From IMG/VR virus record IMGVR_UViG_2791355120_000002, positions 13,121 through 77,120 of that record: 64,000 bases of DNA; one strand, 5' to 3'. Source of the DNA: a virus (taxonomy: Duplodnaviria > Caudoviricetes). The notes under the pieces were generated by a model. It did no database searches, was not told the DNA's origin, and saw only the letters and a list, made by a program, of their open reading frames with translations. Positions 1 through 64,000 of the stretch are shown one piece after another (position 1 is the first letter of the stretch; each line of letters opens with the position of its first letter). The translations under genes and the position numbers were made by a program.

Positions 1-102
1 GAAGGCACGTTTCAAGCCCGGTGTGCAAAAATTTCACGTTTAACTTGATTTTATGAAGCCGGGCGTCTAAGGTCGGGTCAAATCCAGCCAAGGGGATGCG
101 AT

Positions 103-447
103 TTGGAACCCACCACGCATGAAGCTGCGGCAGCCAAGCCCAACCACACCGGCCGCCCGCGTAAGAATGACGACTTCAAGCTCTATGAGGGCGATCTGTA
201 CAAGGTGCTGCTCGAAAAGCTGCCCTCGAAGTACATCAAATTCGGGCGGCTCGACACCGATGCCATCCGAATCGGCACCGGCAATGCTCGCTTTACCGTC
301 TACCGGTGGCTGAACGAGCAGAAGCTGTCGAAGAACGCCATCCGAGCGCTGCTCAAGTTGTCGGCCGAGAGCGATGAAGCCAAGAAGAAGGGCAAGTTGA
401 AGAAGGCGGACCTTATCCCCTTCTTCGATCTCGGCGACGACCTCTGA
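103..447 (+). CDS. Small phage protein, possible DNA-binding regulator
   Basis: 114 aa, basic, HTH-like segment (RFTVYRWLNE), directly upstream of the primase. Confidence 0.65.
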   Translation: MEPTTHEAAAAKPNHTGRPRKNDDFKLYEGDLYKVLLEKLPSKYIKFGRLDTDAIRIGTGNARFTVYRWLNEQKLSKNAIRALLKLSAESDEAKKKGKLKKADLIPFFDLGDDL

Positions 448-469
448 TTCCCGCAGGGGAAGGCGTAAA

Positions 470-2977
470 ATGGCAAGTGCTCCCACGCTCGACGGCGTGC
501 TCGATTCCGTCCGCCCTCTGATCGAGGCCGGCGCGTCGCTGCATTGGTTGGTCCCCTTTGAGAAGCGGCCGATCGAAAACGAATGGTCGAAGGCTCCGTT
601 TCAGGACGAAGCCGCGCTCCGCAAGTCCTATCGTAGCAACGCCAACATCGGCATCCGGCTCGGCGAGCCGTCGAAGACCGATATTGGCTACCTGCATCTG
701 ATCGACCTGGACATCCGCAAACCGGAACTCGCCGCCGAGGCGTGGGCAAAGCTGCTCGAACTCTGGCCGGCAGCGCGGTCGTTCCCCACTGGCATCAGCG
801 GATCAGGCGGCGAAAGCCGCCATATCTATTTTCTGACCGACAAGCCGTTCCCAAAGAAGAAGCTCGCCAAGTCCACCAACTTCACGATGGTGTGGGACGC
901 GCAGAAGGAGCGCGAGGTTCGCAAATACGATTGGGAGATCGACCTTTACGGCACTGGCGCGCAAGCGGTGCTGCCACCTTCGATCCATCCGAATACCCGC
1001 CTGCCCTATCGTTGGGAACGGCCGCTCGAACTCGATTTCCCGATGATGATGGAGATCGGCTCGTCACAGGTCGAAGCATGGGGCGTCAGCGCCGCGTCGG
1101 CGCAGCCGGAAGACGATGAGGACGACCTTTTCGCGCTCTTGCGCGCAACGCCGATGGACCTGGCGCCCGAGAAGATCGACGAGATCATGCGCGATCTGCC
1201 GGCCGATTGGGTCGACGATCGTGACCAGTGGTTGACAGTCGGCGCCGCGCTGCATCACCAGTTCGAGGGAGCCAACGCGGGCTTCGAGCGGTGGAACGAA
1301 TGGGCGAAGCAGTCGCCGAAGTTCGACGCCAAGGACTCGGCGCGCGTTTGGAAGTCCTTCAAGGGCTCAAAGAATCCCGTCCGCATGGCGACGCTGATCC
1401 AGGCGGTGCAGACGAAGAAGCTCGCTCTCGACCTCGGTCTCGACGACGATGACGACGGTTTCGATTTGCCAGCCATCATTCCCGCCGCGTCGAGCAACGA
1501 CCTTTCCGACTTGCTCGGCACCGACACCAATGACCTTTCCGACCTGCTCGGCGGCTCCCCCCAACCTGCCGCGAAAGCGGACAAAAAGGATGCCGTTGAC
1601 CCTGACTGGTTGAGCAAGCTGCACCGCAACGAGGAAGGCGAGATCAAGAGCACCCTTCCGAACGTCGCCCTGATCGTTGATTGCGATCCGCGCACGCGCG
1701 GCATTGTCGCCTTCAGCGAGTTCAAGCAGACGGTTGTGCTGCGTGGCACCGGTCGCAAGGCATCACGGAAGCGCGACTCAGGACACGATCCGGTCAATCT
1801 CGACGGCCGTCTGTGGGAAGTGCAGGATGAACTCAACGGAGACAGTTGGAGCGACAGCCACGACTTCGCGGTGCGCGCCCTTATCGAGAGCAAGACGCAG
1901 TTGAAGGGCTACGGGATCAAGGTCACTGACCGCGATCTCAAGGGCGGCATCGATATGGCCGCGCAGCGGCGCCGCTTCCATCCGGTCAAAGAACTGATCG
2001 AATCGGTAACATGGGACGGCACCCCGCGCGCCGAGACCCTGTTCATCGACTATCTCGGCTGCGACGACAACCCCTATTACCGCCAGGCGTCGTTGATGAC
2101 CCTAGTTGGCGCTATCGCCCGCGTATATCGCCCCGGCCACAAGTTCGATTTCGTGCCGATCCTCGAAGGCGTGCAGGGCAAAGGCAAATCCACTTTCATC
2201 GAAATTCTCGGCCTGCACTGGTACAACGAACTCACTGGTGAGATCAGCGATCCGAAGCAGATGATCGAGGCCATGCAGGGCTCGTGGATACTGGAAATCG
2301 GCGAACTTTCAGCAATGCAGCGCTCGGAAGTCAACGACCTCAAGGCGTTCGTCAGCCGCACCCATGACAAGGCCCGCCTTGCCTTTGCCAAGCGCGTTCA
2401 GGAATACCCGCGCCAGTGCATCTTTATCGGCTCGACCAATGACCGCGAGTACCTGCGCGACGCGACTGGTGGTCGACGCTTCTGGCCGATCGTCTGCAAC
2501 CTGGAAGGCCAAATCGATAATCCCCGGCTGCGCCGGGAAATTTTGCAGGTGTGGGCCGAGGCGCTGCAAATCTTCCGCGACATGGAGAAGCGCTACCAGG
2601 GCGCACCGTTGCCGCTATTCCTGACCGACGAGGCGGCCAAGACGGCACTCGTCATGCAAGAAAGCCGCCGCGTCGAGAGCGCGGAAGACATCCTTGCTGG
2701 CCAGATTGCGGCTTGGCTCGAACAGCCGATCGGCACCGATGAGCGATTCGACGATCTGGACGTGGACGCCCCGAAGGTCTATCGCCAGGAGACCTGCATT
2801 CGGGAGATTTGGGAGGCCATGCTAGGCCGCGACGGCGCGATTCCGCAGACCGAGAACGTGAAGATCGGCCGCGCCATGCTTCAAGTCGGCTGGCCGCGCT
2901 CTGCCGGCGTCCTGCACGGGCGGGAAATCAACAAAAAATGGGGCAATTGTCGCGTCTACACGAGACCTGAGAAATAG
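470..2977 (+). CDS. Primase-polymerase/helicase (Prim-Pol + PriCT-2 + VapE/VirE P-loop)
   Basis: NIGIRLG..IDLD Prim-Pol motif; WLTVGAALH...WAKQSPKF PriCT-2; LEGVQGKGKST Walker A; YLRDATGGRRFW. Confidence 0.92.
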   Translation: MASAPTLDGVLDSVRPLIEAGASLHWLVPFEKRPIENEWSKAPFQDEAALRKSYRSNANIGIRLGEPSKTDIGYLHLIDLDIRKPELAAEAWAKLLELWPAARSFPTGISGSGGESRHIYFLTDKPFPKKKLAKSTNFTMVWDAQKEREVRKYDWEIDLYGTGAQAVLPPSIHPNTRLPYRWERPLELDFPMMMEIGSSQVEAWGVSAASAQPEDDEDDLFALLRATPMDLAPEKIDEIMRDLPADWVDDRDQWLTVGAALHHQFEGANAGFERWNEWAKQSPKFDAKDSARVWKSFKGSKNPVRMATLIQAVQTKKLALDLGLDDDDDGFDLPAIIPAASSNDLSDLLGTDTNDLSDLLGGSPQPAAKADKKDAVDPDWLSKLHRNEEGEIKSTLPNVALIVDCDPRTRGIVAFSEFKQTVVLRGTGRKASRKRDSGHDPVNLDGRLWEVQDELNGDSWSDSHDFAVRALIESKTQLKGYGIKVTDRDLKGGIDMAAQRRRFHPVKELIESVTWDGTPRAETLFIDYLGCDDNPYYRQASLMTLVGAIARVYRPGHKFDFVPILEGVQGKGKSTFIEILGLHWYNELTGEISDPKQMIEAMQGSWILEIGELSAMQRSEVNDLKAFVSRTHDKARLAFAKRVQEYPRQCIFIGSTNDREYLRDATGGRRFWPIVCNLEGQIDNPRLRREILQVWAEALQIFRDMEKRYQGAPLPLFLTDEAAKTALVMQESRRVESAEDILAGQIAAWLEQPIGTDERFDDLDVDAPKVYRQETCIREIWEAMLGRDGAIPQTENVKIGRAMLQVGWPRSAGVLHGREINKKWGNCRVYTRPEK

Positions 2978-3008
2978 CCTCATTTAGATCATCATCCCTG
3001 TTCGATTT

Positions 3009-3030
3009 GACCCGCTTCGGCGGGTTTTTT
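3009..3030 (+). terminator. Rho-independent terminator
   Basis: GACCCGC-TTCG-GCGGGTT followed by a T run. Confidence 0.85.
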
Positions 3031-3118
3031 CGTGCAAATGAGATACAGAGCATTTGTCGCGAAGATCGAACGTATCGCATCTACGAAAATGGGCTCAAAT
3101 CGATTTCGTGTGGCCCAT

Positions 3119-3340
3119 TATACACTCTATACAGGACATACACACTTTACACGGGGTTCCATACTCGTATCGTCGACCACGACTCCCACGTGTTCGGGCT
3201 TCAGCCCACTCCTTGCATCCCTATCTTATTTCAGTCTCTCTACAAACCAAGTGTATAGAGTGTATAGAGTGTATTCGGTCAACAAAATCAACGCCTTACA
3301 GCTATGCAGTCTCCTATACAGTCTCAAAGTCAAGTGTATA
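3119..3340. repeat. Inverted and tandem GTGTATAG repeats, candidate replication origin
   Basis: TATACACTCTATACA (3119-3133) is the exact reverse complement of 3252-3266; tandem GTGTATAGA units; AT-rich. Confidence 0.6.
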
Positions 3341-3444
3341 GCCGTTTCACCGCCGAAAAATTCATCACCAACCGGTTATCAGATAGGAATATTTGCCTCG
3401 CCACTCGTTTCGCTGCCGGGATTTTCAAATTTTGCGTGAATCGC

Positions 3445-3488
3445 GCTCAGCGCCTCTCGCCCATCCGGCGACCCCGCGGGAAGGACCC
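3445..3488 (-). other. Candidate cos site (cosN-like 12-mer plus cosQ-like heptamer)
   Basis: Minus strand reads GGGTCCT (lambda cosQ sequence), 25 nt, then GAGGCGCTGAGC, 9/12 identical to the Chi cohesive end GGTGCGCAGAGC as I recall it. Confidence 0.6.
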
Positions 3489-3738
3489 TGAGCGCCCAAG
3501 CCTTTGACTTCATTCGCTTTTTCGATGTCGAGCGGCAAATGCGATACGTTCAACTTGCATCGTCGACCATGATGCAACGCATTGAAACGACTAGGGAACT
3601 GCGGCCTAAGCGATCATGCGATACGCGCAACCGGGCAGGCCTGCCGCACGCAACGTGCAATTGTGCCTATCCAATCGCCTTTGATGCATGACGCGGGCAG
3701 CACGGGCGCCGGGCAGCTTGCCACGGGCAGGCCGGCTG

Positions 3739-3800
3739 CAGGGCTTCGCCGAGCGGCGGCTGCAGCACGGCAGCACGGCAGGGCTTCGCCGAGCGGCGGC
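3739..3800 (+). repeat. 22-bp direct repeat CAGGGCTTCGCCGAGCGGCGGC x2 among GCAGCACGG units
   Basis: Copies at 3739-3760 and 3779-3800. Confidence 0.8.
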
Positions 3801-3856
3801 AGCACGGGAAGGAATCCCGCGCACGCGAGGCAGCTTGACGGCGCGACCTGGCACGC

Positions 3857-3890
3857 TTGACAATGGGTCAGAGTTTCACCTAAAACGTGA
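3857..3890 (+). promoter_or_regulatory. Sigma70-like promoter with palindromic operator over the -10
   Basis: TTGACA at 3857; TCACCTAAAACGTGA at 3876-3890. Confidence 0.7.
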
Positions 3891-3916
3891 AAGACTAACG
3901 CGGGAGACCTGAGACC

Positions 3917-4135
3917 ATGAGCATTCATACCTGGAAGGCGCGCGATAAAGCGGCACGCATGGGTGGCTACGCTGGTAGAGATAGCGCGGCGCCGCTGTGG
4001 GAGATGTCCAAGCGCGAATTGATCGAGATCGCAACGCGACTCGGCGAGATTTGCAGCGACGAAGGCGGCGCCGATAACGGCATTGCCCGCGCTATCGAGG
4101 AACACGGCATATTGAAGCAAAACGCGATCATTTAG
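3917..4135 (+). CDS. Hypothetical early protein
   Basis: GGGAG RBS, first ORF after the promoter. Confidence 0.7.
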   Translation: MSIHTWKARDKAARMGGYAGRDSAAPLWEMSKRELIEIATRLGEICSDEGGADNGIARAIEEHGILKQNAII

Positions 4136-4137
4136 CC

Positions 4138-4374
4138 ATGACGATGCAATTTGAGTTTCACGCATACCACGACGGCTTGCGGGCTGATATCACAACTGAG
4201 CGGCTGCAAAGTGATAGCGCGGCAAGGGCAAAGGCCGGCCGCATGGCGAAGCGGTGCAATGGTCCGGTTGACCTTGCCCGAGCCGGCGCCGCGCCATGGG
4301 ATGAGCGCTATATCACCACGGCCAGCCCGAGCCAGTTTCACGCAAGCGGCTATCGATTGGAGCGGCTGGCGTAA
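4138..4374 (+). CDS. Hypothetical early protein
   Basis: Starts 2 nt after the previous stop. Confidence 0.7.
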   Translation: MTMQFEFHAYHDGLRADITTERLQSDSAARAKAGRMAKRCNGPVDLARAGAAPWDERYITTASPSQFHASGYRLERLA

Positions 4375-4380
4375 AGCCGC

Positions 4381-4413
4381 TTGACTCGGCTGCTAGTTTC
4401 ACGTTTAATGTGA
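4381..4413 (+). promoter_or_regulatory. Promoter plus operator
   Basis: TTGACT at 4381; TCACGTTTAATGTGA at 4399-4413; near-identical to 6487-6530. Confidence 0.7.
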
Positions 4414-4439
4414 AAGTCACGAAACAACGGGATTACGCA

Positions 4440-4655
4440 ATGTCCGCTTTGATCGCTTTCGCCGCTGCCAATCCTGAGACCGCTTTTCAGCTTGTCATGC
4501 TTGCGCTTTGCGGCGTTGTCGCCCTGGCAATGGCCGTTGCTGGCTTGCTCTATCTCACGGAAGCCGAGCGGCGCCGCAACCGTTCCAACCGTCGCCGCGA
4601 CAAGCGCCGCGCTGCCCGCATGGCAGCTTTCCGGCGCCGCGTGCGCTCGGCTTAA
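4440..4655 (+). CDS. Small membrane protein with basic tail
   Basis: One hydrophobic segment followed by an Arg-rich C-terminus. Confidence 0.6.
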   Translation: MSALIAFAAANPETAFQLVMLALCGVVALAMAVAGLLYLTEAERRRNRSNRRRDKRRAARMAAFRRRVRSA

Positions 4656-4682
4656 CTTTCACTTCTAACGGGAGAATCACCA

Positions 4683-4934
4683 ATGCTTGCCAAATTGCTT
4701 GCAGCCACGGTTGCCACGGGAGTCGGCAGCTTCGCCATTGCCTGCAGCCTGCCCGCTCAGCCCGAGCCGGCGCCGCGCTTCGAAATACGCGTCACGACCT
4801 ATGACGGGCAGTTGTTCATCGCGGGCAGCGGCGACGATTGCCTGAGCGCATGGGAAGGCGCCCGCGTGCCGCATGGCTGGCAATCGATCGAATGTGTCGA
4901 CGCCACGGCGCCGCGCTTCGCCTTTCACTTTTAA
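4683..4934 (+). CDS. Hypothetical exported protein
   Basis: GGGAG RBS; signal-like N-terminus. Confidence 0.65.
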   Translation: MLAKLLAATVATGVGSFAIACSLPAQPEPAPRFEIRVTTYDGQLFIAGSGDDCLSAWEGARVPHGWQSIECVDATAPRFAFHF

Positions 4935-4949
4935 CGGGAGAATCACGCT

Positions 4950-5168
4950 ATGGATATCGAGTCCATGTTCTACCATGTCGAGTCGGCTCGGGCTGCCATG
5001 CGGGCAGGCCTGCCGATAACTGCGGCCGTTCACATGCGGCACGCGTTGCAGTGCGCCAATGCGCTCAAAAGCCCGCGCTTGCGGTCTCGAGTTTTCCGAA
5101 TCCGAAACAAGCTTCGGCCGCTGGCCGAGCATCACACAAGAATTATCGCCGCTCAGATTGCGGCCTAA
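4950..5168 (+). CDS. Hypothetical early protein
   Basis: GGGAG RBS. Confidence 0.65.
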   Translation: MDIESMFYHVESARAAMRAGLPITAAVHMRHALQCANALKSPRLRSRVFRIRNKLRPLAEHHTRIIAAQIAA

Positions 5169-5182
5169 CGGGAGTCCCTGCC

Positions 5183-5503
5183 ATGTCAAAATACTTCCAC
5201 ATCATGACCGGCTTGCGCGGTTGCTACATGCCCGACAATGCCTATGTCATCCGCGTCGACACTAGGCGCGAACTAAAAGCCGCAATCGAAGATGAGGCAC
5301 GGCTTTGCCGCGACTCTGGCTTTGTCGGCTGCAGCAAATCGGCCGTAGCCAGCCTGGCCGCTGCCGCGTGGCGCGAAGCACACAAGCGCAATCCTTCGAT
5401 CTATCCCCACGTTGCGCCATACGGCAGCCGCGACAATCGTCATTCGGCGATTCATGTGTCTACCGCGACGCGTGCCGAATATCTGGAATTCGAGTCGGCC
5501 TAA
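5183..5503 (+). CDS. Hypothetical early protein
   Basis: GGGAG RBS; begins MSKYFHIMTGLRGCYMPD. Confidence 0.7.
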   Translation: MSKYFHIMTGLRGCYMPDNAYVIRVDTRRELKAAIEDEARLCRDSGFVGCSKSAVASLAAAAWREAHKRNPSIYPHVAPYGSRDNRHSAIHVSTATRAEYLEFESA

Positions 5504-5590
5504 GCCGTGGCGCCCGATCACATAGCAGAAATCGCACTAATCGAGATGTCACGGCTGCAGCGTGCGGCCATAGCTATTCAGGAGTCGACC

Positions 5591-6490
5591 ATGAATGAAG
5601 CTCTTTTGAACGCGTTCCGGTTTCATTTCCGCAACGCCACGGCAGGCTACATCAACGCGAATTGCGCTAAAGCCGGTCCTGCCAAATGGGCGATTGCAGC
5701 CGCTCGGCAAGATGTCGCGGCAGGTAAAGCACGATATCCGCGCGGCCAATATGCGGCCGTCACCTGGCAGCCGCGCGACGACAGTTCTAGGCGCGCCGAG
5801 CGGCTTGCGTTTGTGGAAGATGTCGCGGGCGCCGGCTTGCGGTTTGTCGGCAAGGTGGAAGCTGACACGCCACGCGGCCAGATTTGGAGCGACCGCGACT
5901 CGTGCGGCTGGTATAGCGATCTCGATCAATCGGAAACGATTTATGGAGTCGTGTATCAACTGCCCGGCCGCGACGGCAAAGCGCGCTTTGTGGCAGGCTA
6001 TGCCAGCGACGACGATTGCGACGGGCTGCCGACTCTCGATCTCGGCCATATCTTCGAAAGCGATTCCTGCCGTGGGGACTATTACGGCAACGTGCAAGAG
6101 CATGACGACGCGCGCGACGCTGCCCGAGCGGCCGATAGCATGGCGCAACGTGCGGCCGAGCAAGAGCGGGAATACAAGGCCGCATGGCAGGCCGGCCAGC
6201 GCTATAGCGAACTCGCAGACGAAATTGCGGCAGATAGGAAGGTAGCGCTTGAACTGCTTTCCGAGCGACGGGCAGCACGCGGCAACGGCGTCACTTTCCC
6301 TGCCATTTGCGCGACCATACGGCAACGCGTCGCCGAGATAATGCACGGGATTGCAGACGCTCGGGCAAAACGTGAAAAGCTGGCCGAAGGTGATTTTATC
6401 TCGGATTGGTTGCCGAGTTGGAATTCCAGTGACAAGCGGCTGCAGGCCGCGTTTAACGACGGCGCCGGGCAGACTATTTTTACCTGTTGA
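5591..6490 (+). CDS. Hypothetical phage protein with coiled-coil C-terminal half
   Basis: AGGAG RBS; about 300 aa. Confidence 0.75.
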   Translation: MNEALLNAFRFHFRNATAGYINANCAKAGPAKWAIAAARQDVAAGKARYPRGQYAAVTWQPRDDSSRRAERLAFVEDVAGAGLRFVGKVEADTPRGQIWSDRDSCGWYSDLDQSETIYGVVYQLPGRDGKARFVAGYASDDDCDGLPTLDLGHIFESDSCRGDYYGNVQEHDDARDAARAADSMAQRAAEQEREYKAAWQAGQRYSELADEIAADRKVALELLSERRAARGNGVTFPAICATIRQRVAEIMHGIADARAKREKLAEGDFISDWLPSWNSSDKRLQAAFNDGAGQTIFTC

Positions 6491-6519
6491 CTCGCCTCGC
6501 ACTTTCACGTTTAATGTGA
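6487..6519 (+). promoter_or_regulatory. Promoter plus operator
   Basis: TTGACT at 6487; TCACGTTTAATGTGA at 6505-6519. Confidence 0.7.
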
Positions 6520-6565
6520 AAGTCACGAAACGACGTGACGGCATAGCAGCAAAGGAGTCATCCCT

Positions 6566-6682
6566 ATGAAATACGAATCCCCTTACCGTCGCGGCGATTT
6601 TGCCAACACGCGGGAAGGCCGCGTGAGGCGCGAAAACCGGCTGGCGCGTATCGCTGCCAAGCGCTCTTTTTTCCAGGGCTGA
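6566..6682 (+). CDS. 38-aa basic peptide (below the ORF-track cut-off)
   Basis: AAGGAG RBS; MKYESPYRRGDFANTREGRVRRENRLARIAAKRSFFQG. Confidence 0.6.
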   Translation: MKYESPYRRGDFANTREGRVRRENRLARIAAKRSFFQG

Positions 6683-6685
6683 CCT

Positions 6686-6931
6686 ATGACCGCGCAATTT
6701 GATACACTAGGTTACGCTCAGGCGCTGAAAAGCGCTGGCGTGCCTGCCAAGCAGGCCGAAGCACATGCAAAGGTCGCGCGGGAATACCTAATGCCGGAAC
6801 TCGCAACAAAGGCCGATATTGCCGAACTGCGGCATTTGATTGAGCGGCAAACGTTGCAGCTTACCGTGCGACTCGGCGGAATCATCGTCGTGGGCATTGG
6901 TGTTCTAGCAGCGCTCAAATTGCTGCCGTGA
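6686..6931 (+). CDS. DUF1640/CCDC90-like coiled-coil membrane-anchored protein
   Basis: FDTLGYAQALKSAG...LATKADI...LTVRLG plus C-terminal TM. Confidence 0.8.
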   Translation: MTAQFDTLGYAQALKSAGVPAKQAEAHAKVAREYLMPELATKADIAELRHLIERQTLQLTVRLGGIIVVGIGVLAALKLLP

Positions 6932-7034
6932 TCTAGCGCGGCTTAACGGCCGCGCCTTTCCATCTCTCAAAATCAACCGGGCTTTGCGCCGCGCTTTTCA
7001 GCGCCACGGCCGAGCCATGTCTAAGGAATCTCAC

Positions 7035-8390
7035 ATGACCACGATTAGCGCCACTTACAGCCCGGAAGACAACAAAATCCGGCTCTATGCATCGTCAAGG
7101 CTCGACTCCGAAACCTATGAGCGAGTCAAGGCTGCCGGCTTCGCGTGGGCGCCGCGTCAGGAACTTTTCGTAGCGCCCAAATGGTCGCCGAAACGGGAAG
7201 ACCTGGCGCTTGAACTTGCGGGCGAAATCGAGCCGGAAGAAATGACCCTGGCCGAGCGGGCGCAAGCCAAAGCTGAGCGACTCGACGAACTGGCGCACAA
7301 GCGTCACCGGCAGGCTAATGCCTATAATCGCGCGGCTCAAGAATTGTCCGAAGCCTTTTCGAACGGCCAGCCTATTCTAGTCGGACATCATTCCGAAGCC
7401 AAAGCCCGTAAGACGCAAGCCCGGATGCATTCGGCCATGACCAATGCAAACAAGGCTGCAAAACTGGCCAATTACTGGCTTTACCGTGCCGAAGGAGTCG
7501 AGCGGCACGCGAATTATAAGAACGATCCCCGAGTCCGTGCCGGCCGGATTAAGACGTTGCTTGCCGAGTTGCGCGACATGCAACGCGACATCAACCACGG
7601 CCATTTGTGCTTGCAGGTATGGGAAAAGATTACTCAGGATGAGGCAATCAAGGTTGCGCTCGGCCGCGCCATTAGCACGGGTTCGCTTGCGCCGTGGGAT
7701 TTGTGGGGCAAGGTTGATAAAGGAGAAGTGTCGCCGCAAGAGGCGCGGCAGCAATGTATTGACGCAGCAAATCGGACCATCAAGAGCGATTATCGGCGCC
7801 GCTATATCGAGCACACGCTAAACCGGCTCAGCTATGAACGCGAATTGCTCGGCCCGGTTACTAGGTTCGAAGGCGAGTTGACTCCCGTCATCTTGCAGGC
7901 CTTTGCCCGTGAGCATGGCGCCCACAAGCCAGAAGGCCGGAAAATCGACGCTGAGACCTTCGTTATTGAAAGCTCGGCCGTGCTGCCGTTGCACTTGGCA
8001 AACGATACCGTTTTGGAGCTTTCCGGCGACGAATGGCGCGACCTGATGCAATCGGCTGGATATGAAGTGCCAGCGAAGAAAGACGGCTTGCCGCCAATCC
8101 TGAATCTCAAGTGCAAAAGCCTGCAGGCCAAGCACCGCTATCACCGGGATCAGGTCGAGACTTTCCCCGTGGTCGAGATGACCAAAGCCGAATATGGGAA
8201 AATCTATTCTGAGCAACGCGGGACTCGCCTTTCCCTTTGCGGTGAATTCCGTTTCAAGATTTGCCCGAACCCGCGTCACGACGGGCCGCGCTACATGGCC
8301 GGATGGTGTGCGGTATTCTTGACGGACTCGAAAGCTCATCCGCTGCCCGACTCGGTCGCGGCACTGGAAAGCGCGGAGTCGGTAGCGTGA
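7035..8390 (+). CDS. DUF3560-domain protein
   Basis: ATYSPEDNKIRLY; GQPILVGHHSE motif. Confidence 0.8.
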   Translation: MTTISATYSPEDNKIRLYASSRLDSETYERVKAAGFAWAPRQELFVAPKWSPKREDLALELAGEIEPEEMTLAERAQAKAERLDELAHKRHRQANAYNRAAQELSEAFSNGQPILVGHHSEAKARKTQARMHSAMTNANKAAKLANYWLYRAEGVERHANYKNDPRVRAGRIKTLLAELRDMQRDINHGHLCLQVWEKITQDEAIKVALGRAISTGSLAPWDLWGKVDKGEVSPQEARQQCIDAANRTIKSDYRRRYIEHTLNRLSYERELLGPVTRFEGELTPVILQAFAREHGAHKPEGRKIDAETFVIESSAVLPLHLANDTVLELSGDEWRDLMQSAGYEVPAKKDGLPPILNLKCKSLQAKHRYHRDQVETFPVVEMTKAEYGKIYSEQRGTRLSLCGEFRFKICPNPRHDGPRYMAGWCAVFLTDSKAHPLPDSVAALESAESVA

Positions 8391-8989
8391 ACCGGCCGGC
8401 GATATATTCCAGGCCGGCGAAGCCTATGCGCATTGAAGTCAAGCGCCGCGACGACTTCGCCAAACTGGCAGCGCCGCAGATTGTCGAGCCCGTGACGGTT
8501 GACAAGTTCACGGAATGCCATGTGACGCCTAGCGACGTTGCCGCGCGCATGGTCGACTATCTCGGGCCGCAAGGGGACTATTTGACCTTAGAGCCGAGCG
8601 CGGGAACCGGGCAGCTTTCTAGGGCGCTGCTAGCTGCCGGGCATAGCAAGTTTGAGCTTGTGCAGGTCGAGCGGCACAATTCCCTAGCGTCGCGGCTGCA
8701 CTCATTCGGTAGCGTTGTGAACCGCTGCTTTCTGGAATGGTCAGGGGAAGTTGCGGGCAAGGTCGAGTTTCCGCGCATAATCATGAATCCGCCTTTTAGC
8801 GACGTGCGAAAGCACGTTGCAGCGGCCGTTAGCTTGCTCGGGCGCCATGGTCACACGGAAGCGCCGACTCTTGTCGCGCTAGTTCCTATCACCTTTGAAC
8901 GCGGCGACGCTGAGACGTTGGAAACGCTTCCGGCTGACACGTTCGTCACGGCCAAAGTTCACACGAAGATTATCCGAATCCGTCGCTAA
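8387..8989 (+). CDS. Small SAM-dependent (N6-adenine-type) methyltransferase
   Basis: LEPSAGTG motif I and IMNPPF motif IV; GTGA overlap with the DUF3560 gene. Confidence 0.8.
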   Translation: MNRPAIYSRPAKPMRIEVKRRDDFAKLAAPQIVEPVTVDKFTECHVTPSDVAARMVDYLGPQGDYLTLEPSAGTGQLSRALLAAGHSKFELVQVERHNSLASRLHSFGSVVNRCFLEWSGEVAGKVEFPRIIMNPPFSDVRKHVAAAVSLLGRHGHTEAPTLVALVPITFERGDAETLETLPADTFVTAKVHTKIIRIRR

Positions 8990-9022
8990 CCCACGATTTC
9001 ACTTTTAACGGGAGTTTCACCA

Positions 9023-9520
9023 ATGCCCGAGTTTATTCTAGAGTCTTCCGGCCGCGTCGACATGCCGGCCGCGTCGCTCAGCTTCAGCGACCTGGACGAA
9101 TTCACACAAGGCTATATCGAGGCGCTCTTTTTCACTTCCGAGTGCCCGCAAGTCGCAACGGAAGAATTCAAAACGGCCGAGCATCAAGAGGCAATGCGGG
9201 AAGGCGCGGCGGATGGAGTCCTGCCGTGCGATGTCGGCTTTGCTGATCTGGCGCCCGAGACCCTGCAAGCGATCATTGCCGATTGCCGCGCCTTTCAGGA
9301 AAAGAACGCGGCCGATTTGGAAGCGGCTTATTCCCACATCCTGCAACCCGACTATGACGCGGCAGCGGCCGGCCGTGACTTTTGGTACACGCGCAACGGC
9401 CATGGAGTCGGCTTTTGGGATCGAGGACTCGGCCAAGTCGGCGACAAGCTCAGCGCCGCGTGCCGCTACCGCGAACTCAATCCCTATTTCGGCGACGACG
9501 AAAAGGTTTATCTGTCATGA
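9023..9520 (+). CDS. Conserved hypothetical phage/plasmid protein
   Basis: AGRDFWYTRNGHGVGFWDR motif; GGGAG RBS. Confidence 0.75.
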   Translation: MPEFILESSGRVDMPAASLSFSDLDEFTQGYIEALFFTSECPQVATEEFKTAEHQEAMREGAADGVLPCDVGFADLAPETLQAIIADCRAFQEKNAADLEAAYSHILQPDYDAAAAGRDFWYTRNGHGVGFWDRGLGQVGDKLSAACRYRELNPYFGDDEKVYLS

Positions 9521-10062
9521 CCTGGCACACGTTCAACCGCGCTGAGCTTGACGCGTTCAAAGCGACCTGGCATTGCCACGGGCTGCCCGACTCGCTCAAT
9601 TCCCTATCCTTCGAATTCGCCAGCAATGGCGATTTGGTCGACATCGAAGCTAAAGCCCGCAACGGCCGGCCGCTCGACTCGGCAGACTTTGACGGACCGG
9701 CCATGGTCGCGCTTGCCGAAGATGCAAAGCGGCTGGCAGCCGAGCCGATAACTCCCGTTCTATTCCGCGTTCATCGTGCGCCTAAGACACACGGCGACGA
9801 CGTGACGGCCGTTTTCCCTGCCGAGCCACACGACCTAACCGGCCGCTATATGACCTGTTACGCTCATATCGGGCAGCACGGCGCGTGCGGTTGGGAATGG
9901 TATCGCCGCACGCGGCCGGCGACTCCTGCCGAGTATGCCAGTTTGAAGGCTGAGCTTGAGTCGGCGCCCTATGGCTACCGCTTGAAAGTTTGCCAGCGGA
10001 TTCAGCGCGACCATCGCAAAGCCTTTGACGCGGAATTGCAGCGGCTCAGGCGCACCGCATGA
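9517..10062 (+). CDS. Hypothetical protein
   Basis: ATGA overlap; CYAHIGQH motif. Confidence 0.7.
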   Translation: MTWHTFNRAELDAFKATWHCHGLPDSLNSLSFEFASNGDLVDIEAKARNGRPLDSADFDGPAMVALAEDAKRLAAEPITPVLFRVHRAPKTHGDDVTAVFPAEPHDLTGRYMTCYAHIGQHGACGWEWYRRTRPATPAEYASLKAELESAPYGYRLKVCQRIQRDHRKAFDAELQRLRRTA

Positions 10063-11219
10063 GTCAGCTTCCACTCGGCAACGGCGCCGCGATTCCGTGG
10101 CGCTATCTCACGCGGCATATCGGCATTTTCGGCGCCACGGGCTCGGGCAAAACAACGACTCTCGGCGCCATTGCCGAGCGGGCGCCATGTCCGACTCTTA
10201 TCCTGGACGCTAAAGGCGATTTGGCTTCGCTCGGGCAGCGGCTTCTAAGGCCTACCATGCGAGTCGACGCAATGGGCGCCGACTTGATCGCACGGGCTTT
10301 AGACCTGAGCGAAGCGCAAGCCGGCGCCTTGCAAATCGCTATGGCGTGGGCGGAAGATTCCGGCCGCGCCATTGTCACGTTGGCAGACTTGCGCGACCTG
10401 CTAAACGCGGCGCTGCAGCATGATCTAAGCGCGCGATATGGTCTCATCTCCCCTGTTAGCGTCGCGGCCGTTCAACGGGCTTTGTTGCGCCTGGAACGCG
10501 GCGCGCCATGGGCTTTCGACCTGCCGAGCCATAACCCTATCGACACAACGGGAATCACGGTTTACGCGGCAGCCGAGTTAACCGCGCTGCCCGGCCTATA
10601 TGGCGCCTTTGCCGCGCATGTGTTGGAACGGCTTTATCAGGGGCTCGGCGAAATCGGCGACGTTGCCGCGCCTGGACTCCTTGTGCTGATAGATGAGGCT
10701 CATCTAATCTTTGACGGCGCCACGGCCGCAATCGTGCGGCGAATAGAGCAAATCACACGACTCATTCGATCGAAGGGAGTCGGGCTAATTTTCGTGACGC
10801 AATCCCCTAGCGATCTCCCGCATATTGTTTCCGGTCAGCTTGCGACGCGGATTCAGCACGCATTGCGCGCTTCCACTCCAATGCATCACAAGGCCTTGAA
10901 AGCGGCAGCCGAGACCATGCCGGGCAATATCAGCGCGGCAAGCATTCTCGGGCTAGCAACCGGGCAGGCAATCGTTAGCACGCCAGATTGCACGGGCAAG
11001 CCGCTACCTGGCCGCGTCGTCGCAATCCAGCGCGGCCGGCTGCCGTTGCACGCGGTTGAATTGCCAGCGCCCACGGCGCGACGGCAGCGCCCGAGAATGC
11101 CCGAGCCGAGCCGAGCGGCGCCGGCAGCGCCACGGCCGCGCCCGTGGTATTTCTGGCCGCTATTGTGTCTCGCGGCGCTATGGGGCGCCGTGCTGCTAGG
11201 CTATGTGTCGCCGCACTAG
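10059..11219 (+). CDS. HerA/DUF853-like P-loop ATPase with Pro-rich linker and C-terminal TM
   Basis: GATGSGKT; IDEAHLIF; RLIRSKGVGLIFVTQSP; IQHALRA. Confidence 0.85.
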   Translation: MSQLPLGNGAAIPWRYLTRHIGIFGATGSGKTTTLGAIAERAPCPTLILDAKGDLASLGQRLLRPTMRVDAMGADLIARALDLSEAQAGALQIAMAWAEDSGRAIVTLADLRDLLNAALQHDLSARYGLISPVSVAAVQRALLRLERGAPWAFDLPSHNPIDTTGITVYAAAELTALPGLYGAFAAHVLERLYQGLGEIGDVAAPGLLVLIDEAHLIFDGATAAIVRRIEQITRLIRSKGVGLIFVTQSPSDLPHIVSGQLATRIQHALRASTPMHHKALKAAAETMPGNISAASILGLATGQAIVSTPDCTGKPLPGRVVAIQRGRLPLHAVELPAPTARRQRPRMPEPSRAAPAAPRPRPWYFWPLLCLAALWGAVLLGYVSPH

Positions 11220-11222
11220 ATC

Positions 11223-11250
11223 AAAGCCCGGTTAAGCCGGGCTTTTCTTT
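11223..11250 (+). terminator. Terminator closing the early block (may be bidirectional)
   Basis: AAAGCCCGG-N5-CCGGGCTTT then TCTTT. Confidence 0.85.
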
Positions 11251-11274
11251 TGCCGCTCGGCAGGTCTCGGGCAG

Positions 11275-11601
11275 CTATCCCCTAATGCATTCATGCTTGA
11301 TCGAGTCGGCGAAATTGCGGGCAGCCAATGCCCTATCGCCGCTGGCCGCTATCGGCTCGGCATAGGCACGGGAAACGATGCTCTCCGCGTCGCCGCTTGC
11401 CTGGCGCATGGCAACGGACTCGGCCGTTCCTAGCTGCCGCAATGCCATTGCCGCGCTAGCGATCTCGGCAAGCCGGTTACACCTGGCGAAATCGATATCA
11501 TGCGGCGCGGCCGATTGCATGGCAGGTCGCGGATTCACCATGGCATTGGCAACCGCGACGGCTGCCGCGCCAATCAACGCAATTCCGATCAATCGCCGCA
11601 T
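11275..11601 (-). CDS. Hypothetical exported protein
   Basis: Signal peptide, GGGAG RBS, two Cys. Confidence 0.65.
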   Translation of the reverse strand: MRRLIGIALIGAAAVAVANAMVNPRPAMQSAAPHDIDFARCNRLAEIASAAMALRQLGTAESVAMRQASGDAESIVSRAYAEPIAASGDRALAARNFADSIKHECIRG

Positions 11602-11983
11602 GTGATCTCCCCTGCCCGGTTGAAATGACGGGCAAGGGCAGGCGGCAACCTGTTATCCCTTGCCCGTCACAAGGTCGCGCGTTGCAGCGCGCAACTCCCA
11701 ATCATCAAAGCCATAGCACAAGCTTTGACGGGCTTTCCGTAGCACGACCGCGCGGACAGCGCGAGTCCGTAATGTTATTACATGACTATAGGAAAATCGT
11801 CCTATTGACGGGATCGGTCGCGCGATTCCGGGCTCGATCGACCGGGCGGCCGGCGCCAGGACCACCCGGAGAAATAGGTCTCAGAGAAATAGACCGACTC
11901 GGCCCCAGAGAAAATTACACGTTATCCGTTCGTAAAATCACGTCAAACGTGATACAGAGAAAATCAGCCACGGAGAAATAGAT

Positions 11984-12529
11984 TTGAAAGCGACCGTCAC
12001 TCCAGCCGAACTGCAACGAAATTTCATCTACGATCCTCATACCGGCTTCATCTACAAACGCTTGGGCGACGGCATCTGGTCAGCGCGCGGTAAACGCTGC
12101 TTCGAAACAGACAACAAGGGCATCTATAAGCAAGGCACCTTTCGCAGGCAGAGTTTCTTTGCACACCGGGTCGTGTGGGCCATCCACTATGGTGAGTGGC
12201 CGGCTGATGGCTATGAAATCGATCACATTAACGGCGACGGGAAAGACAATCGGATCGAAAACCTGCGACTCGTTTCCCATCTCGAAAACTGCCGCAACCT
12301 CGGTCGTCGATTGCCGAAAAACCCCGAGCGTGACAGTGGCGTAAATGGTGTCTACTGGCACAAGCAGTCGAGGAAATGGATGGCCAGGATCAAGATCAAC
12401 GGAAAGTGGATTTATCTCGGCACATACAGCCATCTCGACGAGGCGGTGAGGATACGCAAGGATGCCGAGAAAGCCTACGGATTCCACGCCAACCATGGGG
12501 CTCGACCGGCTAAGCAAAAAGCCGCGTAG
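11984..12529 (+). CDS. HNH endonuclease with AP2-like domain
   Basis: AHRVVW...IDHINGDGKDNRIENLR; SGVNGVYW...YLG. Confidence 0.9.
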   Translation: MKATVTPAELQRNFIYDPHTGFIYKRLGDGIWSARGKRCFETDNKGIYKQGTFRRQSFFAHRVVWAIHYGEWPADGYEIDHINGDGKDNRIENLRLVSHLENCRNLGRRLPKNPERDSGVNGVYWHKQSRKWMARIKINGKWIYLGTYSHLDEAVRIRKDAEKAYGFHANHGARPAKQKAA

Positions 12530-12613
12530 GAGAAAATCACACAGGGCTCGTTATTTCACTTGACCGGGTGCAGATATTCACGTTAAAAGTGAAACCAGAA
12601 CAGGGAGACGTTG

Positions 12614-15311
12614 ATGCCATACAGCCGAACCGCCGAGAAACTGATGCTTGCCAAGCGGCTTCTGATGGAAGCCTACAAGGCGGCCGAGGAAGAACGGCTG
12701 CCGCTGGCCATGGTCCGGCAGATCGACTCCCTCGCAGGAAGGGCCGAGGGTCTTCAAAATCGAATCGAGCAGAGGGGGTCTAAGCGGAAATGAAAGAGAT
12801 GTTGAAACTTGCCAGGGCTGCGATCGATGCCGGCCAAGATCGGTCCAGCTTCGCGCAGGAAGCCGAGGCTGCTTTCGACGAGGCCTCACAGGAATGCAAG
12901 CACGCTTGGGAGCGCAGTTGGGGTTTTGGCGCCCCGATTATCCACTGCAAGACGTGCGGGCATTGGGAATACGACTAGAATGCCCTTCAACTCGGACACG
13001 TACTACGCCAACAAGTACAGCCGCGCGGCATGGGACTATCTCGCCCAAGCTCGCGAGATCAAGCGCAGGATCGCGGCCGGTGAAAAGCTGCCGCACGCAA
13101 TCGCCGCGCAGGTTGAGTCCTTCGCAAAGTTGGCTCGGAGTTGCATGCACCTGAGCATCAGTAGGAGACGGGTCGCGGCGATGGGAAAGAGGAAATGACC
13201 AACAACCTGGCCGAGAAGATGAACCGTTGCATCGCCATCATGGATGAGCGCGGCGAGGACAACGAATTCGTGCTGCGTTTCATGGATTTTCCAGAATGGA
13301 CCGCCAAGAATACCGGGGTTGTTACTCCGCGCAGGCGAGTGTGGAGCGCGGAGCTTTCCAATCCCTCGCAGCATGTTTGCCTCGGTGAAATCGAAGCCGT
13401 CTACAACTTCGAAGGCAGCACGCCTGACGAGGCTGTTGACGCGCTGCTGATACATCTCGACGAGCTACGACGGGAGATGCGCTGATGGGACAGTGGGGCC
13501 AACCAATCGTCCGCGACGGCGTGACCTTTCTGCCGCATTACGACACTGGCAGCGATCCGTTCGCGCCCATCGGGCCGGCATCGAAGGTCGACAGCGTTCA
13601 GGTGACGGACATCCGCTGCCCGAAGTGTGGCATCCCGATCGAGTTCGACCAGATCGAGTATGTGACGCAGGTGGTCGACCATCCGTTGCCGCGCCGCGAG
13701 CACACGGGCGAAATCATCGTCACGCTATCCTGCCACGGCGAGACCTGGCGCGTGTCGAGCAAGCGAGGGAAGCTGCCGAATGGCTGAGAACGTACTGCCC
13801 AAGCGCGGTCCCTGTCAGCACTTGGAGATCGAGCCTGACAAGCGCGGCAGGCTGGTAATGCGCGATCGGGCTTATCGTTGCCTGTGGCCTGTCCCTGAGC
13901 TTCCTACGCTGCCGGTCAGCATTACCAGTTCGAACTTATTCAAGTGGCCTCCCTACCGTAGTTCGGTCTGGAAGGACGACTGCGCCAAGTGCCCCTGCCA
14001 TGTCGAGAGAGTCAAAGCATGACTCGCAGCTTTCTGCCCAAGCCGAAACGGCCGCTCGGCGAACGCATCGAGGATGCGGAGGAACGCGGAAACCGCTACT
14101 TGGCCGACGCGAACGAGGCTGCCGAAAAAGGGCAGAGGGCCAAGGCGGAAAAGCTCTACGACAAGGGCCAGTTCTGGCTCGATCGAGCGAACAAGTTGAG
14201 AGGTTGGAATTGATGAGCGAGATCACCATCACCTACCGAGGTGTCGAGATTCGGTGCAGCAAGGAGAAATTCGCCGAGGCCAAAGCGAAGGTCGACAAGG
14301 AGTTGGACAGCGGCAAGCCGCGCTACATCGTTTGGCGAGAGGACAAGAACGAAGGATTCGTCACTCTCGATAAGCAGTTGGCCAACCATGCGCGCAAAGG
14401 CGCCGACTCGAATTGCTACTATCCCGATGGTACACTGTCCCATCTGGCGGTGTCCTTCTGCCTACTCACGGGTGACGAAATCTGCACAACAGAGGTCTCG
14501 CCGACCTACGCTGATGCTGTGGCTCCTTACGCTGCCGCAATCCGAATGATCCGCGAGGCGGTCGAAGAAATCTTCGGCCCGGCCGCCAATCTCGAAAGCG
14601 AGGAAGCCGTTTTGCTGCGCGGCCCGGAGCCGCATCATGACGCGGAAGCCATCATCGCCGCCCTGCAAAGAGTAGCTGAGCGCCGTGTCGCGCCAGAAGT
14701 CCTCGCAATGGTCGTTGCAGCCGCTGGCGGCAAGGTCGAAGTGGATCGGCACCAAAACATCCAGCGCGAGATCGTCACCTATGAGGATCACAGCAAAAAC
14801 TGCATCGTCTACAAGGTGAACCAATGACTGCCTACATGCTGCAGCAGCGCGAAGGCGAGAGGACCGTGAAGCACGGTCGTCGCCGGCCGAAGACGACCAC
14901 CCTCAAGAGCTATGACGTGCTCAACGCCGAGGGGAAGGTTATCGGCAGGGTGATGCATGAGATGGCGACGTTCGAGCGTAAGCCGCGCGGCCAGATGTGG
15001 GTCACGAGCCGCTGGCACTCGCCGCGCTGGTTCTATCAGCCGGCCAGCCAATGGAAGCGCAGCATCGAATACACGTCGCGCAAGCAGGCGATCGAGGCGC
15101 TGTTGTTGGACGTCGCCTCAAAGGAGGCTGTCGAATGAGCGGCGACAGGCTGACCGAGGACCAGTTGCTGCTGCTTCGCCTGGCCAGGTTTATTCCGCCC
15201 GATGGATGGATTGCGCGCTGGTTCCTGCCGAGTGAAGCGCGAGTCGCATATGCGCAGCGCGTGATTCTGTGGAGCGAAGATCGGGAGCGGATCGAGCGTT
15301 CCAAGGTTTAA
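12614..15311 (+). other. Operon of about 10 short, overlapping hypothetical genes (12614, 12790, 12980, 13195, 13485, 13780, 14019, 14213, 14824, 15135)
   Basis: Chain of start/stop overlaps after the promoter/operator at 12560-12592; no family recognised. Confidence 0.7.
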
Positions 15312-15491
15312 TTTTTTTCTTGCTCCACTTTCACGTTTAAATTGACATTCACCAAGAAACGTGTGAATTAGAGACATCAACGGAGACAGCCATGTACGGC
15401 GTCGAGATAGCAGCAGCCCTCATCATCTTCGGCGTGATTGCCATCAACGCGCTCGCCGCGCTCGCCATCTGCCAGGCCACGGAGAAGTGGG

Positions 15492-15686
15492 ATGATTAGT
15501 CCTGCTAAGAAGATCAAATGCAAAGACTGCAACGGCGCCGGCTTCTACTTGAAGCACGAAGGCCACGGCTACTATCGCGACGGCAGTTTCGGCCACAACG
15601 AATGGGAAGACTGCCGTCCCTGCGGCGGCACTGGCGATGCCCGCGAGCGCTTGGATTTCAAACCCGAGGCGGTTGAAAATGCGTAA
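15492..15686 (+). CDS. Small DnaJ-type zinc-finger protein
   Basis: CKDCNGAG and CRPCGGTG. Confidence 0.65.
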   Translation: MISPAKKIKCKDCNGAGFYLKHEGHGYYRDGSFGHNEWEDCRPCGGTGDARERLDFKPEAVENA

Positions 15687-16197
15687 GCTCATCCTCGCCA
15701 CCGCCTTCCTTTCGAGCCTCACCACGGCCGCCCACGGCAAGGAGATCGCCTTCCTGGTCGACGGCGACACTGGCGGCAAGACCAAACTCTACGAGGAAAA
15801 GGCGCAGGCGATCGGCCGATCCAAGGTGATCATTGACGGCCTGTGCCTGTCGGCCTGCACCATGTTCCTGCGCAAGGATTGGGCGCTTGATGTCTGCTAC
15901 ACGGAAAGCGCGCTGTTCGGCTTTCACAAGCCGTTCCAGTGGGACAAGGATCACGTCGTCACCGGTATCTCCGCGATCACGCAGGCTGACACTGATTGGC
16001 GCGTGATGTTCTTCGAGCAGATGCCATCTCGAGTCCAGGCCTTGCTCACCGGCAAACAGATACCCGCGCCCGCTGCCGGCGATCCGACCAGCCGCTTCGT
16101 TTACGTCAAGGCCCGCGATCTGCGCGGCGCTGTGAAGCGCTGCGAGCCCAACTGGTCCGCGAAATACGACCTGATCAATGTCGAGGATGTCTACTGA
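15679..16197 (+). CDS. Exported protein, Clp/crotonase-like fold
   Basis: Signal peptide; DTGG...IDGLCLSACT...FGFH. Confidence 0.65.
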   Translation: MRKLILATAFLSSLTTAAHGKEIAFLVDGDTGGKTKLYEEKAQAIGRSKVIIDGLCLSACTMFLRKDWALDVCYTESALFGFHKPFQWDKDHVVTGISAITQADTDWRVMFFEQMPSRVQALLTGKQIPAPAAGDPTSRFVYVKARDLRGAVKRCEPNWSAKYDLINVEDVY

Positions 16198-16372
16198 TGG
16201 CGCGCATCAAGATCACGCCGAAGCCACTGCTCGATTTTGCGACCACCGTCATGGCTGACAATGGGAAGCCCGAGCCCGCTTATCACCAGGCCAATGGTTG
16301 GGTCTGCAAGGTCTGGTTCGATGAGCGCAACGCCATCGCCAATCACATCATGCGAGAAGGAATTTTCCTCCC

Positions 16373-16891
16373 ATGACTTGCATCATCGGACTCATCGACA
16401 AGGGTCGCGTCTGGATGGGCGCGGACAGTTCCGCCAACTTCGAAGGCGACGAGATCGAGACGTGGGTCAATCCGAAGGTCTTCCCGAGCGGAGAGTACCT
16501 GATCGGCTTCACCGGCTCGTTCCGCGTCGGCCAGCAATTGCAGCACGGCAACCATTTCAAGCCGCTGCCGGCTGGCCACGACATCATGGCGCACCTGGTC
16601 ACGGTGGTGATGCCCGACCTGAAGAAGGTCGTCGGCAAATCTGCGCCTGATGAAATGCTCATCGCCCACGGCGGCAGGCTGTTCAAGGTGGGTGCCGAGT
16701 ATGTCGTGTCCGAGCACACCAACTATGCGGCCGTTGGCACGGGCAAGACGTGGGCTCAGGGAAATATGCATGGCGGCAGCGGAGAGCCCTCATCGCGCTT
16801 GCGGCGCGCCCTGTCAGCCGCGCAGGCGCATTGCAGCAGCGTGCGCGAGCCATTCGTTGTGCAGGTATCAACCAAGGAGACGGACCAATGA
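16373..16891 (+). CDS. Ntn-hydrolase (HslV/proteasome-beta-like) peptidase
   Basis: N-terminal M-T-C-I-I; GADS, K, GFTG and AVGTG motifs. Confidence 0.75.
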   Translation: MTCIIGLIDKGRVWMGADSSANFEGDEIETWVNPKVFPSGEYLIGFTGSFRVGQQLQHGNHFKPLPAGHDIMAHLVTVVMPDLKKVVGKSAPDEMLIAHGGRLFKVGAEYVVSEHTNYAAVGTGKTWAQGNMHGGSGEPSSRLRRALSAAQAHCSSVREPFVVQVSTKETDQ

Positions 16892-17105
16892 TGCAAGTTC
16901 TCGAATTCTACGTGTCGGGTTTCTGGACCTGGCTCGGCATAACCATAGGCCTCGGCATGATCTGTGGTGGCGCCCGCAACGCACTGGTCTTCGGCCTGAA
17001 CGTGTGGCGCTCATGATTCTTGATCGCTACTGCGCACCGCCGCCACCTGTCCCCGCGCGGCCGAAGAAGCCGCCGACCATCGATATCGAACGGGAGAACC
17101 GCAAC

Positions 17106-17441
17106 ATGCATTTCATTTTCGACTGCGACGGCGTGCTGCTCGACTGGACGCGCGGCTTCCGTCATTGGGTCTTCGCCGCCCACGGGATCAAGCCGAGCGC
17201 CAGCGGGCCGCGCTCATGGTCTCTGTTCAGTTGGCTTGGACTGCCCGAGGCGCGCTGCTTCGAACTCATCCAAGAGTTCAACGCTTCGCAGGCCTTCGGG
17301 GAACTCTACGCCCTGCCCGGCGCGAATGACTGCATCGCCAAACTCAAAGCGCGCGGCGGCTGGACAGTGAGCAAATCGATCGCGGGTGCCGGCAACGTGG
17401 CCGAATACCGGCTTGAAGCGCGCCCAAACATTCACGTTTAA
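17106..17441 (+). CDS. HAD-family nucleotidase-like protein, apparently truncated
   Basis: FDCDGVLLDW motif I; only 111 aa and later HAD motifs not visible. Confidence 0.55.
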   Translation: MHFIFDCDGVLLDWTRGFRHWVFAAHGIKPSASGPRSWSLFSWLGLPEARCFELIQEFNASQAFGELYALPGANDCIAKLKARGGWTVSKSIAGAGNVAEYRLEARPNIHV

Positions 17442-17463
17442 CGTGATTTACAAGGAAACAACT

Positions 17464-17883
17464 GTGAAGTCCAAACCTGAATTCCACCACCCTGGCCTGA
17501 GCGAAACCGAGTTGAAGGCCTTCGAGGGCCTGCGCGCCGCGCAGCAGCTTGCGCACGAGACCGCCACCAACGCCGGCTGGTACACCGACCGGGAAACCGG
17601 GCAGCCGATCGAGCGCAACTTCGGCGAAGTGGTCGCGCTCATGCACTCGGAACTGTCCGAGGCGCTTGAGGCCGATCGCAAGGGCAAGCGGCAGGACGAC
17701 AAGCTGCCGTGGCGCAATGCCGTCGAAGTCGAACTGGCCGATTGCGTCATTCGCATCTTCGACACGGCGGCAGCGCGTGGCTACGACCTGGCCGCCGCCA
17801 TTCTCGACAAGAATCGCTTCAACCGCGAGCGGGCCGACCACAAGTTGGAGAACCGGCTGCTGCAAGGCGGGAAACGCTATTGA
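17464..17883 (+). CDS. MazG-like NTP pyrophosphohydrolase
   Basis: LMHSELSEALEA...EVELADCVIRIFD. Confidence 0.8.
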   Translation: MKSKPEFHHPGLSETELKAFEGLRAAQQLAHETATNAGWYTDRETGQPIERNFGEVVALMHSELSEALEADRKGKRQDDKLPWRNAVEVELADCVIRIFDTAAARGYDLAAAILDKNRFNRERADHKLENRLLQGGKRY

Positions 17884-18125
17884 TGCGCCGCTACCTCGCC
17901 AACATCAAGCGGCTCTGGCGCGGCCGTCGCGACTTCCTGATCGCCCTGCGCCCCGTGCTCGTGGCCTACGCCTGGCACGCCTTTTGGGTCGCGCTGCTGA
18001 CCTTCGTGCTGGCCGGCCACTTCGTCACCGCCGCGATCGTCTGGCTGCTGCTCTGCAACGCCGGCCGCGACGCCGCGCTCGGCTACGGCTTCATCAATCA
18101 ACGCCAACTCTGAGGGAGACACGAC

Positions 18126-18296
18126 ATGAGCATCAAGCATCTCTGGATCATCGGCGCCCTGCTGCTCGCGGCCGGCTGCGCCAACCATCGCACGACCTAC
18201 GGCAACCGCGACTACACCAACACGTCGTTCCAGGGTGGAGGCGTCAACCAGGATGTCTTCTTGCCGGGCAACTACGTCAACCCGCATTCCTTCTGA
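18126..18296 (+). CDS. Small lipoprotein
   Basis: GAGGGAG RBS; LAAGC lipobox. Confidence 0.6.
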   Translation: MSIKHLWIIGALLLAAGCANHRTTYGNRDYTNTSFQGGGVNQDVFLPGNYVNPHSF

Positions 18297-18305
18297 GGCG
18301 GCGTC

Positions 18306-18533
18306 GTGAGCGAGACATTTGATTTCACCGTCGCCCTGAGTCGCATGAAGACCGAAGGTGCGAGGGTCAGACGCCGCGCGTGGAAGCCAAACAAATACGT
18401 TTGGATCAAGCCGGCCACGGCCGACAGCATGTCCTACCCCGAACTCGTCTACATCGACGGCAGCGGGCGCAGGGCTCCTTGGGGCGTCACCCGCTGCGAT
18501 CTTCTCGAAGATGATTGGGAGTTCGCAGCATGA
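18306..18533 (+). CDS. DUF2829 / Tad2-like protein
   Basis: F..AL..MK.G.RV.R.AW ... PW....DLL.DDW pattern. Confidence 0.7.
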   Translation: MSETFDFTVALSRMKTEGARVRRRAWKPNKYVWIKPATADSMSYPELVYIDGSGRRAPWGVTRCDLLEDDWEFAA

Positions 18534-19673
18534 CCAAGAAGAAGTCGATCTCCGTTCTGCTCGAAGAAGCGAAGGCTCACATCGCAGCGATGTCACCTGA
18601 AGAACGCGAAGCCATGTGGCAGGCGCAGCGCGAGAGTTGGGTGCGCGGTGAGATGGCGATGGGCGAGTCGAGCCTCGTTCTCAAAGCCCACGGGCCGAGC
18701 GGGGAAATGCGAAACACGCATCTGCTCGACTGGCTATCGGATGGCTACACCCACTGCAGCTACGGCACGAAGGAATGGTGCGAGCGTTATCTGAACAACG
18801 CACGGGCGGTGATCATCGCGCAGGATCGCACCCTCTCCACCGCCGTGGCCTTGTGCGACTGGCACATAAACTCGGCCGTGCGGTGCAAGGACGCCTACAA
18901 GAACGGCGTGCCCATGGACATCGTGATCCAGGACTATCGGGAACTGCGCGAGAGCATCGCGGCGCTCGGCGACAAGCTGGAGCCATGGGTGCCCGAGCCG
19001 CCTTCCGGCTGGTTCTTGAAGCGCGCTGCCCACGAGCACACGCCCATCATCTTCAACGGCGACACGCACAAGCCGGTGCCCCATTCGGAAGGCCCGTGGC
19101 TCGTCGAGTTTCAACGTCTGCCTCACGGCGGCTGGCTGACCGAGGGTCGCGGCCGAACGTTCGGTGAGGCGTGGGAGCGTGCCTGCGCTGCCGTGGCGCG
19201 GAGGGCAGCGGCATGAGCGAGTACCATATGGCCATTCATCGCTGCGCTGAGCGCTATCGTGACATGCAGATCGCTGCCGGCGTACCGAGTACCGATCCGC
19301 TCTGGAAGTTCAACATGGAACTCATGTTCGGGTGCCGAGACGGCTTGCCCATCATGAAGTTGAACCGCTGGCTCGGCTACATCCAAGGGGTGCTTATCGA
19401 GCGAGGCCTGACGACTGTTCAAGCCGAGCGGGATTGGACTCGCCCACTATTCCGGCCGCTGGACTTCCCCTCGGAGGCGGCATGAACATCACCGTAACGC
19501 TCCAATGGTGGCTTCTCCCATTGGTCACGACGATCGTCCTGTTCACCTGGACCTTCGCCACGCCACCGGAGCCGTCCAGCGGCTACGGTTTCGATCTGAT
19601 GCCGCTCATCCGCTTCGGCATATCGGCGATCATATCGTTGGCCGCGTGGCTCATTTGGGCCTTGCTGACGTGA
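18530..19673 (+). other. Three coupled hypothetical genes (18530-19216, 19213-19485, 19482-19673)
   Basis: ATGA overlaps; the last has two TM segments. Confidence 0.65.
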
Positions 19674-19675
19674 GC

Positions 19676-19912
19676 CTACTCAGCCCGCCAAACCTTGGCC
19701 TCTTTCGCGGCAGCCTCAAAGGCCAGGCGCGCCTCGTCTACTGTGTGCTTGCCCTCCATGACCCCATAGCAGATCGGATAGGCCGCCTTCAGCATCGGTC
19801 CTTTGCGCGGCCAGGTCTGCATCTGCTCGATCGCCGTCTCAACCGATTTCACACCAAGCGTGTGGCCGGTCGCCAATTCCTTCACGCATACGGCCGGCCA
19901 GAACCAAAGCAT
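19676..19912 (-). CDS. DUF982-family protein
   Basis: V.SVETAIE....WP...C.......EARLAFEAAAKEA. Confidence 0.7.
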   Translation of the reverse strand: MLWFWPAVCVKELATGHTLGVKSVETAIEQMQTWPRKGPMLKAAYPICYGVMEGKHTVDEARLAFEAAAKEAKVWRAE

Positions 19913-19961
19913 CCCTAATATTTGCGCCGGCCGTTGCGGCTGGCAAGACCATGAGGAAAAG

Positions 19962-20513
19962 TTGCCTAAAACTCCACGATCGGCGCGACGCAAAGAGCAG
20001 GATCGCGCATACCGCAAGACACACGCTGATGAGCGGCGAGAGTACAATAGGCAATATTGCAACGACAACCGTGAGCATGTGCGTCAATACATGAAAGATT
20101 ACAAAAAGAACAATGTCGAAAAGCTCCGTGCGTATGCCCGAGAATACTCACGCCGCAAAAGAGCCGCGACTGATCCCGCCGAACTAAAAGCGGCGAAACG
20201 GAAGCATTATCTCGCAGGCGGATGGTTGACATCGGTTCTGAACGCAGCCCGGCACCGCGCCGCTGCGGCCGGCCTTGAGTTCACCATCACCAAAGCAGAC
20301 GTGGTTGTGCCCGAGCGATGTCCGGTGTTCGGGACACTTCTTTGTGTCGGCGCCAATAGCAACGACAGCCCTAGTCTCGACAGAGTCGACAACACAAAAG
20401 GCTACATACCGTCCAACGTCCGCGTAATCAGCAAGCGGGCCAATAGGATGAAAGGTGATGCCTCACTCGAAGACCTGCAGAAACTGATCCAGTACATCAA
20501 AGGTGAAATATGA
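19962..20513 (+). CDS. HNH-like endonuclease
   Basis: CPVFG...PSLDRVDNTKGY..SNVRVIS..ANRMKG. Confidence 0.75.
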   Translation: MPKTPRSARRKEQDRAYRKTHADERREYNRQYCNDNREHVRQYMKDYKKNNVEKLRAYAREYSRRKRAATDPAELKAAKRKHYLAGGWLTSVLNAARHRAAAAGLEFTITKADVVVPERCPVFGTLLCVGANSNDSPSLDRVDNTKGYIPSNVRVISKRANRMKGDASLEDLQKLIQYIKGEI

Positions 20514-21049
20514 GCGAGAAGAACGGCAATCCAAAAGATTCTATCGGAGCCCGCAAGTGGCGCCAGTACGCTACCGTCCCCGCCACAGTGGCTGTCGAAG
20601 TCGGAGTCGCCATGCTGGAAGGTGCCGCGAAATACGGCAGGCACAACTACCGCGTGGCTGGCGTCCGCGCCTCGGTCTACGTGGACGCGGCGAAGGGGCA
20701 TATCGACTCGTGGTGGGAAGGCGAGGACTACGATCCCGACGTGCCCGGCCAGCGCCTGTCGCACATCACCAAGGCAATCGCCAGCCTGGTCGTTCTCCGC
20801 GACGCGATGATCCAGAACATGCTGACCGACGATCGGCCACCGAAAGCGAATCTCGACAAGGTGCGCGCCGACATGCAGGTCACAGTTGAGGCGATTCTGG
20901 ACAAATACCCCGAGCCCAAGGCCGCATTCACCGAACTCAACAGGTTCGACAACGTGGAGAACTTTGGCGATGGGCTCTCACTGAGCGACGCTCGGAAGAT
21001 CGTGGCAGCATCAAAGTCCAGCCTCGAAGCTGGTAGGAATCTGCGCTGA
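20510..21049 (+). CDS. DUF5664-like dATP/dGTP diphosphohydrolase
   Basis: NPKDSIG.RK; GAAKYGRHNY; H..SWW.GED.DPD...SH. Confidence 0.8.
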   Translation: MSEKNGNPKDSIGARKWRQYATVPATVAVEVGVAMLEGAAKYGRHNYRVAGVRASVYVDAAKGHIDSWWEGEDYDPDVPGQRLSHITKAIASLVVLRDAMIQNMLTDDRPPKANLDKVRADMQVTVEAILDKYPEPKAAFTELNRFDNVENFGDGLSLSDARKIVAASKSSLEAGRNLR

Positions 21050-21294
21050 TGCGCCCGCGTCCCTTCAAAGACCTTGCCCGCCGCTTCCTGATCCGCCGCT
21101 ACGGCATATCGGTGAACTGGAACTGCACCTATCGAGAGATCGCGCAAGTCACCGGCATACCGGAAGCTCGCGTCTCCCGCATCTGCCGGCAGCACGGCTA
21201 CCCCGTCGAGCACGACAACCAGCGGCCGGTCCCCTACATGCCGGTTGACAAATTTTTCGCTCTGCCGAACTCGGTCGCTCGCAATTTGTATTGA
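21049..21294 (+). CDS. Small HTH protein
   Basis: TYREIAQVTGIPEARVSRIC. Confidence 0.6.
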   Translation: MRPRPFKDLARRFLIRRYGISVNWNCTYREIAQVTGIPEARVSRICRQHGYPVEHDNQRPVPYMPVDKFFALPNSVARNLY

Positions 21295-21344
21295 CGTGCG
21301 TAATTTCACGTTTATAGTGACTTTCACTTAGGAGGCACCACCGC

Positions 21345-21626
21345 ATGGCATACCCCAAGAACAGCGACGATGACGATCTGACCGACACGAGCCAGACCGT
21401 CGCTGCCGGCCAGCTTCGCGCGATCATCGAGCGCATCGAGCGGCTTGAGGAAGAAAAGAAGACGATCGCCGATGACATCAAGGACATCTACGCCGAGGCC
21501 AAGGGCACCGGCTTCGACACCAAGGCGATCCGCACAATCATTCGCGAGCGCAAGAAGGACCAGGCCGAGCGGCAGGAGTTCGAGTCTATTCTCGATCTCT
21601 ACAAAGCCGCGCTCGGCATGATCTGA
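21345..21626 (+). CDS. GapR-like (DUF2312/UPF0335) DNA-binding protein
   Basis: [36 protein letters not shown]. Confidence 0.9.
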
Positions 21627-21663
21627 GCGCCACCCACCGCCATCCCAACATCTCGGAGACACC

Positions 21664-22041
21664 ATGAAACTCGGCGAACTGCGCGCGGCCATCCGCAAGA
21701 CCAAGGGCAATCCTTGGTTCGACTGCTACCCCTTCCCCGGCACCGACAAGACGTTCCGCTTCTACCTGCAGAAGACGCCACTGCTCGAAGAACTGGAAAA
21801 GGCCTATCCGGGCGGCAAGGGCGCTGAGACGCAACTGAGCTTTGACGCGGAGACCGGCCAACTCAAGCCCGAGAAGCATGACTTCCAGGGCATCAGCAAG
21901 GACAACCCGGCAATCAAGACGCCGGCACCGCCGCATGAGGACGGCCCCGCCCCGAAGAACGATGACGATCTGCTGCTCGACGACGAGCCCGCAGCCGCGC
22001 CTGCCAAACCTACCGACGATCTCAGCGACCTTCTGGTGTGA
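21664..22041 (+). CDS. Hypothetical protein ending DDLSDLLV
   Basis: GGAG RBS; disordered acidic tail. Confidence 0.75.
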   Translation: MKLGELRAAIRKTKGNPWFDCYPFPGTDKTFRFYLQKTPLLEELEKAYPGGKGAETQLSFDAETGQLKPEKHDFQGISKDNPAIKTPAPPHEDGPAPKNDDDLLLDDEPAAAPAKPTDDLSDLLV

Positions 22042-22457
22042 CCATGGACGACGCGGAACTCGGCCTGCGACTGGTCAAGGCGCTGCGTGCCGCCACGGCT
22101 TCTAGGTTGCCCAACGGCAATCCGATCAAGGGCAAGCTGATGAGCCTTGCCCTGAACATCACGCCCGAGGATTGGCAGGTCATCGGCCAGTTCTGGTTTA
22201 CGCATCACTGCAACGTCCAGTGCAGCAAAGACCCCGCTACCGCGCTGCTGACGGTGCTCGAAGCACCGCCAAACCTGACCGATCCCTATGACCCAAAGCA
22301 GCGGCTGCTGATGGCTAAGCCGGTGCTGCGGGAGCACGTCGAGTTCGTCACCGGGAAGCGTGAGCCCGAACCGTCACCGGCGCCGCAGCCGGCGCTGGCT
22401 AACTATCCGACAGCGCAGGAAGACGATGTGCTCGACCTGAGCGAACTGCTCGTGTGA
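22038..22457 (+). CDS. Hypothetical protein ending LDLSELLV
   Basis: GTGA overlap. Confidence 0.7.
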   Translation: MTMDDAELGLRLVKALRAATASRLPNGNPIKGKLMSLALNITPEDWQVIGQFWFTHHCNVQCSKDPATALLTVLEAPPNLTDPYDPKQRLLMAKPVLREHVEFVTGKREPEPSPAPQPALANYPTAQEDDVLDLSELLV

Positions 22458-22705
22458 TGCAACGCTACTCCTACGAGTGGGTAGACCCCGACAGCGGCGA
22501 GGAACATTTCAGCGATGAACTCTGTGCCATCTACGATGCGAAGCGCGGCCTTGAATTTCCCATTGCTTGGGCATGGGACCGGGACGGCGCCGAACTCATC
22601 GTTGATGCGCTGAACCAGGCTCACGAGATGACAGGCAGGGCCGCCACGCTGGTTGCGCTGGCGGTCCATCGAGACAAGTACGATCTGAGCGATTTGCTCG
22701 GCTGA
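22454..22705 (+). CDS. Hypothetical protein ending YDLSDLLG
   Basis: Overlap with the previous stop. Confidence 0.7.
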   Translation: MMQRYSYEWVDPDSGEEHFSDELCAIYDAKRGLEFPIAWAWDRDGAELIVDALNQAHEMTGRAATLVALAVHRDKYDLSDLLG

Positions 22706-22736
22706 CGTTTCACTTTTTACGGGACAATCACGAAAC

Positions 22737-24059
22737 ATGGGCGGCGCAGTCACACTTCATGCCGGCGACAATCGCCTGAGCCTGCGCCGGCTCATCGACC
22801 AGGGCGTGCGCGTCCATTCGGTCGTGAGCGATCCGCCCTATGCGCTCACCAGTATCACCAAGCGCTTCGGCAAGGCCGGCGCGGCTGCGGCTCGCACGCA
22901 GGGCAACGACGGCAGCTTCGCGCGCCTGTCGAAGGGCTTCATGCAAAAAACTTGGGACGCCACAGGCATCGAGCGCGATCCTGAGTTCTGGCGCCTGGTC
23001 TATGACATCCTTCTGCCAGGCGGCTACGTCTTCGCCTTCTCTGGCGCCCGCTCTGGCCACTGGCAGGCCTGTGCCATGGAGACGGCCGGCTTCATCATGC
23101 ACCCGATGCATGGATGGGTGTACGGTCAGGGCTGGCCGAAGCCCACCTACATCAAGGGCCTGCCCGAGTGGGAAGGATGGGGCTACGGCACGCAGTCGCA
23201 GAAGCCAGCGCTCGAACCTATCTACCTCGGCCAGAAGCCCTTCAGCGAGAAGACCGGGCCGGCGAACGTCCTGAAACACGGCGTCGGCGCATTCAACATC
23301 GGCGGCTGCACAGTCGACGACGGGGAGAACGGTCGTAGGCCGGCCAATCTGATCCTGGACGGATCGTCCGAGGTGATCGACCTGTTCCCGTACACGCGCA
23401 GCGGCGCGCCGGGCGTCATGCGGAAGGGCACGAACGACGGTGCAACCTACGGCGCCGAGAGCCGCGCTCCTGGCACGCCTATGACCGGCTACGGCGATGA
23501 GGGCTCGGCCGCTCGCTTCTTCCACCAGTTCCCGCTTACCGAGGCCGACTACCGGTGGGCAATCGACGCAGGGCTCATCGGAACCGATCTCGGCGATGCG
23601 ACTATCTACAATGCCAAAGCGAGCAAACAGGATCGTTTAGGCAGCAAGCACCCAACCGTTAAGCCAGTGGCCTTGTTGCAGTATCTCATCCGCCACATCA
23701 CACCACCTGGCGGCGTCGTCCTCGATATGTTTGCCGGAAGCGGCACCACCGCAGAAGCCGCGCGGCGCGAGGGTTTCGACTGCATTCTGATGGAAGCCGA
23801 GCCCGAATATCTCGACTTCCTGTGTTCACGCTTCGTTCTCAACCCGGAATATGCTATAGGAATAGATGCCTACAGCACGGTTAACGGAGCGAGAATCAAT
23901 TCTACTGTATCAAAATTAGACATAACTAATGTAGCGAATAAAGAGTTGTGTCTACTTGACATCCTGGGTGATCTGGCGGCTGTAGAAAAGCGCGAGGTTC
24001 AAGTCCCCGGTACGTTTAGATCGTACTCAGGCTACGATCTGACGGAGTTGTTGTCGTAA
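22737..24059 (+). CDS. Orphan amino-DNA methyltransferase (beta class)
   Basis: SDPPY; HPTVKP; VLDMFAGSGTT. Confidence 0.9.
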   Translation: MGGAVTLHAGDNRLSLRRLIDQGVRVHSVVSDPPYALTSITKRFGKAGAAAARTQGNDGSFARLSKGFMQKTWDATGIERDPEFWRLVYDILLPGGYVFAFSGARSGHWQACAMETAGFIMHPMHGWVYGQGWPKPTYIKGLPEWEGWGYGTQSQKPALEPIYLGQKPFSEKTGPANVLKHGVGAFNIGGCTVDDGENGRRPANLILDGSSEVIDLFPYTRSGAPGVMRKGTNDGATYGAESRAPGTPMTGYGDEGSAARFFHQFPLTEADYRWAIDAGLIGTDLGDATIYNAKASKQDRLGSKHPTVKPVALLQYLIRHITPPGGVVLDMFAGSGTTAEAARREGFDCILMEAEPEYLDFLCSRFVLNPEYAIGIDAYSTVNGARINSTVSKLDITNVANKELCLLDILGDLAAVEKREVQVPGTFRSYSGYDLTELLS

Positions 24060-24356
24060 ATGCCTGCGTCTCAGGGAAAGGTCGAAATGCCGAAGCTTGC
24101 TAAACTATCTTTTACTGGAGTGGATTCCAGTGGTGAATACCCTAAGGTTGTACCGTGGCAACCTAAGCGTTCAGGGGACTACTCGCAGGATTGCGCGGCT
24201 GGCCGCGCCTACTATGCCGAGCTTCTTGACCTGATGCGGCAAGAGAACAACCCGACGTTCCTATGCCGCGTTTTGAGCGCGCAAGTAAAGGGCGGTGTGT
24301 GGGATGCAGTCGAGATCGGCTTCACCCAAGCTATGGCCGAACGCCTGGTGGCCTAG
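24060..24356 (+). CDS. Hypothetical protein
   Basis: ORF abutting the methyltransferase gene. Confidence 0.6.
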   Translation: MPASQGKVEMPKLAKLSFTGVDSSGEYPKVVPWQPKRSGDYSQDCAAGRAYYAELLDLMRQENNPTFLCRVLSAQVKGGVWDAVEIGFTQAMAERLVA

Positions 24357-24433
24357 TGCATGGCCGTTCGAGGGGGACGCACACGCGGCTCATCGAGAGT
24401 GGAACGCTCGGTGAGCCTTTTCTTTTGCCAGTC

Positions 24434-25699
24434 TTAGAAGAATTCTGTGAACCTCGCCCGCTGGCCTAGCTGCGGATGATAGAGGAAGCATTCGACCGCC
24501 TGGCGATTCACATACCCGTTTCTATCATGCCAGCTATCCGGCGCCGATGGTGATCGGACGTATTCGATGTTGACGTGCTCACCCTCAAATTGGGGCTTGC
24601 CGCTGATGAGCGCCGTCATGCCGTTGTGATCCTTCTCACGAAGGAAGGGCAGTTCACCGCGCGTCTTGCGATCTTTGTGATGCACGTGATGGAGCAGCCA
24701 GTAGAGGTTTTTGCATCGCGAGATGTAGTCGCGCGCCTCCTGGACCATCAGACCGTAAAGCTTTTCCTCCTTCGCGCCATCACCGTGGCTAAGGCCGAGC
24801 AAATTAGACTCGTAGCAATAGTACTTCCGGTGACGTTCGCTGAGATTGTAGTCACTCGCGCGGATGCGCGCGTTGACCTGGTTCCGGTACGGCGCGGCGA
24901 TCGTCTGCGACAATGCCCATCCCATTAGCCAGTCATGATTCGACATGCAGTGCAGCAGATCGACGTTGGCGATCTTAGCTGCCTCGCCGATCGCCTCGTT
25001 GTAGGCCACGGCTGCGTCCATGAAGCCTTGGAAGATCGTCCCATCACTGTCCTGGAAGGTGCCGCTGGTCGTAGTCGAACGCGGCCCGTCCACATGGAGA
25101 GCATCGTTGCCGAGGACGAACAGCACCTGGCCGATACCCATGGGCTCTGCCATGCGCAGGAGCGACTTGGTGCCTTCGACGACGCGGTGACGGGCGACCT
25201 CGCGATTGTACTCAAAGCCGGTCTCCGTGCGCACCGCGAGCTTGAGGAAATGAACGTCGGCCAGGTCTATAACCAGTAGATGCTCATTGTCCGCTCGCGG
25301 CCGGGGCGGCAGCGCCAACGGCTTGGCAACCGACATGCCCTCGATCGCCTCGCGCACCATGTCGGCAACAGATACGTTCTGGCCGGTGCGGGGGTTTTTC
25401 ACGAACAGCGAATAGCCGCTGCCGGTATCGTCCTTCACGATCTTCCAGAAGTGGGAGAGATTGCGCGGGTCTTCGATGCCGCCAGCCTGTGCAGCTTCCA
25501 AAATTGCCGCGTCGTCGACTGTCTGCTCGCGGGCCGACTCGGCGCCGAGCATTCCACGCTCTCGGGCGCGCAGCAGCCGGTTCTTGTAGGTCTTGAGATC
25601 GAGCCCGAGCGCGTTTGCCGCGTCAACTGCTGATCCGTGGAGAAGCATGGCTTCGGCAGCAGCCTTGGCCAATTCATCGGACAATCGTGGTGTTGGCAT
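24434..25699 (-). CDS. Calcineurin-like metallophosphoesterase with N-terminal HTH
   Basis: DVH, GND, NHD, HGD and HHVHH motifs. Confidence 0.8.
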   Translation of the reverse strand: MPTPRLSDELAKAAAEAMLLHGSAVDAANALGLDLKTYKNRLLRARERGMLGAESAREQTVDDAAILEAAQAGGIEDPRNLSHFWKIVKDDTGSGYSLFVKNPRTGQNVSVADMVREAIEGMSVAKPLALPPRPRADNEHLLVIDLADVHFLKLAVRTETGFEYNREVARHRVVEGTKSLLRMAEPMGIGQVLFVLGNDALHVDGPRSTTTSGTFQDSDGTIFQGFMDAAVAYNEAIGEAAKIANVDLLHCMSNHDWLMGWALSQTIAAPYRNQVNARIRASDYNLSERHRKYYCYESNLLGLSHGDGAKEEKLYGLMVQEARDYISRCKNLYWLLHHVHHKDRKTRGELPFLREKDHNGMTALISGKPQFEGEHVNIEYVRSPSAPDSWHDRNGYVNRQAVECFLYHPQLGQRARFTEFF

Positions 25700-25938
25700 C
25701 AGTGGCCCTTGATGTTCGCCCAAATGAGCCCGAGAACGGCCAGGGTGATCATGCCCACGGCCGCCATGAGGCTTTGGCGCTGGATTGCATCGGCGCCGGT
25801 TCGCGTCTTGCGGACAAACCGCATGTCGGCCTGCGCTTCGAGCGGGTCGTCAGGATCGAGACCGAGCGTCAGGAAGGTCTCCTTGACCGCTTCCTGTGCC
25901 GCGCGGCGCGCGATCTCGTGGATTTCAGCGTCGGTCAC
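25699..25938 (-). CDS. Small membrane protein of the lysis cassette
   Basis: C-terminal TM; coupled to the spanin gene. Confidence 0.6.
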   Translation of the reverse strand: MTDAEIHEIARRAAQEAVKETFLTLGLDPDDPLEAQADMRFVRKTRTGADAIQRQSLMAAVGMITLAVLGLIWANIKGH

Positions 25939-26294
25939 GGCTTCGGCTCCCTGGCGTCGTAGTTTTTGGCGTACCAGGAGGCACACCAGAGGATTTGGTC
26001 GTTGGCTGCGCCGAGGGCGATGTCGCCCTTCTCATTCGCCACGTCGAGACGATCGTTGAGCTTCACGCCGCTGCGGTGAGTCTGCTTGCAGTAGTCGGGG
26101 TAGACCGGCATCCGGCGAGCTTCCTGGACGCGCTTCTCGGCCACCGCGAGCGCGGTTTCAGCGGCCTCGGCACGTGCCTTGTCGGAGTAGGCCTGTTCGA
26201 GCCGGAACTTATTTGTTGCGCATCCGGTTAAACAGAAACTCGTCAACACGGCAGCCGTCAGGAAGCGCCCTCGCTTCGATCTGAACCAGGTCAT
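25935..26294 (-). CDS. o-spanin (Rz1-like lipoprotein)
   Basis: CLTGC lipobox; overlaps the i-spanin 3' end. Confidence 0.7.
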   Translation of the reverse strand: MTWFRSKRGRFLTAAVLTSFCLTGCATNKFRLEQAYSDKARAEAAETALAVAEKRVQEARRMPVYPDYCKQTHRSGVKLNDRLDVANEKGDIALGAANDQILWCASWYAKNYDAREPKP

Positions 26295-26637
26295 CTTTTC
26301 TCTTTCGATTATCGAGGCGGGATAGGTTGGACTGCTTTTCCAGGTCTTCGCGCGCCTGGCGGTCGATCTCGGCAAGCCGGTTGGTCTCGTCGACCTTCGC
26401 CTCGGCCCACTGGCGGATGCGCCGTTCCTCGGTGAGCTTGGCGTTCAGTGCCTCGAGCTCGGCGCCGGCAACGAGCTTGGTGACGGCCTGGTTCACGGCC
26501 GTGCGGATCGCGGAAGCCTTGTCGAAGTAGAGCCAGGTGCCGGCGATCAAGAACGCCCACACGGGAAGCGTGATGCCGAAAGAAAGAACTGGCCACACCC
26601 ATTTGCGCAACCAGGCGATGGCAATGGCGGCGGTCAT
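26209..26637 (-). CDS. i-spanin (Rz-like)
   Basis: N-terminal TM, coiled coil, C-terminal Cys. Confidence 0.7.
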   Translation of the reverse strand: MTAAIAIAWLRKWVWPVLSFGITLPVWAFLIAGTWLYFDKASAIRTAVNQAVTKLVAGAELEALNAKLTEERRIRQWAEAKVDETNRLAEIDRQAREDLEKQSNLSRLDNRKRKDDLVQIEARALPDGCRVDEFLFNRMRNK

Positions 26638-26749
26638 GGGAGATAACTCCACCAGATGGCGCCAAGGCCGGCGACGATCAGTGCGAAGATCACACAGGCC
26701 TCAGCCGCGTAGTCTTCGATGATGGCGGTCCAGAGTTCGTTCCAGCCCA

Positions 26750-27163
26750 TCAGCAATCCCTCAGCACGCCGTGATGAAGGAAGCCGTGGAAACCGGGCAC
26801 GGCTATCGACCCGGCGCCGGCAGCGCACGTCTTGCCATTCTTATCGACATGGACGGTCTCGCCGATGGTGCCATGGCGCACCCAACAGCGGTGCTCTTTG
26901 TCGTCAGGCAGGGTGCAGTTGCTCGCCTGCGAATCGATGTGCCACCAGGTGTATCCCCGATTGCCTTCCCGAGGGATGATGCACACTACCGACAAGCCGT
27001 CAGGCCCTTTCGGTCCACGGTCATCCACGAACAGTGCGCCGATCGGCAACTGTGAGGTTTCCGCACCGGTATCGCGATTGCGATAAATGCGCTTCGAAAC
27101 GCCATCCTCGAACGGCGCGTTTCGACCGGTGTCTTCCCACCAGGTGCAGCGGTACTCAGCCAT
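26750..27163 (-). CDS. Cys/His-rich hypothetical protein inside the lysis cassette
   Basis: HRCWVRHG...TCAAGAGSI...FHGFL. Confidence 0.65.
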   Translation of the reverse strand: MAEYRCTWWEDTGRNAPFEDGVSKRIYRNRDTGAETSQLPIGALFVDDRGPKGPDGLSVVCIIPREGNRGYTWWHIDSQASNCTLPDDKEHRCWVRHGTIGETVHVDKNGKTCAAGAGSIAVPGFHGFLHHGVLRDC

Positions 27164-27837
27164 CAGTTCAGCCCCGAGATACAAAGCTCGGCCTCCCCGA
27201 TGCGGTGGGCGTCGCCCATCTTGCGGCGCTTATCCAAGCCTTCAAGAACGATGCCACCGGCTCGATTGAAGGCGGTCTGCGCGATGCAGGCTTCTTTGTA
27301 CTGTCGCTTGCCGACGAACTCGGCCGCCTTGGACTTCTTCTGCCGCGCGACCCCGTAATTGTATGCGCCCGAGGTCATCGCGGCCTGAAGCGAGATGGGC
27401 GCCTCGGCAAAGCCGGGCACGCCATCGACCAGCGGCAGATAGTAGTCGTAGAGCACTCGCTGGATCAGCTTGTCCCGACACTGCTCTGGCGTGAACTTCA
27501 TGCCCTTCTTGACGCCGAGCGTATCGCCGTAGCAGACGGTCCAGACCGGAACCTTCGGCAGTCGATCGAGATACGCGGTCGTGCGCAATCCTTCCCACGG
27601 GCCGATAAGCTGCTCGACGGCCAGCTTGACGGCGGGCGGGATGTAACCCTTGTCGATCGCCCGGTGGATTTCCATGGCCGGGGTGACGACCATCTGGTGA
27701 ACCGCAGGCGCCGGCACGGTCGCGTGCTGCTGTGCGACGTAGGCGCTGTAGCCGCTGGCGCCTGCGAAGACGATCGCCGCAGCGACGGCGTTACGACCGC
27801 GCAGCGTCGCCTTGATCTTGCTTATCGGTAACGGCAT
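27163..27837 (-). CDS. Endolysin, GH24 lysozyme, possible SAR type
   Basis: WEGLRTTAYLD...WTVCYGDT; YNYG; GL.KRR; Ala/Gly-rich N-terminal TM. Confidence 0.88.
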   Translation of the reverse strand: MPLPISKIKATLRGRNAVAAAIVFAGASGYSAYVAQQHATVPAPAVHQMVVTPAMEIHRAIDKGYIPPAVKLAVEQLIGPWEGLRTTAYLDRLPKVPVWTVCYGDTLGVKKGMKFTPEQCRDKLIQRVLYDYYLPLVDGVPGFAEAPISLQAAMTSGAYNYGVARQKKSKAAEFVGKRQYKEACIAQTAFNRAGGIVLEGLDKRRKMGDAHRIGEAELCISGLN

Positions 27838-28084
27838 CGGGTGCTCCCGAGAGTTGGTTCGAAATGACGAAGCGCGCCGGCAGCGCCAGGCCCGAGAACA
27901 GGCCGGCGAGGATGGCGAACAGGACGGGTGGGATCGGCACGTAGCCGGCCAGGAACGGCCAGGCGCTGTCGAGCATGAGGACGACAAGGCAGAGGAAGGC
28001 GAGCGCGTTGAAGTGGAAGCTGCGCGAGTGCTTGGCGACCTTGACGACGTTCGGCACCAGGAACGGGCGGATGAGGTTCATCAT
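27791..28084 (-). CDS. Putative holin
   Basis: Two TM segments, MM dual start, directly upstream of the endolysin. Confidence 0.65.
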   Translation of the reverse strand: MMNLIRPFLVPNVVKVAKHSRSFHFNALAFLCLVVLMLDSAWPFLAGYVPIPPVLFAILAGLFSGLALPARFVISNQLSGAPDAVTDKQDQGDAARS

Positions 28085-28275
28085 GCGCGGCCGTCCTTGA
28101 TCGAGTGCCACTTGGCCAATTGCAGCGCGCAGTGGTTGGGTTCGATCAGACGCGATACGATGCGGCAGAAAAGGCATTGGGTGCCGCGCTTCTCGGCGAC
28201 GCGGGCGCACAGGGTCTGGTCTCCGCGTCCACCGCAGAGCCGGTTCAAGAGTCCTGAAAGCCGATAGAAAGTCAC
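28081..28275 (-). CDS. Hypothetical protein
   Basis: LN..GG..DQTLCAR...C..C......PNHC pattern seen in phage lysis regions. Confidence 0.6.
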   Translation of the reverse strand: MTFYRLSGLLNRLCGGRGDQTLCARVAEKRGTQCLFCRIVSRLIEPNHCALQLAKWHSIKDGRA

Positions 28276-28423
28276 GGGGCGCCCGCCACGGTTAGGTGGA
28301 AGGCCTATCTATCGCACGTCTAAACGTGATTATCAAGTTAAACGTGATTTTGATTGATGCAGTCGACAATTGCTCGCGCGCAGAATACAGAAGCGAAATT
28401 CCAACCGACAAAAAAAGGGCACA

Positions 28424-28591
28424 ATGAACAGAGCAGAAAAGCGATGGACCGACGCGCAGGAGCGATTTGAAAGCGAAGAAGAACCGCTAATCGCTGCCGC
28501 CGATCCCATTATGTCAGCCTTATATGAGGTGCGTCTAATATTATGGCTCTGCTTCGCTGTCCTCTGCATCATCGCCTGGCGCGTTTGGTGA
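28424..28591 (+). CDS. Small membrane protein opposite to the late operon (moron-like)
   Basis: C-terminal TM; AT-rich upstream sequence. Confidence 0.5.
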   Translation: MNRAEKRWTDAQERFESEEEPLIAAADPIMSALYEVRLILWLCFAVLCIIAWRVW

Positions 28592-28592
28592 T

Positions 28593-29435
28593 TCAGAAGG
28601 TCAGGAACATCCCACCTGTATTGCCGGGGGTATATGTCACAATGATAATGCCCTGCGCGCCAGCGCCCGAGCCGTTGTCCTGACTACCCGCGACGCCCCC
28701 GCCACCACCACCGTACAGCCCACCTGCTCCCGGCGCGCCACCAGTTGATGCGTCAAAGCCGGCCGACCCGCCGCCTGAACCGGCCGTGCCACCGGCCGTA
28801 GCCGTATATTCGGCACCTGCCCCACCATTGGCAGTCGTGTTAGCGGTCGCCCCGGCTCCACCGAGACCATTGTCACCAGCCCCACCGGCGCTGAACGTAC
28901 CGGCCGTGGTGAGATTCCCGGCGCTGATACCGTTTCCAGAGGCACCGCCTGCGCCGCCGCCGCCCGTGCAGGTTCGCCCGTTGCCAGGTGCCGAAGTGAC
29001 TGAGCCGCCTGCGCCGCCAGAGCTTTTTGTGCTTCCAATCCCGCTTGCCGCTGCACCGCCAGCGCCGCCCGACTGCGTAGAATTGGTGAGGGTTCCAGCG
29101 CCTGCGCCGCCACCTTTTGCGCCAACACTGCTGGCCGCGAGGGAGGCACCGTTGAACCAGGTATCTCCACCAGCGTTGCCGGCTGACACGCCCGTGACCG
29201 AGGCACCACCTGCGCCGATTTGATACTGGATCGCACCCGAGAGAGCCAGGTTCGACACGGACGAAAACGCGCCGCCGCCGCCGCCAGTTCCGATCTTGGC
29301 AGCGGAGGTGCCTACGAACGCCGAGCCGCCCGAGCCACCGCCTCCGATAGCTGCAACGCTGTTGTCGCTGTTGTTCCAATCTGCCGGGGTGTTGAAACTG
29401 GTCCCCGAGGTCAGGAAAACGACAGTAGCTACCAT
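28593..29435 (-). CDS. Glycine-rich tail-fibre-associated protein
   Basis: GGGG repeats, GAQGIIIVTY ending. Confidence 0.75.
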   Translation of the reverse strand: MVATVVFLTSGTSFNTPADWNNSDNSVAAIGGGGSGGSAFVGTSAAKIGTGGGGGAFSSVSNLALSGAIQYQIGAGGASVTGVSAGNAGGDTWFNGASLAASSVGAKGGGAGAGTLTNSTQSGGAGGAAASGIGSTKSSGGAGGSVTSAPGNGRTCTGGGGAGGASGNGISAGNLTTAGTFSAGGAGDNGLGGAGATANTTANGGAGAEYTATAGGTAGSGGGSAGFDASTGGAPGAGGLYGGGGGGVAGSQDNGSGAGAQGIIIVTYTPGNTGGMFLTF

Positions 29436-29667
29436 AGGATGGTCCTCAAAGGCTGAGCGAGTTTGTGCGCGAGTACGCGCATCGCAATTCCAGAATCAGG
29501 GACCTTGCGATCTCCCGTCGTCACGAGGACATTTTCGTCTGTGATCAGAAGGTTCTCACCAGGCGCAACATGGGCGGGAAAGGTGTGCCTCTCACCATGC
29601 ACGTATCGAAGGATGGCGGGCGTGCCATCGCCCTCCAGCTTGAACACGATGCCGATTCCTATTGGGC

Positions 29668-30747
29668 TCATATGTTGCCAACCTTCGCGACGACATCCCA
29701 TTTCGAGTCGGCCGCGTTGTAGACGAAGCCGAGGTACATCGTTTTGCCGGCAACAGTTGCTGTCGGAAGCTGAACGTCGGTGCCGGCCCGATAGATCGCG
29801 TTCCAGGCGAGCGCCTGAGATGCGCCGTTGTCCTTGATGCGAATCGTCAGGCGCTGACCATCGGTCGGCGTTCCCGAAGGTGCTGCAAACGTTCCGCCAA
29901 CCGCGAGCGCGGTGACATTGTACTGATCGTTGCTGTCGCCCACGGGGGTTACGGAGGCAGCACTGGCGACCGTCCCGATGCGCGGTGTAACGCGCTTGTT
30001 CGTCAGCGTAGCAACAGCAGAGTTCTTGGTCGCGTCAGACGTGTTGTCGACGTTACCAAGCCCTACGTCGCCCTTGACGAGTGACAGCAACGTCTTCATC
30101 GCCGCGTAGTTGGCAGCCTGAATGAACGAACGCCCGTTGGCCGACGCATCGGTGATGTCGGCTGCCGCAATCGCAAGCGCAGTTTTAAGAGCCGCCGCCG
30201 TAATGGCGCCCGTAAGACCTGCCACGGACAGCACCGCGTCCGTAGGTGTCAGAAGCTCCTTCCAGTCGGCCAGAGTCGATGGCGAGTTGGTTTGAAGGAC
30301 AAAGGACTTGTTGAGGTCCGTTCGAATGCAGATGTCGCCCTTTTGCGCGGTGAGCGCGAGCATCGCGGCCTGGGTCGAGACAACGAACGTATCCGTTATC
30401 GCCACGGCCGGCAGGACCGACGTATCCAGCAAGCCGCCAGCATCGAGCACCGGAACTTGGCCAGCGGCCGTGCCGGTGTCCTTGCTCGCGGCCGTGCCGA
30501 GCGTCGGCTTGCCGGTGAGATCGCTGTACGCGCCTGTGGACGCGACCGTCGACAGCGTGGGCTTACCGCTCAGATCGGCATAGGCGCCCGTCGTCGCAAC
30601 AGTGGCAATGTCCTCCGCGAGCTTGGCGCTGTCGGCAAGGTCTTTGACCCGCTGACGGATGTCGGCCGGCGAAATGTCGCCGGTCGTATTATCGGGAAGA
30701 TAGGTATCGGCGTCGCTGTTAAGCTGAGCCCTGGTGCGTGCAGTCAT
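29668..30747 (-). CDS. Tail fibre protein
   Basis: VATTGAYADLSGKP repeats; DVGLGNVDNTSD. Confidence 0.8.
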   Translation of the reverse strand: MTARTRAQLNSDADTYLPDNTTGDISPADIRQRVKDLADSAKLAEDIATVATTGAYADLSGKPTLSTVASTGAYSDLTGKPTLGTAASKDTGTAAGQVPVLDAGGLLDTSVLPAVAITDTFVVSTQAAMLALTAQKGDICIRTDLNKSFVLQTNSPSTLADWKELLTPTDAVLSVAGLTGAITAAALKTALAIAAADITDASANGRSFIQAANYAAMKTLLSLVKGDVGLGNVDNTSDATKNSAVATLTNKRVTPRIGTVASAASVTPVGDSNDQYNVTALAVGGTFAAPSGTPTDGQRLTIRIKDNGASQALAWNAIYRAGTDVQLPTATVAGKTMYLGFVYNAADSKWDVVAKVGNI

Positions 30748-30753
30748 GGTTGA

Positions 30754-31140
30754 TTAGTCCTGCGAGATGTCGAGTTCGCCGATCGGGAAGTCCAGCGTGT
30801 CGCCATTGTTGATGGCGATCGGAATGATGTCGTCCCAGGACAGCAGATTGCCGCCCGTTGCCGCGTCGAAGATGCCGACGTGGGTAATGGTGCCGAAGTT
30901 GCCGCCGACTGCCGTGAAGCTCACCACGCCCGTGTTCGAGACGACGCCACCTGAGGCAGCCGTGGCCATGGGAATGGCTTGCCGCGCGTAGCCGTTGCCC
31001 GCAACCTCGGTGCCGCCACCGGCATCCGTGGGCGCTGCGGTGTAGAGCGCCAGGTAGACCGCTGCGGGCGGCGTGAATGCCTGGCCACGGAAGAAGACAT
31101 CCAGAATTTTGTTTTCGAGGTAGTCAGAAAATCCAGCCAT
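30754..31140 (-). CDS. Tail-fibre structural protein
   Basis: YLALYTAAP...EV.G.GYARQ...ITHVGIFDA.TGGNLL. Confidence 0.8.
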   Translation of the reverse strand: MAGFSDYLENKILDVFFRGQAFTPPAAVYLALYTAAPTDAGGGTEVAGNGYARQAIPMATAASGGVVSNTGVVSFTAVGGNFGTITHVGIFDAATGGNLLSWDDIIPIAINNGDTLDFPIGELDISQD

Positions 31141-31161
31141 CGTTTCGATCCTTGGGAGTGA

Positions 31162-33723
31162 TTAGCGGAAGCCGGCATCGAAGCCGGCATCGAAGCCGCG
31201 TGCGGCTATCGCGCGCAGCGAACCGACGCCGGCAAACGCTGCCGAACGCCTGATCGTCTTGGTGTAGTTGGCCGACGTGGCGCCCGAGCCGGTGAAGGTG
31301 ACTGACGAGATGCGCCTGACGGTGTAGCCGGCAGCCATGCCACCAGCACCCATGAACAAGGCGCTGCTCGATAGGCGCTCACGCTTCGACGCGGCGGCCA
31401 TCATGCTGCCGGCGCCCACGAAGCTGGCCGTCGTGAAGAAGCGCGTGATCAGCTTCGCCATAAGCTCGTAGGCTTGCAGCGATTCGTTGCCGTCCTTCTC
31501 GGCGACAACCGAGATCAGGACGCGTTTCTGCCCTGCCACGTCGGTCAGCGGAATGACCTTCGAAGTGCCAGTGAGCCCCGCGTAGGTTTGCAGCGGCGTG
31601 CCGTCGAGCATCGACACAACGACCTTGGAGGTTTGCCCCGCCTCCCCTGCCACGTCGGCATCGGTCCACTTCATCGCCTGCGTGGACTCGAGTATGCGGT
31701 TGCGGTTCGCCCACGTGACGGTGAGTTCGGTTGCCTCGTTCGCGTCCACGTCGCCGAAGCCAACGCCGTTGACCTTCACGTCGGCCGGTCGGTTGGGCAG
31801 GTAAGGGCGCTCGCTCAGCGTCACGTTGACCTGCGGCGCGCTTGCCAGTGGGAGCACGCCGCCTGTGGTCCGCGTCAAAATCCAATAGGGCGTATCTTCG
31901 AAGGCCGAGCGGATGGTCGGGTCAACCACCAAGGTCGACGGCGGGATCACGAAGGCGCGGGTGCCGATCGGCCAGGCGCGCGGGATCGTGTCGAGCATAC
32001 CGCGATTGAGATGGAAGCCATCTTCGTCCACGGCCTGCACCGTGGCGATCTCGGTGTACTCATCCGGGCCGGTGCCGATTAGAACGAAGTCGCCGGACAC
32101 TGGCTCGGAACCGCGCAGGCCGGGCAGCGTCGAGACCGTGGTCTGCGCTTCGGCGACGAGCGGCGTTAGGAAGGCCCATGTGCCGCGATATGCGCTTGTG
32201 CCGAGGACCGATTGCGAGGGCGTGCCGTTCACATCGGTGACGTTCGACACTAGGTCGTAGTTCACGTCGTCGTCGCTGTCAGCGCCTACGGTCACGGCGC
32301 TGAGCACTTCGGGGTAGACCAGTTCGGACGGATCGGTGAGTTGGAGCGCTGCGGCCGTCATGAACGCCGGCGCGGTGCCCAACTGGTAATAGGTTGCCGG
32401 CGTGGGTGGCTGCGACGGGTTCTGCCACTGCGAGCCGCCCGGCGTCAGGTAGCTCGCCTGGTCGAGACCGAAGATGTCCTCGTAGAGCGACAGTTCGACG
32501 GTGTGATCCGTGAGGTTCACTTCCGAGACGCGGAAGATGATCTGATCAATGTTCCGCTCGGGCCAGGAGAGCTTGACCACGTTGCTGGCGGTGGTTTTCC
32601 AGAACTCCCGCGTCACCGTCGCTTGCAAGGTGGCGATCGGGGCCACCATCATGGCCAGGTCGCGGTCAGCCAGTTTGATGGCCAGTGCCTCATGCGACAC
32701 GCCATAGTAGTTCTGCGAGGTAGAAACGATGCCGCCCTGAGCCGCGATGCCGGCCAGGTCTTGTGAGGTTACAGTCGCTTCCTTGCCGGTCTCGGCATTG
32801 GTGTAGGTGACGACGACTTCGTTCGAGATTTCGCCCCACGTCTTGCGCTTGAAGGACGACAGCTTGGCGTTGCTCGGATTGATCTCGGGCAGCACGTCGA
32901 AATCATAGTCGGCGCGCAGCAGCTTCATCGTGTGCTTGCCGGTCGACGGATTGACGAACACAGCCGATTGAATGTGCGTGCTGATCTCGCCGATGAACTT
33001 TCCGACTTCGGTCTGCCGCATCCACAACATGGTCAGGCCAAAGCCTTCATCGTAGAGCGTCTGCGCGGAAGCTTCGAACGAAGCCTTGTCGATCGCGCTG
33101 GTCGGCTCACCCAAGCCCCAATCCGTGTTGGTGAGGCATTCGTAGGTCATGTGGCCGGGGTTCGAGGCGTACTGCGCGTTGCCGTTCGAATCGTCGGGAA
33201 TGCGGATGAGCGCTATGGCGGGATTGAGCCCGATCGACGGGCGCCGCACGCGCGCCGACAGGGTGCGCAGATACGGATTGTTGGCGCCGAGGTAGAAGCC
33301 AGCCTTGTTGTTGCCAGGATTGCCCATGAGGCCGGCGAGAATGCCGCTGGACCACCACGGCGGATTGCTCGGCTCGGCAGCTTCCTTAGTGCCGGTGAGA
33401 AAGAAGCTCGACAGTCCACGGAAGCCAGGGCAGGTGGCGCTGGTGAGCCCGAGGCGCTTTGCCAGTGTTTCCGGCATCGACTGGTCGGACTTGCCCGGCA
33501 GCCACCAGAGCAGGCCCTTGACGCCGCCTTCCTTCTTGATGCCGCCGAACAGATCAGGCTTGTTGATCGAAAAGACGCCCTGGTCCGCAGCCTCGCCGCG
33601 CCAGATTTCCTTGTCGCCGTAATTGAGCGCGATTAGCTGAAGCCCATCGCCGGCCGCGCAGATGCCCACATGCAGGGACATCGAATATTCGTGAACTTCT
33701 ACCTTTCCGCCAGATTTACCCAT
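31162..33723 (-). CDS. Tail tip/hub protein
   Basis: NPGH..YECLTN.DWGLG; ID.ASF...A.TLY.EGFGL (Chi/YuA-type). Confidence 0.85.
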   Translation of the reverse strand: MGKSGGKVEVHEYSMSLHVGICAAGDGLQLIALNYGDKEIWRGEAADQGVFSINKPDLFGGIKKEGGVKGLLWWLPGKSDQSMPETLAKRLGLTSATCPGFRGLSSFFLTGTKEAAEPSNPPWWSSGILAGLMGNPGNNKAGFYLGANNPYLRTLSARVRRPSIGLNPAIALIRIPDDSNGNAQYASNPGHMTYECLTNTDWGLGEPTSAIDKASFEASAQTLYDEGFGLTMLWMRQTEVGKFIGEISTHIQSAVFVNPSTGKHTMKLLRADYDFDVLPEINPSNAKLSSFKRKTWGEISNEVVVTYTNAETGKEATVTSQDLAGIAAQGGIVSTSQNYYGVSHEALAIKLADRDLAMMVAPIATLQATVTREFWKTTASNVVKLSWPERNIDQIIFRVSEVNLTDHTVELSLYEDIFGLDQASYLTPGGSQWQNPSQPPTPATYYQLGTAPAFMTAAALQLTDPSELVYPEVLSAVTVGADSDDDVNYDLVSNVTDVNGTPSQSVLGTSAYRGTWAFLTPLVAEAQTTVSTLPGLRGSEPVSGDFVLIGTGPDEYTEIATVQAVDEDGFHLNRGMLDTIPRAWPIGTRAFVIPPSTLVVDPTIRSAFEDTPYWILTRTTGGVLPLASAPQVNVTLSERPYLPNRPADVKVNGVGFGDVDANEATELTVTWANRNRILESTQAMKWTDADVAGEAGQTSKVVVSMLDGTPLQTYAGLTGTSKVIPLTDVAGQKRVLISVVAEKDGNESLQAYELMAKLITRFFTTASFVGAGSMMAAASKRERLSSSALFMGAGGMAAGYTVRRISSVTFTGSGATSANYTKTIRRSAAFAGVGSLRAIAARGFDAGFDAGFR

Positions 33724-34167
33724 TGGCGGCGTCCCTGGCCTTGATCATCGCGACTGCGCGATCAACCTGTGCATCGAGCCCATAGCCGCGCAGTTCGGAA
33801 GCCTTTGCGCCCTCCTTGATGAACCTGGCGAAGTCCAAGCCAGCCTCGTCCATGTGCTTCTTGACGCCCTTCACGCAGTAGAGGACGCGCAGATCGGCGA
33901 TCGTCAGATGCGGATCGTCGGCGCTCACGCGTCGACCTCCCGCGTCGTCGTTGCCTTGTCGCCGAACCAGAGGATGTTGAGGCCGTTTATGATCGGCTCT
34001 CCGAACGGCACCGGAATGGGACGGCCGCCCTCGGCGGTTGGGTTGTCCATGTCGGTGACTTCCTCAGACTTCGTGCTCTTGGGCTTGGGCATCAGCAGAT
34101 AGCCGAGCGCCTGCAGCCCGACGCCGATGATGAGATTGATCAGCAGTGGGAGCAGGAAGAACGGCAT
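33716..34167 (-). CDS. Two small tail assembly proteins (33716-33928, 33925-34167)
   Basis: YCVKGV...F and PTAEGGRPIPVPFG motifs. Confidence 0.75.
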
Positions 34168-34217
34168 AGGTCCACTAATCGCACGTTTTTAAGGGTTTGT
34201 CACGTTAAACGTGATTA

Positions 34218-35123
34218 TCAATAAAACTGGTTCTTCTGCGAGAGGGGATTTTCCAGCGGTATCCACGGCTGGCCACCGTAGTTCTTGATGTTTGGGCCGC
34301 CCGCCACGCTGTCGGTGTGCTGGTTGCAGCCGGTCATCAGGTGATTGCAGCCCCGGATCACCGACAGCGGCGTCCCTGCGGCCAGGCCGCGAGCAATGCC
34401 ACGGATGGTGATTTCGAGGCCATCAGCGCGCACGGACGAGATCGTGCGAAGCTCCTTCCGGCCGTTGTCCGAGTTCGCCCATTGCAGCAGACCGCCGACG
34501 TAGCGGCTCGCAGTGTCGCCGAGTGTCGTGTCGAGCGTGATCTTGTTGCGGGTGACGGAGGCCACCTGGCGCGCCACGGTCGCGGCAGCCTTGCTCGCCC
34601 GACACTGGTCGCCGAACAGAACGTGGGGACAGCCAACCTGGTAGTTCCGCCGCAGGCCCGGCCGCTTGATTGAAGTCGAGACCGGGACGCAGGACAGTTC
34701 CTGCTCGTTCGAATCGTTGTCCGCGCTCGACGTGATGCGGCCCATCCAGATCGCCGGGAAGTTTTCCTCGGTCACGTCGTCGCCGATATGCCCCTCGAAG
34801 ATCGTCAGGTTGACCACCTGCGAAGGCGGATAGGCGAGGAACAGATCATCCATCTCCGAGCCAAACGCCATGGTGATGGTGATGTCGGACTTGTCGAGCG
34901 TGCCGTCGTGCGAGATGTTGCTGTTCTTGATGGGCCACGGATCAAACTGAATGTTGACCGGATTGCCGTTCGCATCGAGCACCGGGCGCGTGATCGGCGC
35001 CTCGCCATTGTTGTAGGCGAACGGGCCGAGCGGCACATCGTCATCCGTGTCCGCGCCTTGGATCAGGTAGAGCCTGATCGGCTGCCCACGGTAGCGACTG
35101 GACTCGCGTGTATCCATGCTCAT
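34218..35123 (-). CDS. DUF2163/BR0599-type tail protein with Cys cluster
   Basis: CPHVLFGDQC...GCNH...C...NYGGQPWIP. Confidence 0.85.
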   Translation of the reverse strand: MSMDTRESSRYRGQPIRLYLIQGADTDDDVPLGPFAYNNGEAPITRPVLDANGNPVNIQFDPWPIKNSNISHDGTLDKSDITITMAFGSEMDDLFLAYPPSQVVNLTIFEGHIGDDVTEENFPAIWMGRITSSADNDSNEQELSCVPVSTSIKRPGLRRNYQVGCPHVLFGDQCRASKAAATVARQVASVTRNKITLDTTLGDTASRYVGGLLQWANSDNGRKELRTISSVRADGLEITIRGIARGLAAGTPLSVIRGCNHLMTGCNQHTDSVAGGPNIKNYGGQPWIPLENPLSQKNQFY

Positions 35124-35135
35124 TGAGATGTTCCT

Positions 35136-36755
35136 TTAGAGGCTGTCAGGGATGCCGAAGACGTAGTATCGGAGGCCGAGCGCCGTTGCTTGATGCATAG
35201 AGCCATCCCAATATCGATTATAAGTTGTTCCCCCTGCATTATCCGCAGTTTGCGGATTTGCTCCGGATAGATAGAAATCAACCGCGCTTTCGTCGGAATG
35301 AACCATCGCCCAAGTACTGTCGGCACTCGCGCGGCCGGTCCAACCGGCAGCGTCGGTGAATACCTTGTGATAGTTCCAGCGGCAGGAAAGCGGGCTTGTC
35401 CTACTATCGTAAACGACGCCTTGTTTTACGAATAGCTTTAGCGATGGCGACGGGTTATTTACCATCACCGTTGCCATTCTTTCGCCTTTGAACTTATTAG
35501 GCGACGCAACGACGGTTGGGAAATCACTTGTCCAATTCAAAAATCCTTCCGCAAGAATCGGCAAATATGCCAAGCGAGTATCAACGATGATGTCGTTGAG
35601 ATTTGGCGCAACATCGGACGAACCGGGACGCTTGATTTGAATGAAATCGTGTATCCCGTCGTTACCCTTGAGCAACACTTTCTTTCCGCCCGTCGTATGT
35701 ACGTCTTCGCTATCCGCAAAGATAACATATCGAATAGTAAGCGCCGTGGCTTTCTGGTTCGTTATTGTGACCTTCTGGTTAGCAACGTCGATGAAATATA
35801 CGAATTTCAATGACTTATCGGAGGCGATACTGTCATAATACGGCGGGTTCCAAAATTCGGTATCGGTCTGCCGTTTGATCATAAAGTCCATGTAAGTGAG
35901 CGGTGTAATCGGCAACGGACAGTGAATGTCCGCTGTGCCGGATGCTGCTACGGTAATGTCCCCCGCCGCCATGATCTTGGCGGGAATTTTGTCTTCATGA
36001 AAAATGAAATGGTCCGGATTACTATCGGCGACCGTGCGGCCGGGCAGCGCGAGACGCGCCGTTGTTGGGGCGATTAGCAATACCTCCTGTCCACTTACGG
36101 GAGACGTGGAAAAATCAGGCAATGCGTCGTCGCGCGCCGGCAATTGTAGGACCGATGTTTGATAACGAACGGTAGTGCCGAATTGTCTTGTCGGTTGTAC
36201 GTAAAACTCCCGCGAACCATTGGAACCGTACAAGTTGGAATCAATATACGCGGTCATCATGCTTCTAAATCCGGAGAAGCTTTCGACAAAGCCGTTTGAA
36301 GTTGCAAAACTGTCGTAATTAACAATCGCTCCGGTGTATGTATTTGCGGCTAGAGCAGGATCGATAAACCGCCATTCCATAATCGGCATGTAGCCAAACG
36401 GAAACCATCCTTCCGGGATGTATTTAGTTTGCGTCCCGCTTCCGCCGGTAAGATAAATAATCATCGCTTTACACGTCGTTCCGATATTGGACGCCGTATA
36501 CGGATGATCCCAATCCCCCTCCGTTGTGAAAAACCAATAGTTTGTATTCCAGCCGCCGCCCGACGCGTAGCGGCTGTCATAGCTTCCCTTTTCGCCGATA
36601 TCATAGACGTAACTGAGCTTGGTCCCGCTCAGACTGTCGAGCTTCATCTTGCCGGGATTCGATGCCGGCTCAGTACGGAGATCGGTCGCGTTGTTAAATG
36701 CTACCCTCAGCGCAGGAACGTTGCCCGCCGTCAGACCGAAACCAAGCTTTGGCAT
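35136..36755 (-). CDS. Putative receptor-binding/tail protein, lower GC
   Basis: Coupled to the upstream tail gene; beta-rich, aromatic-rich. Confidence 0.65.
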   Translation of the reverse strand: MPKLGFGLTAGNVPALRVAFNNATDLRTEPASNPGKMKLDSLSGTKLSYVYDIGEKGSYDSRYASGGGWNTNYWFFTTEGDWDHPYTASNIGTTCKAMIIYLTGGSGTQTKYIPEGWFPFGYMPIMEWRFIDPALAANTYTGAIVNYDSFATSNGFVESFSGFRSMMTAYIDSNLYGSNGSREFYVQPTRQFGTTVRYQTSVLQLPARDDALPDFSTSPVSGQEVLLIAPTTARLALPGRTVADSNPDHFIFHEDKIPAKIMAAGDITVAASGTADIHCPLPITPLTYMDFMIKRQTDTEFWNPPYYDSIASDKSLKFVYFIDVANQKVTITNQKATALTIRYVIFADSEDVHTTGGKKVLLKGNDGIHDFIQIKRPGSSDVAPNLNDIIVDTRLAYLPILAEGFLNWTSDFPTVVASPNKFKGERMATVMVNNPSPSLKLFVKQGVVYDSRTSPLSCRWNYHKVFTDAAGWTGRASADSTWAMVHSDESAVDFYLSGANPQTADNAGGTTYNRYWDGSMHQATALGLRYYVFGIPDSL

Positions 36756-38680
36756 CAGGGCACCGAGATCGAGATGAAGCCGTTGGTCAGGTCTATGACC
36801 ATGGAGCCCGAGGCGTTTTGCATCAGGCCTGCCGTCACGGTGCCGAGATTGGCATTGATAGCCGACAGGCTCGCGACGTTGAGCATGGTCGCGGTGATGG
36901 AACCGGCGATCAGGATGCTCGTGCGGAAGGACGTGATGTCTGCCTGAGTGGCGGTGATCGAGCCCGTCTTGATCTGCGAACCGTCGATGATCGTGCGGCC
37001 GTAGTCGTTGACCAGATCGATGCCGCCTTTGTAGGTGGCCAGCACGACCCGATCGGACTGGAAGGCGGTAGCCACCGTGGCAGAAGCAGCGAGCGTCGTG
37101 CTGCCCTTCACATAGTAGACGTAGAGCGTTCCGGTCGACCAGGTGGCGTTGCCGGCTGTGATGTTGAAGGTGGCAATATTGCCATCGTCGCCGATGTACT
37201 TGATCGTGCCAGCGGTCCACGAGACCTTGTTGGTGGTCGGGCTGTTCGCCTGGAACTCAAGCCCCTCAAGCGTGATGCCGCGCTGGCCGAACACAGCCTT
37301 CTCGGCAGTAATCGAGCCCGTGGCGATCGAGGCACCGTTGATGGACGTGCCATCGCCGGCAATCCAGTTGAACAGCGTCGTGCCGCCCGAGATGCTGATC
37401 TGGCCGGGCACGATCTTGGTGGTGCCTGCGTTGACGGCAGCGGCCGGGTTATCGAGGCTGAAATTGCCGTAGCTGCCCGCAACCACGATGTCGCCTGTCA
37501 TGATGCTGCCGGCGATGAGCTTCGAGGCGTCGAGATCGACGATATGCGCGTCCTCGATCACCGCCGACGCGATCTGAGCGGCGCCTGTGATGACGGCCGC
37601 ATTGGTGACAAGCTGGTTGGCGCCGATCGTCTGCGCGAGGATCAGGCCGCCATCCATGAAGGCCTTGCCTTCGACAAGCTGGAAGTCGTTGCCGCCTTTG
37701 TAGATGCCGAGGATCACGGAGTCGGCCGCGTAGAGCGCTGTCAGCGACGCGGTGGTGGTGATCTCCGTGTCGCCTGGCGTGTAGCGGACGTAGATCGTGC
37801 CAGCGGTCCAATCGACCTGGCCGGCCGGCAGCGCCTGAAGCGTGGGCACGTCGCCGGCAACACCGTAGCTGATCTGCCCTGCGGTCCAAGTCAAGCGGTT
37901 GCCGCTATCCTGTCCCGGCTGGAAGGTGATGCCGATCAGCGCGACCTTGATCTCGCCACGTATTTTGCCGGTCTCGGCGTTAGTCTCGGTCGACCAGGGC
38001 GATACGTTGCCCGAGGTATCGACGGCGCGCACCCAAAAATACAGGTGGGTTTCCATGTCGAGACCGGCGCGAACGAAGTTGTTGGCGAGTGTCGCGTGCG
38101 ACGGCGTTGCCGTTTCGAGTGGCGTTGTGTCGCTCGCGCTCTCGTAAATCTCGTAACGCGCCAGATCGGCCTCGGTGTTCGCCGTCCAACTGATCCAGAT
38201 GGACTCGAGTCCCGCCTTTGATGTGATCCCGATCGGCATGGCAGGCGGGATCGTGTCGCGCGCCGTGGTGTGCGTGACCACAGCCGAATAGACGGATGCA
38301 TTGCCGCTCTTGTCCACGGCGCGCAGCTTGGCGCTGTAGGTGACATTGGGCTTGGCGGCGGTAGCGTAGGTCTCGGCGGCGGTCTGGAAACCAACCCAAT
38401 CGCCACTGCCCTCCTTCACCTGAAGGTCATAGTAGAGGAAATCTTCCTCGCCGTTGAAGTCCCATGTGATCGTGAGGTAGGTCTGACCGTCCACCACGTT
38501 CGAGGACAGCAAGAGGCCACTCGGCACCGCAGGCGGATCGTGGTCGAACATCGCTGCGATTTCTTCCGGGCTCACCGAGCCCAAGGTGCCCGCAGCCGCG
38601 CCCGCGATGAGCAGGTTCAACTTCTCCCTGACGCTCAGGCCAGCTTCGCCGTTCTCGATTGGTGGGATGGTGACTGGCAT
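36755..38680 (-). CDS. Tail protein with fibronectin-III-like repeats
   Basis: VRAVD.SGN.S motif twice; C-terminal LSAINANLGTVTAG. Confidence 0.8.
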   Translation of the reverse strand: MPVTIPPIENGEAGLSVREKLNLLIAGAAAGTLGSVSPEEIAAMFDHDPPAVPSGLLLSSNVVDGQTYLTITWDFNGEEDFLYYDLQVKEGSGDWVGFQTAAETYATAAKPNVTYSAKLRAVDKSGNASVYSAVVTHTTARDTIPPAMPIGITSKAGLESIWISWTANTEADLARYEIYESASDTTPLETATPSHATLANNFVRAGLDMETHLYFWVRAVDTSGNVSPWSTETNAETGKIRGEIKVALIGITFQPGQDSGNRLTWTAGQISYGVAGDVPTLQALPAGQVDWTAGTIYVRYTPGDTEITTTASLTALYAADSVILGIYKGGNDFQLVEGKAFMDGGLILAQTIGANQLVTNAAVITGAAQIASAVIEDAHIVDLDASKLIAGSIMTGDIVVAGSYGNFSLDNPAAAVNAGTTKIVPGQISISGGTTLFNWIAGDGTSINGASIATGSITAEKAVFGQRGITLEGLEFQANSPTTNKVSWTAGTIKYIGDDGNIATFNITAGNATWSTGTLYVYYVKGSTTLAASATVATAFQSDRVVLATYKGGIDLVNDYGRTIIDGSQIKTGSITATQADITSFRTSILIAGSITATMLNVASLSAINANLGTVTAGLMQNASGSMVIDLTNGFISISVP

Positions 38681-38683
38681 CGG

Positions 38684-39985
38684 TCAGTCCTCCCACGCCG
38701 AGCCGTCCTGCCACTGGCCGGTGTCGCGCCAGTGGCCGGTCGCCAGAATCCAGTTGTTGCCGAAGCTTTCCTCAGCAGCCAGGTTGGCGAGCGTCGTGAA
38801 GGACATGGCGATGTTGGCCACGCCGTTCGTCACCCAATTGATCGTGAAGGTGTCGCTCGCGAAGCGGGCAACAAACATCCACGAGATAAGCTCGATCTCA
38901 TCTGCGGTCGCACCGATCGGCGTCTCGGTGGCAATCAGCGTGTCGCCGCTGTCGATCTGCCAAGCGCTGATCTCGTGCGGGATGAGCGTGCCGTCCTTTT
39001 TGCGGATCAGGATCGACTGGTGCGCGGGATCAGCTTGGTAGGCGTCGTAGAAGTCGGTGCCGGCGAACCGGATGTTCGAACCCGACATGCTCTTGATCGC
39101 CGGGAAGTCGTTGCCCCACGTCGGCACGTAGATTTCGCCTGCGCGACCGCGAGCACGAAGGAAGACATCGAGCATCGCCATCGCATCGGCGTGGCTCATG
39201 GCCATGTAGGTCGCGGTCAGCGTGCGCGATACCAGCGGGACAGGCGTGAAGGTCTTAGTGACGCCTCGGTCATAATCAACCGTCTCGAAGCCCATGTTGA
39301 AGGCCATCTGCGGCTGCTGCACGTAGTTGGGCTTCCGCAGCAGCACATAGCGGCCATAGAACAGGCCGGCCGGCCCGAAGATTTGCGTCGTTTCGCCGGT
39401 CGGGCCGTCGTCGAAGGGCAGCGGATCAGCTTCGCGAACAACGGTGCCAGGCTCGACTTCGAGCTTTAGCGACGACGTGGCGACAGCGGTGGTGTAGATC
39501 GAGAGCGTGGTCGCCTTGCCAAGACACGCGGGCAACAGCGGCAGCAGCGTTGCCCCCTGCCCCACGGCGCCGACAACGCCACTGGTCAGCACGACCTGGT
39601 TGCCGGAAACGAAGTCGATCGTGATCTTGCGCGACTTGCGGCCGGTCAGCAGCACGCAGGACATGCTGCCAGTCAGCCATGCGGGGACGCGATCAACGGT
39701 CAGCACCGTGCCGCCATCGGCGACGGTCTGTGTCAAGATCGCGCTGTCAGCCGAGAAGTCGCCGATCGTTACCTTGCCGTCGCGCGCCAGGTGCAGCGCG
39801 TCGTTGAAGCTGCGCAGCCGGTCGCCGTCGAGCAGAATAGCCGCCTCGATCGTGCGTCGCGGGTTGACGCGTTCGCCCCGACGCTGTTCCGTGCCATTGC
39901 GGCTCGTGAACACGTTGGTCTTGAACTCGTAGGTGTCGCGGACACCGTTCTGCCAATTGGGGACGATGGGAAGAAAAACGGCCAT
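38684..39985 (-). CDS. Distal tail protein
   Basis: PNW.NGV..TYEFKT......G.EQR; follows the tape measure gene. Confidence 0.75.
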   Translation of the reverse strand: MAVFLPIVPNWQNGVRDTYEFKTNVFTSRNGTEQRRGERVNPRRTIEAAILLDGDRLRSFNDALHLARDGKVTIGDFSADSAILTQTVADGGTVLTVDRVPAWLTGSMSCVLLTGRKSRKITIDFVSGNQVVLTSGVVGAVGQGATLLPLLPACLGKATTLSIYTTAVATSSLKLEVEPGTVVREADPLPFDDGPTGETTQIFGPAGLFYGRYVLLRKPNYVQQPQMAFNMGFETVDYDRGVTKTFTPVPLVSRTLTATYMAMSHADAMAMLDVFLRARGRAGEIYVPTWGNDFPAIKSMSGSNIRFAGTDFYDAYQADPAHQSILIRKKDGTLIPHEISAWQIDSGDTLIATETPIGATADEIELISWMFVARFASDTFTINWVTNGVANIAMSFTTLANLAAEESFGNNWILATGHWRDTGQWQDGSAWED

Positions 39986-40039
39986 GTTGCCCTTCACGTA
40001 TTGGCGTGAATCTACCGTTTAACGTGATTTTGTGCAACG

Positions 40040-43000
40040 CTAATTGTTGAGAGCGCCCGACACCTTCCGAGAGTTGCGCGTTAGCCAATTCATCATGATC
40101 CGCTCGCCGGCCGTGCTCGCAAGCGCGTTCTCCAAAACGTCGTTGGGATCGAAGACGTTTACGTTCTTGAGGTTGACCGCCACCCGGCCGCCGCCATTCT
40201 TGCTGTGGCGTGCATCATCCTCGGTCAGAACTTCCTCGCCCTTAAGAGCGACGATCGGAACTTCGTCTGGCTTGAGGCCGACGATGCCGCCGCCATGGTG
40301 GCGTTGCGCATTGGCGAAGATAGCCGGATTGACCATGCGAGCGCCGGAAGCCGATGCCTGGCCGACGATACCGCCTTCGTGGAACAGCGACGTGATCCAG
40401 CCGGCAATCGAGCCGCCGAGGCCGCCGCTGCCACCAGCGCCCGCGCCGCCAGAGATCGCGTTGAACAGCGCCTGCTTGACGATTGCCTTGCCAATCTCAA
40501 TCAAGAAGTCAGCGATACCCTGCCGCAGCGCATTGAAGAATGCCGTCGCTGCGTTCTCGCCTTGCGCGATCGACTGCGCAAACGCGCTGAATGCATTGCC
40601 GCCGATGTCGGCGATTTCCTCGTTGAGTTGCTGAGCCTGCGGCAGGAACTGCTTGTCAATCTTCTGCAGCGTCTGGCCAATACCTTCCTGCAACGCTTGC
40701 AGCTTCGCGATCTGCTGATCAGCCGCCGCGCCGCCGATCGCCTGCCAGAATGCAATGGCGGCCGGGATTGCGCTTTTCAGCTTTTCTTCGATCTGGCCAA
40801 TCTGGTCGATCGCGCTGGCAACCTTCCCTTGGTCGCCGGCAGCCTGGGCGATCTGCAAGCTCTGGAACAGCGCCGTGCGCTGCTCGACGAGCCGGTTCAC
40901 TTCGTCGTTAGCGTGGGCGCGGTCGAACTCGGCAGCGGCCGTTTCCTTCACCAGGTCGCGCTGCTGTTGCGAAAGCTCGACGCCGGCCTTCTTTGCCTTG
41001 ATTTCCTCGTCGGTGATGGCCTTGGCGATGAAGGCTTCGCGGTTCTCTTTGATCTTGTAATCGAGTTCCGCCTTCGCGGCATCCATGCGGGCCGTGAAGT
41101 CCTTCTCGTATTCCTGCGTCTTCTTTGCCTGCTCGGTGATGCCGGCATAGGCTGCCAGGATGCCCTCGGCCTTGGCCTTGTGATCATCCATCTGCCCCGA
41201 CACCTTGTCGAGCACCGTGCCAGGCGCGCCGCCGTTCTTCTCGTCGGACGCATTGATGTTCTTCGCGTTGCCGGCGTTAATCGCGGCGTAGATTTGCAGC
41301 AGCCCGTCGCCGGCCTTCACACCAGCGTCGACCAGGTACTTGGCCATCGCCTCCATCTGCGCCTGGACCGATGAATCCTGGCTGATGCCATACCGCTGCT
41401 GCGCAGCCGGGCCGGCTTGAAACAGGCCCACATACTGATTGCCCGCGCCGCCACGGATGGACGGGTTGAAGGTGCCCCCGGTCTCGTAGGAGATCGCCGT
41501 CAGGATGTCCTTCACGTCGACCTTCAACTGATCGGCGATGATTGTTGCGAACCGAACGATGTCGGCCATCTGCGCGGCTGACGCCGAGCCCGAGTTGCGC
41601 TGCGCGGTATACTCGGCTTCGTAGTTCTTGTGCGTCGCATCGTAGGCCATGCCCGCCTGCGCGCGAATTTGGTTCGTCTGCTCGGCGGTGAGCCCGAGAA
41701 TATCCTGGTTGAGCCGCTTGGCTTCTTCGAGCGCGGCGTTCTTCGCCTTGAGCAGTTCGCCTTCGATGTACCGTTCGCGGTTGGTCAGGTTCGCCTGGCG
41801 CGTCTCGTCGGTCAGCGCCTTGCCCTGTTTGTCGATCACCGCCTGAATGTCGAGCCGTGCCTTCTTGTCGGCCTCGGTCTGCGCAGCCACATCCTTCTGC
41901 GCAGCGTCGCCGTCCTTGATGGCCTGCAACTCGGCTTGCCGCTTGTCGACGATATCCTGCAACAGCGCACGCTGCGCTTCCAAAGCGCTCGTGTCAGCGT
42001 AGACAGTCTGACCGGCTTCCAGAAGCTTCGCCTGTTCGGCGATCTGGCCGTTGATCTCTGCGAGCTTCGCCCTCACTGCCTCAAGGTTGTTGGTGTCCAC
42101 CCCGCCACCAAAGCCACTGGTGACGCTGCGAACCTTGTCGGCGACAGCCTCAACCTTTCCAGCAATATTCGCCATGGTGTTGGCGGCGTTCTCGGTTTCA
42201 CGTCCGAGCTTTTGAAGCAGGCCTGACTTTTCGATGATGTCGAGCAAATCACTCCACGCGCGACCAGCGGCTTTCGCGGCTTCGGCCCACGAGGAAGTCG
42301 TATCGGCACCGCTCGCCAATTTCTGCGCGAGAATGTCTTGCGCGAGCGACATGGCGCCGGCCGAGTTGCCAGCCTTCGACATAGCCTCAATCTGCGCGTA
42401 CTGATCGGCAGTGAGGAAGTTCAGTTCCTTGTCGAGATCGCGGACGCCGCTAACCGTGCCGCTGAACGCCGCCGAAAGCTTCTTGCCGGCCTCCGCAACA
42501 TCGTCGCCCGTGATGGCGCTCAGACGCTGCGCCATTTGGGCGAGCGGGGCGAAGTCCTTCTGGTCGATGCCGTCTTTGACGAACTGCTTGACCAGATCAC
42601 GAGCCTTGTCGGTCGCAATGCCGAACTCGCCCATCTGCTGCGTGATCTTGACCAGTTCCTGCGCGCTGTATCGGCTGCCGTCAGCCGAGAGTGCCAGTTC
42701 CTTATTGAAGAGATCGAGCGAGTCGGCGGCGGTCTTCAGGCGTAACGCCGTCGCGATGAACGGCGCGAGCACGGCAGTGACGCCGGCAATGATAGGGATC
42801 GAGCGTGCCAGGACCGACATGGCGCCCGGCCAAATCTGAATGAACTGACCCGCCTGTTGCGCGAGAATCTGCATCGGTCGCTGGCCCGCAGCCAGGCCAG
42901 AGATCACGTCGTTGACCTGGTAGCCGAGATTGGTCAACTGGTATGGCTTGAGGCCGAAGGCAGCGATGCTCTGCGCCTCGCCCTTCGTGGAACTCAGCGA

Positions 43001-43558
43001 CGTGCTGTTGCGAAGCGCGGTCTGCTTCTTCGCCAGCGTGTCCTGCGCCTTCGCAGCGGTGTTCGAGGCTGCGGTGAGCTTGTTCAACTGCGTCGTCTGC
43101 GCGACGATCGCGGCGCTTTCCTCGGTCGCGGCGACAGCGCCTTTCTCCATCGCCGTCGCGAGGCGATTGAATGCAGCGTAGCCGTTCTTGCTGGCCTCGC
43201 CGTTAAGCTGATTGAGCGCAGTGCGATGACGGTTGAGCGTGTCGATCGCTTCCAGCGACCGCTTGCGCGTCAAGGCGATCGTCTCGCCAAGCTCGCGCTG
43301 TTCATCAGCGCTCAGCGAGCCCGACTTTCGCCCGTTGTCGAGTGCGGCCTGATAGCGTGCAACTTGGTCGGTGAGACGCTTGTAGTCGGCAACGGCGGTG
43401 TCGATGTCGCCCTTAGCCGCGCCGAGCACAGCGCGCCGATTAGATGCCTGAGCAGACGCAGAGAGCTTGTTCTGCGTCTGCTCGATGTTCTTGAGAACCT
43501 TCGAGTATTCGTCGCGAGCCTTTACGGCAAATTCTACGACTCTCTCGTTACTCGCCAT
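40040..43558 (-). CDS. Tape measure protein with lysozyme-like domain
   Basis: NLGYQVNDV...GQ.P..IL.QQ.GQ; ISYETGGTFNP...YVGLFQ; FHEGG/HHGGG C-terminus. Confidence 0.9.
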   Translation of the reverse strand: MASNERVVEFAVKARDEYSKVLKNIEQTQNKLSASAQASNRRAVLGAAKGDIDTAVADYKRLTDQVARYQAALDNGRKSGSLSADEQRELGETIALTRKRSLEAIDTLNRHRTALNQLNGEASKNGYAAFNRLATAMEKGAVAATEESAAIVAQTTQLNKLTAASNTAAKAQDTLAKKQTALRNSTSLSSTKGEAQSIAAFGLKPYQLTNLGYQVNDVISGLAAGQRPMQILAQQAGQFIQIWPGAMSVLARSIPIIAGVTAVLAPFIATALRLKTAADSLDLFNKELALSADGSRYSAQELVKITQQMGEFGIATDKARDLVKQFVKDGIDQKDFAPLAQMAQRLSAITGDDVAEAGKKLSAAFSGTVSGVRDLDKELNFLTADQYAQIEAMSKAGNSAGAMSLAQDILAQKLASGADTTSSWAEAAKAAGRAWSDLLDIIEKSGLLQKLGRETENAANTMANIAGKVEAVADKVRSVTSGFGGGVDTNNLEAVRAKLAEINGQIAEQAKLLEAGQTVYADTSALEAQRALLQDIVDKRQAELQAIKDGDAAQKDVAAQTEADKKARLDIQAVIDKQGKALTDETRQANLTNRERYIEGELLKAKNAALEEAKRLNQDILGLTAEQTNQIRAQAGMAYDATHKNYEAEYTAQRNSGSASAAQMADIVRFATIIADQLKVDVKDILTAISYETGGTFNPSIRGGAGNQYVGLFQAGPAAQQRYGISQDSSVQAQMEAMAKYLVDAGVKAGDGLLQIYAAINAGNAKNINASDEKNGGAPGTVLDKVSGQMDDHKAKAEGILAAYAGITEQAKKTQEYEKDFTARMDAAKAELDYKIKENREAFIAKAITDEEIKAKKAGVELSQQQRDLVKETAAAEFDRAHANDEVNRLVEQRTALFQSLQIAQAAGDQGKVASAIDQIGQIEEKLKSAIPAAIAFWQAIGGAAADQQIAKLQALQEGIGQTLQKIDKQFLPQAQQLNEEIADIGGNAFSAFAQSIAQGENAATAFFNALRQGIADFLIEIGKAIVKQALFNAISGGAGAGGSGGLGGSIAGWITSLFHEGGIVGQASASGARMVNPAIFANAQRHHGGGIVGLKPDEVPIVALKGEEVLTEDDARHSKNGGGRVAVNLKNVNVFDPNDVLENALASTAGERIMMNWLTRNSRKVSGALNN

Positions 43559-44233
43559 CCGTCAGTTCCTTCAATTGCTGCTTCAAGACGTTGGCAGCGT
43601 TCCTGGTGGCGGCGGGCTTTACGCTCTTGTTCGGGATGCTGGAGAGCGCCAACTGCAGAAGCGAGATTTCGGCGGCCAACTGAGCGTTGATGCGTCGGAC
43701 CACCAGGCTTGCTTCTGCGAACACCTTCCAGATTGGATAGCTAAATGCGTTGGGATGTCCGTGGTCGAGCAATAGGCTGACCTGGCGACGGACGCCCTCT
43801 ATCCAATCGTCGAGTGTTCCGGGGATGTCAGCTTCGCTGCCGACATGGCCACCTTCGTGACGATCTCCATCAGTTTTCCCAAGCCGCCTTCTGCCTCCAC
43901 CGTCAGCCGGAAAATCTTGGCCAGGGCATCGGCCTGAACCGCAAGCGGCAGGTTGATCTTTGCCAACCGCTCGGCGCTCTCGGGCTCACCCAATCCGCAC
44001 GCGATGACCAGCGAAACGAGCGGCGCGAAGTCGTCGATGATCGACACCGCGATTTCCTCGGCGCTCGCCGGCAAGGTGCCGCTGATGGCCTGCGTGTAGA
44101 GGTTCGCCACCACCTCGCGATGATGGCGAACGATGAAGGTGATGTGCGTTAGGCTGAGCCCGTAGACCTTCAGCGTGTTGGCGCCGAAGGTCACGGTCTC
44201 GGACGGAATGATCAGTGTCTCCAACTGGCTCAT
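43548..44233 (-). CDS. Tail assembly chaperones gpG (43799-44233) and gpGT via -1 frameshift
   Basis: G GGA AAA slippery site at 43874-43880; the -1 frame is open into ORF 43548-43772. Confidence 0.85.
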
Positions 44234-44242
44234 TGTCGCGCC

Positions 44243-45028
44243 TTACGCTGCCGGGCGGCCGTCGCGCAGAGCGAGAGGCAGCGTGCCCTTCTTGAGCGCG
44301 GAGATGTTCAGACCCATCGTCTGCCAGGCCGGCGAAGAAGCATCGGTCACGAGCGCCATGTCGCCGTTCGGGATGAGCCGGCAGCGCGGGATCGTGATAT
44401 CGGACTGAGCGCCGAACGGGTTGATCGAGAAGAACTTCATCTCGCCCTCAACTGCCGAGATGCCGGTCGCGATCTGCGTGCGGGTCGAGACCTGCGTGTC
44501 GTAGTTGGCCACCAGCTTCGGCTTGTCGGTCAGGATGAACAGGAGGCCGAGTTCGAGATCGACGGTGTAGTCCGTGTCGAGCACGAAGGTGGCCGGCGTA
44601 CCGGCAGCGCCATCATCGCAGGAGACGTTCGTCAGCTTGCGCGCGCCAGACGGATTGGCGGTCGTGCGGCCAAGCTGGAACACGTCGCCGGCCTTGACGA
44701 GCAGGAAGGTTTCCGACAGGTCGGTGACAGCCGTGGCTGAAATGGTCGCCACATCACCCATCCACCAGTAGGAGATGTTTTCCGGCCGCATGTCGTCGGT
44801 CGACAGAGCGCCGTTCATGGTCGCGTCGATCGGAATTTCCTCGTCCAGGGTTTTGAGGCCACCCATCGCGCCGTAGTGCGGCAAGGTCTCAGCGCTGCGG
44901 GTCAGCGTGAACTCGGGGCAGTTGCCAAGTTCGCGGAGCGGACCAGGGTTTTGCGTGCCGGCGAGATACTTGGCAAAGTAGGCCTTGCCCTTCGGCACGA
45001 CGAGGTTCTTGGACTGAGTGTCGAACAT
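44243..45028 (-). CDS. Major tail tube protein
   Basis: G..YF......LGNCPEF.L pattern; AAGGAG RBS. Confidence 0.85.
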   Translation of the reverse strand: MFDTQSKNLVVPKGKAYFAKYLAGTQNPGPLRELGNCPEFTLTRSAETLPHYGAMGGLKTLDEEIPIDATMNGALSTDDMRPENISYWWMGDVATISATAVTDLSETFLLVKAGDVFQLGRTTANPSGARKLTNVSCDDGAAGTPATFVLDTDYTVDLELGLLFILTDKPKLVANYDTQVSTRTQIATGISAVEGEMKFFSINPFGAQSDITIPRCRLIPNGDMALVTDASSPAWQTMGLNISALKKGTLPLALRDGRPAA

Positions 45029-45076
45029 TGCGATTTCTCCTTCTTACGTGACTATCACGTATAACGTGATTTTAGA

Positions 45077-45610
45077 TTAAGCGAAAGGTGTCTCAAGGTT
45101 TTCTGCTAGGGTTAGCGTCACCGGAACCAGAAAATATGCGACGGCGGAAACGTCATCGTCGGGCGGCCGATGAACGGGTTCTCCGATCGATAGGCCGATC
45201 ACGCAGGGCGCGACGTTGCCGAGATCGAGGAAATTGTAGTCCCGAACCTTCTTCGCCTTCACTAGTGCCGTGATCACGTCGGCCGAGGCATAGTAGGCGG
45301 GATCGAGCGGATTATCCTTGTCGTCCTGAACGAAGCCTTGGATCAGAAGTCGGAATTCGTTCACCGCGTTTCCCGACGTGATGTTCGAGGCGCCGGGCTC
45401 ACGCGAGCGAGGGTCTTCCAGAACCGAAAGCATCGGCAGCGGATCGCCCTCACCGAACACTGTGCGGCCACGGAACACTCGCGCGGCCGAGCGGCCGGCT
45501 TCGTCGGTGAAATCGGAGAAGTCGTGTTGGTAGCCGTTGGTGGGAGTGATCGATTTGAGCACGTTGTTGCAGATCGCCTTGGCGACGCGCAGGCGGAAAG
45601 GATCAGCCAT
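45077..45610 (-). CDS. Tail terminator protein
   Basis: VFRGR..FG..DPLPMLSVLE; position in the module. Confidence 0.75.
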   Translation of the reverse strand: MADPFRLRVAKAICNNVLKSITPTNGYQHDFSDFTDEAGRSAARVFRGRTVFGEGDPLPMLSVLEDPRSREPGASNITSGNAVNEFRLLIQGFVQDDKDNPLDPAYYASADVITALVKAKKVRDYNFLDLGNVAPCVIGLSIGEPVHRPPDDDVSAVAYFLVPVTLTLAENLETPFA

Positions 45611-46235
45611 TTCTCAGAAGCTCCATCTGGCGGTTGAATTCTTCCTCCACGTCGTCCAGCGTTTCCTGGCTCATGTCTTCGAAGACACCGCCATCGCGTG
45701 ACGCGGCGCTCAACGCCTGATCGACGGACGGGCCATAGAGCAGCCACAGGTTCTTGCCGATCGGCTTCGGCTTATATGCGCCAGCCGGCGCCTCGCCATT
45801 GGTGCGCACCGCCAGGCCGATGTTGTCGTTCTTCAGGCGCATGATGAAGGCGCGCGAGATCGATTTCGTCTGGCCGGGCTTCACCGTCACATTGATCTTG
45901 CCGCCGCGATGGCGGGCACCACCAGTCAGAACAGTCTGCCGGCTGAAGCGGGCGAGCGATGTAGCCTGACCACGACCCTCGATCATGGCAATGAGTGCGC
46001 CACGGCGGGCGCGGGTCTTGACCCACAGTTTCTTGCTCGACGGCGACACGTAAGACGCGGGGAAAGCAACCTGATCGCGCACCAGTCTCGCTGCGCGCGT
46101 GCGACCCTTGTCGGCGGCCTTGTTCAGCGCGCGCACCAGCGCCGTCTCAATCTCGGCTGTCACTTCGCCGATGGCTGGCAGTTGCGCGAACTCGACGATG
46201 ACCAGCGCCGCGCTCAACTGAGGATACCTTCCCAA
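45603..46235 (-). CDS. Tail completion (gpZ-like) protein
   Basis: Basic; ALNKAA...SLARF...LLYGPSVDQ; start uncertain. Confidence 0.7.
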   Translation of the reverse strand: MGRYPQLSAALVIVEFAQLPAIGEVTAEIETALVRALNKAADKGRTRAARLVRDQVAFPASYVSPSSKKLWVKTRARRGALIAMIEGRGQATSLARFSRQTVLTGGARHRGGKINVTVKPGQTKSISRAFIMRLKNDNIGLAVRTNGEAPAGAYKPKPIGKNLWLLYGPSVDQALSAASRDGGVFEDMSQETLDDVEEEFNRQMELLRNG

Positions 46236-46621
46236 ACGTCGCCGGTGGCATCCACGCCAGTCAGGAATTCGGTCAGATCAGCTTGGGAAACCTCGGATAC
46301 CTCGGAATAGAGGTAGCCTTCCCGCCACGGCTTTCCAGGGCCGGTGCGATAGGCTTCGGAGTTTCCAAAGATGACGTAACTGTTGATGAGAACCTTCGGC
46401 AGTTGGGTCTGCTGAAAGACGATACGATTCGTTAGATCGAGCACCGTGGCGCCGTTGCGGAAGTCGTCGGCCTGGTTCTGCGAGGCCACCTGCGCCTTAT
46501 GCAAACGGACGGTGACGCGAACAGGCGTCCCTGCGGCGTGCGTGAGGTACACCGCAGGAATCTCGAAAGTCGCGTGGACGTGTCCAAGCGACTTTCGCTT
46601 CTGTTCGCGCCAGCCGGCCAT
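46214..46621 (-). CDS. Head-tail joining protein
   Basis: Position; VH.TF.IPAVY...VRLH. Confidence 0.7.
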   Translation of the reverse strand: MAGWREQKRKSLGHVHATFEIPAVYLTHAAGTPVRVTVRLHKAQVASQNQADDFRNGATVLDLTNRIVFQQTQLPKVLINSYVIFGNSEAYRTGPGKPWREGYLYSEVSEVSQADLTEFLTGVDATGDVWEGILS

Positions 46622-47157
46622 TAGACGAGCGACTCGTCGTCGGCAGCCTTCTTGCCGCCCTTCTTCTTGGCAGCATCGGCGGCAGCTTTGTCAGCCGCTT
46701 CCTTCTCAGCCGCGTCAGCAGCAGCCTTGTCGGCAGCGTCCTTCTCGGCCTGCTCCTTGGCAGCCTTCTCGGCCGCTTCAGCTTGTTCCTGAGCAAGCTT
46801 CTCAGCCGCGTCAGCAGCAGCCTTGTCGGCAGCGTCCTTCTCGGCCTGCTCCTGAGCAAGCTTCTCAGCCGCGTCAGCAGCAGCCTTGTCGGCAGCGTCC
46901 TTCTCGGCCTGCTCCTTGGCGGCCTTCGCGGCGGCCTCAGCAGCAGCGCGCTCAGCTTCCTCGGCCTCGTGATCGACAGGCTTCTTGATGCCGGCCTTCA
47001 CCAGGTCTTCCTCGCTGGCCTCAACAGCCGCGAGGACATCGGGCCGCAGAACGTAGTCGAGTTCGTCGCCTTCCAGGTCCGCGACCTGGCCGGGATACAC
47101 GACCGGGGGTTTCGTCTTCGGGTCGCGCTGAATGGTGTGGATTGCTTTGATGTACAT
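46621..47157 (-). CDS. FI-position protein with Ala/Lys/Glu repeats
   Basis: Follows the capsid gene; EQAEKDAADKAAADAAEK x3. Confidence 0.7.
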   Translation of the reverse strand: MYIKAIHTIQRDPKTKPPVVYPGQVADLEGDELDYVLRPDVLAAVEASEEDLVKAGIKKPVDHEAEEAERAAAEAAAKAAKEQAEKDAADKAAADAAEKLAQEQAEKDAADKAAADAAEKLAQEQAEAAEKAAKEQAEKDAADKAAADAAEKEAADKAAADAAKKKGGKKAADDESLV

Positions 47158-47226
47158 GAGATCGTCTCCGTTGAGAAAACGGCCCGACAGGGTTTGCCGG
47201 GCCGTGGGGTTCTCTCGTGTCCTGGC

Positions 47227-48321
47227 TTACGCCAGCACGCGAGCCTTGAAAGTGCGGTTCGGGTAGAGCGGAACCGGCAGGGGCGAGGCCTGATGCATCA
47301 GGAAGTCGTCGCCCGGATCGTCGGTCTTGAACTGCTTGGCGAAGATGCGGGCGTTTTGCAGACCGCTCTTGATCGCCTCGTTGTCGAAGATCGCACCGTA
47401 GCACTTGACGCCCGTGGCACCCGGAGCGACGAGCAGGATGTCCTTCTCGTTGAACAGGTCCACCTTCGTGGTGCCGCCAGAGCCATCCGGCACATCGACG
47501 GTATCCTTGTAGGCCCAAACGCTGAGACCATCGGCAAGCTGGCCGATATAGGTCAGCGGCTGCTCCTGCCGCATGATGCCGAGCGAGATCGACACCGTGT
47601 CGTTGCCACGGTAGCGAGTGTCGAGCGCGTCCTTGATGCCGGCATTCTTGCGGAACACGGGAGCCACCTGCGCACCTACGATCAACTGCGCGGCCGAGCC
47701 GCCGCCGTTGGCCAGGTACATGGTGTTCATCCACGTCTGCAGATCGCCAAGGATGTCGGCGGCCGGATCGCTCCAGAAGCCCGAGGACTTGACGACGGTG
47801 TGACCGGCCGCGCGGCCAAAGTCGAGCAGGACGGACGGATTCTTGGCGCCCTGGTCGCGGTCATAATCGATCTGCACCTTGGCGTCGATGAAGGCTCGCG
47901 CCGCCATCCACGCCTCGCGCACGTCGATCGCGCGAGTGTGCATTTCGGTGATCTCAGCCACGCGCATGTCGTACCTCTCGGCGAGCGTGGGCTGACGGCC
48001 GGCGTTGATGAAGACTTCCGAAGGACGGATGTTCTTCAGGTCGGTCGCGCGCACCGCATTCTTGAGCTTGATATACGGCGCGGTGATCTCCGAGATCGAC
48101 TCGCTCTTGGCGTTCTGCATCGGCCGGCCCTGTTCGTAAGGCAGGACGAAGGGCGCCAGGAAGCGAGTGGAGGCCGGCAGGTCCGCGAAGCGGATCGCGC
48201 CGTCTTCCGAGAAGTGCATCTGCGTGAAGAACGTGTCCAGGAAGTAGGACGGAATCGCCTTGTAGCGATCGTCCTGACGCAGAGCGTAGAGGTCTTTGGG
48301 AGTCCAGAGTTCGATACCCAT
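47227..48321 (-). CDS. Major capsid protein (lambda E family)
   Basis: FLDTFF...LAPFV.P..QG...APYIKLK...EAWMAA...QASPLP. Confidence 0.92.
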   Translation of the reverse strand: MGIELWTPKDLYALRQDDRYKAIPSYFLDTFFTQMHFSEDGAIRFADLPASTRFLAPFVLPYEQGRPMQNAKSESISEITAPYIKLKNAVRATDLKNIRPSEVFINAGRQPTLAERYDMRVAEITEMHTRAIDVREAWMAARAFIDAKVQIDYDRDQGAKNPSVLLDFGRAAGHTVVKSSGFWSDPAADILGDLQTWMNTMYLANGGGSAAQLIVGAQVAPVFRKNAGIKDALDTRYRGNDTVSISLGIMRQEQPLTYIGQLADGLSVWAYKDTVDVPDGSGGTTKVDLFNEKDILLVAPGATGVKCYGAIFDNEAIKSGLQNARIFAKQFKTDDPGDDFLMHQASPLPVPLYPNRTFKARVLA

Positions 48322-48365
48322 GGATGCTTTTCCTTCGAGAGTTCGGGGCTAACGAGCCTTCGGGG

Positions 48366-48818
48366 TTACGGGGCCGCCACGGTCGAGCCGAAGTAAACTT
48401 CGCGAACGACGATGTTGGTCGGGGTGGGTGCGCCAGCGAACGCCGCGAACTTCTCGGCGTCGGTGTCGAAGCTCGCCGGCCAGGCGATCATGTGCTTGGC
48501 AAGGCAGCCGCTGCGCAGGATCGGGAGACCGGGGTTCTGTCCGACCGGGATCACGATCTTGAAAAGCGTGATGCCGATGGCCTTGATGTCGTCGGCCGGA
48601 TCGACGCTCCCGACGAGAGCCGGAACCAGATTGCCCGAGTCGTCGAAGCCGACAGGGGTGTAGGGTTCCAGCGTCTGGTTGGCCGCAGCCTTCAAGTCCT
48701 GTACGACGACAGCCGGCGTTTCGCCGACGATCAGGCCTTCCAAGACGGGGTTGATGGTATCGGTCCACTGCGACGGCGTGCCAGCGGAAGGACCGAGGTT
48801 CGGAAGATTGATGTCCAT
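48366..48818 (-). CDS. Head decoration protein D
   Basis: Position between protease and capsid genes; AIGI...SG......WP. Confidence 0.8.
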   Translation of the reverse strand: MDINLPNLGPSAGTPSQWTDTINPVLEGLIVGETPAVVVQDLKAAANQTLEPYTPVGFDDSGNLVPALVGSVDPADDIKAIGITLFKIVIPVGQNPGLPILRSGCLAKHMIAWPASFDTDAEKFAAFAGAPTPTNIVVREVYFGSTVAAP

Positions 48819-48856
48819 TCGACTCTCTCCTTAGTCTACGGTTGAGCCTCGGGCCG

Positions 48857-50110
48857 TTAGCCCTTGACCATTGCGAGCGTCTTTGCGGCGCGGCTCACTT
48901 CCGTTTTGTCGGCTTCCTCATCGGCAGAGGCCTCGATGCCGGGATTGCCCGAGCCGCGCATGGCGTCCTTGAGCATTCCCTTCGGCGCGCCGGCACCAGC
49001 CTCGGGCGCAGATTCCTCGGCCAGTTCGCCGATGAAGGCCGCAGCTTCCTCGGCCGACATGCTGGTCTTGAGAGCGGCATTGAGTGCCGCCTTCGGCCGC
49101 TTCTTGCCGGCTTCGGAGCCGAGGATCGCGGTGATGCGAGCAAGGGCCTCGGTGGCGCCCTGCTTGATGCCTTCTGCCAGGCCTTCGGTTTTGCCGGCTG
49201 CCTTAGCGGTGTCGAGATCGGCCTGGGTGAGTTCGGCCATTTGTTCATCTCCTTCTGAGAATGTGGCCTCAAAGGCCGTGATAGCGTCGTCCAGGGCTCC
49301 GATTGCGTCAGCCAAGCCGTTGTCGATCGCCTGTTGAGCCATGAAAGTATGTGCGTCGGTTGCGTCGACCGCTTCCGCCTTCATGTCCCGGTTTCTCGCC
49401 ACCGAAGCGACGAATTGCTCGTGGAATGCATCCACGCGCTCCTGAATCCGCTCGCGCGCCCCCTCGGACAATTTCTCGTAGGGGTTGCCCTCCATCTTGT
49501 CGGGCTTGGAGCGGATGATGTTGGCCGTGATGCCCGCTGCATCGAGCATCTTGGAATACTCGATGGCGACCACGACGACGCCGATCGAACCGACGCCACC
49601 GCTGCGGGAGACGGTGATGCCGTTAGGATCGGCGGCCGAAATGACGTTGTAGGCTGCCGAGTAAGCGTGCTCCGCAAAGCCGCGAATGGGCTTCTTGCCA
49701 CGCAGGGCATACAGCCTATCCACTAGGTCGAAGTTGCCCGCGACCAGGCCACCGCCCGAATTGACAATGTAGGCGATGCCTTTGACGTTGGAGTCGTCCA
49801 CGCCGCGCTTGACGGCCTGGTAGATGTACTCGTAGCCGGTTGCGTAGACACCGAAGGCCCACGGGAAATCGTTCAGCAGCACGCCCTTAACCGGGACGTG
49901 CAGGATGCCGTTCTTCACGACGTAGGGACGATAGCGCGAACGGTAATCGTCCTCGGGAAACCAGAAATCGGCTGCGGCCGACTCGGCGGTCATCTTCTCG
50001 ATTTCATCAATGCGGGCGCCGAGCGCCAGGAGCGATGACTGCAGCCATGCGCCCTGCCCCTCGTCGATGAGCGCCGGCTGGTCCTGAAACTGAGCGATGA
50101 TCGGGTTCAT
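48857..50110 (-). CDS. S49 prohead protease with C-terminal scaffold
   Basis: VNSGGG; AYSAAY; GSIGV; GLADAIG. Confidence 0.9.
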   Translation of the reverse strand: MNPIIAQFQDQPALIDEGQGAWLQSSLLALGARIDEIEKMTAESAAADFWFPEDDYRSRYRPYVVKNGILHVPVKGVLLNDFPWAFGVYATGYEYIYQAVKRGVDDSNVKGIAYIVNSGGGLVAGNFDLVDRLYALRGKKPIRGFAEHAYSAAYNVISAADPNGITVSRSGGVGSIGVVVVAIEYSKMLDAAGITANIIRSKPDKMEGNPYEKLSEGARERIQERVDAFHEQFVASVARNRDMKAEAVDATDAHTFMAQQAIDNGLADAIGALDDAITAFEATFSEGDEQMAELTQADLDTAKAAGKTEGLAEGIKQGATEALARITAILGSEAGKKRPKAALNAALKTSMSAEEAAAFIGELAEESAPEAGAGAPKGMLKDAMRGSGNPGIEASADEEADKTEVSRAAKTLAMVKG

Positions 50111-51795
50111 TGTTTCTTGCCTCCGTCGCTCGGCGTCGCTGACAGCGAATTCATCAGGTTCGGGTCGGCCTGGTCGTAGATCGACGGGTTGCCGTACTTC
50201 TCGTCGAGCGCGCGTTCGCGAGCGATTTGACGGGCGATCTTTCGCCAGTCGCCGCCCGACATTTTCGCGATCTCGATTTCCTTGGTGGACAGGCCGCTCT
50301 TGATCTTGAGGACCGCAGCCTGCGTTTCCTTCAGCGGATCAATCTGACCCTGACCGGCACCGATCCACTCGCACGCGCTGAACGCTTCGGCGTTGAGGCC
50401 ATCGTAGAAGCGGGGCACGCCACGCCGCTTGAAGCATTCGAGTTCGTTGTAGTTGATCGCTTCCTCAAGCCAGAGGCGGTAGATGAAATTGGCCACCTTG
50501 TCGGCAACGATGCGCTTGAGCGACATCATCGTCTTGTAGGTCTCGCCGAGAGCCGCGCGCGCCGACGAGTAGTTGGTCTGCGTGAAGTCGCGAGACAACT
50601 GCTCGTAGGAGACGTTTAGTGCGGCTGCGATATAGCGCAGCAAGCTCTGCTCGAACTTGTCACCGGCCGGGCTGTTCGCACCCGGATTTTGAATCTTGAG
50701 CTTGGTGCCGGGCGCAAAGATCGGAATCTTCGCACCGTCCATGTGCAGATTCTTGGCGGCGCCCGCATACTCGGCGATAGCCGATAGATACGCCTGCATC
50801 CAGGTCGTCGTCGCGTTGCCTTCACCGGCACCGGCACCCAGGGCGGCCGTCACATCCTGCGGGATTTCCGATTCGATCGAAGCCGCGTAGGTGGCCGCGA
50901 CGACCGCCCTCTCCAATTCCGTCCTGCGGAAGTGTTTCGTCATCCGCATTTCGCTGAGCGCCGTGACCATCGCCGCGACGCCGCGCGTCTGGTCGGGACG
51001 CAGTTCCTCGAACACATGGTTGATGACCATGCGTCCCCAAGACTTCCGGGCCGGCACGCGCTTCCAGGTCGGCGCCGTGAAGGAATTCACGCCCGAGCGA
51101 TAGTCGGCGGGATGAGCGCTGCGGATGTAATAGGCGAGCGGTGCGCCATAGGAGTCTAGTTCGACGCCCTTGCGCAAGCGGCTGCCCTTGAACGGCTGAA
51201 AGATGCGGTCGCGAGGATCGGAGAGGCGCGCGGTGTCGATCATCTGAATGGCGCTGGCATACGGCCGGCCATCGTCGAACCACTCGGCCGACTGCAGCAC
51301 CTCGCCGCCCATCAGATGCACGCCAACGGAGAGGCGCACGATATCGGTCAGCGTCTTCCTGCGCGCGGCATCGGGCCAGCACTGCGGGCTTTCTGCCCAC
51401 AGAGTAAACTTGGTCTCGATTTCTTCCTGAGCCTCGGCTTCCCACTGCTCGTCTTCTTTGCCGAACAGAACTTTGGTTTCCGGTTTGGCGTTCAGAAGGA
51501 ACAGGGTTCCGACGATGGAGTCCTTGCGGATCGTCGCGCCGCCCGCGACGTACGCGTCATTGCGAGCCGTATCGATCGAGCGGGCGTCGAGATCGTCCTT
51601 GAGCGGCAGAAGATCGGCATCAGCCGAACGCAGCGGTGGGCGCCAGCCGGCGAGCCGGCTCAGCTTGTCCGCGCCGTCATAGGCGACACCGCCGCCCGCT
51701 GCCACCGCCGAGGCAACGGGCGGCTGCACCGCATGGATCGCCGGGGAGACACCGGCATCCGACCCAAGCAGGTCCGAAAGATCGAGATCGCTCAT
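50107..51795 (-). CDS. Portal protein, lambda family
   Basis: RP.QTRGV; SYEQLSRDFTQTNYSSARA; IDPLKE. Confidence 0.93.
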   Translation of the reverse strand: MSDLDLSDLLGSDAGVSPAIHAVQPPVASAVAAGGGVAYDGADKLSRLAGWRPPLRSADADLLPLKDDLDARSIDTARNDAYVAGGATIRKDSIVGTLFLLNAKPETKVLFGKEDEQWEAEAQEEIETKFTLWAESPQCWPDAARRKTLTDIVRLSVGVHLMGGEVLQSAEWFDDGRPYASAIQMIDTARLSDPRDRIFQPFKGSRLRKGVELDSYGAPLAYYIRSAHPADYRSGVNSFTAPTWKRVPARKSWGRMVINHVFEELRPDQTRGVAAMVTALSEMRMTKHFRRTELERAVVAATYAASIESEIPQDVTAALGAGAGEGNATTTWMQAYLSAIAEYAGAAKNLHMDGAKIPIFAPGTKLKIQNPGANSPAGDKFEQSLLRYIAAALNVSYEQLSRDFTQTNYSSARAALGETYKTMMSLKRIVADKVANFIYRLWLEEAINYNELECFKRRGVPRFYDGLNAEAFSACEWIGAGQGQIDPLKETQAAVLKIKSGLSTKEIEIAKMSGGDWRKIARQIARERALDEKYGNPSIYDQADPNLMNSLSATPSDGGKKQ

Positions 51796-52007
51796 CCCCA
51801 CACCGGCCGCAACGGAGGAACGACTGCCGGGCAGCCGTTGATTTGGGCTTGCAGGGAGCGGATGTAGGCGAGCAGCCGGCTCGCATTGGCTGGCGTGTAG
51901 CGGATCGACTCGCCGGTAGCGTCGCGCACTTCTACAGCCGACTCACCGATTTGCAGTCGGTGGTAAGCTGTTTGAGCTTCTGCAAGGAGATCGGCGGTGG
52001 TCGCCAT
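51792..52007 (-). CDS. gpW head-tail joining protein
   Basis: A..AYHRL.IG....V....GE.I.YT.AN..L..YI. Confidence 0.88.
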   Translation of the reverse strand: MATTADLLAEAQTAYHRLQIGESAVEVRDATGESIRYTPANASRLLAYIRSLQAQINGCPAVVPPLRPVWG

Positions 52008-52094
52008 CGGCTATCCATGTGAATTTCACGTATAGATAGCGCAAACGTGAAACTTACGCAATATATAATTGATTTTCAACATAAAAGTGAAAGT

Positions 52095-54272
52095 CTAAGC
52101 AAGCTTTTCCGCGAGCGCCGCGAAGCTCTTGGACTCCTCTTTGACCGGCTCCGAAGCAGCCGGCGCGGCGCCGCCATACACCATGTCGTTCTCATCCCAT
52201 TCGGCTGCCCATCCTGGCGGGTTCTCCCAATCGAGCCGATCGATGTTAAACGTAACGTAGGGCACCATTTCCTCGAACGGCCGGATAGCCAGGCCGAGCG
52301 CATAATACGCAAGGTCGAATGCCTCGTTGCGCCGCTTCAAGGGATTTTCCCATCCCTTTTCGGTGCGGATTTCGGTCGTCAACTGATTGTAGAACCAGTC
52401 GGGCATCCAGTCGGGATAGCGCAGTATAGCGCCAGCGTTTTCCTCGCTCTCGTCGCCGACGCGGCGCGCCATCATGTTCGAGACGCGATCCTTCATCAGG
52501 TTCGAGTTGAGCAGGATCACGGGCACGTCACCCTTGGCTATGGCCTTCTTTCCCTTCTGACTGGAATCCGGCCAGGTCGTGCGCGCGTGCGGTGCCGTCT
52601 TGGAGGGCTCGCCTTTGATGAGGCAGAAGCGACGATGGAGCCCATCGCCGCGTTTGCGCAGCCGGCGCCAGAAATTATACGCGTGCCCGGTGACACCCTC
52701 GGCACCGCCTGAGTCGCCGCCAGTCGCACGGATGCGCATTCTCCTGCCACTCTCGTCGGCCAGCGGGTAGGTCTTCAAGATGACCTGCTCGATAAGCACG
52801 TCCCAATCTTCCTCGAAGGCGGCCGGATCGATCGGCAGTTTCTCCCCTGCCCCGTTGAGGCGATCTGACAGACGGAGCTTGAATGCGTCGATTACCACTA
52901 GGTCGCCGCTCGCAGTGATGCCATGCACCTGGCAAACGAAGGCCGTCTTCTGCACGTCGACTGTGGCAACCATAAACCGGACGCCATGCGGCACAATCGG
53001 CTCGGTGCCCCAATCCTCGGCCTTGTCTTTCAGGTCTTCCGGCGAGCGCTCGGACAGACGCGAGGCGGGAATGTAGAATGAACCCTGGTCGGTCGTGACG
53101 GTCTTGCGCAGCGGCGCGTCATCGCCCGTGTCTTTGAGCGCCTTCTCCGCGCGCAGGTACTTCTCAACCAACTGGCCCCAATCCTGATACGCGGCGGCCG
53201 GCCCTTTCATCCAGAATGATGCAATGCTCGATCGAGCGGCCTTGAGCCCGTTGCGCTCGATGATCCTGTTTTCGGCCGGCAGCCAGATCATGCCGTCCCT
53301 CACCCACCGGCCGGTGTCGTTCAATTCCTCCTTCATGTGCGGCTCAAGCACACCGCCGCACTGGAAGACGGGGCAGAGCATGTAGGTCTGCTCGCGCGCT
53401 TCCATGATGTCTTCGCTGTCGGGGTAGCGCAACAGCTTGAAGTCGGGTTCGAAGGACTCGCGGCAATGCGGGCAGCACCAATACCAGCGGCGCCGGTCGC
53501 CGCGATTGTATAGCTCGAAGATGCCACGGATCGGTGGCGCCTCGTGTGGACTATGCTTTGGCGGCTGCCACTTCGGGTCTTGGATTTCCTTGTTCGGGTT
53601 GGGCGACGACTCGGCGACGGTCATGCCGAAGCGCTTGAACGTCGTCGTGCGCATCTGCAGAAGGTCGAAGGGGTTGCCTTCGCCATCCACGTTGTCGTCC
53701 ATGCGGTCGTAGTCGATCAGCCATCCGCGCGGCACGGTGATGCCCGATAGGTTGCTCGCGGTGGGATAGGCGAGCAGGAAGCGCATCCCCGACTTGAATT
53801 CCTTGTCGAAGGTGTTGTCATCTTGCCGGCTGGTGAACTGCTCGGCGCGCACATGCGTTGACGCTTCGAGATAGCGCTTGAGATCGCCATTCGACCACTT
53901 GCGCGCGTTCTCGCGGTCCATGTGGATGTAGAGCATGTCGCCCGGATCGGCCTTGACGGTGTGCGTCAGCCAGCCGAGGCTCATCATGGTCTTGCCGGTA
54001 CGCGCCGGCCCGACGAACACCATGCCCTGATAGTCGAGGCTGGTGAGGATGTTCATAGGCTCGACGAGATAGGGCGTCTTCTTCGCGGACCACGGGACGC
54101 TGTGGCCGCTGCCGCCGCCGATCCGCATGTACTTCTCAGCAGCCTCGGAGACCGTCAAGACTTCCTGCGGGGTCAGGCTTTCGAAGCCCTTCACCAGCAA
54201 TTCGTCGAGCGTTTGATATGGGGCTGCGTCGATCAGGTCATTGATCGACGGCGGGCGCATTCTCGCGGTCAT
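52095..54272 (-). CDS. Terminase large subunit (lambda gpA family)
   Basis: TPYLVEPM; GPARTGKT; GDRRRW...CPHC; TVDVQ; DSGG; RNEAFDL. Confidence 0.93.
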   Translation of the reverse strand: MTARMRPPSINDLIDAAPYQTLDELLVKGFESLTPQEVLTVSEAAEKYMRIGGGSGHSVPWSAKKTPYLVEPMNILTSLDYQGMVFVGPARTGKTMMSLGWLTHTVKADPGDMLYIHMDRENARKWSNGDLKRYLEASTHVRAEQFTSRQDDNTFDKEFKSGMRFLLAYPTASNLSGITVPRGWLIDYDRMDDNVDGEGNPFDLLQMRTTTFKRFGMTVAESSPNPNKEIQDPKWQPPKHSPHEAPPIRGIFELYNRGDRRRWYWCCPHCRESFEPDFKLLRYPDSEDIMEAREQTYMLCPVFQCGGVLEPHMKEELNDTGRWVRDGMIWLPAENRIIERNGLKAARSSIASFWMKGPAAAYQDWGQLVEKYLRAEKALKDTGDDAPLRKTVTTDQGSFYIPASRLSERSPEDLKDKAEDWGTEPIVPHGVRFMVATVDVQKTAFVCQVHGITASGDLVVIDAFKLRLSDRLNGAGEKLPIDPAAFEEDWDVLIEQVILKTYPLADESGRRMRIRATGGDSGGAEGVTGHAYNFWRRLRKRGDGLHRRFCLIKGEPSKTAPHARTTWPDSSQKGKKAIAKGDVPVILLNSNLMKDRVSNMMARRVGDESEENAGAILRYPDWMPDWFYNQLTTEIRTEKGWENPLKRRNEAFDLAYYALGLAIRPFEEMVPYVTFNIDRLDWENPPGWAAEWDENDMVYGGAAPAASEPVKEESKSFAALAEKLA

Positions 54273-54997
54273 TCATCACCCGGCAGATCAGGCGGCGGGC
54301 GCTTGTCCGTGCCTTCAAGCTCCTTGGCTATCTCCTGCGAATGAGCAGTCACCTTCTGCCAGGTGCGCGCTTTGGTTTCGAGCGCTTCCTTGACTTGGAC
54401 ATTCAGGTCGGCCACGGCCGCCAGCATGAACTTGTACTGCTCGTCGCTCAGCCGGTCGCGGCCGGGCATGTTCTCGATCCAGAGCTTGGTTTCCTGCCGG
54501 ATCAGCATGGCCACGCGCGCGAAGGTCATGAGCACGTCTTCGTCGTGCCAAAGCTGCCCGGCAGCCGTGAGCGCCCGGATACGGGCGTTGGTCATCTCCC
54601 AATAGGCCTTGGAGACGATCGGCGGCAGCGACGCCTGGTTCTGCTGCGCCAGCCAGTCCTCAATGCTGCCCTGCGGCGGGATCAGATAGGACATGCCCGT
54701 CAGGAAGTCGTACAGCGGCTGCTGCTTCCCTGCGTGCGTGACGAACGAGTGAATCGGGCACTTTTCGAGCCGCTTCTGAATTTGCTTCGGCTGAACGCCG
54801 AGGATGTTTGCGAAGAAGGTCACGCCAACCGGACGCCGAAAGGCCGTGTAGTGCGGCAGGCTGTTTGAAGCTTGCTCTTGCAAGCGCCTGGCGGCTTCTT
54901 CCTTGGTCGGCCGGCCGCGCTTCGGACGCGCTATCTCGGGCTCGGATGTCGGCTCGTCGTCGCCGAGCAGGTCCGAGAGATCGCTGTCATCGGTCAT
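54269..54997 (-). CDS. Terminase small subunit (DUF1441-like)
   Basis: Coupled to TerL; LPP...KAYW......AG.LW. Confidence 0.8.
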   Translation of the reverse strand: MTDDSDLSDLLGDDEPTSEPEIARPKRGRPTKEEAARRLQEQASNSLPHYTAFRRPVGVTFFANILGVQPKQIQKRLEKCPIHSFVTHAGKQQPLYDFLTGMSYLIPPQGSIEDWLAQQNQASLPPIVSKAYWEMTNARIRALTAAGQLWHDEDVLMTFARVAMLIRQETKLWIENMPGRDRLSDEQYKFMLAAVADLNVQVKEALETKARTWQKVTAHSQEIAKELEGTDKRPPPDLPGDE

Positions 54998-55150
54998 TGG
55001 TCGTCCCGGTCCAACTCGTCCAGGAACGGCGCGCGCGGCACCACGCCACCATTGCCGCAAAGATCAGGATGCCAGCGGCGCCCGTGCGGGCCTTTCTCGG
55101 GAAGCCATTTACGCTTCACCTGCTCTCGCTTGGGCTGCGGCTCGGACTTC

Positions 55151-55333
55151 TCAGGCACCGAAAACGGCCTCCTGATACGCCTTGATCTCGCTGCTCCTCC
55201 AGACCGAAACCCTGTGCGACTTGCGCGTCTGCTTCGGAAACAGGCCGGCCTGGATGCGCCGATAGATTTCCGATCGAGATAGCCCGGTGATCGCTATCAC
55301 CTGCGGCAGCCGAAGGCTTTGCTCGATTTCCAT
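55151..55333 (-). CDS. AlpA-family excisionase/regulator
   Basis: LRLPQV...TGLSRSEIYRRI..G.FPK......V.W..SEI. Confidence 0.88.
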   Translation of the reverse strand: MEIEQSLRLPQVIAITGLSRSEIYRRIQAGLFPKQTRKSHRVSVWRSSEIKAYQEAVFGA

Positions 55334-55419
55334 TTTCACGTCTCCATATACGGCCCCATTCATAATCACTTTTTACGTGACATACAATAGAAAACACGAT
55401 AAACGTGAAAGTGCACACA

Positions 55420-55990
55420 TGGCCTTAGTAGCGACTGATCAGAACGCAGACGCGAACGAAGCCCTTTGCAGCGATGGAGGCGACCATGAATTAGGCGGCG
55501 AAAACCGCCCTAAACAGAAAACTTTGTCGATTAGCGCCAGGTGTACATGCATCTGGCGCGCCACCATCACGGCAACACCTAAGTGGGCTGCAACTCACTG
55601 ACCAGCTTTCGTAGCTACCCTCTTGCAGGAGGATGAGAAGGCCGGTGTTGCTCTGATGATGGCGTGAGGGCTATCGTGAATGAGATCGGCGGTTATCCGC
55701 CAACGAGGGTGGCGCGGTTCAATTCCGCCTCGCTGACCGAGATCAGGTGAGTAAATACGGTTCGAATCCGTTTCCTTCGAAAGAAGGTTCTTTGCCGCCG
55801 TGGAGGCGTGGGTCGGGCAGTCGGGAAAGACCGGCAAGACTTGGCCCGCCGTCAGTCATGTGAGGCGGGGTGCGAGCCCCCGGCGCCGTTCGCGGCGACA
55901 TAGCAGGCGCATCAACCGGGCGGGCCAAGTCGACTTCTCCCCATCGGCGTTCCTGCCTTAAGGGCAGCAAATGCGATAGGTCTTAACTCG
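55420..55990 (+). ncRNA. Candidate large structured non-coding RNA
   Basis: No credible ORF; more than 10 helices including a perfect 13-bp long-range stem, two T-loop hairpins and a GAAA tetraloop; G-U pairs favour the + strand; ends approximate. Confidence 0.6.
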
Positions 55991-56057
55991 CCTGTGGACT
56001 CATTTTTCCCGAAATGTTGACTAGCGTCGCGTAAGTTATTGATTTCGTTGTCGATTA

Positions 56058-56077
56058 AAATCCCTCCTCCGCTACCA
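56058..56077 (+). other. attR core: duplicated 3' end of tRNA-Met
   Basis: AAATCCCTCCTCCGCTACCA matches my recollection of the alphaproteobacterial elongator tRNA-Met 3' end; no 5' half upstream; preceded by arm-like TAAGTTATTGATT. Confidence 0.8.
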
Positions 56078-56374
56078 CCCTCAAAGTCCAAACAATTCTC
56101 CGGCCCCTCTTGGCTTCCTGGAAGCCCAGCGTTTGTGGGATGTGAAGCCGAAAGCTGGGGAGAGCGAAAACAATTTTCCTACTCAAACTGCTCTCCGAAT
56201 GTCCATCATTCTCCGAACCTGGGGAGTAGCTTCAAAAAATCCCCAGGTTTTGACACAACAATATCAATGCTTTAGCGCCTGCCTTGCTGCGGGCAGTTTT
56301 GCGTTTCGCTCGCCTGTCAAACAAGCCACAACTAGACCATCGCCAGGTCCTGGTTGCGACATCAACCTGGACCG

Positions 56375-58292
56375 TCAGACTGGCGCAAGCACACCTGGTT
56401 GGGAAGGAGTGGGAGGGAAGTTCAGTTGGACGGTGCCCCCTGGACCGACAAAGGGGTCCTGAAGGGTTACGTCTATCACCGGTACGCCATTGAATTTGAC
56501 CTCGACCCGCCGTGGCCTCCAGGTCGTTCCATGGGGCTCCGCGACTTTTCCCGCCAAGGGATCCTGCCCTACGCGGAGATAGACGGCCGTTATATCCTCC
56601 AGTCTTAGTTGGTCGAGCGTATCGATTGAAGAAAGCGTCGTTGTCGCCGGCTCAAAGTCCGGTGCGATCTTGCGGACTAAGCTCACGCCCTGAATGTCCG
56701 GAAAGTAATAGGGGAAGTTAAGGACATATTCGCGCGTCTTCTTCGGCAGGTTCTGCTTCTGCGTTTCGACCATAAGCGAGATGTCCGGAGTTAACTTTGC
56801 TTCGGAGAGGCGGGCGGTCACGATTGTCAAAAAGATTGCGTCGATATCCAGATGGCCGATATCAGCGAGAAGGGAGCCAGGACCGCGAAGCCCAAACCTC
56901 CGTAGTATAACATCGAGGGTTTGGCTCGGCTGGATGGCGGCTCTCGCGGGACCTTGGGGGCGTGTTGCCTTGATCTTCGAGACGACGCTCAGGTGCTCCT
57001 GATACCGTCGGGTGGCAATACTGGCATAGCCGGCGGCACCCGAAGCGTTCGGATGCAGGAAAGAGGCGATGAGTGCTCGCTGTATTCGGTGGATCTCCGA
57101 CTGCAGCCCGCCGACTATTTCCGCTCTCGTATTGGTGTTGCCAGGGTTGCTCTTAAACCTGGTCATGGCCGCAATGAGGGACGCAGGGCCACCGTCGGCC
57201 TTTAGATCCTTGAGCAGGTTGTCGAAGCTGGACGTAGCCCCCGCCGTTGTCCTTGCGACGGCGTACCACACCTTCTGCATATCCTTCAGCAGGTCGGCTC
57301 GCGGACACCGCTTCTCCCGATCAGCCTGTGCGGGATCGGTGGCGGGGTGTTTGTAGTCGGCGGCAACCTTCGGGTTGTTCGCGAAGGCCGAGCTGCCGCG
57401 GTCGATTGCCGAAGGAACAAACAGCACACCCGCCCCCCTAAGGGCATCATTTCGATTGGCCTCTGTAACGGCTGCCCGCATCCAGTGTTGGGCGCGGCTA
57501 GCTGCCCACACGGATCGAATCTTGCCCTCTCGAATGGCGGCCTCGACGTCTACGAAATTGAAGGCTTTGTTGATCCACCAGCCGAAGTCGTCATTCAGCT
57601 CATGCTTGAAAAAGCTGCGTATCTTGCTGACATGGGAGGAATACGAGATTGGAGCGAAGTAGCCGAAGAGCATAATAATGGCCTTCGGGCACTTCGAGCG
57701 GACTCGGGCGATGCTCTGCAGAGTTTCGGCATAGGCAATGGAAGCGATCTCACCTTCGAACCGTTGGAGAAACTGGCCAGGAAAATCGCGCGGGTTGATG
57801 ACCGCATCAAAACCGATGTCGTTCGCTCCGCCGGTCAAAAGAGCCACGTCTATCTTTTTCCCAAGGTCACTTTTTACCGTTTCGACTTGCCAGGCAATGG
57901 TGGGAAACGTTGCGGGTACCTCGCCGTAGAGTTTTTCAGCGGGGGCTCTCATCATCGCCTGACCTGAAGCGGCGTCGCGACGTCTCGTCCGCGAAGAGGC
58001 CCGCAAAGGCGTCGATAAATGCCTCTCGCGGATCCTTAGTCTGGTCAGCGCTCGGACGCGCGAGCAGCTGGGCCCCGGATCGCGACCGATCAACCACAAT
58101 ACTCGCTGTCTTGCCGTGGTGCCTGCCCAGTGCGCTGGCGATGAGGTTCTTGAACTTCTCGGCGTTGCGCAGGCCTTGTCCCCACATCAGGGAATCTCCG
58201 AAGGCTGCGATACGCAGCGGCTCAGGTCTTGCGACCGTCTGTCCACCAGGAACTGCACCCGGATTTGGTCGAGGGATTACGGTCCGTGCCAT
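56375..58292 (-). pseudogene. SGNH/GDSL hydrolase split by a 1-nt frameshift
   Basis: FGDSLMWG in 57936-58292; GGANDIGF and FLHPN in 56375-58099; frames join at the C5 run 57941-57945. Confidence 0.75.
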
Positions 58293-58399
58293 CGCTCGCT
58301 CACCTGCATACCATCGAGTGCTGCATCCTTGAGCCGCGCGTTGGAGCGGTCAAGCAAAGGACCGCAGTCGGAGTCGCCGGGCAATTGTCTTTCAACACG

Positions 58400-58680
58400 C
58401 TGCTACCTCAAAACTTACGAGAATGGCGATTGGTCGAAGACTGGGACAGCGTTCTTGCACCCGCAGTATGGTTCCCGCCCGCCGATAATCGAGATTCCAA
58501 AAGAAACCCCAGTCGACATCCGGAGACCGATCGAAGCAGCGTTCGGACTGTTCTCCACTGACGCAGCGGAGGCCATGCGGGATTCCTTCTCTGCAATCTG
58601 GGGCGATAAGGGCGGAGCGGCTAACTGGCTCAGAATCAGCGTCGAACGCATTCTGGAAGCCGGCACCAGTAGTGTCAGAC
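58400..58680 (+). pseudogene. DUF4145-like fragment
   Basis: PPIIEIP...AAAN.LR.SVE.IL-like segment with no clear start, cut off by the convergent gene. Confidence 0.4.
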
Positions 58681-58689
58681 GAGGCGTTC

Positions 58690-59619
58690 CTAAGCCGCCT
58701 CTAGCCGCATGAGGTGCTCACCGATTTCCGCAACTGAAGGTAACGCCCGGAGCCGCAGTTCCTCCTGATCGGCCTGCGCTTCAAGAGCCTCTAGTGCGTC
58801 ATTGATGTTGGCGCGCTGCTTCGTCGAAACCTGTGGATCGCCCTTGGGAGGCGCTTGTAGAATCATCTCGTGCTGGCGAAGGAGCATCGGGCTGTGCTCA
58901 CGATCGCGCTCAACCTTCAAATCCCACAGCCGCCGCTTGATGAGGTTTACCGACCCCGCGATACTACCCGCTTGAAGCGTCCCGAAGTTGGCGACGAGGC
59001 GTGAACCCGAAAAGTCGATCACTATTTCGTGGCTGCGCCCTGCCGTGCGCCGCTTGCGACCCCCGCGGAGATCGTTGCTGAAAAACCGAGCCAGGCCTTC
59101 CCGCCGCTCCGTCACATAGCCGAGAACGAGGAGTGGCAGGCGGTCACCGCCGCTCTCGCCGGGCCCGTCCAACGCTTCATCGAGTTCCGGCCCTGCCTCG
59201 TCTGCATCCTGGGCAACCTCCCGGTAGAGCGATGACAGGGTGAGCATCCAGCTTGCGCCTATCTTCTGCAAGCTCTCGCCCTCTGCCTCGCGGCTCTCGC
59301 CAATGACGACTCCCGACGTGGCGGGCTTTGGGTCCGTCAGGGCCTGAAGTGCCCTTGTCGCGAGATCCTGCCGCAGGTGCTCCGCCGTGAGCTGAATCGC
59401 ATAGACGGCGCCGTAGGCATCGTCCGAGTAGAGGCAACGCAGGCGGTCAAGTGCGTTTGCGAGTTCGAGGTGAAAACCATCGTCAGAGACAACCGCCACG
59501 CCGATGACCAGTCTTTCATAGGATCCAGCGATAGGCTCAAGCAGCACCGGCGCCCAGCGAGCGCGGACGCTGCGCTTGAAGGCAGGGAAAGCTGCCGTGT
59601 TGAGTCTTTGATCCGTCAT
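58690..59619 (-). CDS. Partner of the HipA-like kinase (DUF3037-like N-terminus)
   Basis: W.PVLLEP..GS.ERL.IGV; ATGA-coupled to the kinase. Confidence 0.65.
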   Translation of the reverse strand: MTDQRLNTAAFPAFKRSVRARWAPVLLEPIAGSYERLVIGVAVVSDDGFHLELANALDRLRCLYSDDAYGAVYAIQLTAEHLRQDLATRALQALTDPKPATSGVVIGESREAEGESLQKIGASWMLTLSSLYREVAQDADEAGPELDEALDGPGESGGDRLPLLVLGYVTERREGLARFFSNDLRGGRKRRTAGRSHEIVIDFSGSRLVANFGTLQAGSIAGSVNLIKRRLWDLKVERDREHSPMLLRQHEMILQAPPKGDPQVSTKQRANINDALEALEAQADQEELRLRALPSVAEIGEHLMRLEAA

Positions 59620-60413
59620 ACCAGTGTTGGAACTCCTAGCGCGCGGTTGGCATGAACGGGTACCTTATCCGTCCGCTCTCTCAGAAACTTCTCGACGGCA
59701 ACGACATAGGCTGAAGGCAGTATTGCCTCGATGCGGCTCCTACGCCGGGACTCGGCCACGTCGATGGACGCGATGACCTCCGAGAACTTCGCTGCCTCCG
59801 AAGACCGCTTTCGCTTTTGATCGAGCGTGAAGTGGCCCGTCAGCCATTCGGACAAGCGGTTGCGATAATCGGCGTCAGGGTCGAGGTCGCTCGGTTCCCA
59901 TGCTGGTCCTGAGAAGCAATGGCCGTGGTCGATCAGCCACATCTCCTTCTTGCCGCCGAACAATAGGTTGCCAGGATGGCGGTCAATATTCGCTATCCAC
60001 GCATCGAAGGCGTAGAGATGGCCGAGGTCGCCCCATTCCAGTATGTCGCGGAGAAGCTGCTGTTGCTCGTCGACGCTCGCCCCGGTCGCGCGGAATGTGA
60101 TGTTGGGCACCTTCACTTCCACGCTCGCGAACACGAGCCGGTTACCATCCTGCAGTTGTGGCGCTTTCGCCACCGGCAGATCGGAGCCACGAACGAGGGC
60201 GAGATAGACGTCTGGCGTCGGAAGGCTTGCCGCACGGGCGAGGACGGAAGTCAGCACCTCGTTCGATAGCTGCTTCTGATCGAGGTCTTTGAGGATGGCA
60301 CCTCTGACCGTCCCATCGGCGAGCAGCACCTGTCCACGGAACGTGTCGTTGACATTCCCTTCCTTGAACCCCTTTGCGCCCGGAAGCACAGTTGCCAGTT
60401 GGATTTCGGACAT
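59616..60413 (-). CDS. HipA-like Ser/Thr kinase
   Basis: K...LSNE; FDAWIANIDRHPGNLL; WLIDHG. Confidence 0.85.
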   Translation of the reverse strand: MSEIQLATVLPGAKGFKEGNVNDTFRGQVLLADGTVRGAILKDLDQKQLSNEVLTSVLARAASLPTPDVYLALVRGSDLPVAKAPQLQDGNRLVFASVEVKVPNITFRATGASVDEQQQLLRDILEWGDLGHLYAFDAWIANIDRHPGNLLFGGKKEMWLIDHGHCFSGPAWEPSDLDPDADYRNRLSEWLTGHFTLDQKRKRSSEAAKFSEVIASIDVAESRRRSRIEAILPSAYVVAVEKFLRERTDKVPVHANRALGVPTLV

Positions 60414-60569
60414 GCACTCGGCTCTAACCCATCGGCCGGCAAGCTATTTGCAATGACGCCCGGTGTCGAGTGCTCTGCAAGCGAACGTGCGATGGGCCTG
60501 AACGTCGGCTTTGTAGACGCCGTTTCCCGTCGGGAATGGCCGCTTTCGGTCAAAACCCGGACTACAGCA

Positions 60570-60790
60570 TTAGCCGCTACCGGGCCGTTGGCGCTCCCAC
60601 TCCACGGCAAACCCGCGCACCAGCGGCTGCAATTGCATCGTCGGAGGCTGGCGACCATCGAGGATCGCTTCAATTAGGTCAGGCGCTAGCAGCGTAAGTC
60701 GCAGCATATGACCGACAAACGATCGATCGAGTCCTTTGGCGGCGGCAAGTTCGGAGACCGTAGCAAACCTACAAACATCCAATTGATGCT
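60570..60790 (-). pseudogene. C-terminal fragment of a recombinase-associated protein
   Basis: ELA...G.DRS.V...LRL.LLAPD.IEAILDGRQP. Confidence 0.6.
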
Positions 60791-60819
60791 TCCAATCAAA
60801 TGCCTGCACTATGCGACCG

Positions 60820-61439
60820 TACTGACCGGCGCCTACTATGCTGCCTCACTGACGGCCGCCCGTTCTGAAGGCCGCATCGGCAAGGTGGCTCGGGACCCCC
60901 TCCTCCCGATCAAGGCTTTCTGGGACATCGGCGTCCGGGATGCGACTGCTATCTGGATCGTGCAGTATGTCGGGCGCGAGATCCGAGTGCTCGACTACTA
61001 CGAGGCAGTGCGGCAACCGTTGGCCACGCACCTGGAGTGGCTCCGATCGAAGGGCTATGGAAGTGCCGAATGTTTCCTGCCGCACGACGCTTCGCAAGAG
61101 GACGCGCTCACTGCCATCCGCTTCGAGGATCATATCCGCTCTGCAGGCTTTGACGTCACCACGGTGCCCAACCAGGGCAAGGGGGCGGCACTGAAGCGCG
61201 TCGAGGCAACCCGCCGTCTCTTCCCGGCATTCTGGTTCAACGAGCCCACCTGCTCGCCCGGGCTCGATGCTCTGGGCTGGTATCACGAGAAGTACGACGA
61301 AGCGCGCAACATCGGCCTCGGCCCCGAGCACGATTGGTCGAGCCACGGCGCCGACGCCTTCGGGCTGATCAGCGTGTCTTACGAGGAGCCGCGGAAGCCG
61401 CTCGCATACGAGCATCGTGATTTAAGCTGGGTCGTGTGA
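60820..61439 (+). pseudogene. C-terminal nuclease fragment of an unrelated terminase large subunit
   Basis: GAYY; WDIG..DATAIW; LPHD; P.HDWSSHGADAF; no ATPase half. Confidence 0.75.
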
Positions 61440-61548
61440 TTGATCTGAACGGCGGTCGCTAGTGCGGCCAAAAGCACCAAGCCCTGAAGAGGGGAATCCT
61501 GGCCTAGACGGCGCGCGTCGTATCGGCTTGAGCGGCGTGGCCCGCATG

Positions 61549-62421
61549 TTAATTGGCTTCGTTTCCATCGTGACAAATCATGAAGGCGTCGGTGTCGATA
61601 ACCGCGTCGGGCTCGGGGTGGAGGACCATCTTGTAGCGCGTATAGCGGTCTTGTAGCCCAAAGACATCTTTGTAGGTGATCTCTCCGATCACATACAGCT
61701 TGACCAAGTTATCTACGAGCATTTCGCGCGAGCTAAAACCGGTGTCGAACGAGACATGGGAAGAGGTGGATGAATCTTGGCTTGGCCCAAGGTCGTACCC
61801 TCGCTCATCGGAAACCTTTCGTTTGCCTCCTTTGGCTTCCCCCATGATCACGAAACTTACGGAAAGGTGATTGATGACGTTCCGGGCTGGAGTTTGCCCG
61901 AAGTTCTTATAATTGACGGTTATCGTTGGGGCAAAATCGTCGTTAGCGTGTTCGAGCTTTACGCTCGTAACATGAATGTAAGCTCGCAGTTGGCGTTCGG
62001 CGGTTTCCCGGGAGATGGAATTGGATTCTCTGGAAACTGCGAGCGTCCAGATAATTGCGCCAGCACCTACGAGCCCCAGTATTATCGAGACCTCGGTGAG
62101 AAACACCATGACTTGCGCAGCGTCCGCTGCGCTCTTTTGCGCCCGGCGGTCCTGCTCTTCATAATATTTGGAATCGTCTGGATTTTCGCGAGCTTCAAGC
62201 TTGCGGATATCGTCGCCGGTTGCCTGCCCAAAAGGCACGACATAGCCGTGGTCTTGCTCACTCTTTTTCAGATTGCCTTGCTGCTGTTCGGTGGAGCCGT
62301 ATGGGTAATTGGTAGCTAGGTACCCATTCATGAACGCAAGCGAAGTCATAAAGACGAGCGCGAGGCCAAGTCCCGCTATTAGTCCAAGTGCAAGGTAGGA
62401 GAACCAATCGCCTTTAGGCAT
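61549..62421 (-). CDS. Hypothetical membrane protein
   Basis: Two TM segments; QLRAYI; KNFGQTPA; G.I.YKDVFG. Confidence 0.7.
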   Translation of the reverse strand: MPKGDWFSYLALGLIAGLGLALVFMTSLAFMNGYLATNYPYGSTEQQQGNLKKSEQDHGYVVPFGQATGDDIRKLEARENPDDSKYYEEQDRRAQKSAADAAQVMVFLTEVSIILGLVGAGAIIWTLAVSRESNSISRETAERQLRAYIHVTSVKLEHANDDFAPTITVNYKNFGQTPARNVINHLSVSFVIMGEAKGGKRKVSDERGYDLGPSQDSSTSSHVSFDTGFSSREMLVDNLVKLYVIGEITYKDVFGLQDRYTRYKMVLHPEPDAVIDTDAFMICHDGNEAN

Positions 62422-62740
62422 TGAACAAGAAACGCCGCCGTTGCCCCTAGAGAGCTTATTCCGCACGTTCAGTTCCTCCTCGTCAACGCCCATGGCATTC
62501 AGCCTTTCGACGAGTTGGGCGTAGGTCGCGCCCGTTCTCTTCAATCCAGCTGTCAGGAGGTTTTGCGCTACTTCCCATGTGACCGTTTAATCGGCAAGCC
62601 GACATAACAAGGGCCCCCCAACCAACGGCACGAGCACGGGTCATTTATCCGGCAATATCAACTGTGTAGTTGCTATGTGGCAGCTTGTGAGCACACTGCA
62701 AACGGTGGTTTGCAGTCTGAACACCAGCGGAGTTCCGGCG

Positions 62741-63460
62741 ATGTCGAGCGCGGTTGCCTATTATCGCGTGTCAACGCAGCGACAGGGTCGTTCGGGTCTA
62801 GGTATCGAATCACAACGCGTAGCCATTGCTCGCTTCGCCGAAGCTGAACGCATTCGAATCATCCAGGAGTTTACCGAGGTCGAGACTGGCAAAGGTTCAG
62901 ACGCTCTCGATCGACGCCCGCAGCTTGCAGCCGCCCTGTCCCAGGCACGCCAAGCAAAGTGCCCGGTCATCGTTGCCAAGCTCGACCGCCTGTCGCGCGA
63001 CGTCGCATTCATCGCCGGCTTGATGGTTCAGCGCGTGCCGTTCATTGTTGCCGAACTCGGGGCTGACGCCGATCCTTTCATGCTACATCTCTATGCGGCG
63101 CTCGCCGAGAAAGAGCGGCGGCTGATCTCGGAACGCACCAAGGCCGCCCTCGCCTCTCGCAAGTCCATAGGCACCAGGCTTGGCAATCCGACGAATGCTG
63201 CCGAAGCTGCGGCCAAGGGGCGGCTGGTCTCGGTGGAGGGCGCGGATCGCTTCGCGCAGACTGTCCTACCAATCATCGGGTCCATTCAGCGCTCAGGCGT
63301 GACTAGCCTGCGCGGCATGGCAGTCGCTCTAAACAACCGAGGCGTTCGGACGGCCCGGGGCGGGCAGTGGCAGGTTTCGAACGTGCGCAACCTCCTTCGT
63401 CGATCAACGACTGATGAGGGGTGTTTTAATAGGCGGGAAATTGCCGCTACCATCGGGTAG
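62741..63460 (+). CDS. Serine recombinase (resolvase family)
   Basis: YYRVSTQRQ; RPQL; AKLDRLSR; ER.LISERTK. Confidence 0.9.
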
Positions 63461-63619
63461 TCCGGCCTCAGAGCCCGTCGTGGGGTTAGCGAGAAATCAC
63501 CTTGCTCGACTTCCCGGTAGACGATCTTCAAAAGTTGGCAACTGCTTCCATGGCTACTATGGCGGCGCTCGATCGCTTCATTAAGCGGAGCGCAAGCGAC
63601 GAAGGGCGAGGAACATGAA

Positions 63620-64000
63620 ATGATTGCGTTGTTCGATAGCGATTGCAGCCTTGTCGCTTGGCTTCACGATAGTGGCAACATTTTCGACACGGGCTTGGAA
63701 TTCGTCGCCTTTGTACGAGGCGGGAACGTATTTAGCGCTTCCAATCTGAGTTGGCTGGGCCCGATCGACTATACGACGCTGATGGATCGAGCTGGGCGAC
63801 CTGTCACATTCGGAAGCGGCCATGCCCCAATGAGCCGGCCCGATCCATTGCAGCCCCTGAACCCGTTGAAACCCCTGAGGCCGCTGCGACCCCTGAAGCC
63901 TCTCACTCCACTCAATCCAATGACGCCACACGTGCCCCTAGGGGGCTGGTCGACTTTAAGTTTCGCGGAATATCTTGGCTCCGCCGGCCCGCCTCCGTGA
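63620..64000 (+). CDS. 4-fold beta-flower-like protein with Pro-rich tail
   Basis: Repeated F/M-D-x-x-G units; PLxP repeats; GAGG RBS. Confidence 0.6.
   Translation: MIALFDSDCSLVAWLHDSGNIFDTGLEFVAFVRGGNVFSASNLSWLGPIDYTTLMDRAGRPVTFGSGHAPMSRPDPLQPLNPLKPLRPLRPLKPLTPLNPMTPHVPLGGWSTLSFAEYLGSAGPPP

Follow-up and report, generated by a model that had tools for sequence, protein, structure and literature searches.

Several described systems place one short peptide on different proteins. In phage T4, the functionally different proteins gp43, gp55 and gp33 have in common a short C-terminal peptide, hydrophobic as well as acidic, on a flexible, sequence-variable linker; it is reported to bind the clamp, to be interchangeable between its carriers and to work internally as well (PMC2988020). 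This epitope occurs on three proteins, the polymerase carries it, and its partner is known (gp45). The T4 capsid targeting sequence, described as a 10-residue peptide common to unrelated internal proteins, directs these to one phage structure (PMC9026906). It is strictly N-terminal, is cleaved at a defined site, and its carriers are internal head proteins. Encapsulin cargo-loading peptides are short and terminal as well, sit on flexible linkers and load unrelated cargo onto an HK97-fold shell. The tails of T7 gp2.5/Enc34 ORF6-type SSBs and of T7 gp4 combine acidic with hydrophobic end residues and make protein contacts in the replisome. From the lambda portal gpB, 22 N-terminal residues are cut off during maturation, and the function of this leader is stated to be unknown (PMC3224144). 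Finally, an N-terminal motif of ParB is described as the docking site for ParA (PMC9927451).

The temperate phage analysed here, with a Mesorhizobium-like host, carries the peptide DL[ST][DE]LL or a looser form of it on about a dozen unrelated DNA-handling and packaging proteins. A sequence-only reading had known of no description of such a shared tag, and this stands as far as our literature searches reach. The tag resembles the T4 epitope, but some 12 proteins carry it, portal, TerS, integrase and methyltransferase among them; the polymerase has no tag, and a Pfam scan of about 50 phage proteins found no clamp family. Compared with the T4 targeting sequences, its copies are mostly C-terminal or internal and its carriers are DNA-metabolism enzymes and TerS. 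The likeness to encapsulin peptides is one of layout, and the carriers here are not known cargo. Unlike the SSB tails, the tag has a fixed leucine pattern and also occurs at N-termini and in linkers. Likewise flexible and N-terminal, the ParB motif comes near the tag in its second half (L-x-A-L-[LIM]-G-D); the tag, however, is not confined to hosts with ParAB or PopZ.

Occurrence of the tag in the phage genome

The window comprises 64,000 nucleotides of the 77,120-bp genome. Its six-frame translation contained exactly eight matches to DL[ST][DE]LL, all at the sites named in the sequence-only reading, and none in non-coding frames. They lie in seven ORFs, as the text of that reading gives; the ‘six’ proteins of its title were a miscount. 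On the plus strand, the matches start at 1499, 1532, 22018, 22434, 22682 and 24036, while those on the minus strand are located at 51766-51783 (portal) and 54965-54982 (TerS). The first two belong to a primase-helicase (470..2977, plus strand) with Prim-Pol, PriCT-2 and VapE domains (Pfam), where DLSDLLG occurs twice in an interdomain linker (1499-1519 and 1532-1552). Four of the eight copies are C-terminal, with the hexamer one residue short of the stop. They end a 125-aa protein (21664..22041; DLSDLLV at 22018-22038, V being the last residue before the stop), a 139-aa protein (22038..22457; DLSELLV at 22434-22454) and an 83-aa protein (22454..22705; DLSDLLG at 22682-22702), all on the plus strand and without a Pfam or PHROG family match, as well as an N6/N4 DNA methyltransferase (PF01555; 22737..24059, plus strand; DLTELLS at 24036-24056). 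N-terminal copies were found only in portal, TerS and an SNF2-type helicase encoded outside the window. The lambda-family portal (PF05136; 50107..51795, minus strand) carries DLSDLLG at 51763-51783; the hexamer occupies residues 6-11 (ATG at 51795), and a linker of some 30 disordered residues comes next. In TerS, the small terminase subunit (PHROG 141; 54269..54997, minus strand), DLSDLLG lies at 54962-54982, and the hexamer again forms residues 6-11, counted from the ATG at 54997. The large terminase TerL (gpA type by Pfam; 52095..54272, minus strand) has no strict tag. A looser DLTEFL was noticed in a 135-aa head-tail protein (46214..46621, minus strand) at 46262-46279, 15 residues before its end. 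Membership of this protein in the tag family is doubtful; a similar stretch occurs in a Manganibacter prophage and in phage RcPutin, and it may simply be part of the fold.

Enrichment was determined on 116 called ORFs (23,264 residues) of the whole genome. Nine strict copies were counted with 0.012 expected from composition, the ninth at the N-terminus of the SNF2-type helicase (genome positions 3874-3891, minus strand). Among 20,000 within-protein shuffles, 19,746 contained no copy, 251 one copy, three contained two and none contained three or more. The motif was defined after it had been seen, which flatters the exact figure, but the excess is too large for this to matter. Looser copies were present at the ends of the integrase, a SLOG-family protein and a 3'-5' exonuclease, all outside the window. 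Altogether, nine of the 116 ORFs end in L[LI][GVASI] directly before the stop compared with 0.5 in shuffles; outside the window, these are the same three, a small nuclease-position protein and a 109-aa protein. The tag codons vary (TCC, TCG or AGC for Ser, ACG for Thr and CTT, CTC, CTG or TTG for Leu). Synonymous codons differ at most positions and Ser comes from two codon families; therefore, the tag is not a DNA repeat. Selection on the peptide rather than on the DNA, as the sequence-only reading had proposed, was borne out.

Conservation and spelling among related phages

The tag was kept at the same places in orthologues of the portal, TerS, the primase linker and the methyltransferase. 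A tag-like peptide lies within the first 30 residues of 102 of the 120 closest portal homologues. Both genes were hit at 22 related loci; of these, 11 had a tag on TerS and portal alike, three on the portal only and eight on neither, as judged by eye. Within TerS, the tag is followed after approx. 15 residues (5 to 18 in relatives) by a basic stretch with G-R-P that we read as AT-hook-like. Few alignment columns are invariant or nearly so, and these include the tag's aspartate and its second core leucine. The tag pattern was found in the last 40 residues of 16 out of 33 methyltransferase orthologues from IMG/VR (1.5 expected from shuffles), and many orthologues carry two copies. The linker tags of the primase were retained in four of five relatives, namely, all three from IMG/VR and G001; the pattern gave no match in the RcPutin linker. 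Some portals carry two tags, as the primase does. The C-terminal tag of the integrase is present in two of three relatives, and a 79-aa protein of G001, equivalent in position to the 83-aa protein, ends in the tag.

The spelling of the tag drifts between phages and is often alike within one phage. One related locus (L004) has the same eight residues on TerS and portal with different codons at three of the eight, and another (L031) has D-D-F-A-x-L-M on TerS as well as on the portal. In a Klebsiella phage, D-L-I-G (after D-D or E) is shared by TerS, portal and methyltransferase, while Pseudomonas phage Ppu-503 shows E-L-E-D-L-I at the portal N-terminus and at a helicase C-terminus. Copying of tag DNA between genes, without co-evolution with a partner, could likewise make spellings agree within a phage. 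The hosts of tagged relatives are spread over Klebsiella, Pseudomonas, Rhizobium and Rhodobacter.

The Manganibacter prophage has only structural genes in common with this phage, yet both its TerS and its portal are tagged; its 93,940-bp contig contains no homologue of this phage’s polymerase. Pseudomonas phage Kaya possesses the same polymerase family (38.7% identity) together with a different terminase and portal, and no shared tag was seen in it. Because the prophage keeps the tags and Kaya is without them, we argue that the tag tracks the head/packaging module and not the replication module. Salmonella phage Chi shares the head module but has an untagged portal. Instead, a different tail, [DE]-D-E-V before the stop, is common to its primase, exonuclease, SSB, TerS and other proteins; this looks more like a replisome code and speaks against a role of the tag at the packaging vertex.

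Portal, terminase and a putative docking partner

In the AlphaFold2 monomer of the portal, pLDDT was below 50 for residues 1-5 and 11-42, in agreement with the earlier assignment of the tags to disordered termini and linkers. The tag was not docked on the portal body in this model, which as a monomer is blind to inter-subunit sites. The portal has 34% identity to lambda gpB (BLASTP), and the alignment begins at residue 26 of lambda and residue 34 here; the lambda leader is annotated as residues 1-22. By this alignment, the tag is in a segment positionally equivalent to the cleaved leader, in a protein of the same family and at its very N-terminus, before the conserved core begins. Lambda reads T-L-L-G-P-D-G inside its 22-residue leader, and the portal of G001 reads D-L-L-G-P-D-T-G. 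Unlike the tag, the lambda leader is not acidic, and its peptide is found on the portal only, within the first 6 kb of the lambda genome. Removal of the leader in lambda is awkward if the portal copy acts during packaging. The prohead protease/scaffold gene (48857..50110, minus strand) takes the position of lambda C/Nu3 in a head gene order as in lambda; its product has 49% identity to the ‘capsid maturation protease’ of RcPutin and is a candidate partner for the N-terminal tag of the portal.

TerL shows the pattern hydrophobic-x-x-L-hydrophobic in its C-terminal tail (52098-52127) and in its N-terminal residues 9-26, with two relaxed tag matches at the N-terminus. In this phage and 25 relatives, the TerL tails end in hydrophobic-x-x-L-[AG]-x-x-L-x before the stop, and several begin with D-L-S-D-L or E-D-L-G, near the tags of the same phage. 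The tail of this phage, F-A-A-L-A, resembles L-S-D-L-L of its tags weakly. On these patterns, TerL is a candidate partner or relative of the tags. No protein other than TerL is known to bind TerS as well as the portal; for lambda, interactions of the A N-terminus with Nu1 and of the A C-terminus with B are described (PMC3224144). T4 gp17, which is reported to bind gp20, gp32 and gp55 (PMC9026906), provides a precedent for the packaging motor as a meeting point.

The tag is probably a docking motif for a shared partner. The spacing of its acidic, Leu-rich core, D-hydrophobic-x-[DE]-L-hydrophobic-G, would fit one face of an amphipathic helix. On disordered tethers, whether N-terminal, C-terminal or between domains, it would let unrelated DNA-handling proteins of the phage lineage (integrase, SNF2 helicase, exonuclease, primase-helicase, methyltransferase, several small proteins, TerS and portal) bind one common partner. 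Such a motif predicts both the positional conservation and the matching spelling within a phage. As the partner would co-evolve with the tag, it is most likely phage-encoded, and it might be sought in the DNA-packaging vertex, in the portal or the large terminase. There, the tag would tether TerS and the DNA-processing enzymes where concatemeric DNA is cut and pumped, and the copy on the portal itself would have its role before the prohead matures or as it does so, like the gpB leader. That the tag binds at all, that it has a single partner and which one this is, we infer. The portal/TerL machine is the leading candidate for the partner, although less likely than not. Taken as a whole, the reading of a docking peptide whose one partner co-evolves with it and most likely lies in the packaging vertex is our best explanation, with chances somewhat short of even. 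The integrase acts without packaging and has no obvious business at the portal, an observation that does not suit the vertex.

A bolder version is rather unlikely. The portal or TerL would have one groove for any acidic hydrophobic-x-x-L-hydrophobic helix. Competitors for it would be the TerL tails, the N-terminus of TerS and the tails of enzymes for replication, recombination, methylation and integration. The dodecameric portal vertex would then serve as a workbench with 12 seats for copying, trimming, methylating and pumping DNA, and the portal’s N-terminal copy would be a removable pseudo-ligand keeping the groove shut until the prohead is mature. If true, this would also explain the long-unexplained gpB leader.

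Alternative explanations

The position of the portal tag is also compatible with capsid targeting by the logic of T4, in which the tag would bind the scaffold/protease core (the lambda C/Nu3 equivalent), nucleate the head on the portal and bring tagged enzymes into the prohead for injection with the DNA, the protease cutting it off afterwards. Nu3 is reported to be needed for incorporation of B in lambda, together with a C-B interaction (PMC3224144), the tag tracks the head module in the Manganibacter prophage, and methyltransferase, nucleases and small proteins might be useful anti-defence cargo. We regard this as unlikely, since TerS, tagged in half of the 22 loci, is not expected inside the capsid, a primase-helicase of 835 residues and a helicase of 495 would be among the cargo, and most tags are C-terminal or internal. 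Just as unlikely is that the acidic, hydrophobic-ended tails dock on the phage’s family-B DNA polymerase or in the groove of a T7-type SSB, by which the same handle would couple TerS, portal and methyltransferase to replication. The polymerase is indeed the one replication protein that is never tagged, with untagged C-termini in this phage, G001, RcPutin, Chi and the Klebsiella phage, and the SSB of this phage (PF10991) is of the Enc34/T7 gp2.5 type, whose acidic tail is described to mediate contacts and to sit in a neighbour’s groove in the crystal (PMC5686142). In Chi and the Klebsiella phage, the SSB tail is the same as that on TerS, primase and exonuclease, and the exonuclease tail, tag-like here, is SSB-like in G001. 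However, the SSB tail of this phage, although acidic with a hydrophobic end, has another sequence than the tag, which also occurs at N-termini and in a linker; the Manganibacter prophage keeps its TerS and portal tags on a contig without a homologue of this polymerase; Kaya has the polymerase family and no tags; and lambda has a portal leader and no phage polymerase. A separate hub could be dispensed with if the tags were self-associating stickers that gather the DNA machinery into an assembly or condensate, multivalency being provided by multimeric rings (portal, TerS, helicase) and flexible spacers. This would account for the matching within phages without a conserved hub, for duplicated tags (two in the primase, two or three in methyltransferases, two in some portals) and for the tag-like TerL ends, but it appears very unlikely, as a helix of 6-7 residues flanked by acidic residues should repel its like and we know of no precedent for so short an acidic self-binder.

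Turning to the host, a hub common to alpha- and gammaproteobacteria such as the beta sliding clamp would suit the fact that every tagged protein of known function acts on DNA. Clamp ligands typically sit on flexible tethers, at protein ends or in linkers, as the tag does, the T4 epitope (PMC2988020) offers a parallel, and in Kaya the related polymerase adjoins a gene annotated ‘putative replicative clamp’. This gene gave no tblastn match below E 0.1 in this phage, G001, RcPutin, Chi or the Klebsiella phage; a host clamp gene is present. The bacterial clamp-binding consensus has a leading glutamine, which is found in none of 12 copies (nine strict and three looser). Furthermore, the spelling matches within phages and differs strongly between phages of similar hosts, which a conserved host pocket would not demand, and in the 4.8-Mb host genome of a related prophage, 17 pattern matches compared with nine in the reversed control correspond to background density. 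With no clamp family found in about 50 phage proteins and the polymerase itself never tagged, the clamp is a distinctly improbable hub. From the one-hub docking of the sequence-only reading, the docking fits conservation, disorder and spelling within phages, whereas the clamp, named there as a hub, and PopZ, listed there for a docking screen, are disfavoured. Its further suggestion of a shared degron, here for timed proteolysis, would suit terminal placement, and a cis-acting acidic tail tuning its own protein’s DNA binding has a parallel in T7-type SSBs, where removal of the Enc34 ORF6 tail is reported to allow dsDNA binding (PMC5686142). Both are highly improbable: the structural portal and TerS, tagged at their N-termini, are poor candidates for a degron, the same precise peptide sits on unrelated folds, and it occurs at N-termini, C-termini and internal sites alike. 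Equally improbable is that the tag mimics the peptide at the ParB N-terminus to dock on ParA or MipZ, or that it is a PopZ client, in alphaproteobacterial hosts. In four hosts of related prophages, the N-terminus of chromosomal ParB has the sequence L-G-R-G-L-[ASN]-A-L-[ILM]-G-D, with the second half near the tag, and a Sphingomonas prophage has A-L-M in its tag as its host has in ParB, a match that is a single case. Only the L12-x-x-L-L-G half is in common; acidic residues replace R and G, and the tag is without the first leucine, the arginine and the glycine described as needed for ParA binding (L8, R10 and G11 in P. aeruginosa; PMC9927451). Tagged relatives infect Klebsiella and Pseudomonas, which disfavours PopZ and likewise ParA as a general hub. 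To our knowledge, enterobacterial chromosomes lack parAB. Two alphaproteobacterial prophages of a more distant terminase clade (L029 and L039) have no tag. PopZ is described as a hub whose H1 helix binds clients (PMC12999525), and its family PF10691 was present in all four alphaproteobacterial hosts and in one of 14 control genomes (Caulobacter).

Distribution and enrichment of the tag

The short acidic, leucine-rich tag with the strict form DL[ST][DE]LL had been reported eight times by the sequence-only reading, and a six-frame translation of the window returned exactly these eight matches, none of them in a non-coding frame. Two (1499-1519 and 1532-1552) lie in the linker that joins the primase part of an 835-residue Prim-Pol/PriCT-2/VapE protein to its helicase part. 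Four are followed by one residue and then the stop, namely in three small proteins (22018-22038, 22434-22454 and 22682-22702), for which no Pfam or PHROG family was found, and in an N6/N4 DNA methyltransferase (24036-24056). The remaining two occupy residues 6-11 of the lambda-family portal (start 51795) and of the small terminase subunit TerS (start 54997). When the whole record was scanned, a ninth strict copy was found outside the window at the N-terminus of an SNF2-type helicase, and looser copies form the C-terminal ends of the integrase, a SLOG-family protein and a 3'-5' exonuclease. All tagged proteins of recognisable family are DNA-acting, and the tag is absent from tail, lysis and capsid-shell proteins, apart from one doubtful stretch in a head-tail protein. 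Altogether, about twelve tagged proteins of one temperate phage span integration, replication, recombination, methylation and packaging. The tags are surrounded by acidic, proline/alanine-rich segments, and their hydrophobic positions 2, 5 and 6 of six would form one face of a short helix. A 198-aa ORF with weak support and an uncertain gene call (58116-58712, +) contains a tag-like D-E-V-L-E-L-L-G at residues 10-17.

The nine strict copies in the whole 77,120-bp record compare with 0.012 predicted from composition (23,264 residues in 116 called ORFs). None of 20,000 within-protein shuffles gave more than two copies, and chance as the source of the tags was ruled out by these shuffles. C-terminal ends of the form L[LI][GVASI] were observed in 9 of the 116 ORFs compared to 0.5 in shuffles, where counts out of 116 depend on ORF calls made with a crude GC3-based script. 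The pattern density in the Manganibacter host genome was at background level, with 17 matches versus 9 for the reversed control. Selection on the peptide rather than a repeat of the DNA had also been proposed, and this view held, as synonymous codons vary throughout and Ser is drawn from two codon families; a DNA repeat as the source was ruled out by these codon differences.

Conservation and spelling in related phages

The tag was likewise found to be conserved in the portal, TerS and primase orthologues. A tag-like peptide is located in the first 30 residues of 102 of the best 120 portal homologues, and 62 of these 120 fit a stricter pattern. The homologues without it are mostly truncated records or late start calls. 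The database start of the Manganibacter portal record P0140 is 8 residues late compared to its locus (12911-14596 of prophage L022), by which the N-terminal tag is lost, and several further portal records look shortened in the same manner. For annotation, this means that a wrong start codon can remove the tag from a portal record. Judged by eye, both N-termini are tag-like in 11 of the 22 related loci where TerS and portal were both matched; the portal alone is tagged in three, one of them with TerS running off the contig, and neither protein in eight. The identity of the large terminase subunit TerL is ≤45% in all eight untagged loci, and two tagged loci are just as distant in TerL. Within the Sphingomonadales, the portal was detected in only 3 of 301 genomes sampled.

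Primase linkers are tagged in all three IMG/VR relatives, and a regex search of the primase of the Rhodobacter capsulatus phage RcPutin gave no match. In RcPutin, TerS, portal and integrase are tagged, and the exonuclease and other proteins have shorter ends of the form E-L-L-[VI]. In the related provirus G001 (TerL identity 55%), the tag is kept on TerS and portal, in the linker of the primase and at the C-terminus of the integrase. A small G001 protein encoded upstream of the methyltransferase is tagged too, and the methyltransferase itself has three copies. The last 40 residues of 16 of 33 IMG/VR methyltransferase orthologues matched by regex, with 1.5 expected from shuffled tails, and these matches were 8.5 times denser than in the enzyme bodies; by eye, 21 of the 33 are tagged, often twice. 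The Manganibacter prophage, which has only structural genes in common with the studied phage, kept the TerS and portal tags. Pseudomonas phage Kaya, with the same polymerase family and another terminase and portal, has no tags. In six of the ten TerS in an alignment, a basic G-R-P stretch that looks like an AT-hook follows 5 to 18 residues after the tag (54900-54961 (-) in this phage); it is missing from the related loci L004, L023, L024 and L027, and the Klebsiella phage TerS has tag and basic stretch in reversed order.

The spelling of the tag drifts between phages and often appears matched within one phage, as judged by reading the sequences. In locus L004, TerS and portal share one and the same eight-residue peptide with three of eight codons differing, L031 has D-D-F-A-x-L-M on both proteins, and L025, a Rhodobacteraceae prophage, has I-D-D-L-L-G three times. 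In Klebsiella phage YMC16/01/N133, D-L-I-G preceded by D-D or E is found on TerS, portal and methyltransferase, and [DE]-x-L-[VI] is terminal on a DUF2800-like protein, an SSB-like protein, TerS and others. E-L-E-D-L-I is found in Pseudomonas phage Ppu-503 at the portal N-terminus and at the C-terminus of a helicase. Rhizobium phage RHph_X2_30 has D-F-x-D-I-[FL]-G at the TerS N-terminus and near the portal C-terminus, together with E-F-A-D-V-L-G near the portal N-terminus. Tagging extends across a large group of Casjensviridae-like phages, including prophages, from alpha- and gammaproteobacteria, with a spelling specific to each of them. In L025, a small ORF (~9565-10001, +) is inserted between TerS and TerL and ends in two tags, I-D-D-L-L-G and, at the stop, I-E-D-L-L.

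Salmonella phage Chi (NC_025442) has no such tag and its portal is untagged. A D-[DE]-V ending is instead shared by seven unrelated proteins (gp2, gp4, gp6, gp7, gp11, gp18 and gp42, among them primase, exonuclease, SSB and TerS) and reads D-E-V in six of the seven. Its Val is encoded by four different codons, and D-D-E-E is the end of the Chi helicase. The D-[DE]-V ending is read here as a second, different phage-wide terminal tag within the same virus family. A ribosome-binding-site artefact was considered for these tails and rejected, as the DNA of the tails reads GA[CT] GAA GTN stop, four Val codons are in use and most of the tails have no gene start close by.

Candidate partners

The agreement of spellings inside one phage points to a partner co-evolving with the tag, and with good confidence the tag can be regarded as a putative docking peptide for one such shared partner. 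A phage partner from the head and packaging genes is also favoured by the tags kept in the Manganibacter prophage and by their absence from Kaya. The packaging vertex, with portal or TerL as the partner, is the leading candidate location, held tentatively and at less than even odds. In an AlphaFold2 monomer of the portal (115 sequences, mean pLDDT 82.5, residues 1-5 and 11-42 below 50), the tag was disordered and not docked on the body, a model that cannot show inter-subunit sites. Its position is equivalent to the 22-residue leader of the lambda portal gpB, which contains T-L-L-G-P-D-G. In the accessible text of PMC3224144, this leader is removed in maturation with unknown consequence, and lambda TerL is known to bind both TerS and portal. 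The TerL C-termini of this phage (52098-52127, -) and of 25 out of 25 relatives consist of an acidic linker and a conserved end, hydrophobic-x-x-L-[AG]-x-x-L-x, also in the clade with untagged TerS and portal; by analogy with lambda gpA, this should be a portal-docking tail. Several TerL tails begin like the tags of the same phage, and the TerL N-terminus of the studied phage has two relaxed tag matches. The integrase tag and the Chi pattern are least well explained by a partner at the vertex.

Few cases are known in which a shared terminal peptide connects several phage proteins to a single partner; among them, the T7 acidic tails are on two proteins. As far as the accessible texts go, the nearest parallels are the T4 clamp-binding epitope common to gp43, gp55 and gp33 (PMC2988020), T4 capsid targeting sequences (PMC9026906) and the acidic tails carried by T7-type SSBs (PMC5686142). 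Two main rivals to the vertex follow such models, namely a T4-like capsid-targeting or scaffold leader and a replisome code as in T7, with the untagged polymerase or the SSB at its centre. The tag differs from the T4 epitope with its three proteins, from T4 targeting and from the T7 tails in sequence and in breadth. About 12 proteins from five functional modules carry it, portal, TerS and integrase among them, and its copies are found at either terminus as well as in linkers. Against a clamp as the partner, no phage-encoded clamp (or ParA) family was found in 50 proteins scanned, and, of the replication proteins, the polymerase alone is never tagged. The glutamine of the clamp-binding consensus is absent from the tag copies. 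Kaya gene 030 (15523-16653), annotated as 'putative replicative clamp', adjoins the related polymerase and ends in an SSB-like acidic tail, E-D-D-I-P-F; no homologue was found in the studied phage, G001, RcPutin, Chi or the Klebsiella phage.

Further main rivals are self-associating stickers, the binding of a host hub common to proteobacteria and ParA/PopZ mimicry; specific evidence speaks against each of the five rivals. ParB mimicry and PopZ were both down-weighted because Klebsiella, Pseudomonas and Rhizobium phages are tagged. The second half of the ParB N-terminal peptide truly resembles the tag in four host ParB sequences, but the tag is without the leucine, arginine and glycine needed for ParA binding in P. 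aeruginosa according to the accessible text of PMC9927451. Tagged phages also infect Klebsiella and Pseudomonas, which speaks against alphaproteobacterial hubs, and the PopZ family was matched in only 1 of 14 control genomes. PopZ linkers of three of four hosts contain D-[DE]-[VI]-L-E-L-[ST]-E, which resembles the phage tag and is repeated in Roseibium; Manganibacter PopZ is without this stretch. Around TerL, an excisionase-like 72-aa gene upstream of TerS is the only gene that tracks tagged loci; as a hub, it was judged unlikely.

The sequence-only reading had known of no description, and none was found: the hexapeptide DLSDLL is absent from the full-text literature searched, which covered main texts from outside the subscription journals. 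Searches combining a short linear motif with bacteriophage terminase, portal or hub gave nothing relevant in that literature, and 'motif' and mass spectrometry are both absent from the accessible text, without supplements, of the paper on the RcD phages. Identification of a docking partner would reveal how genome processing and packaging are spatially coupled in such phages. It would also yield a transferable tag with which proteins can be directed to the partner's location, and would open the unexplained N-terminal leader of the lambda portal to direct testing.

Gene set and host of the phage

The window makes up the right-hand 64 kb of one 77,120-bp virus record. Besides an integrase and an excisionase-like gene, the phage has an Enc34/T7-type SSB and a DUF2800 nuclease, together with a divergent family-B polymerase, a VRR-NUC-position gene and an SNF2 helicase. 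Also present are a gpA-type large terminase, a lambda-type portal and a head decoration protein. The closest cultured relatives are the RcD-cluster Rhodobacter capsulatus phages (TerL identity 66%), which GenBank places in the Casjensviridae and which, in the accessible text of PMC8601537, are of the cos type, with overhangs of 12 bases. Mesorhizobium or a neighbour is the probable host, since the closest named portal homologues come from Mesorhizobium genomes (85-92% identity).

Untagged genes of the early region encode a HerA-like ATPase, a DUF3560 protein and an HNH-AP2 endonuclease (together 10059-11219 (+), 6984-8390 (+) and 11984-12529 (+)). The N-terminal domain of dATP/dGTP diphosphohydrolases (PF18909, E 8e-19) at 20510-21049 (+) hints at nucleotide-pool manipulation or a modified base. 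A GapR-like DNA-binding protein (PF10073, E 3e-34; 21345-21626, +), also present in G001 with 78% identity, is encoded immediately before the three small tagged proteins. A protein with a HipA-like kinase domain and its overlapping upstream partner (59616-60413 (-) and 58690-59619 (-)), both close to the right end of the record, are possibly a prophage-borne toxin-antitoxin or defence pair. The family-B polymerases of the studied phage, G001 and RcPutin (5918-7954 (-) of locus L021 and orthologues) end in hydrophobic residues and two terminal alanines, which in our own reading resemble a C-terminal protease tag.
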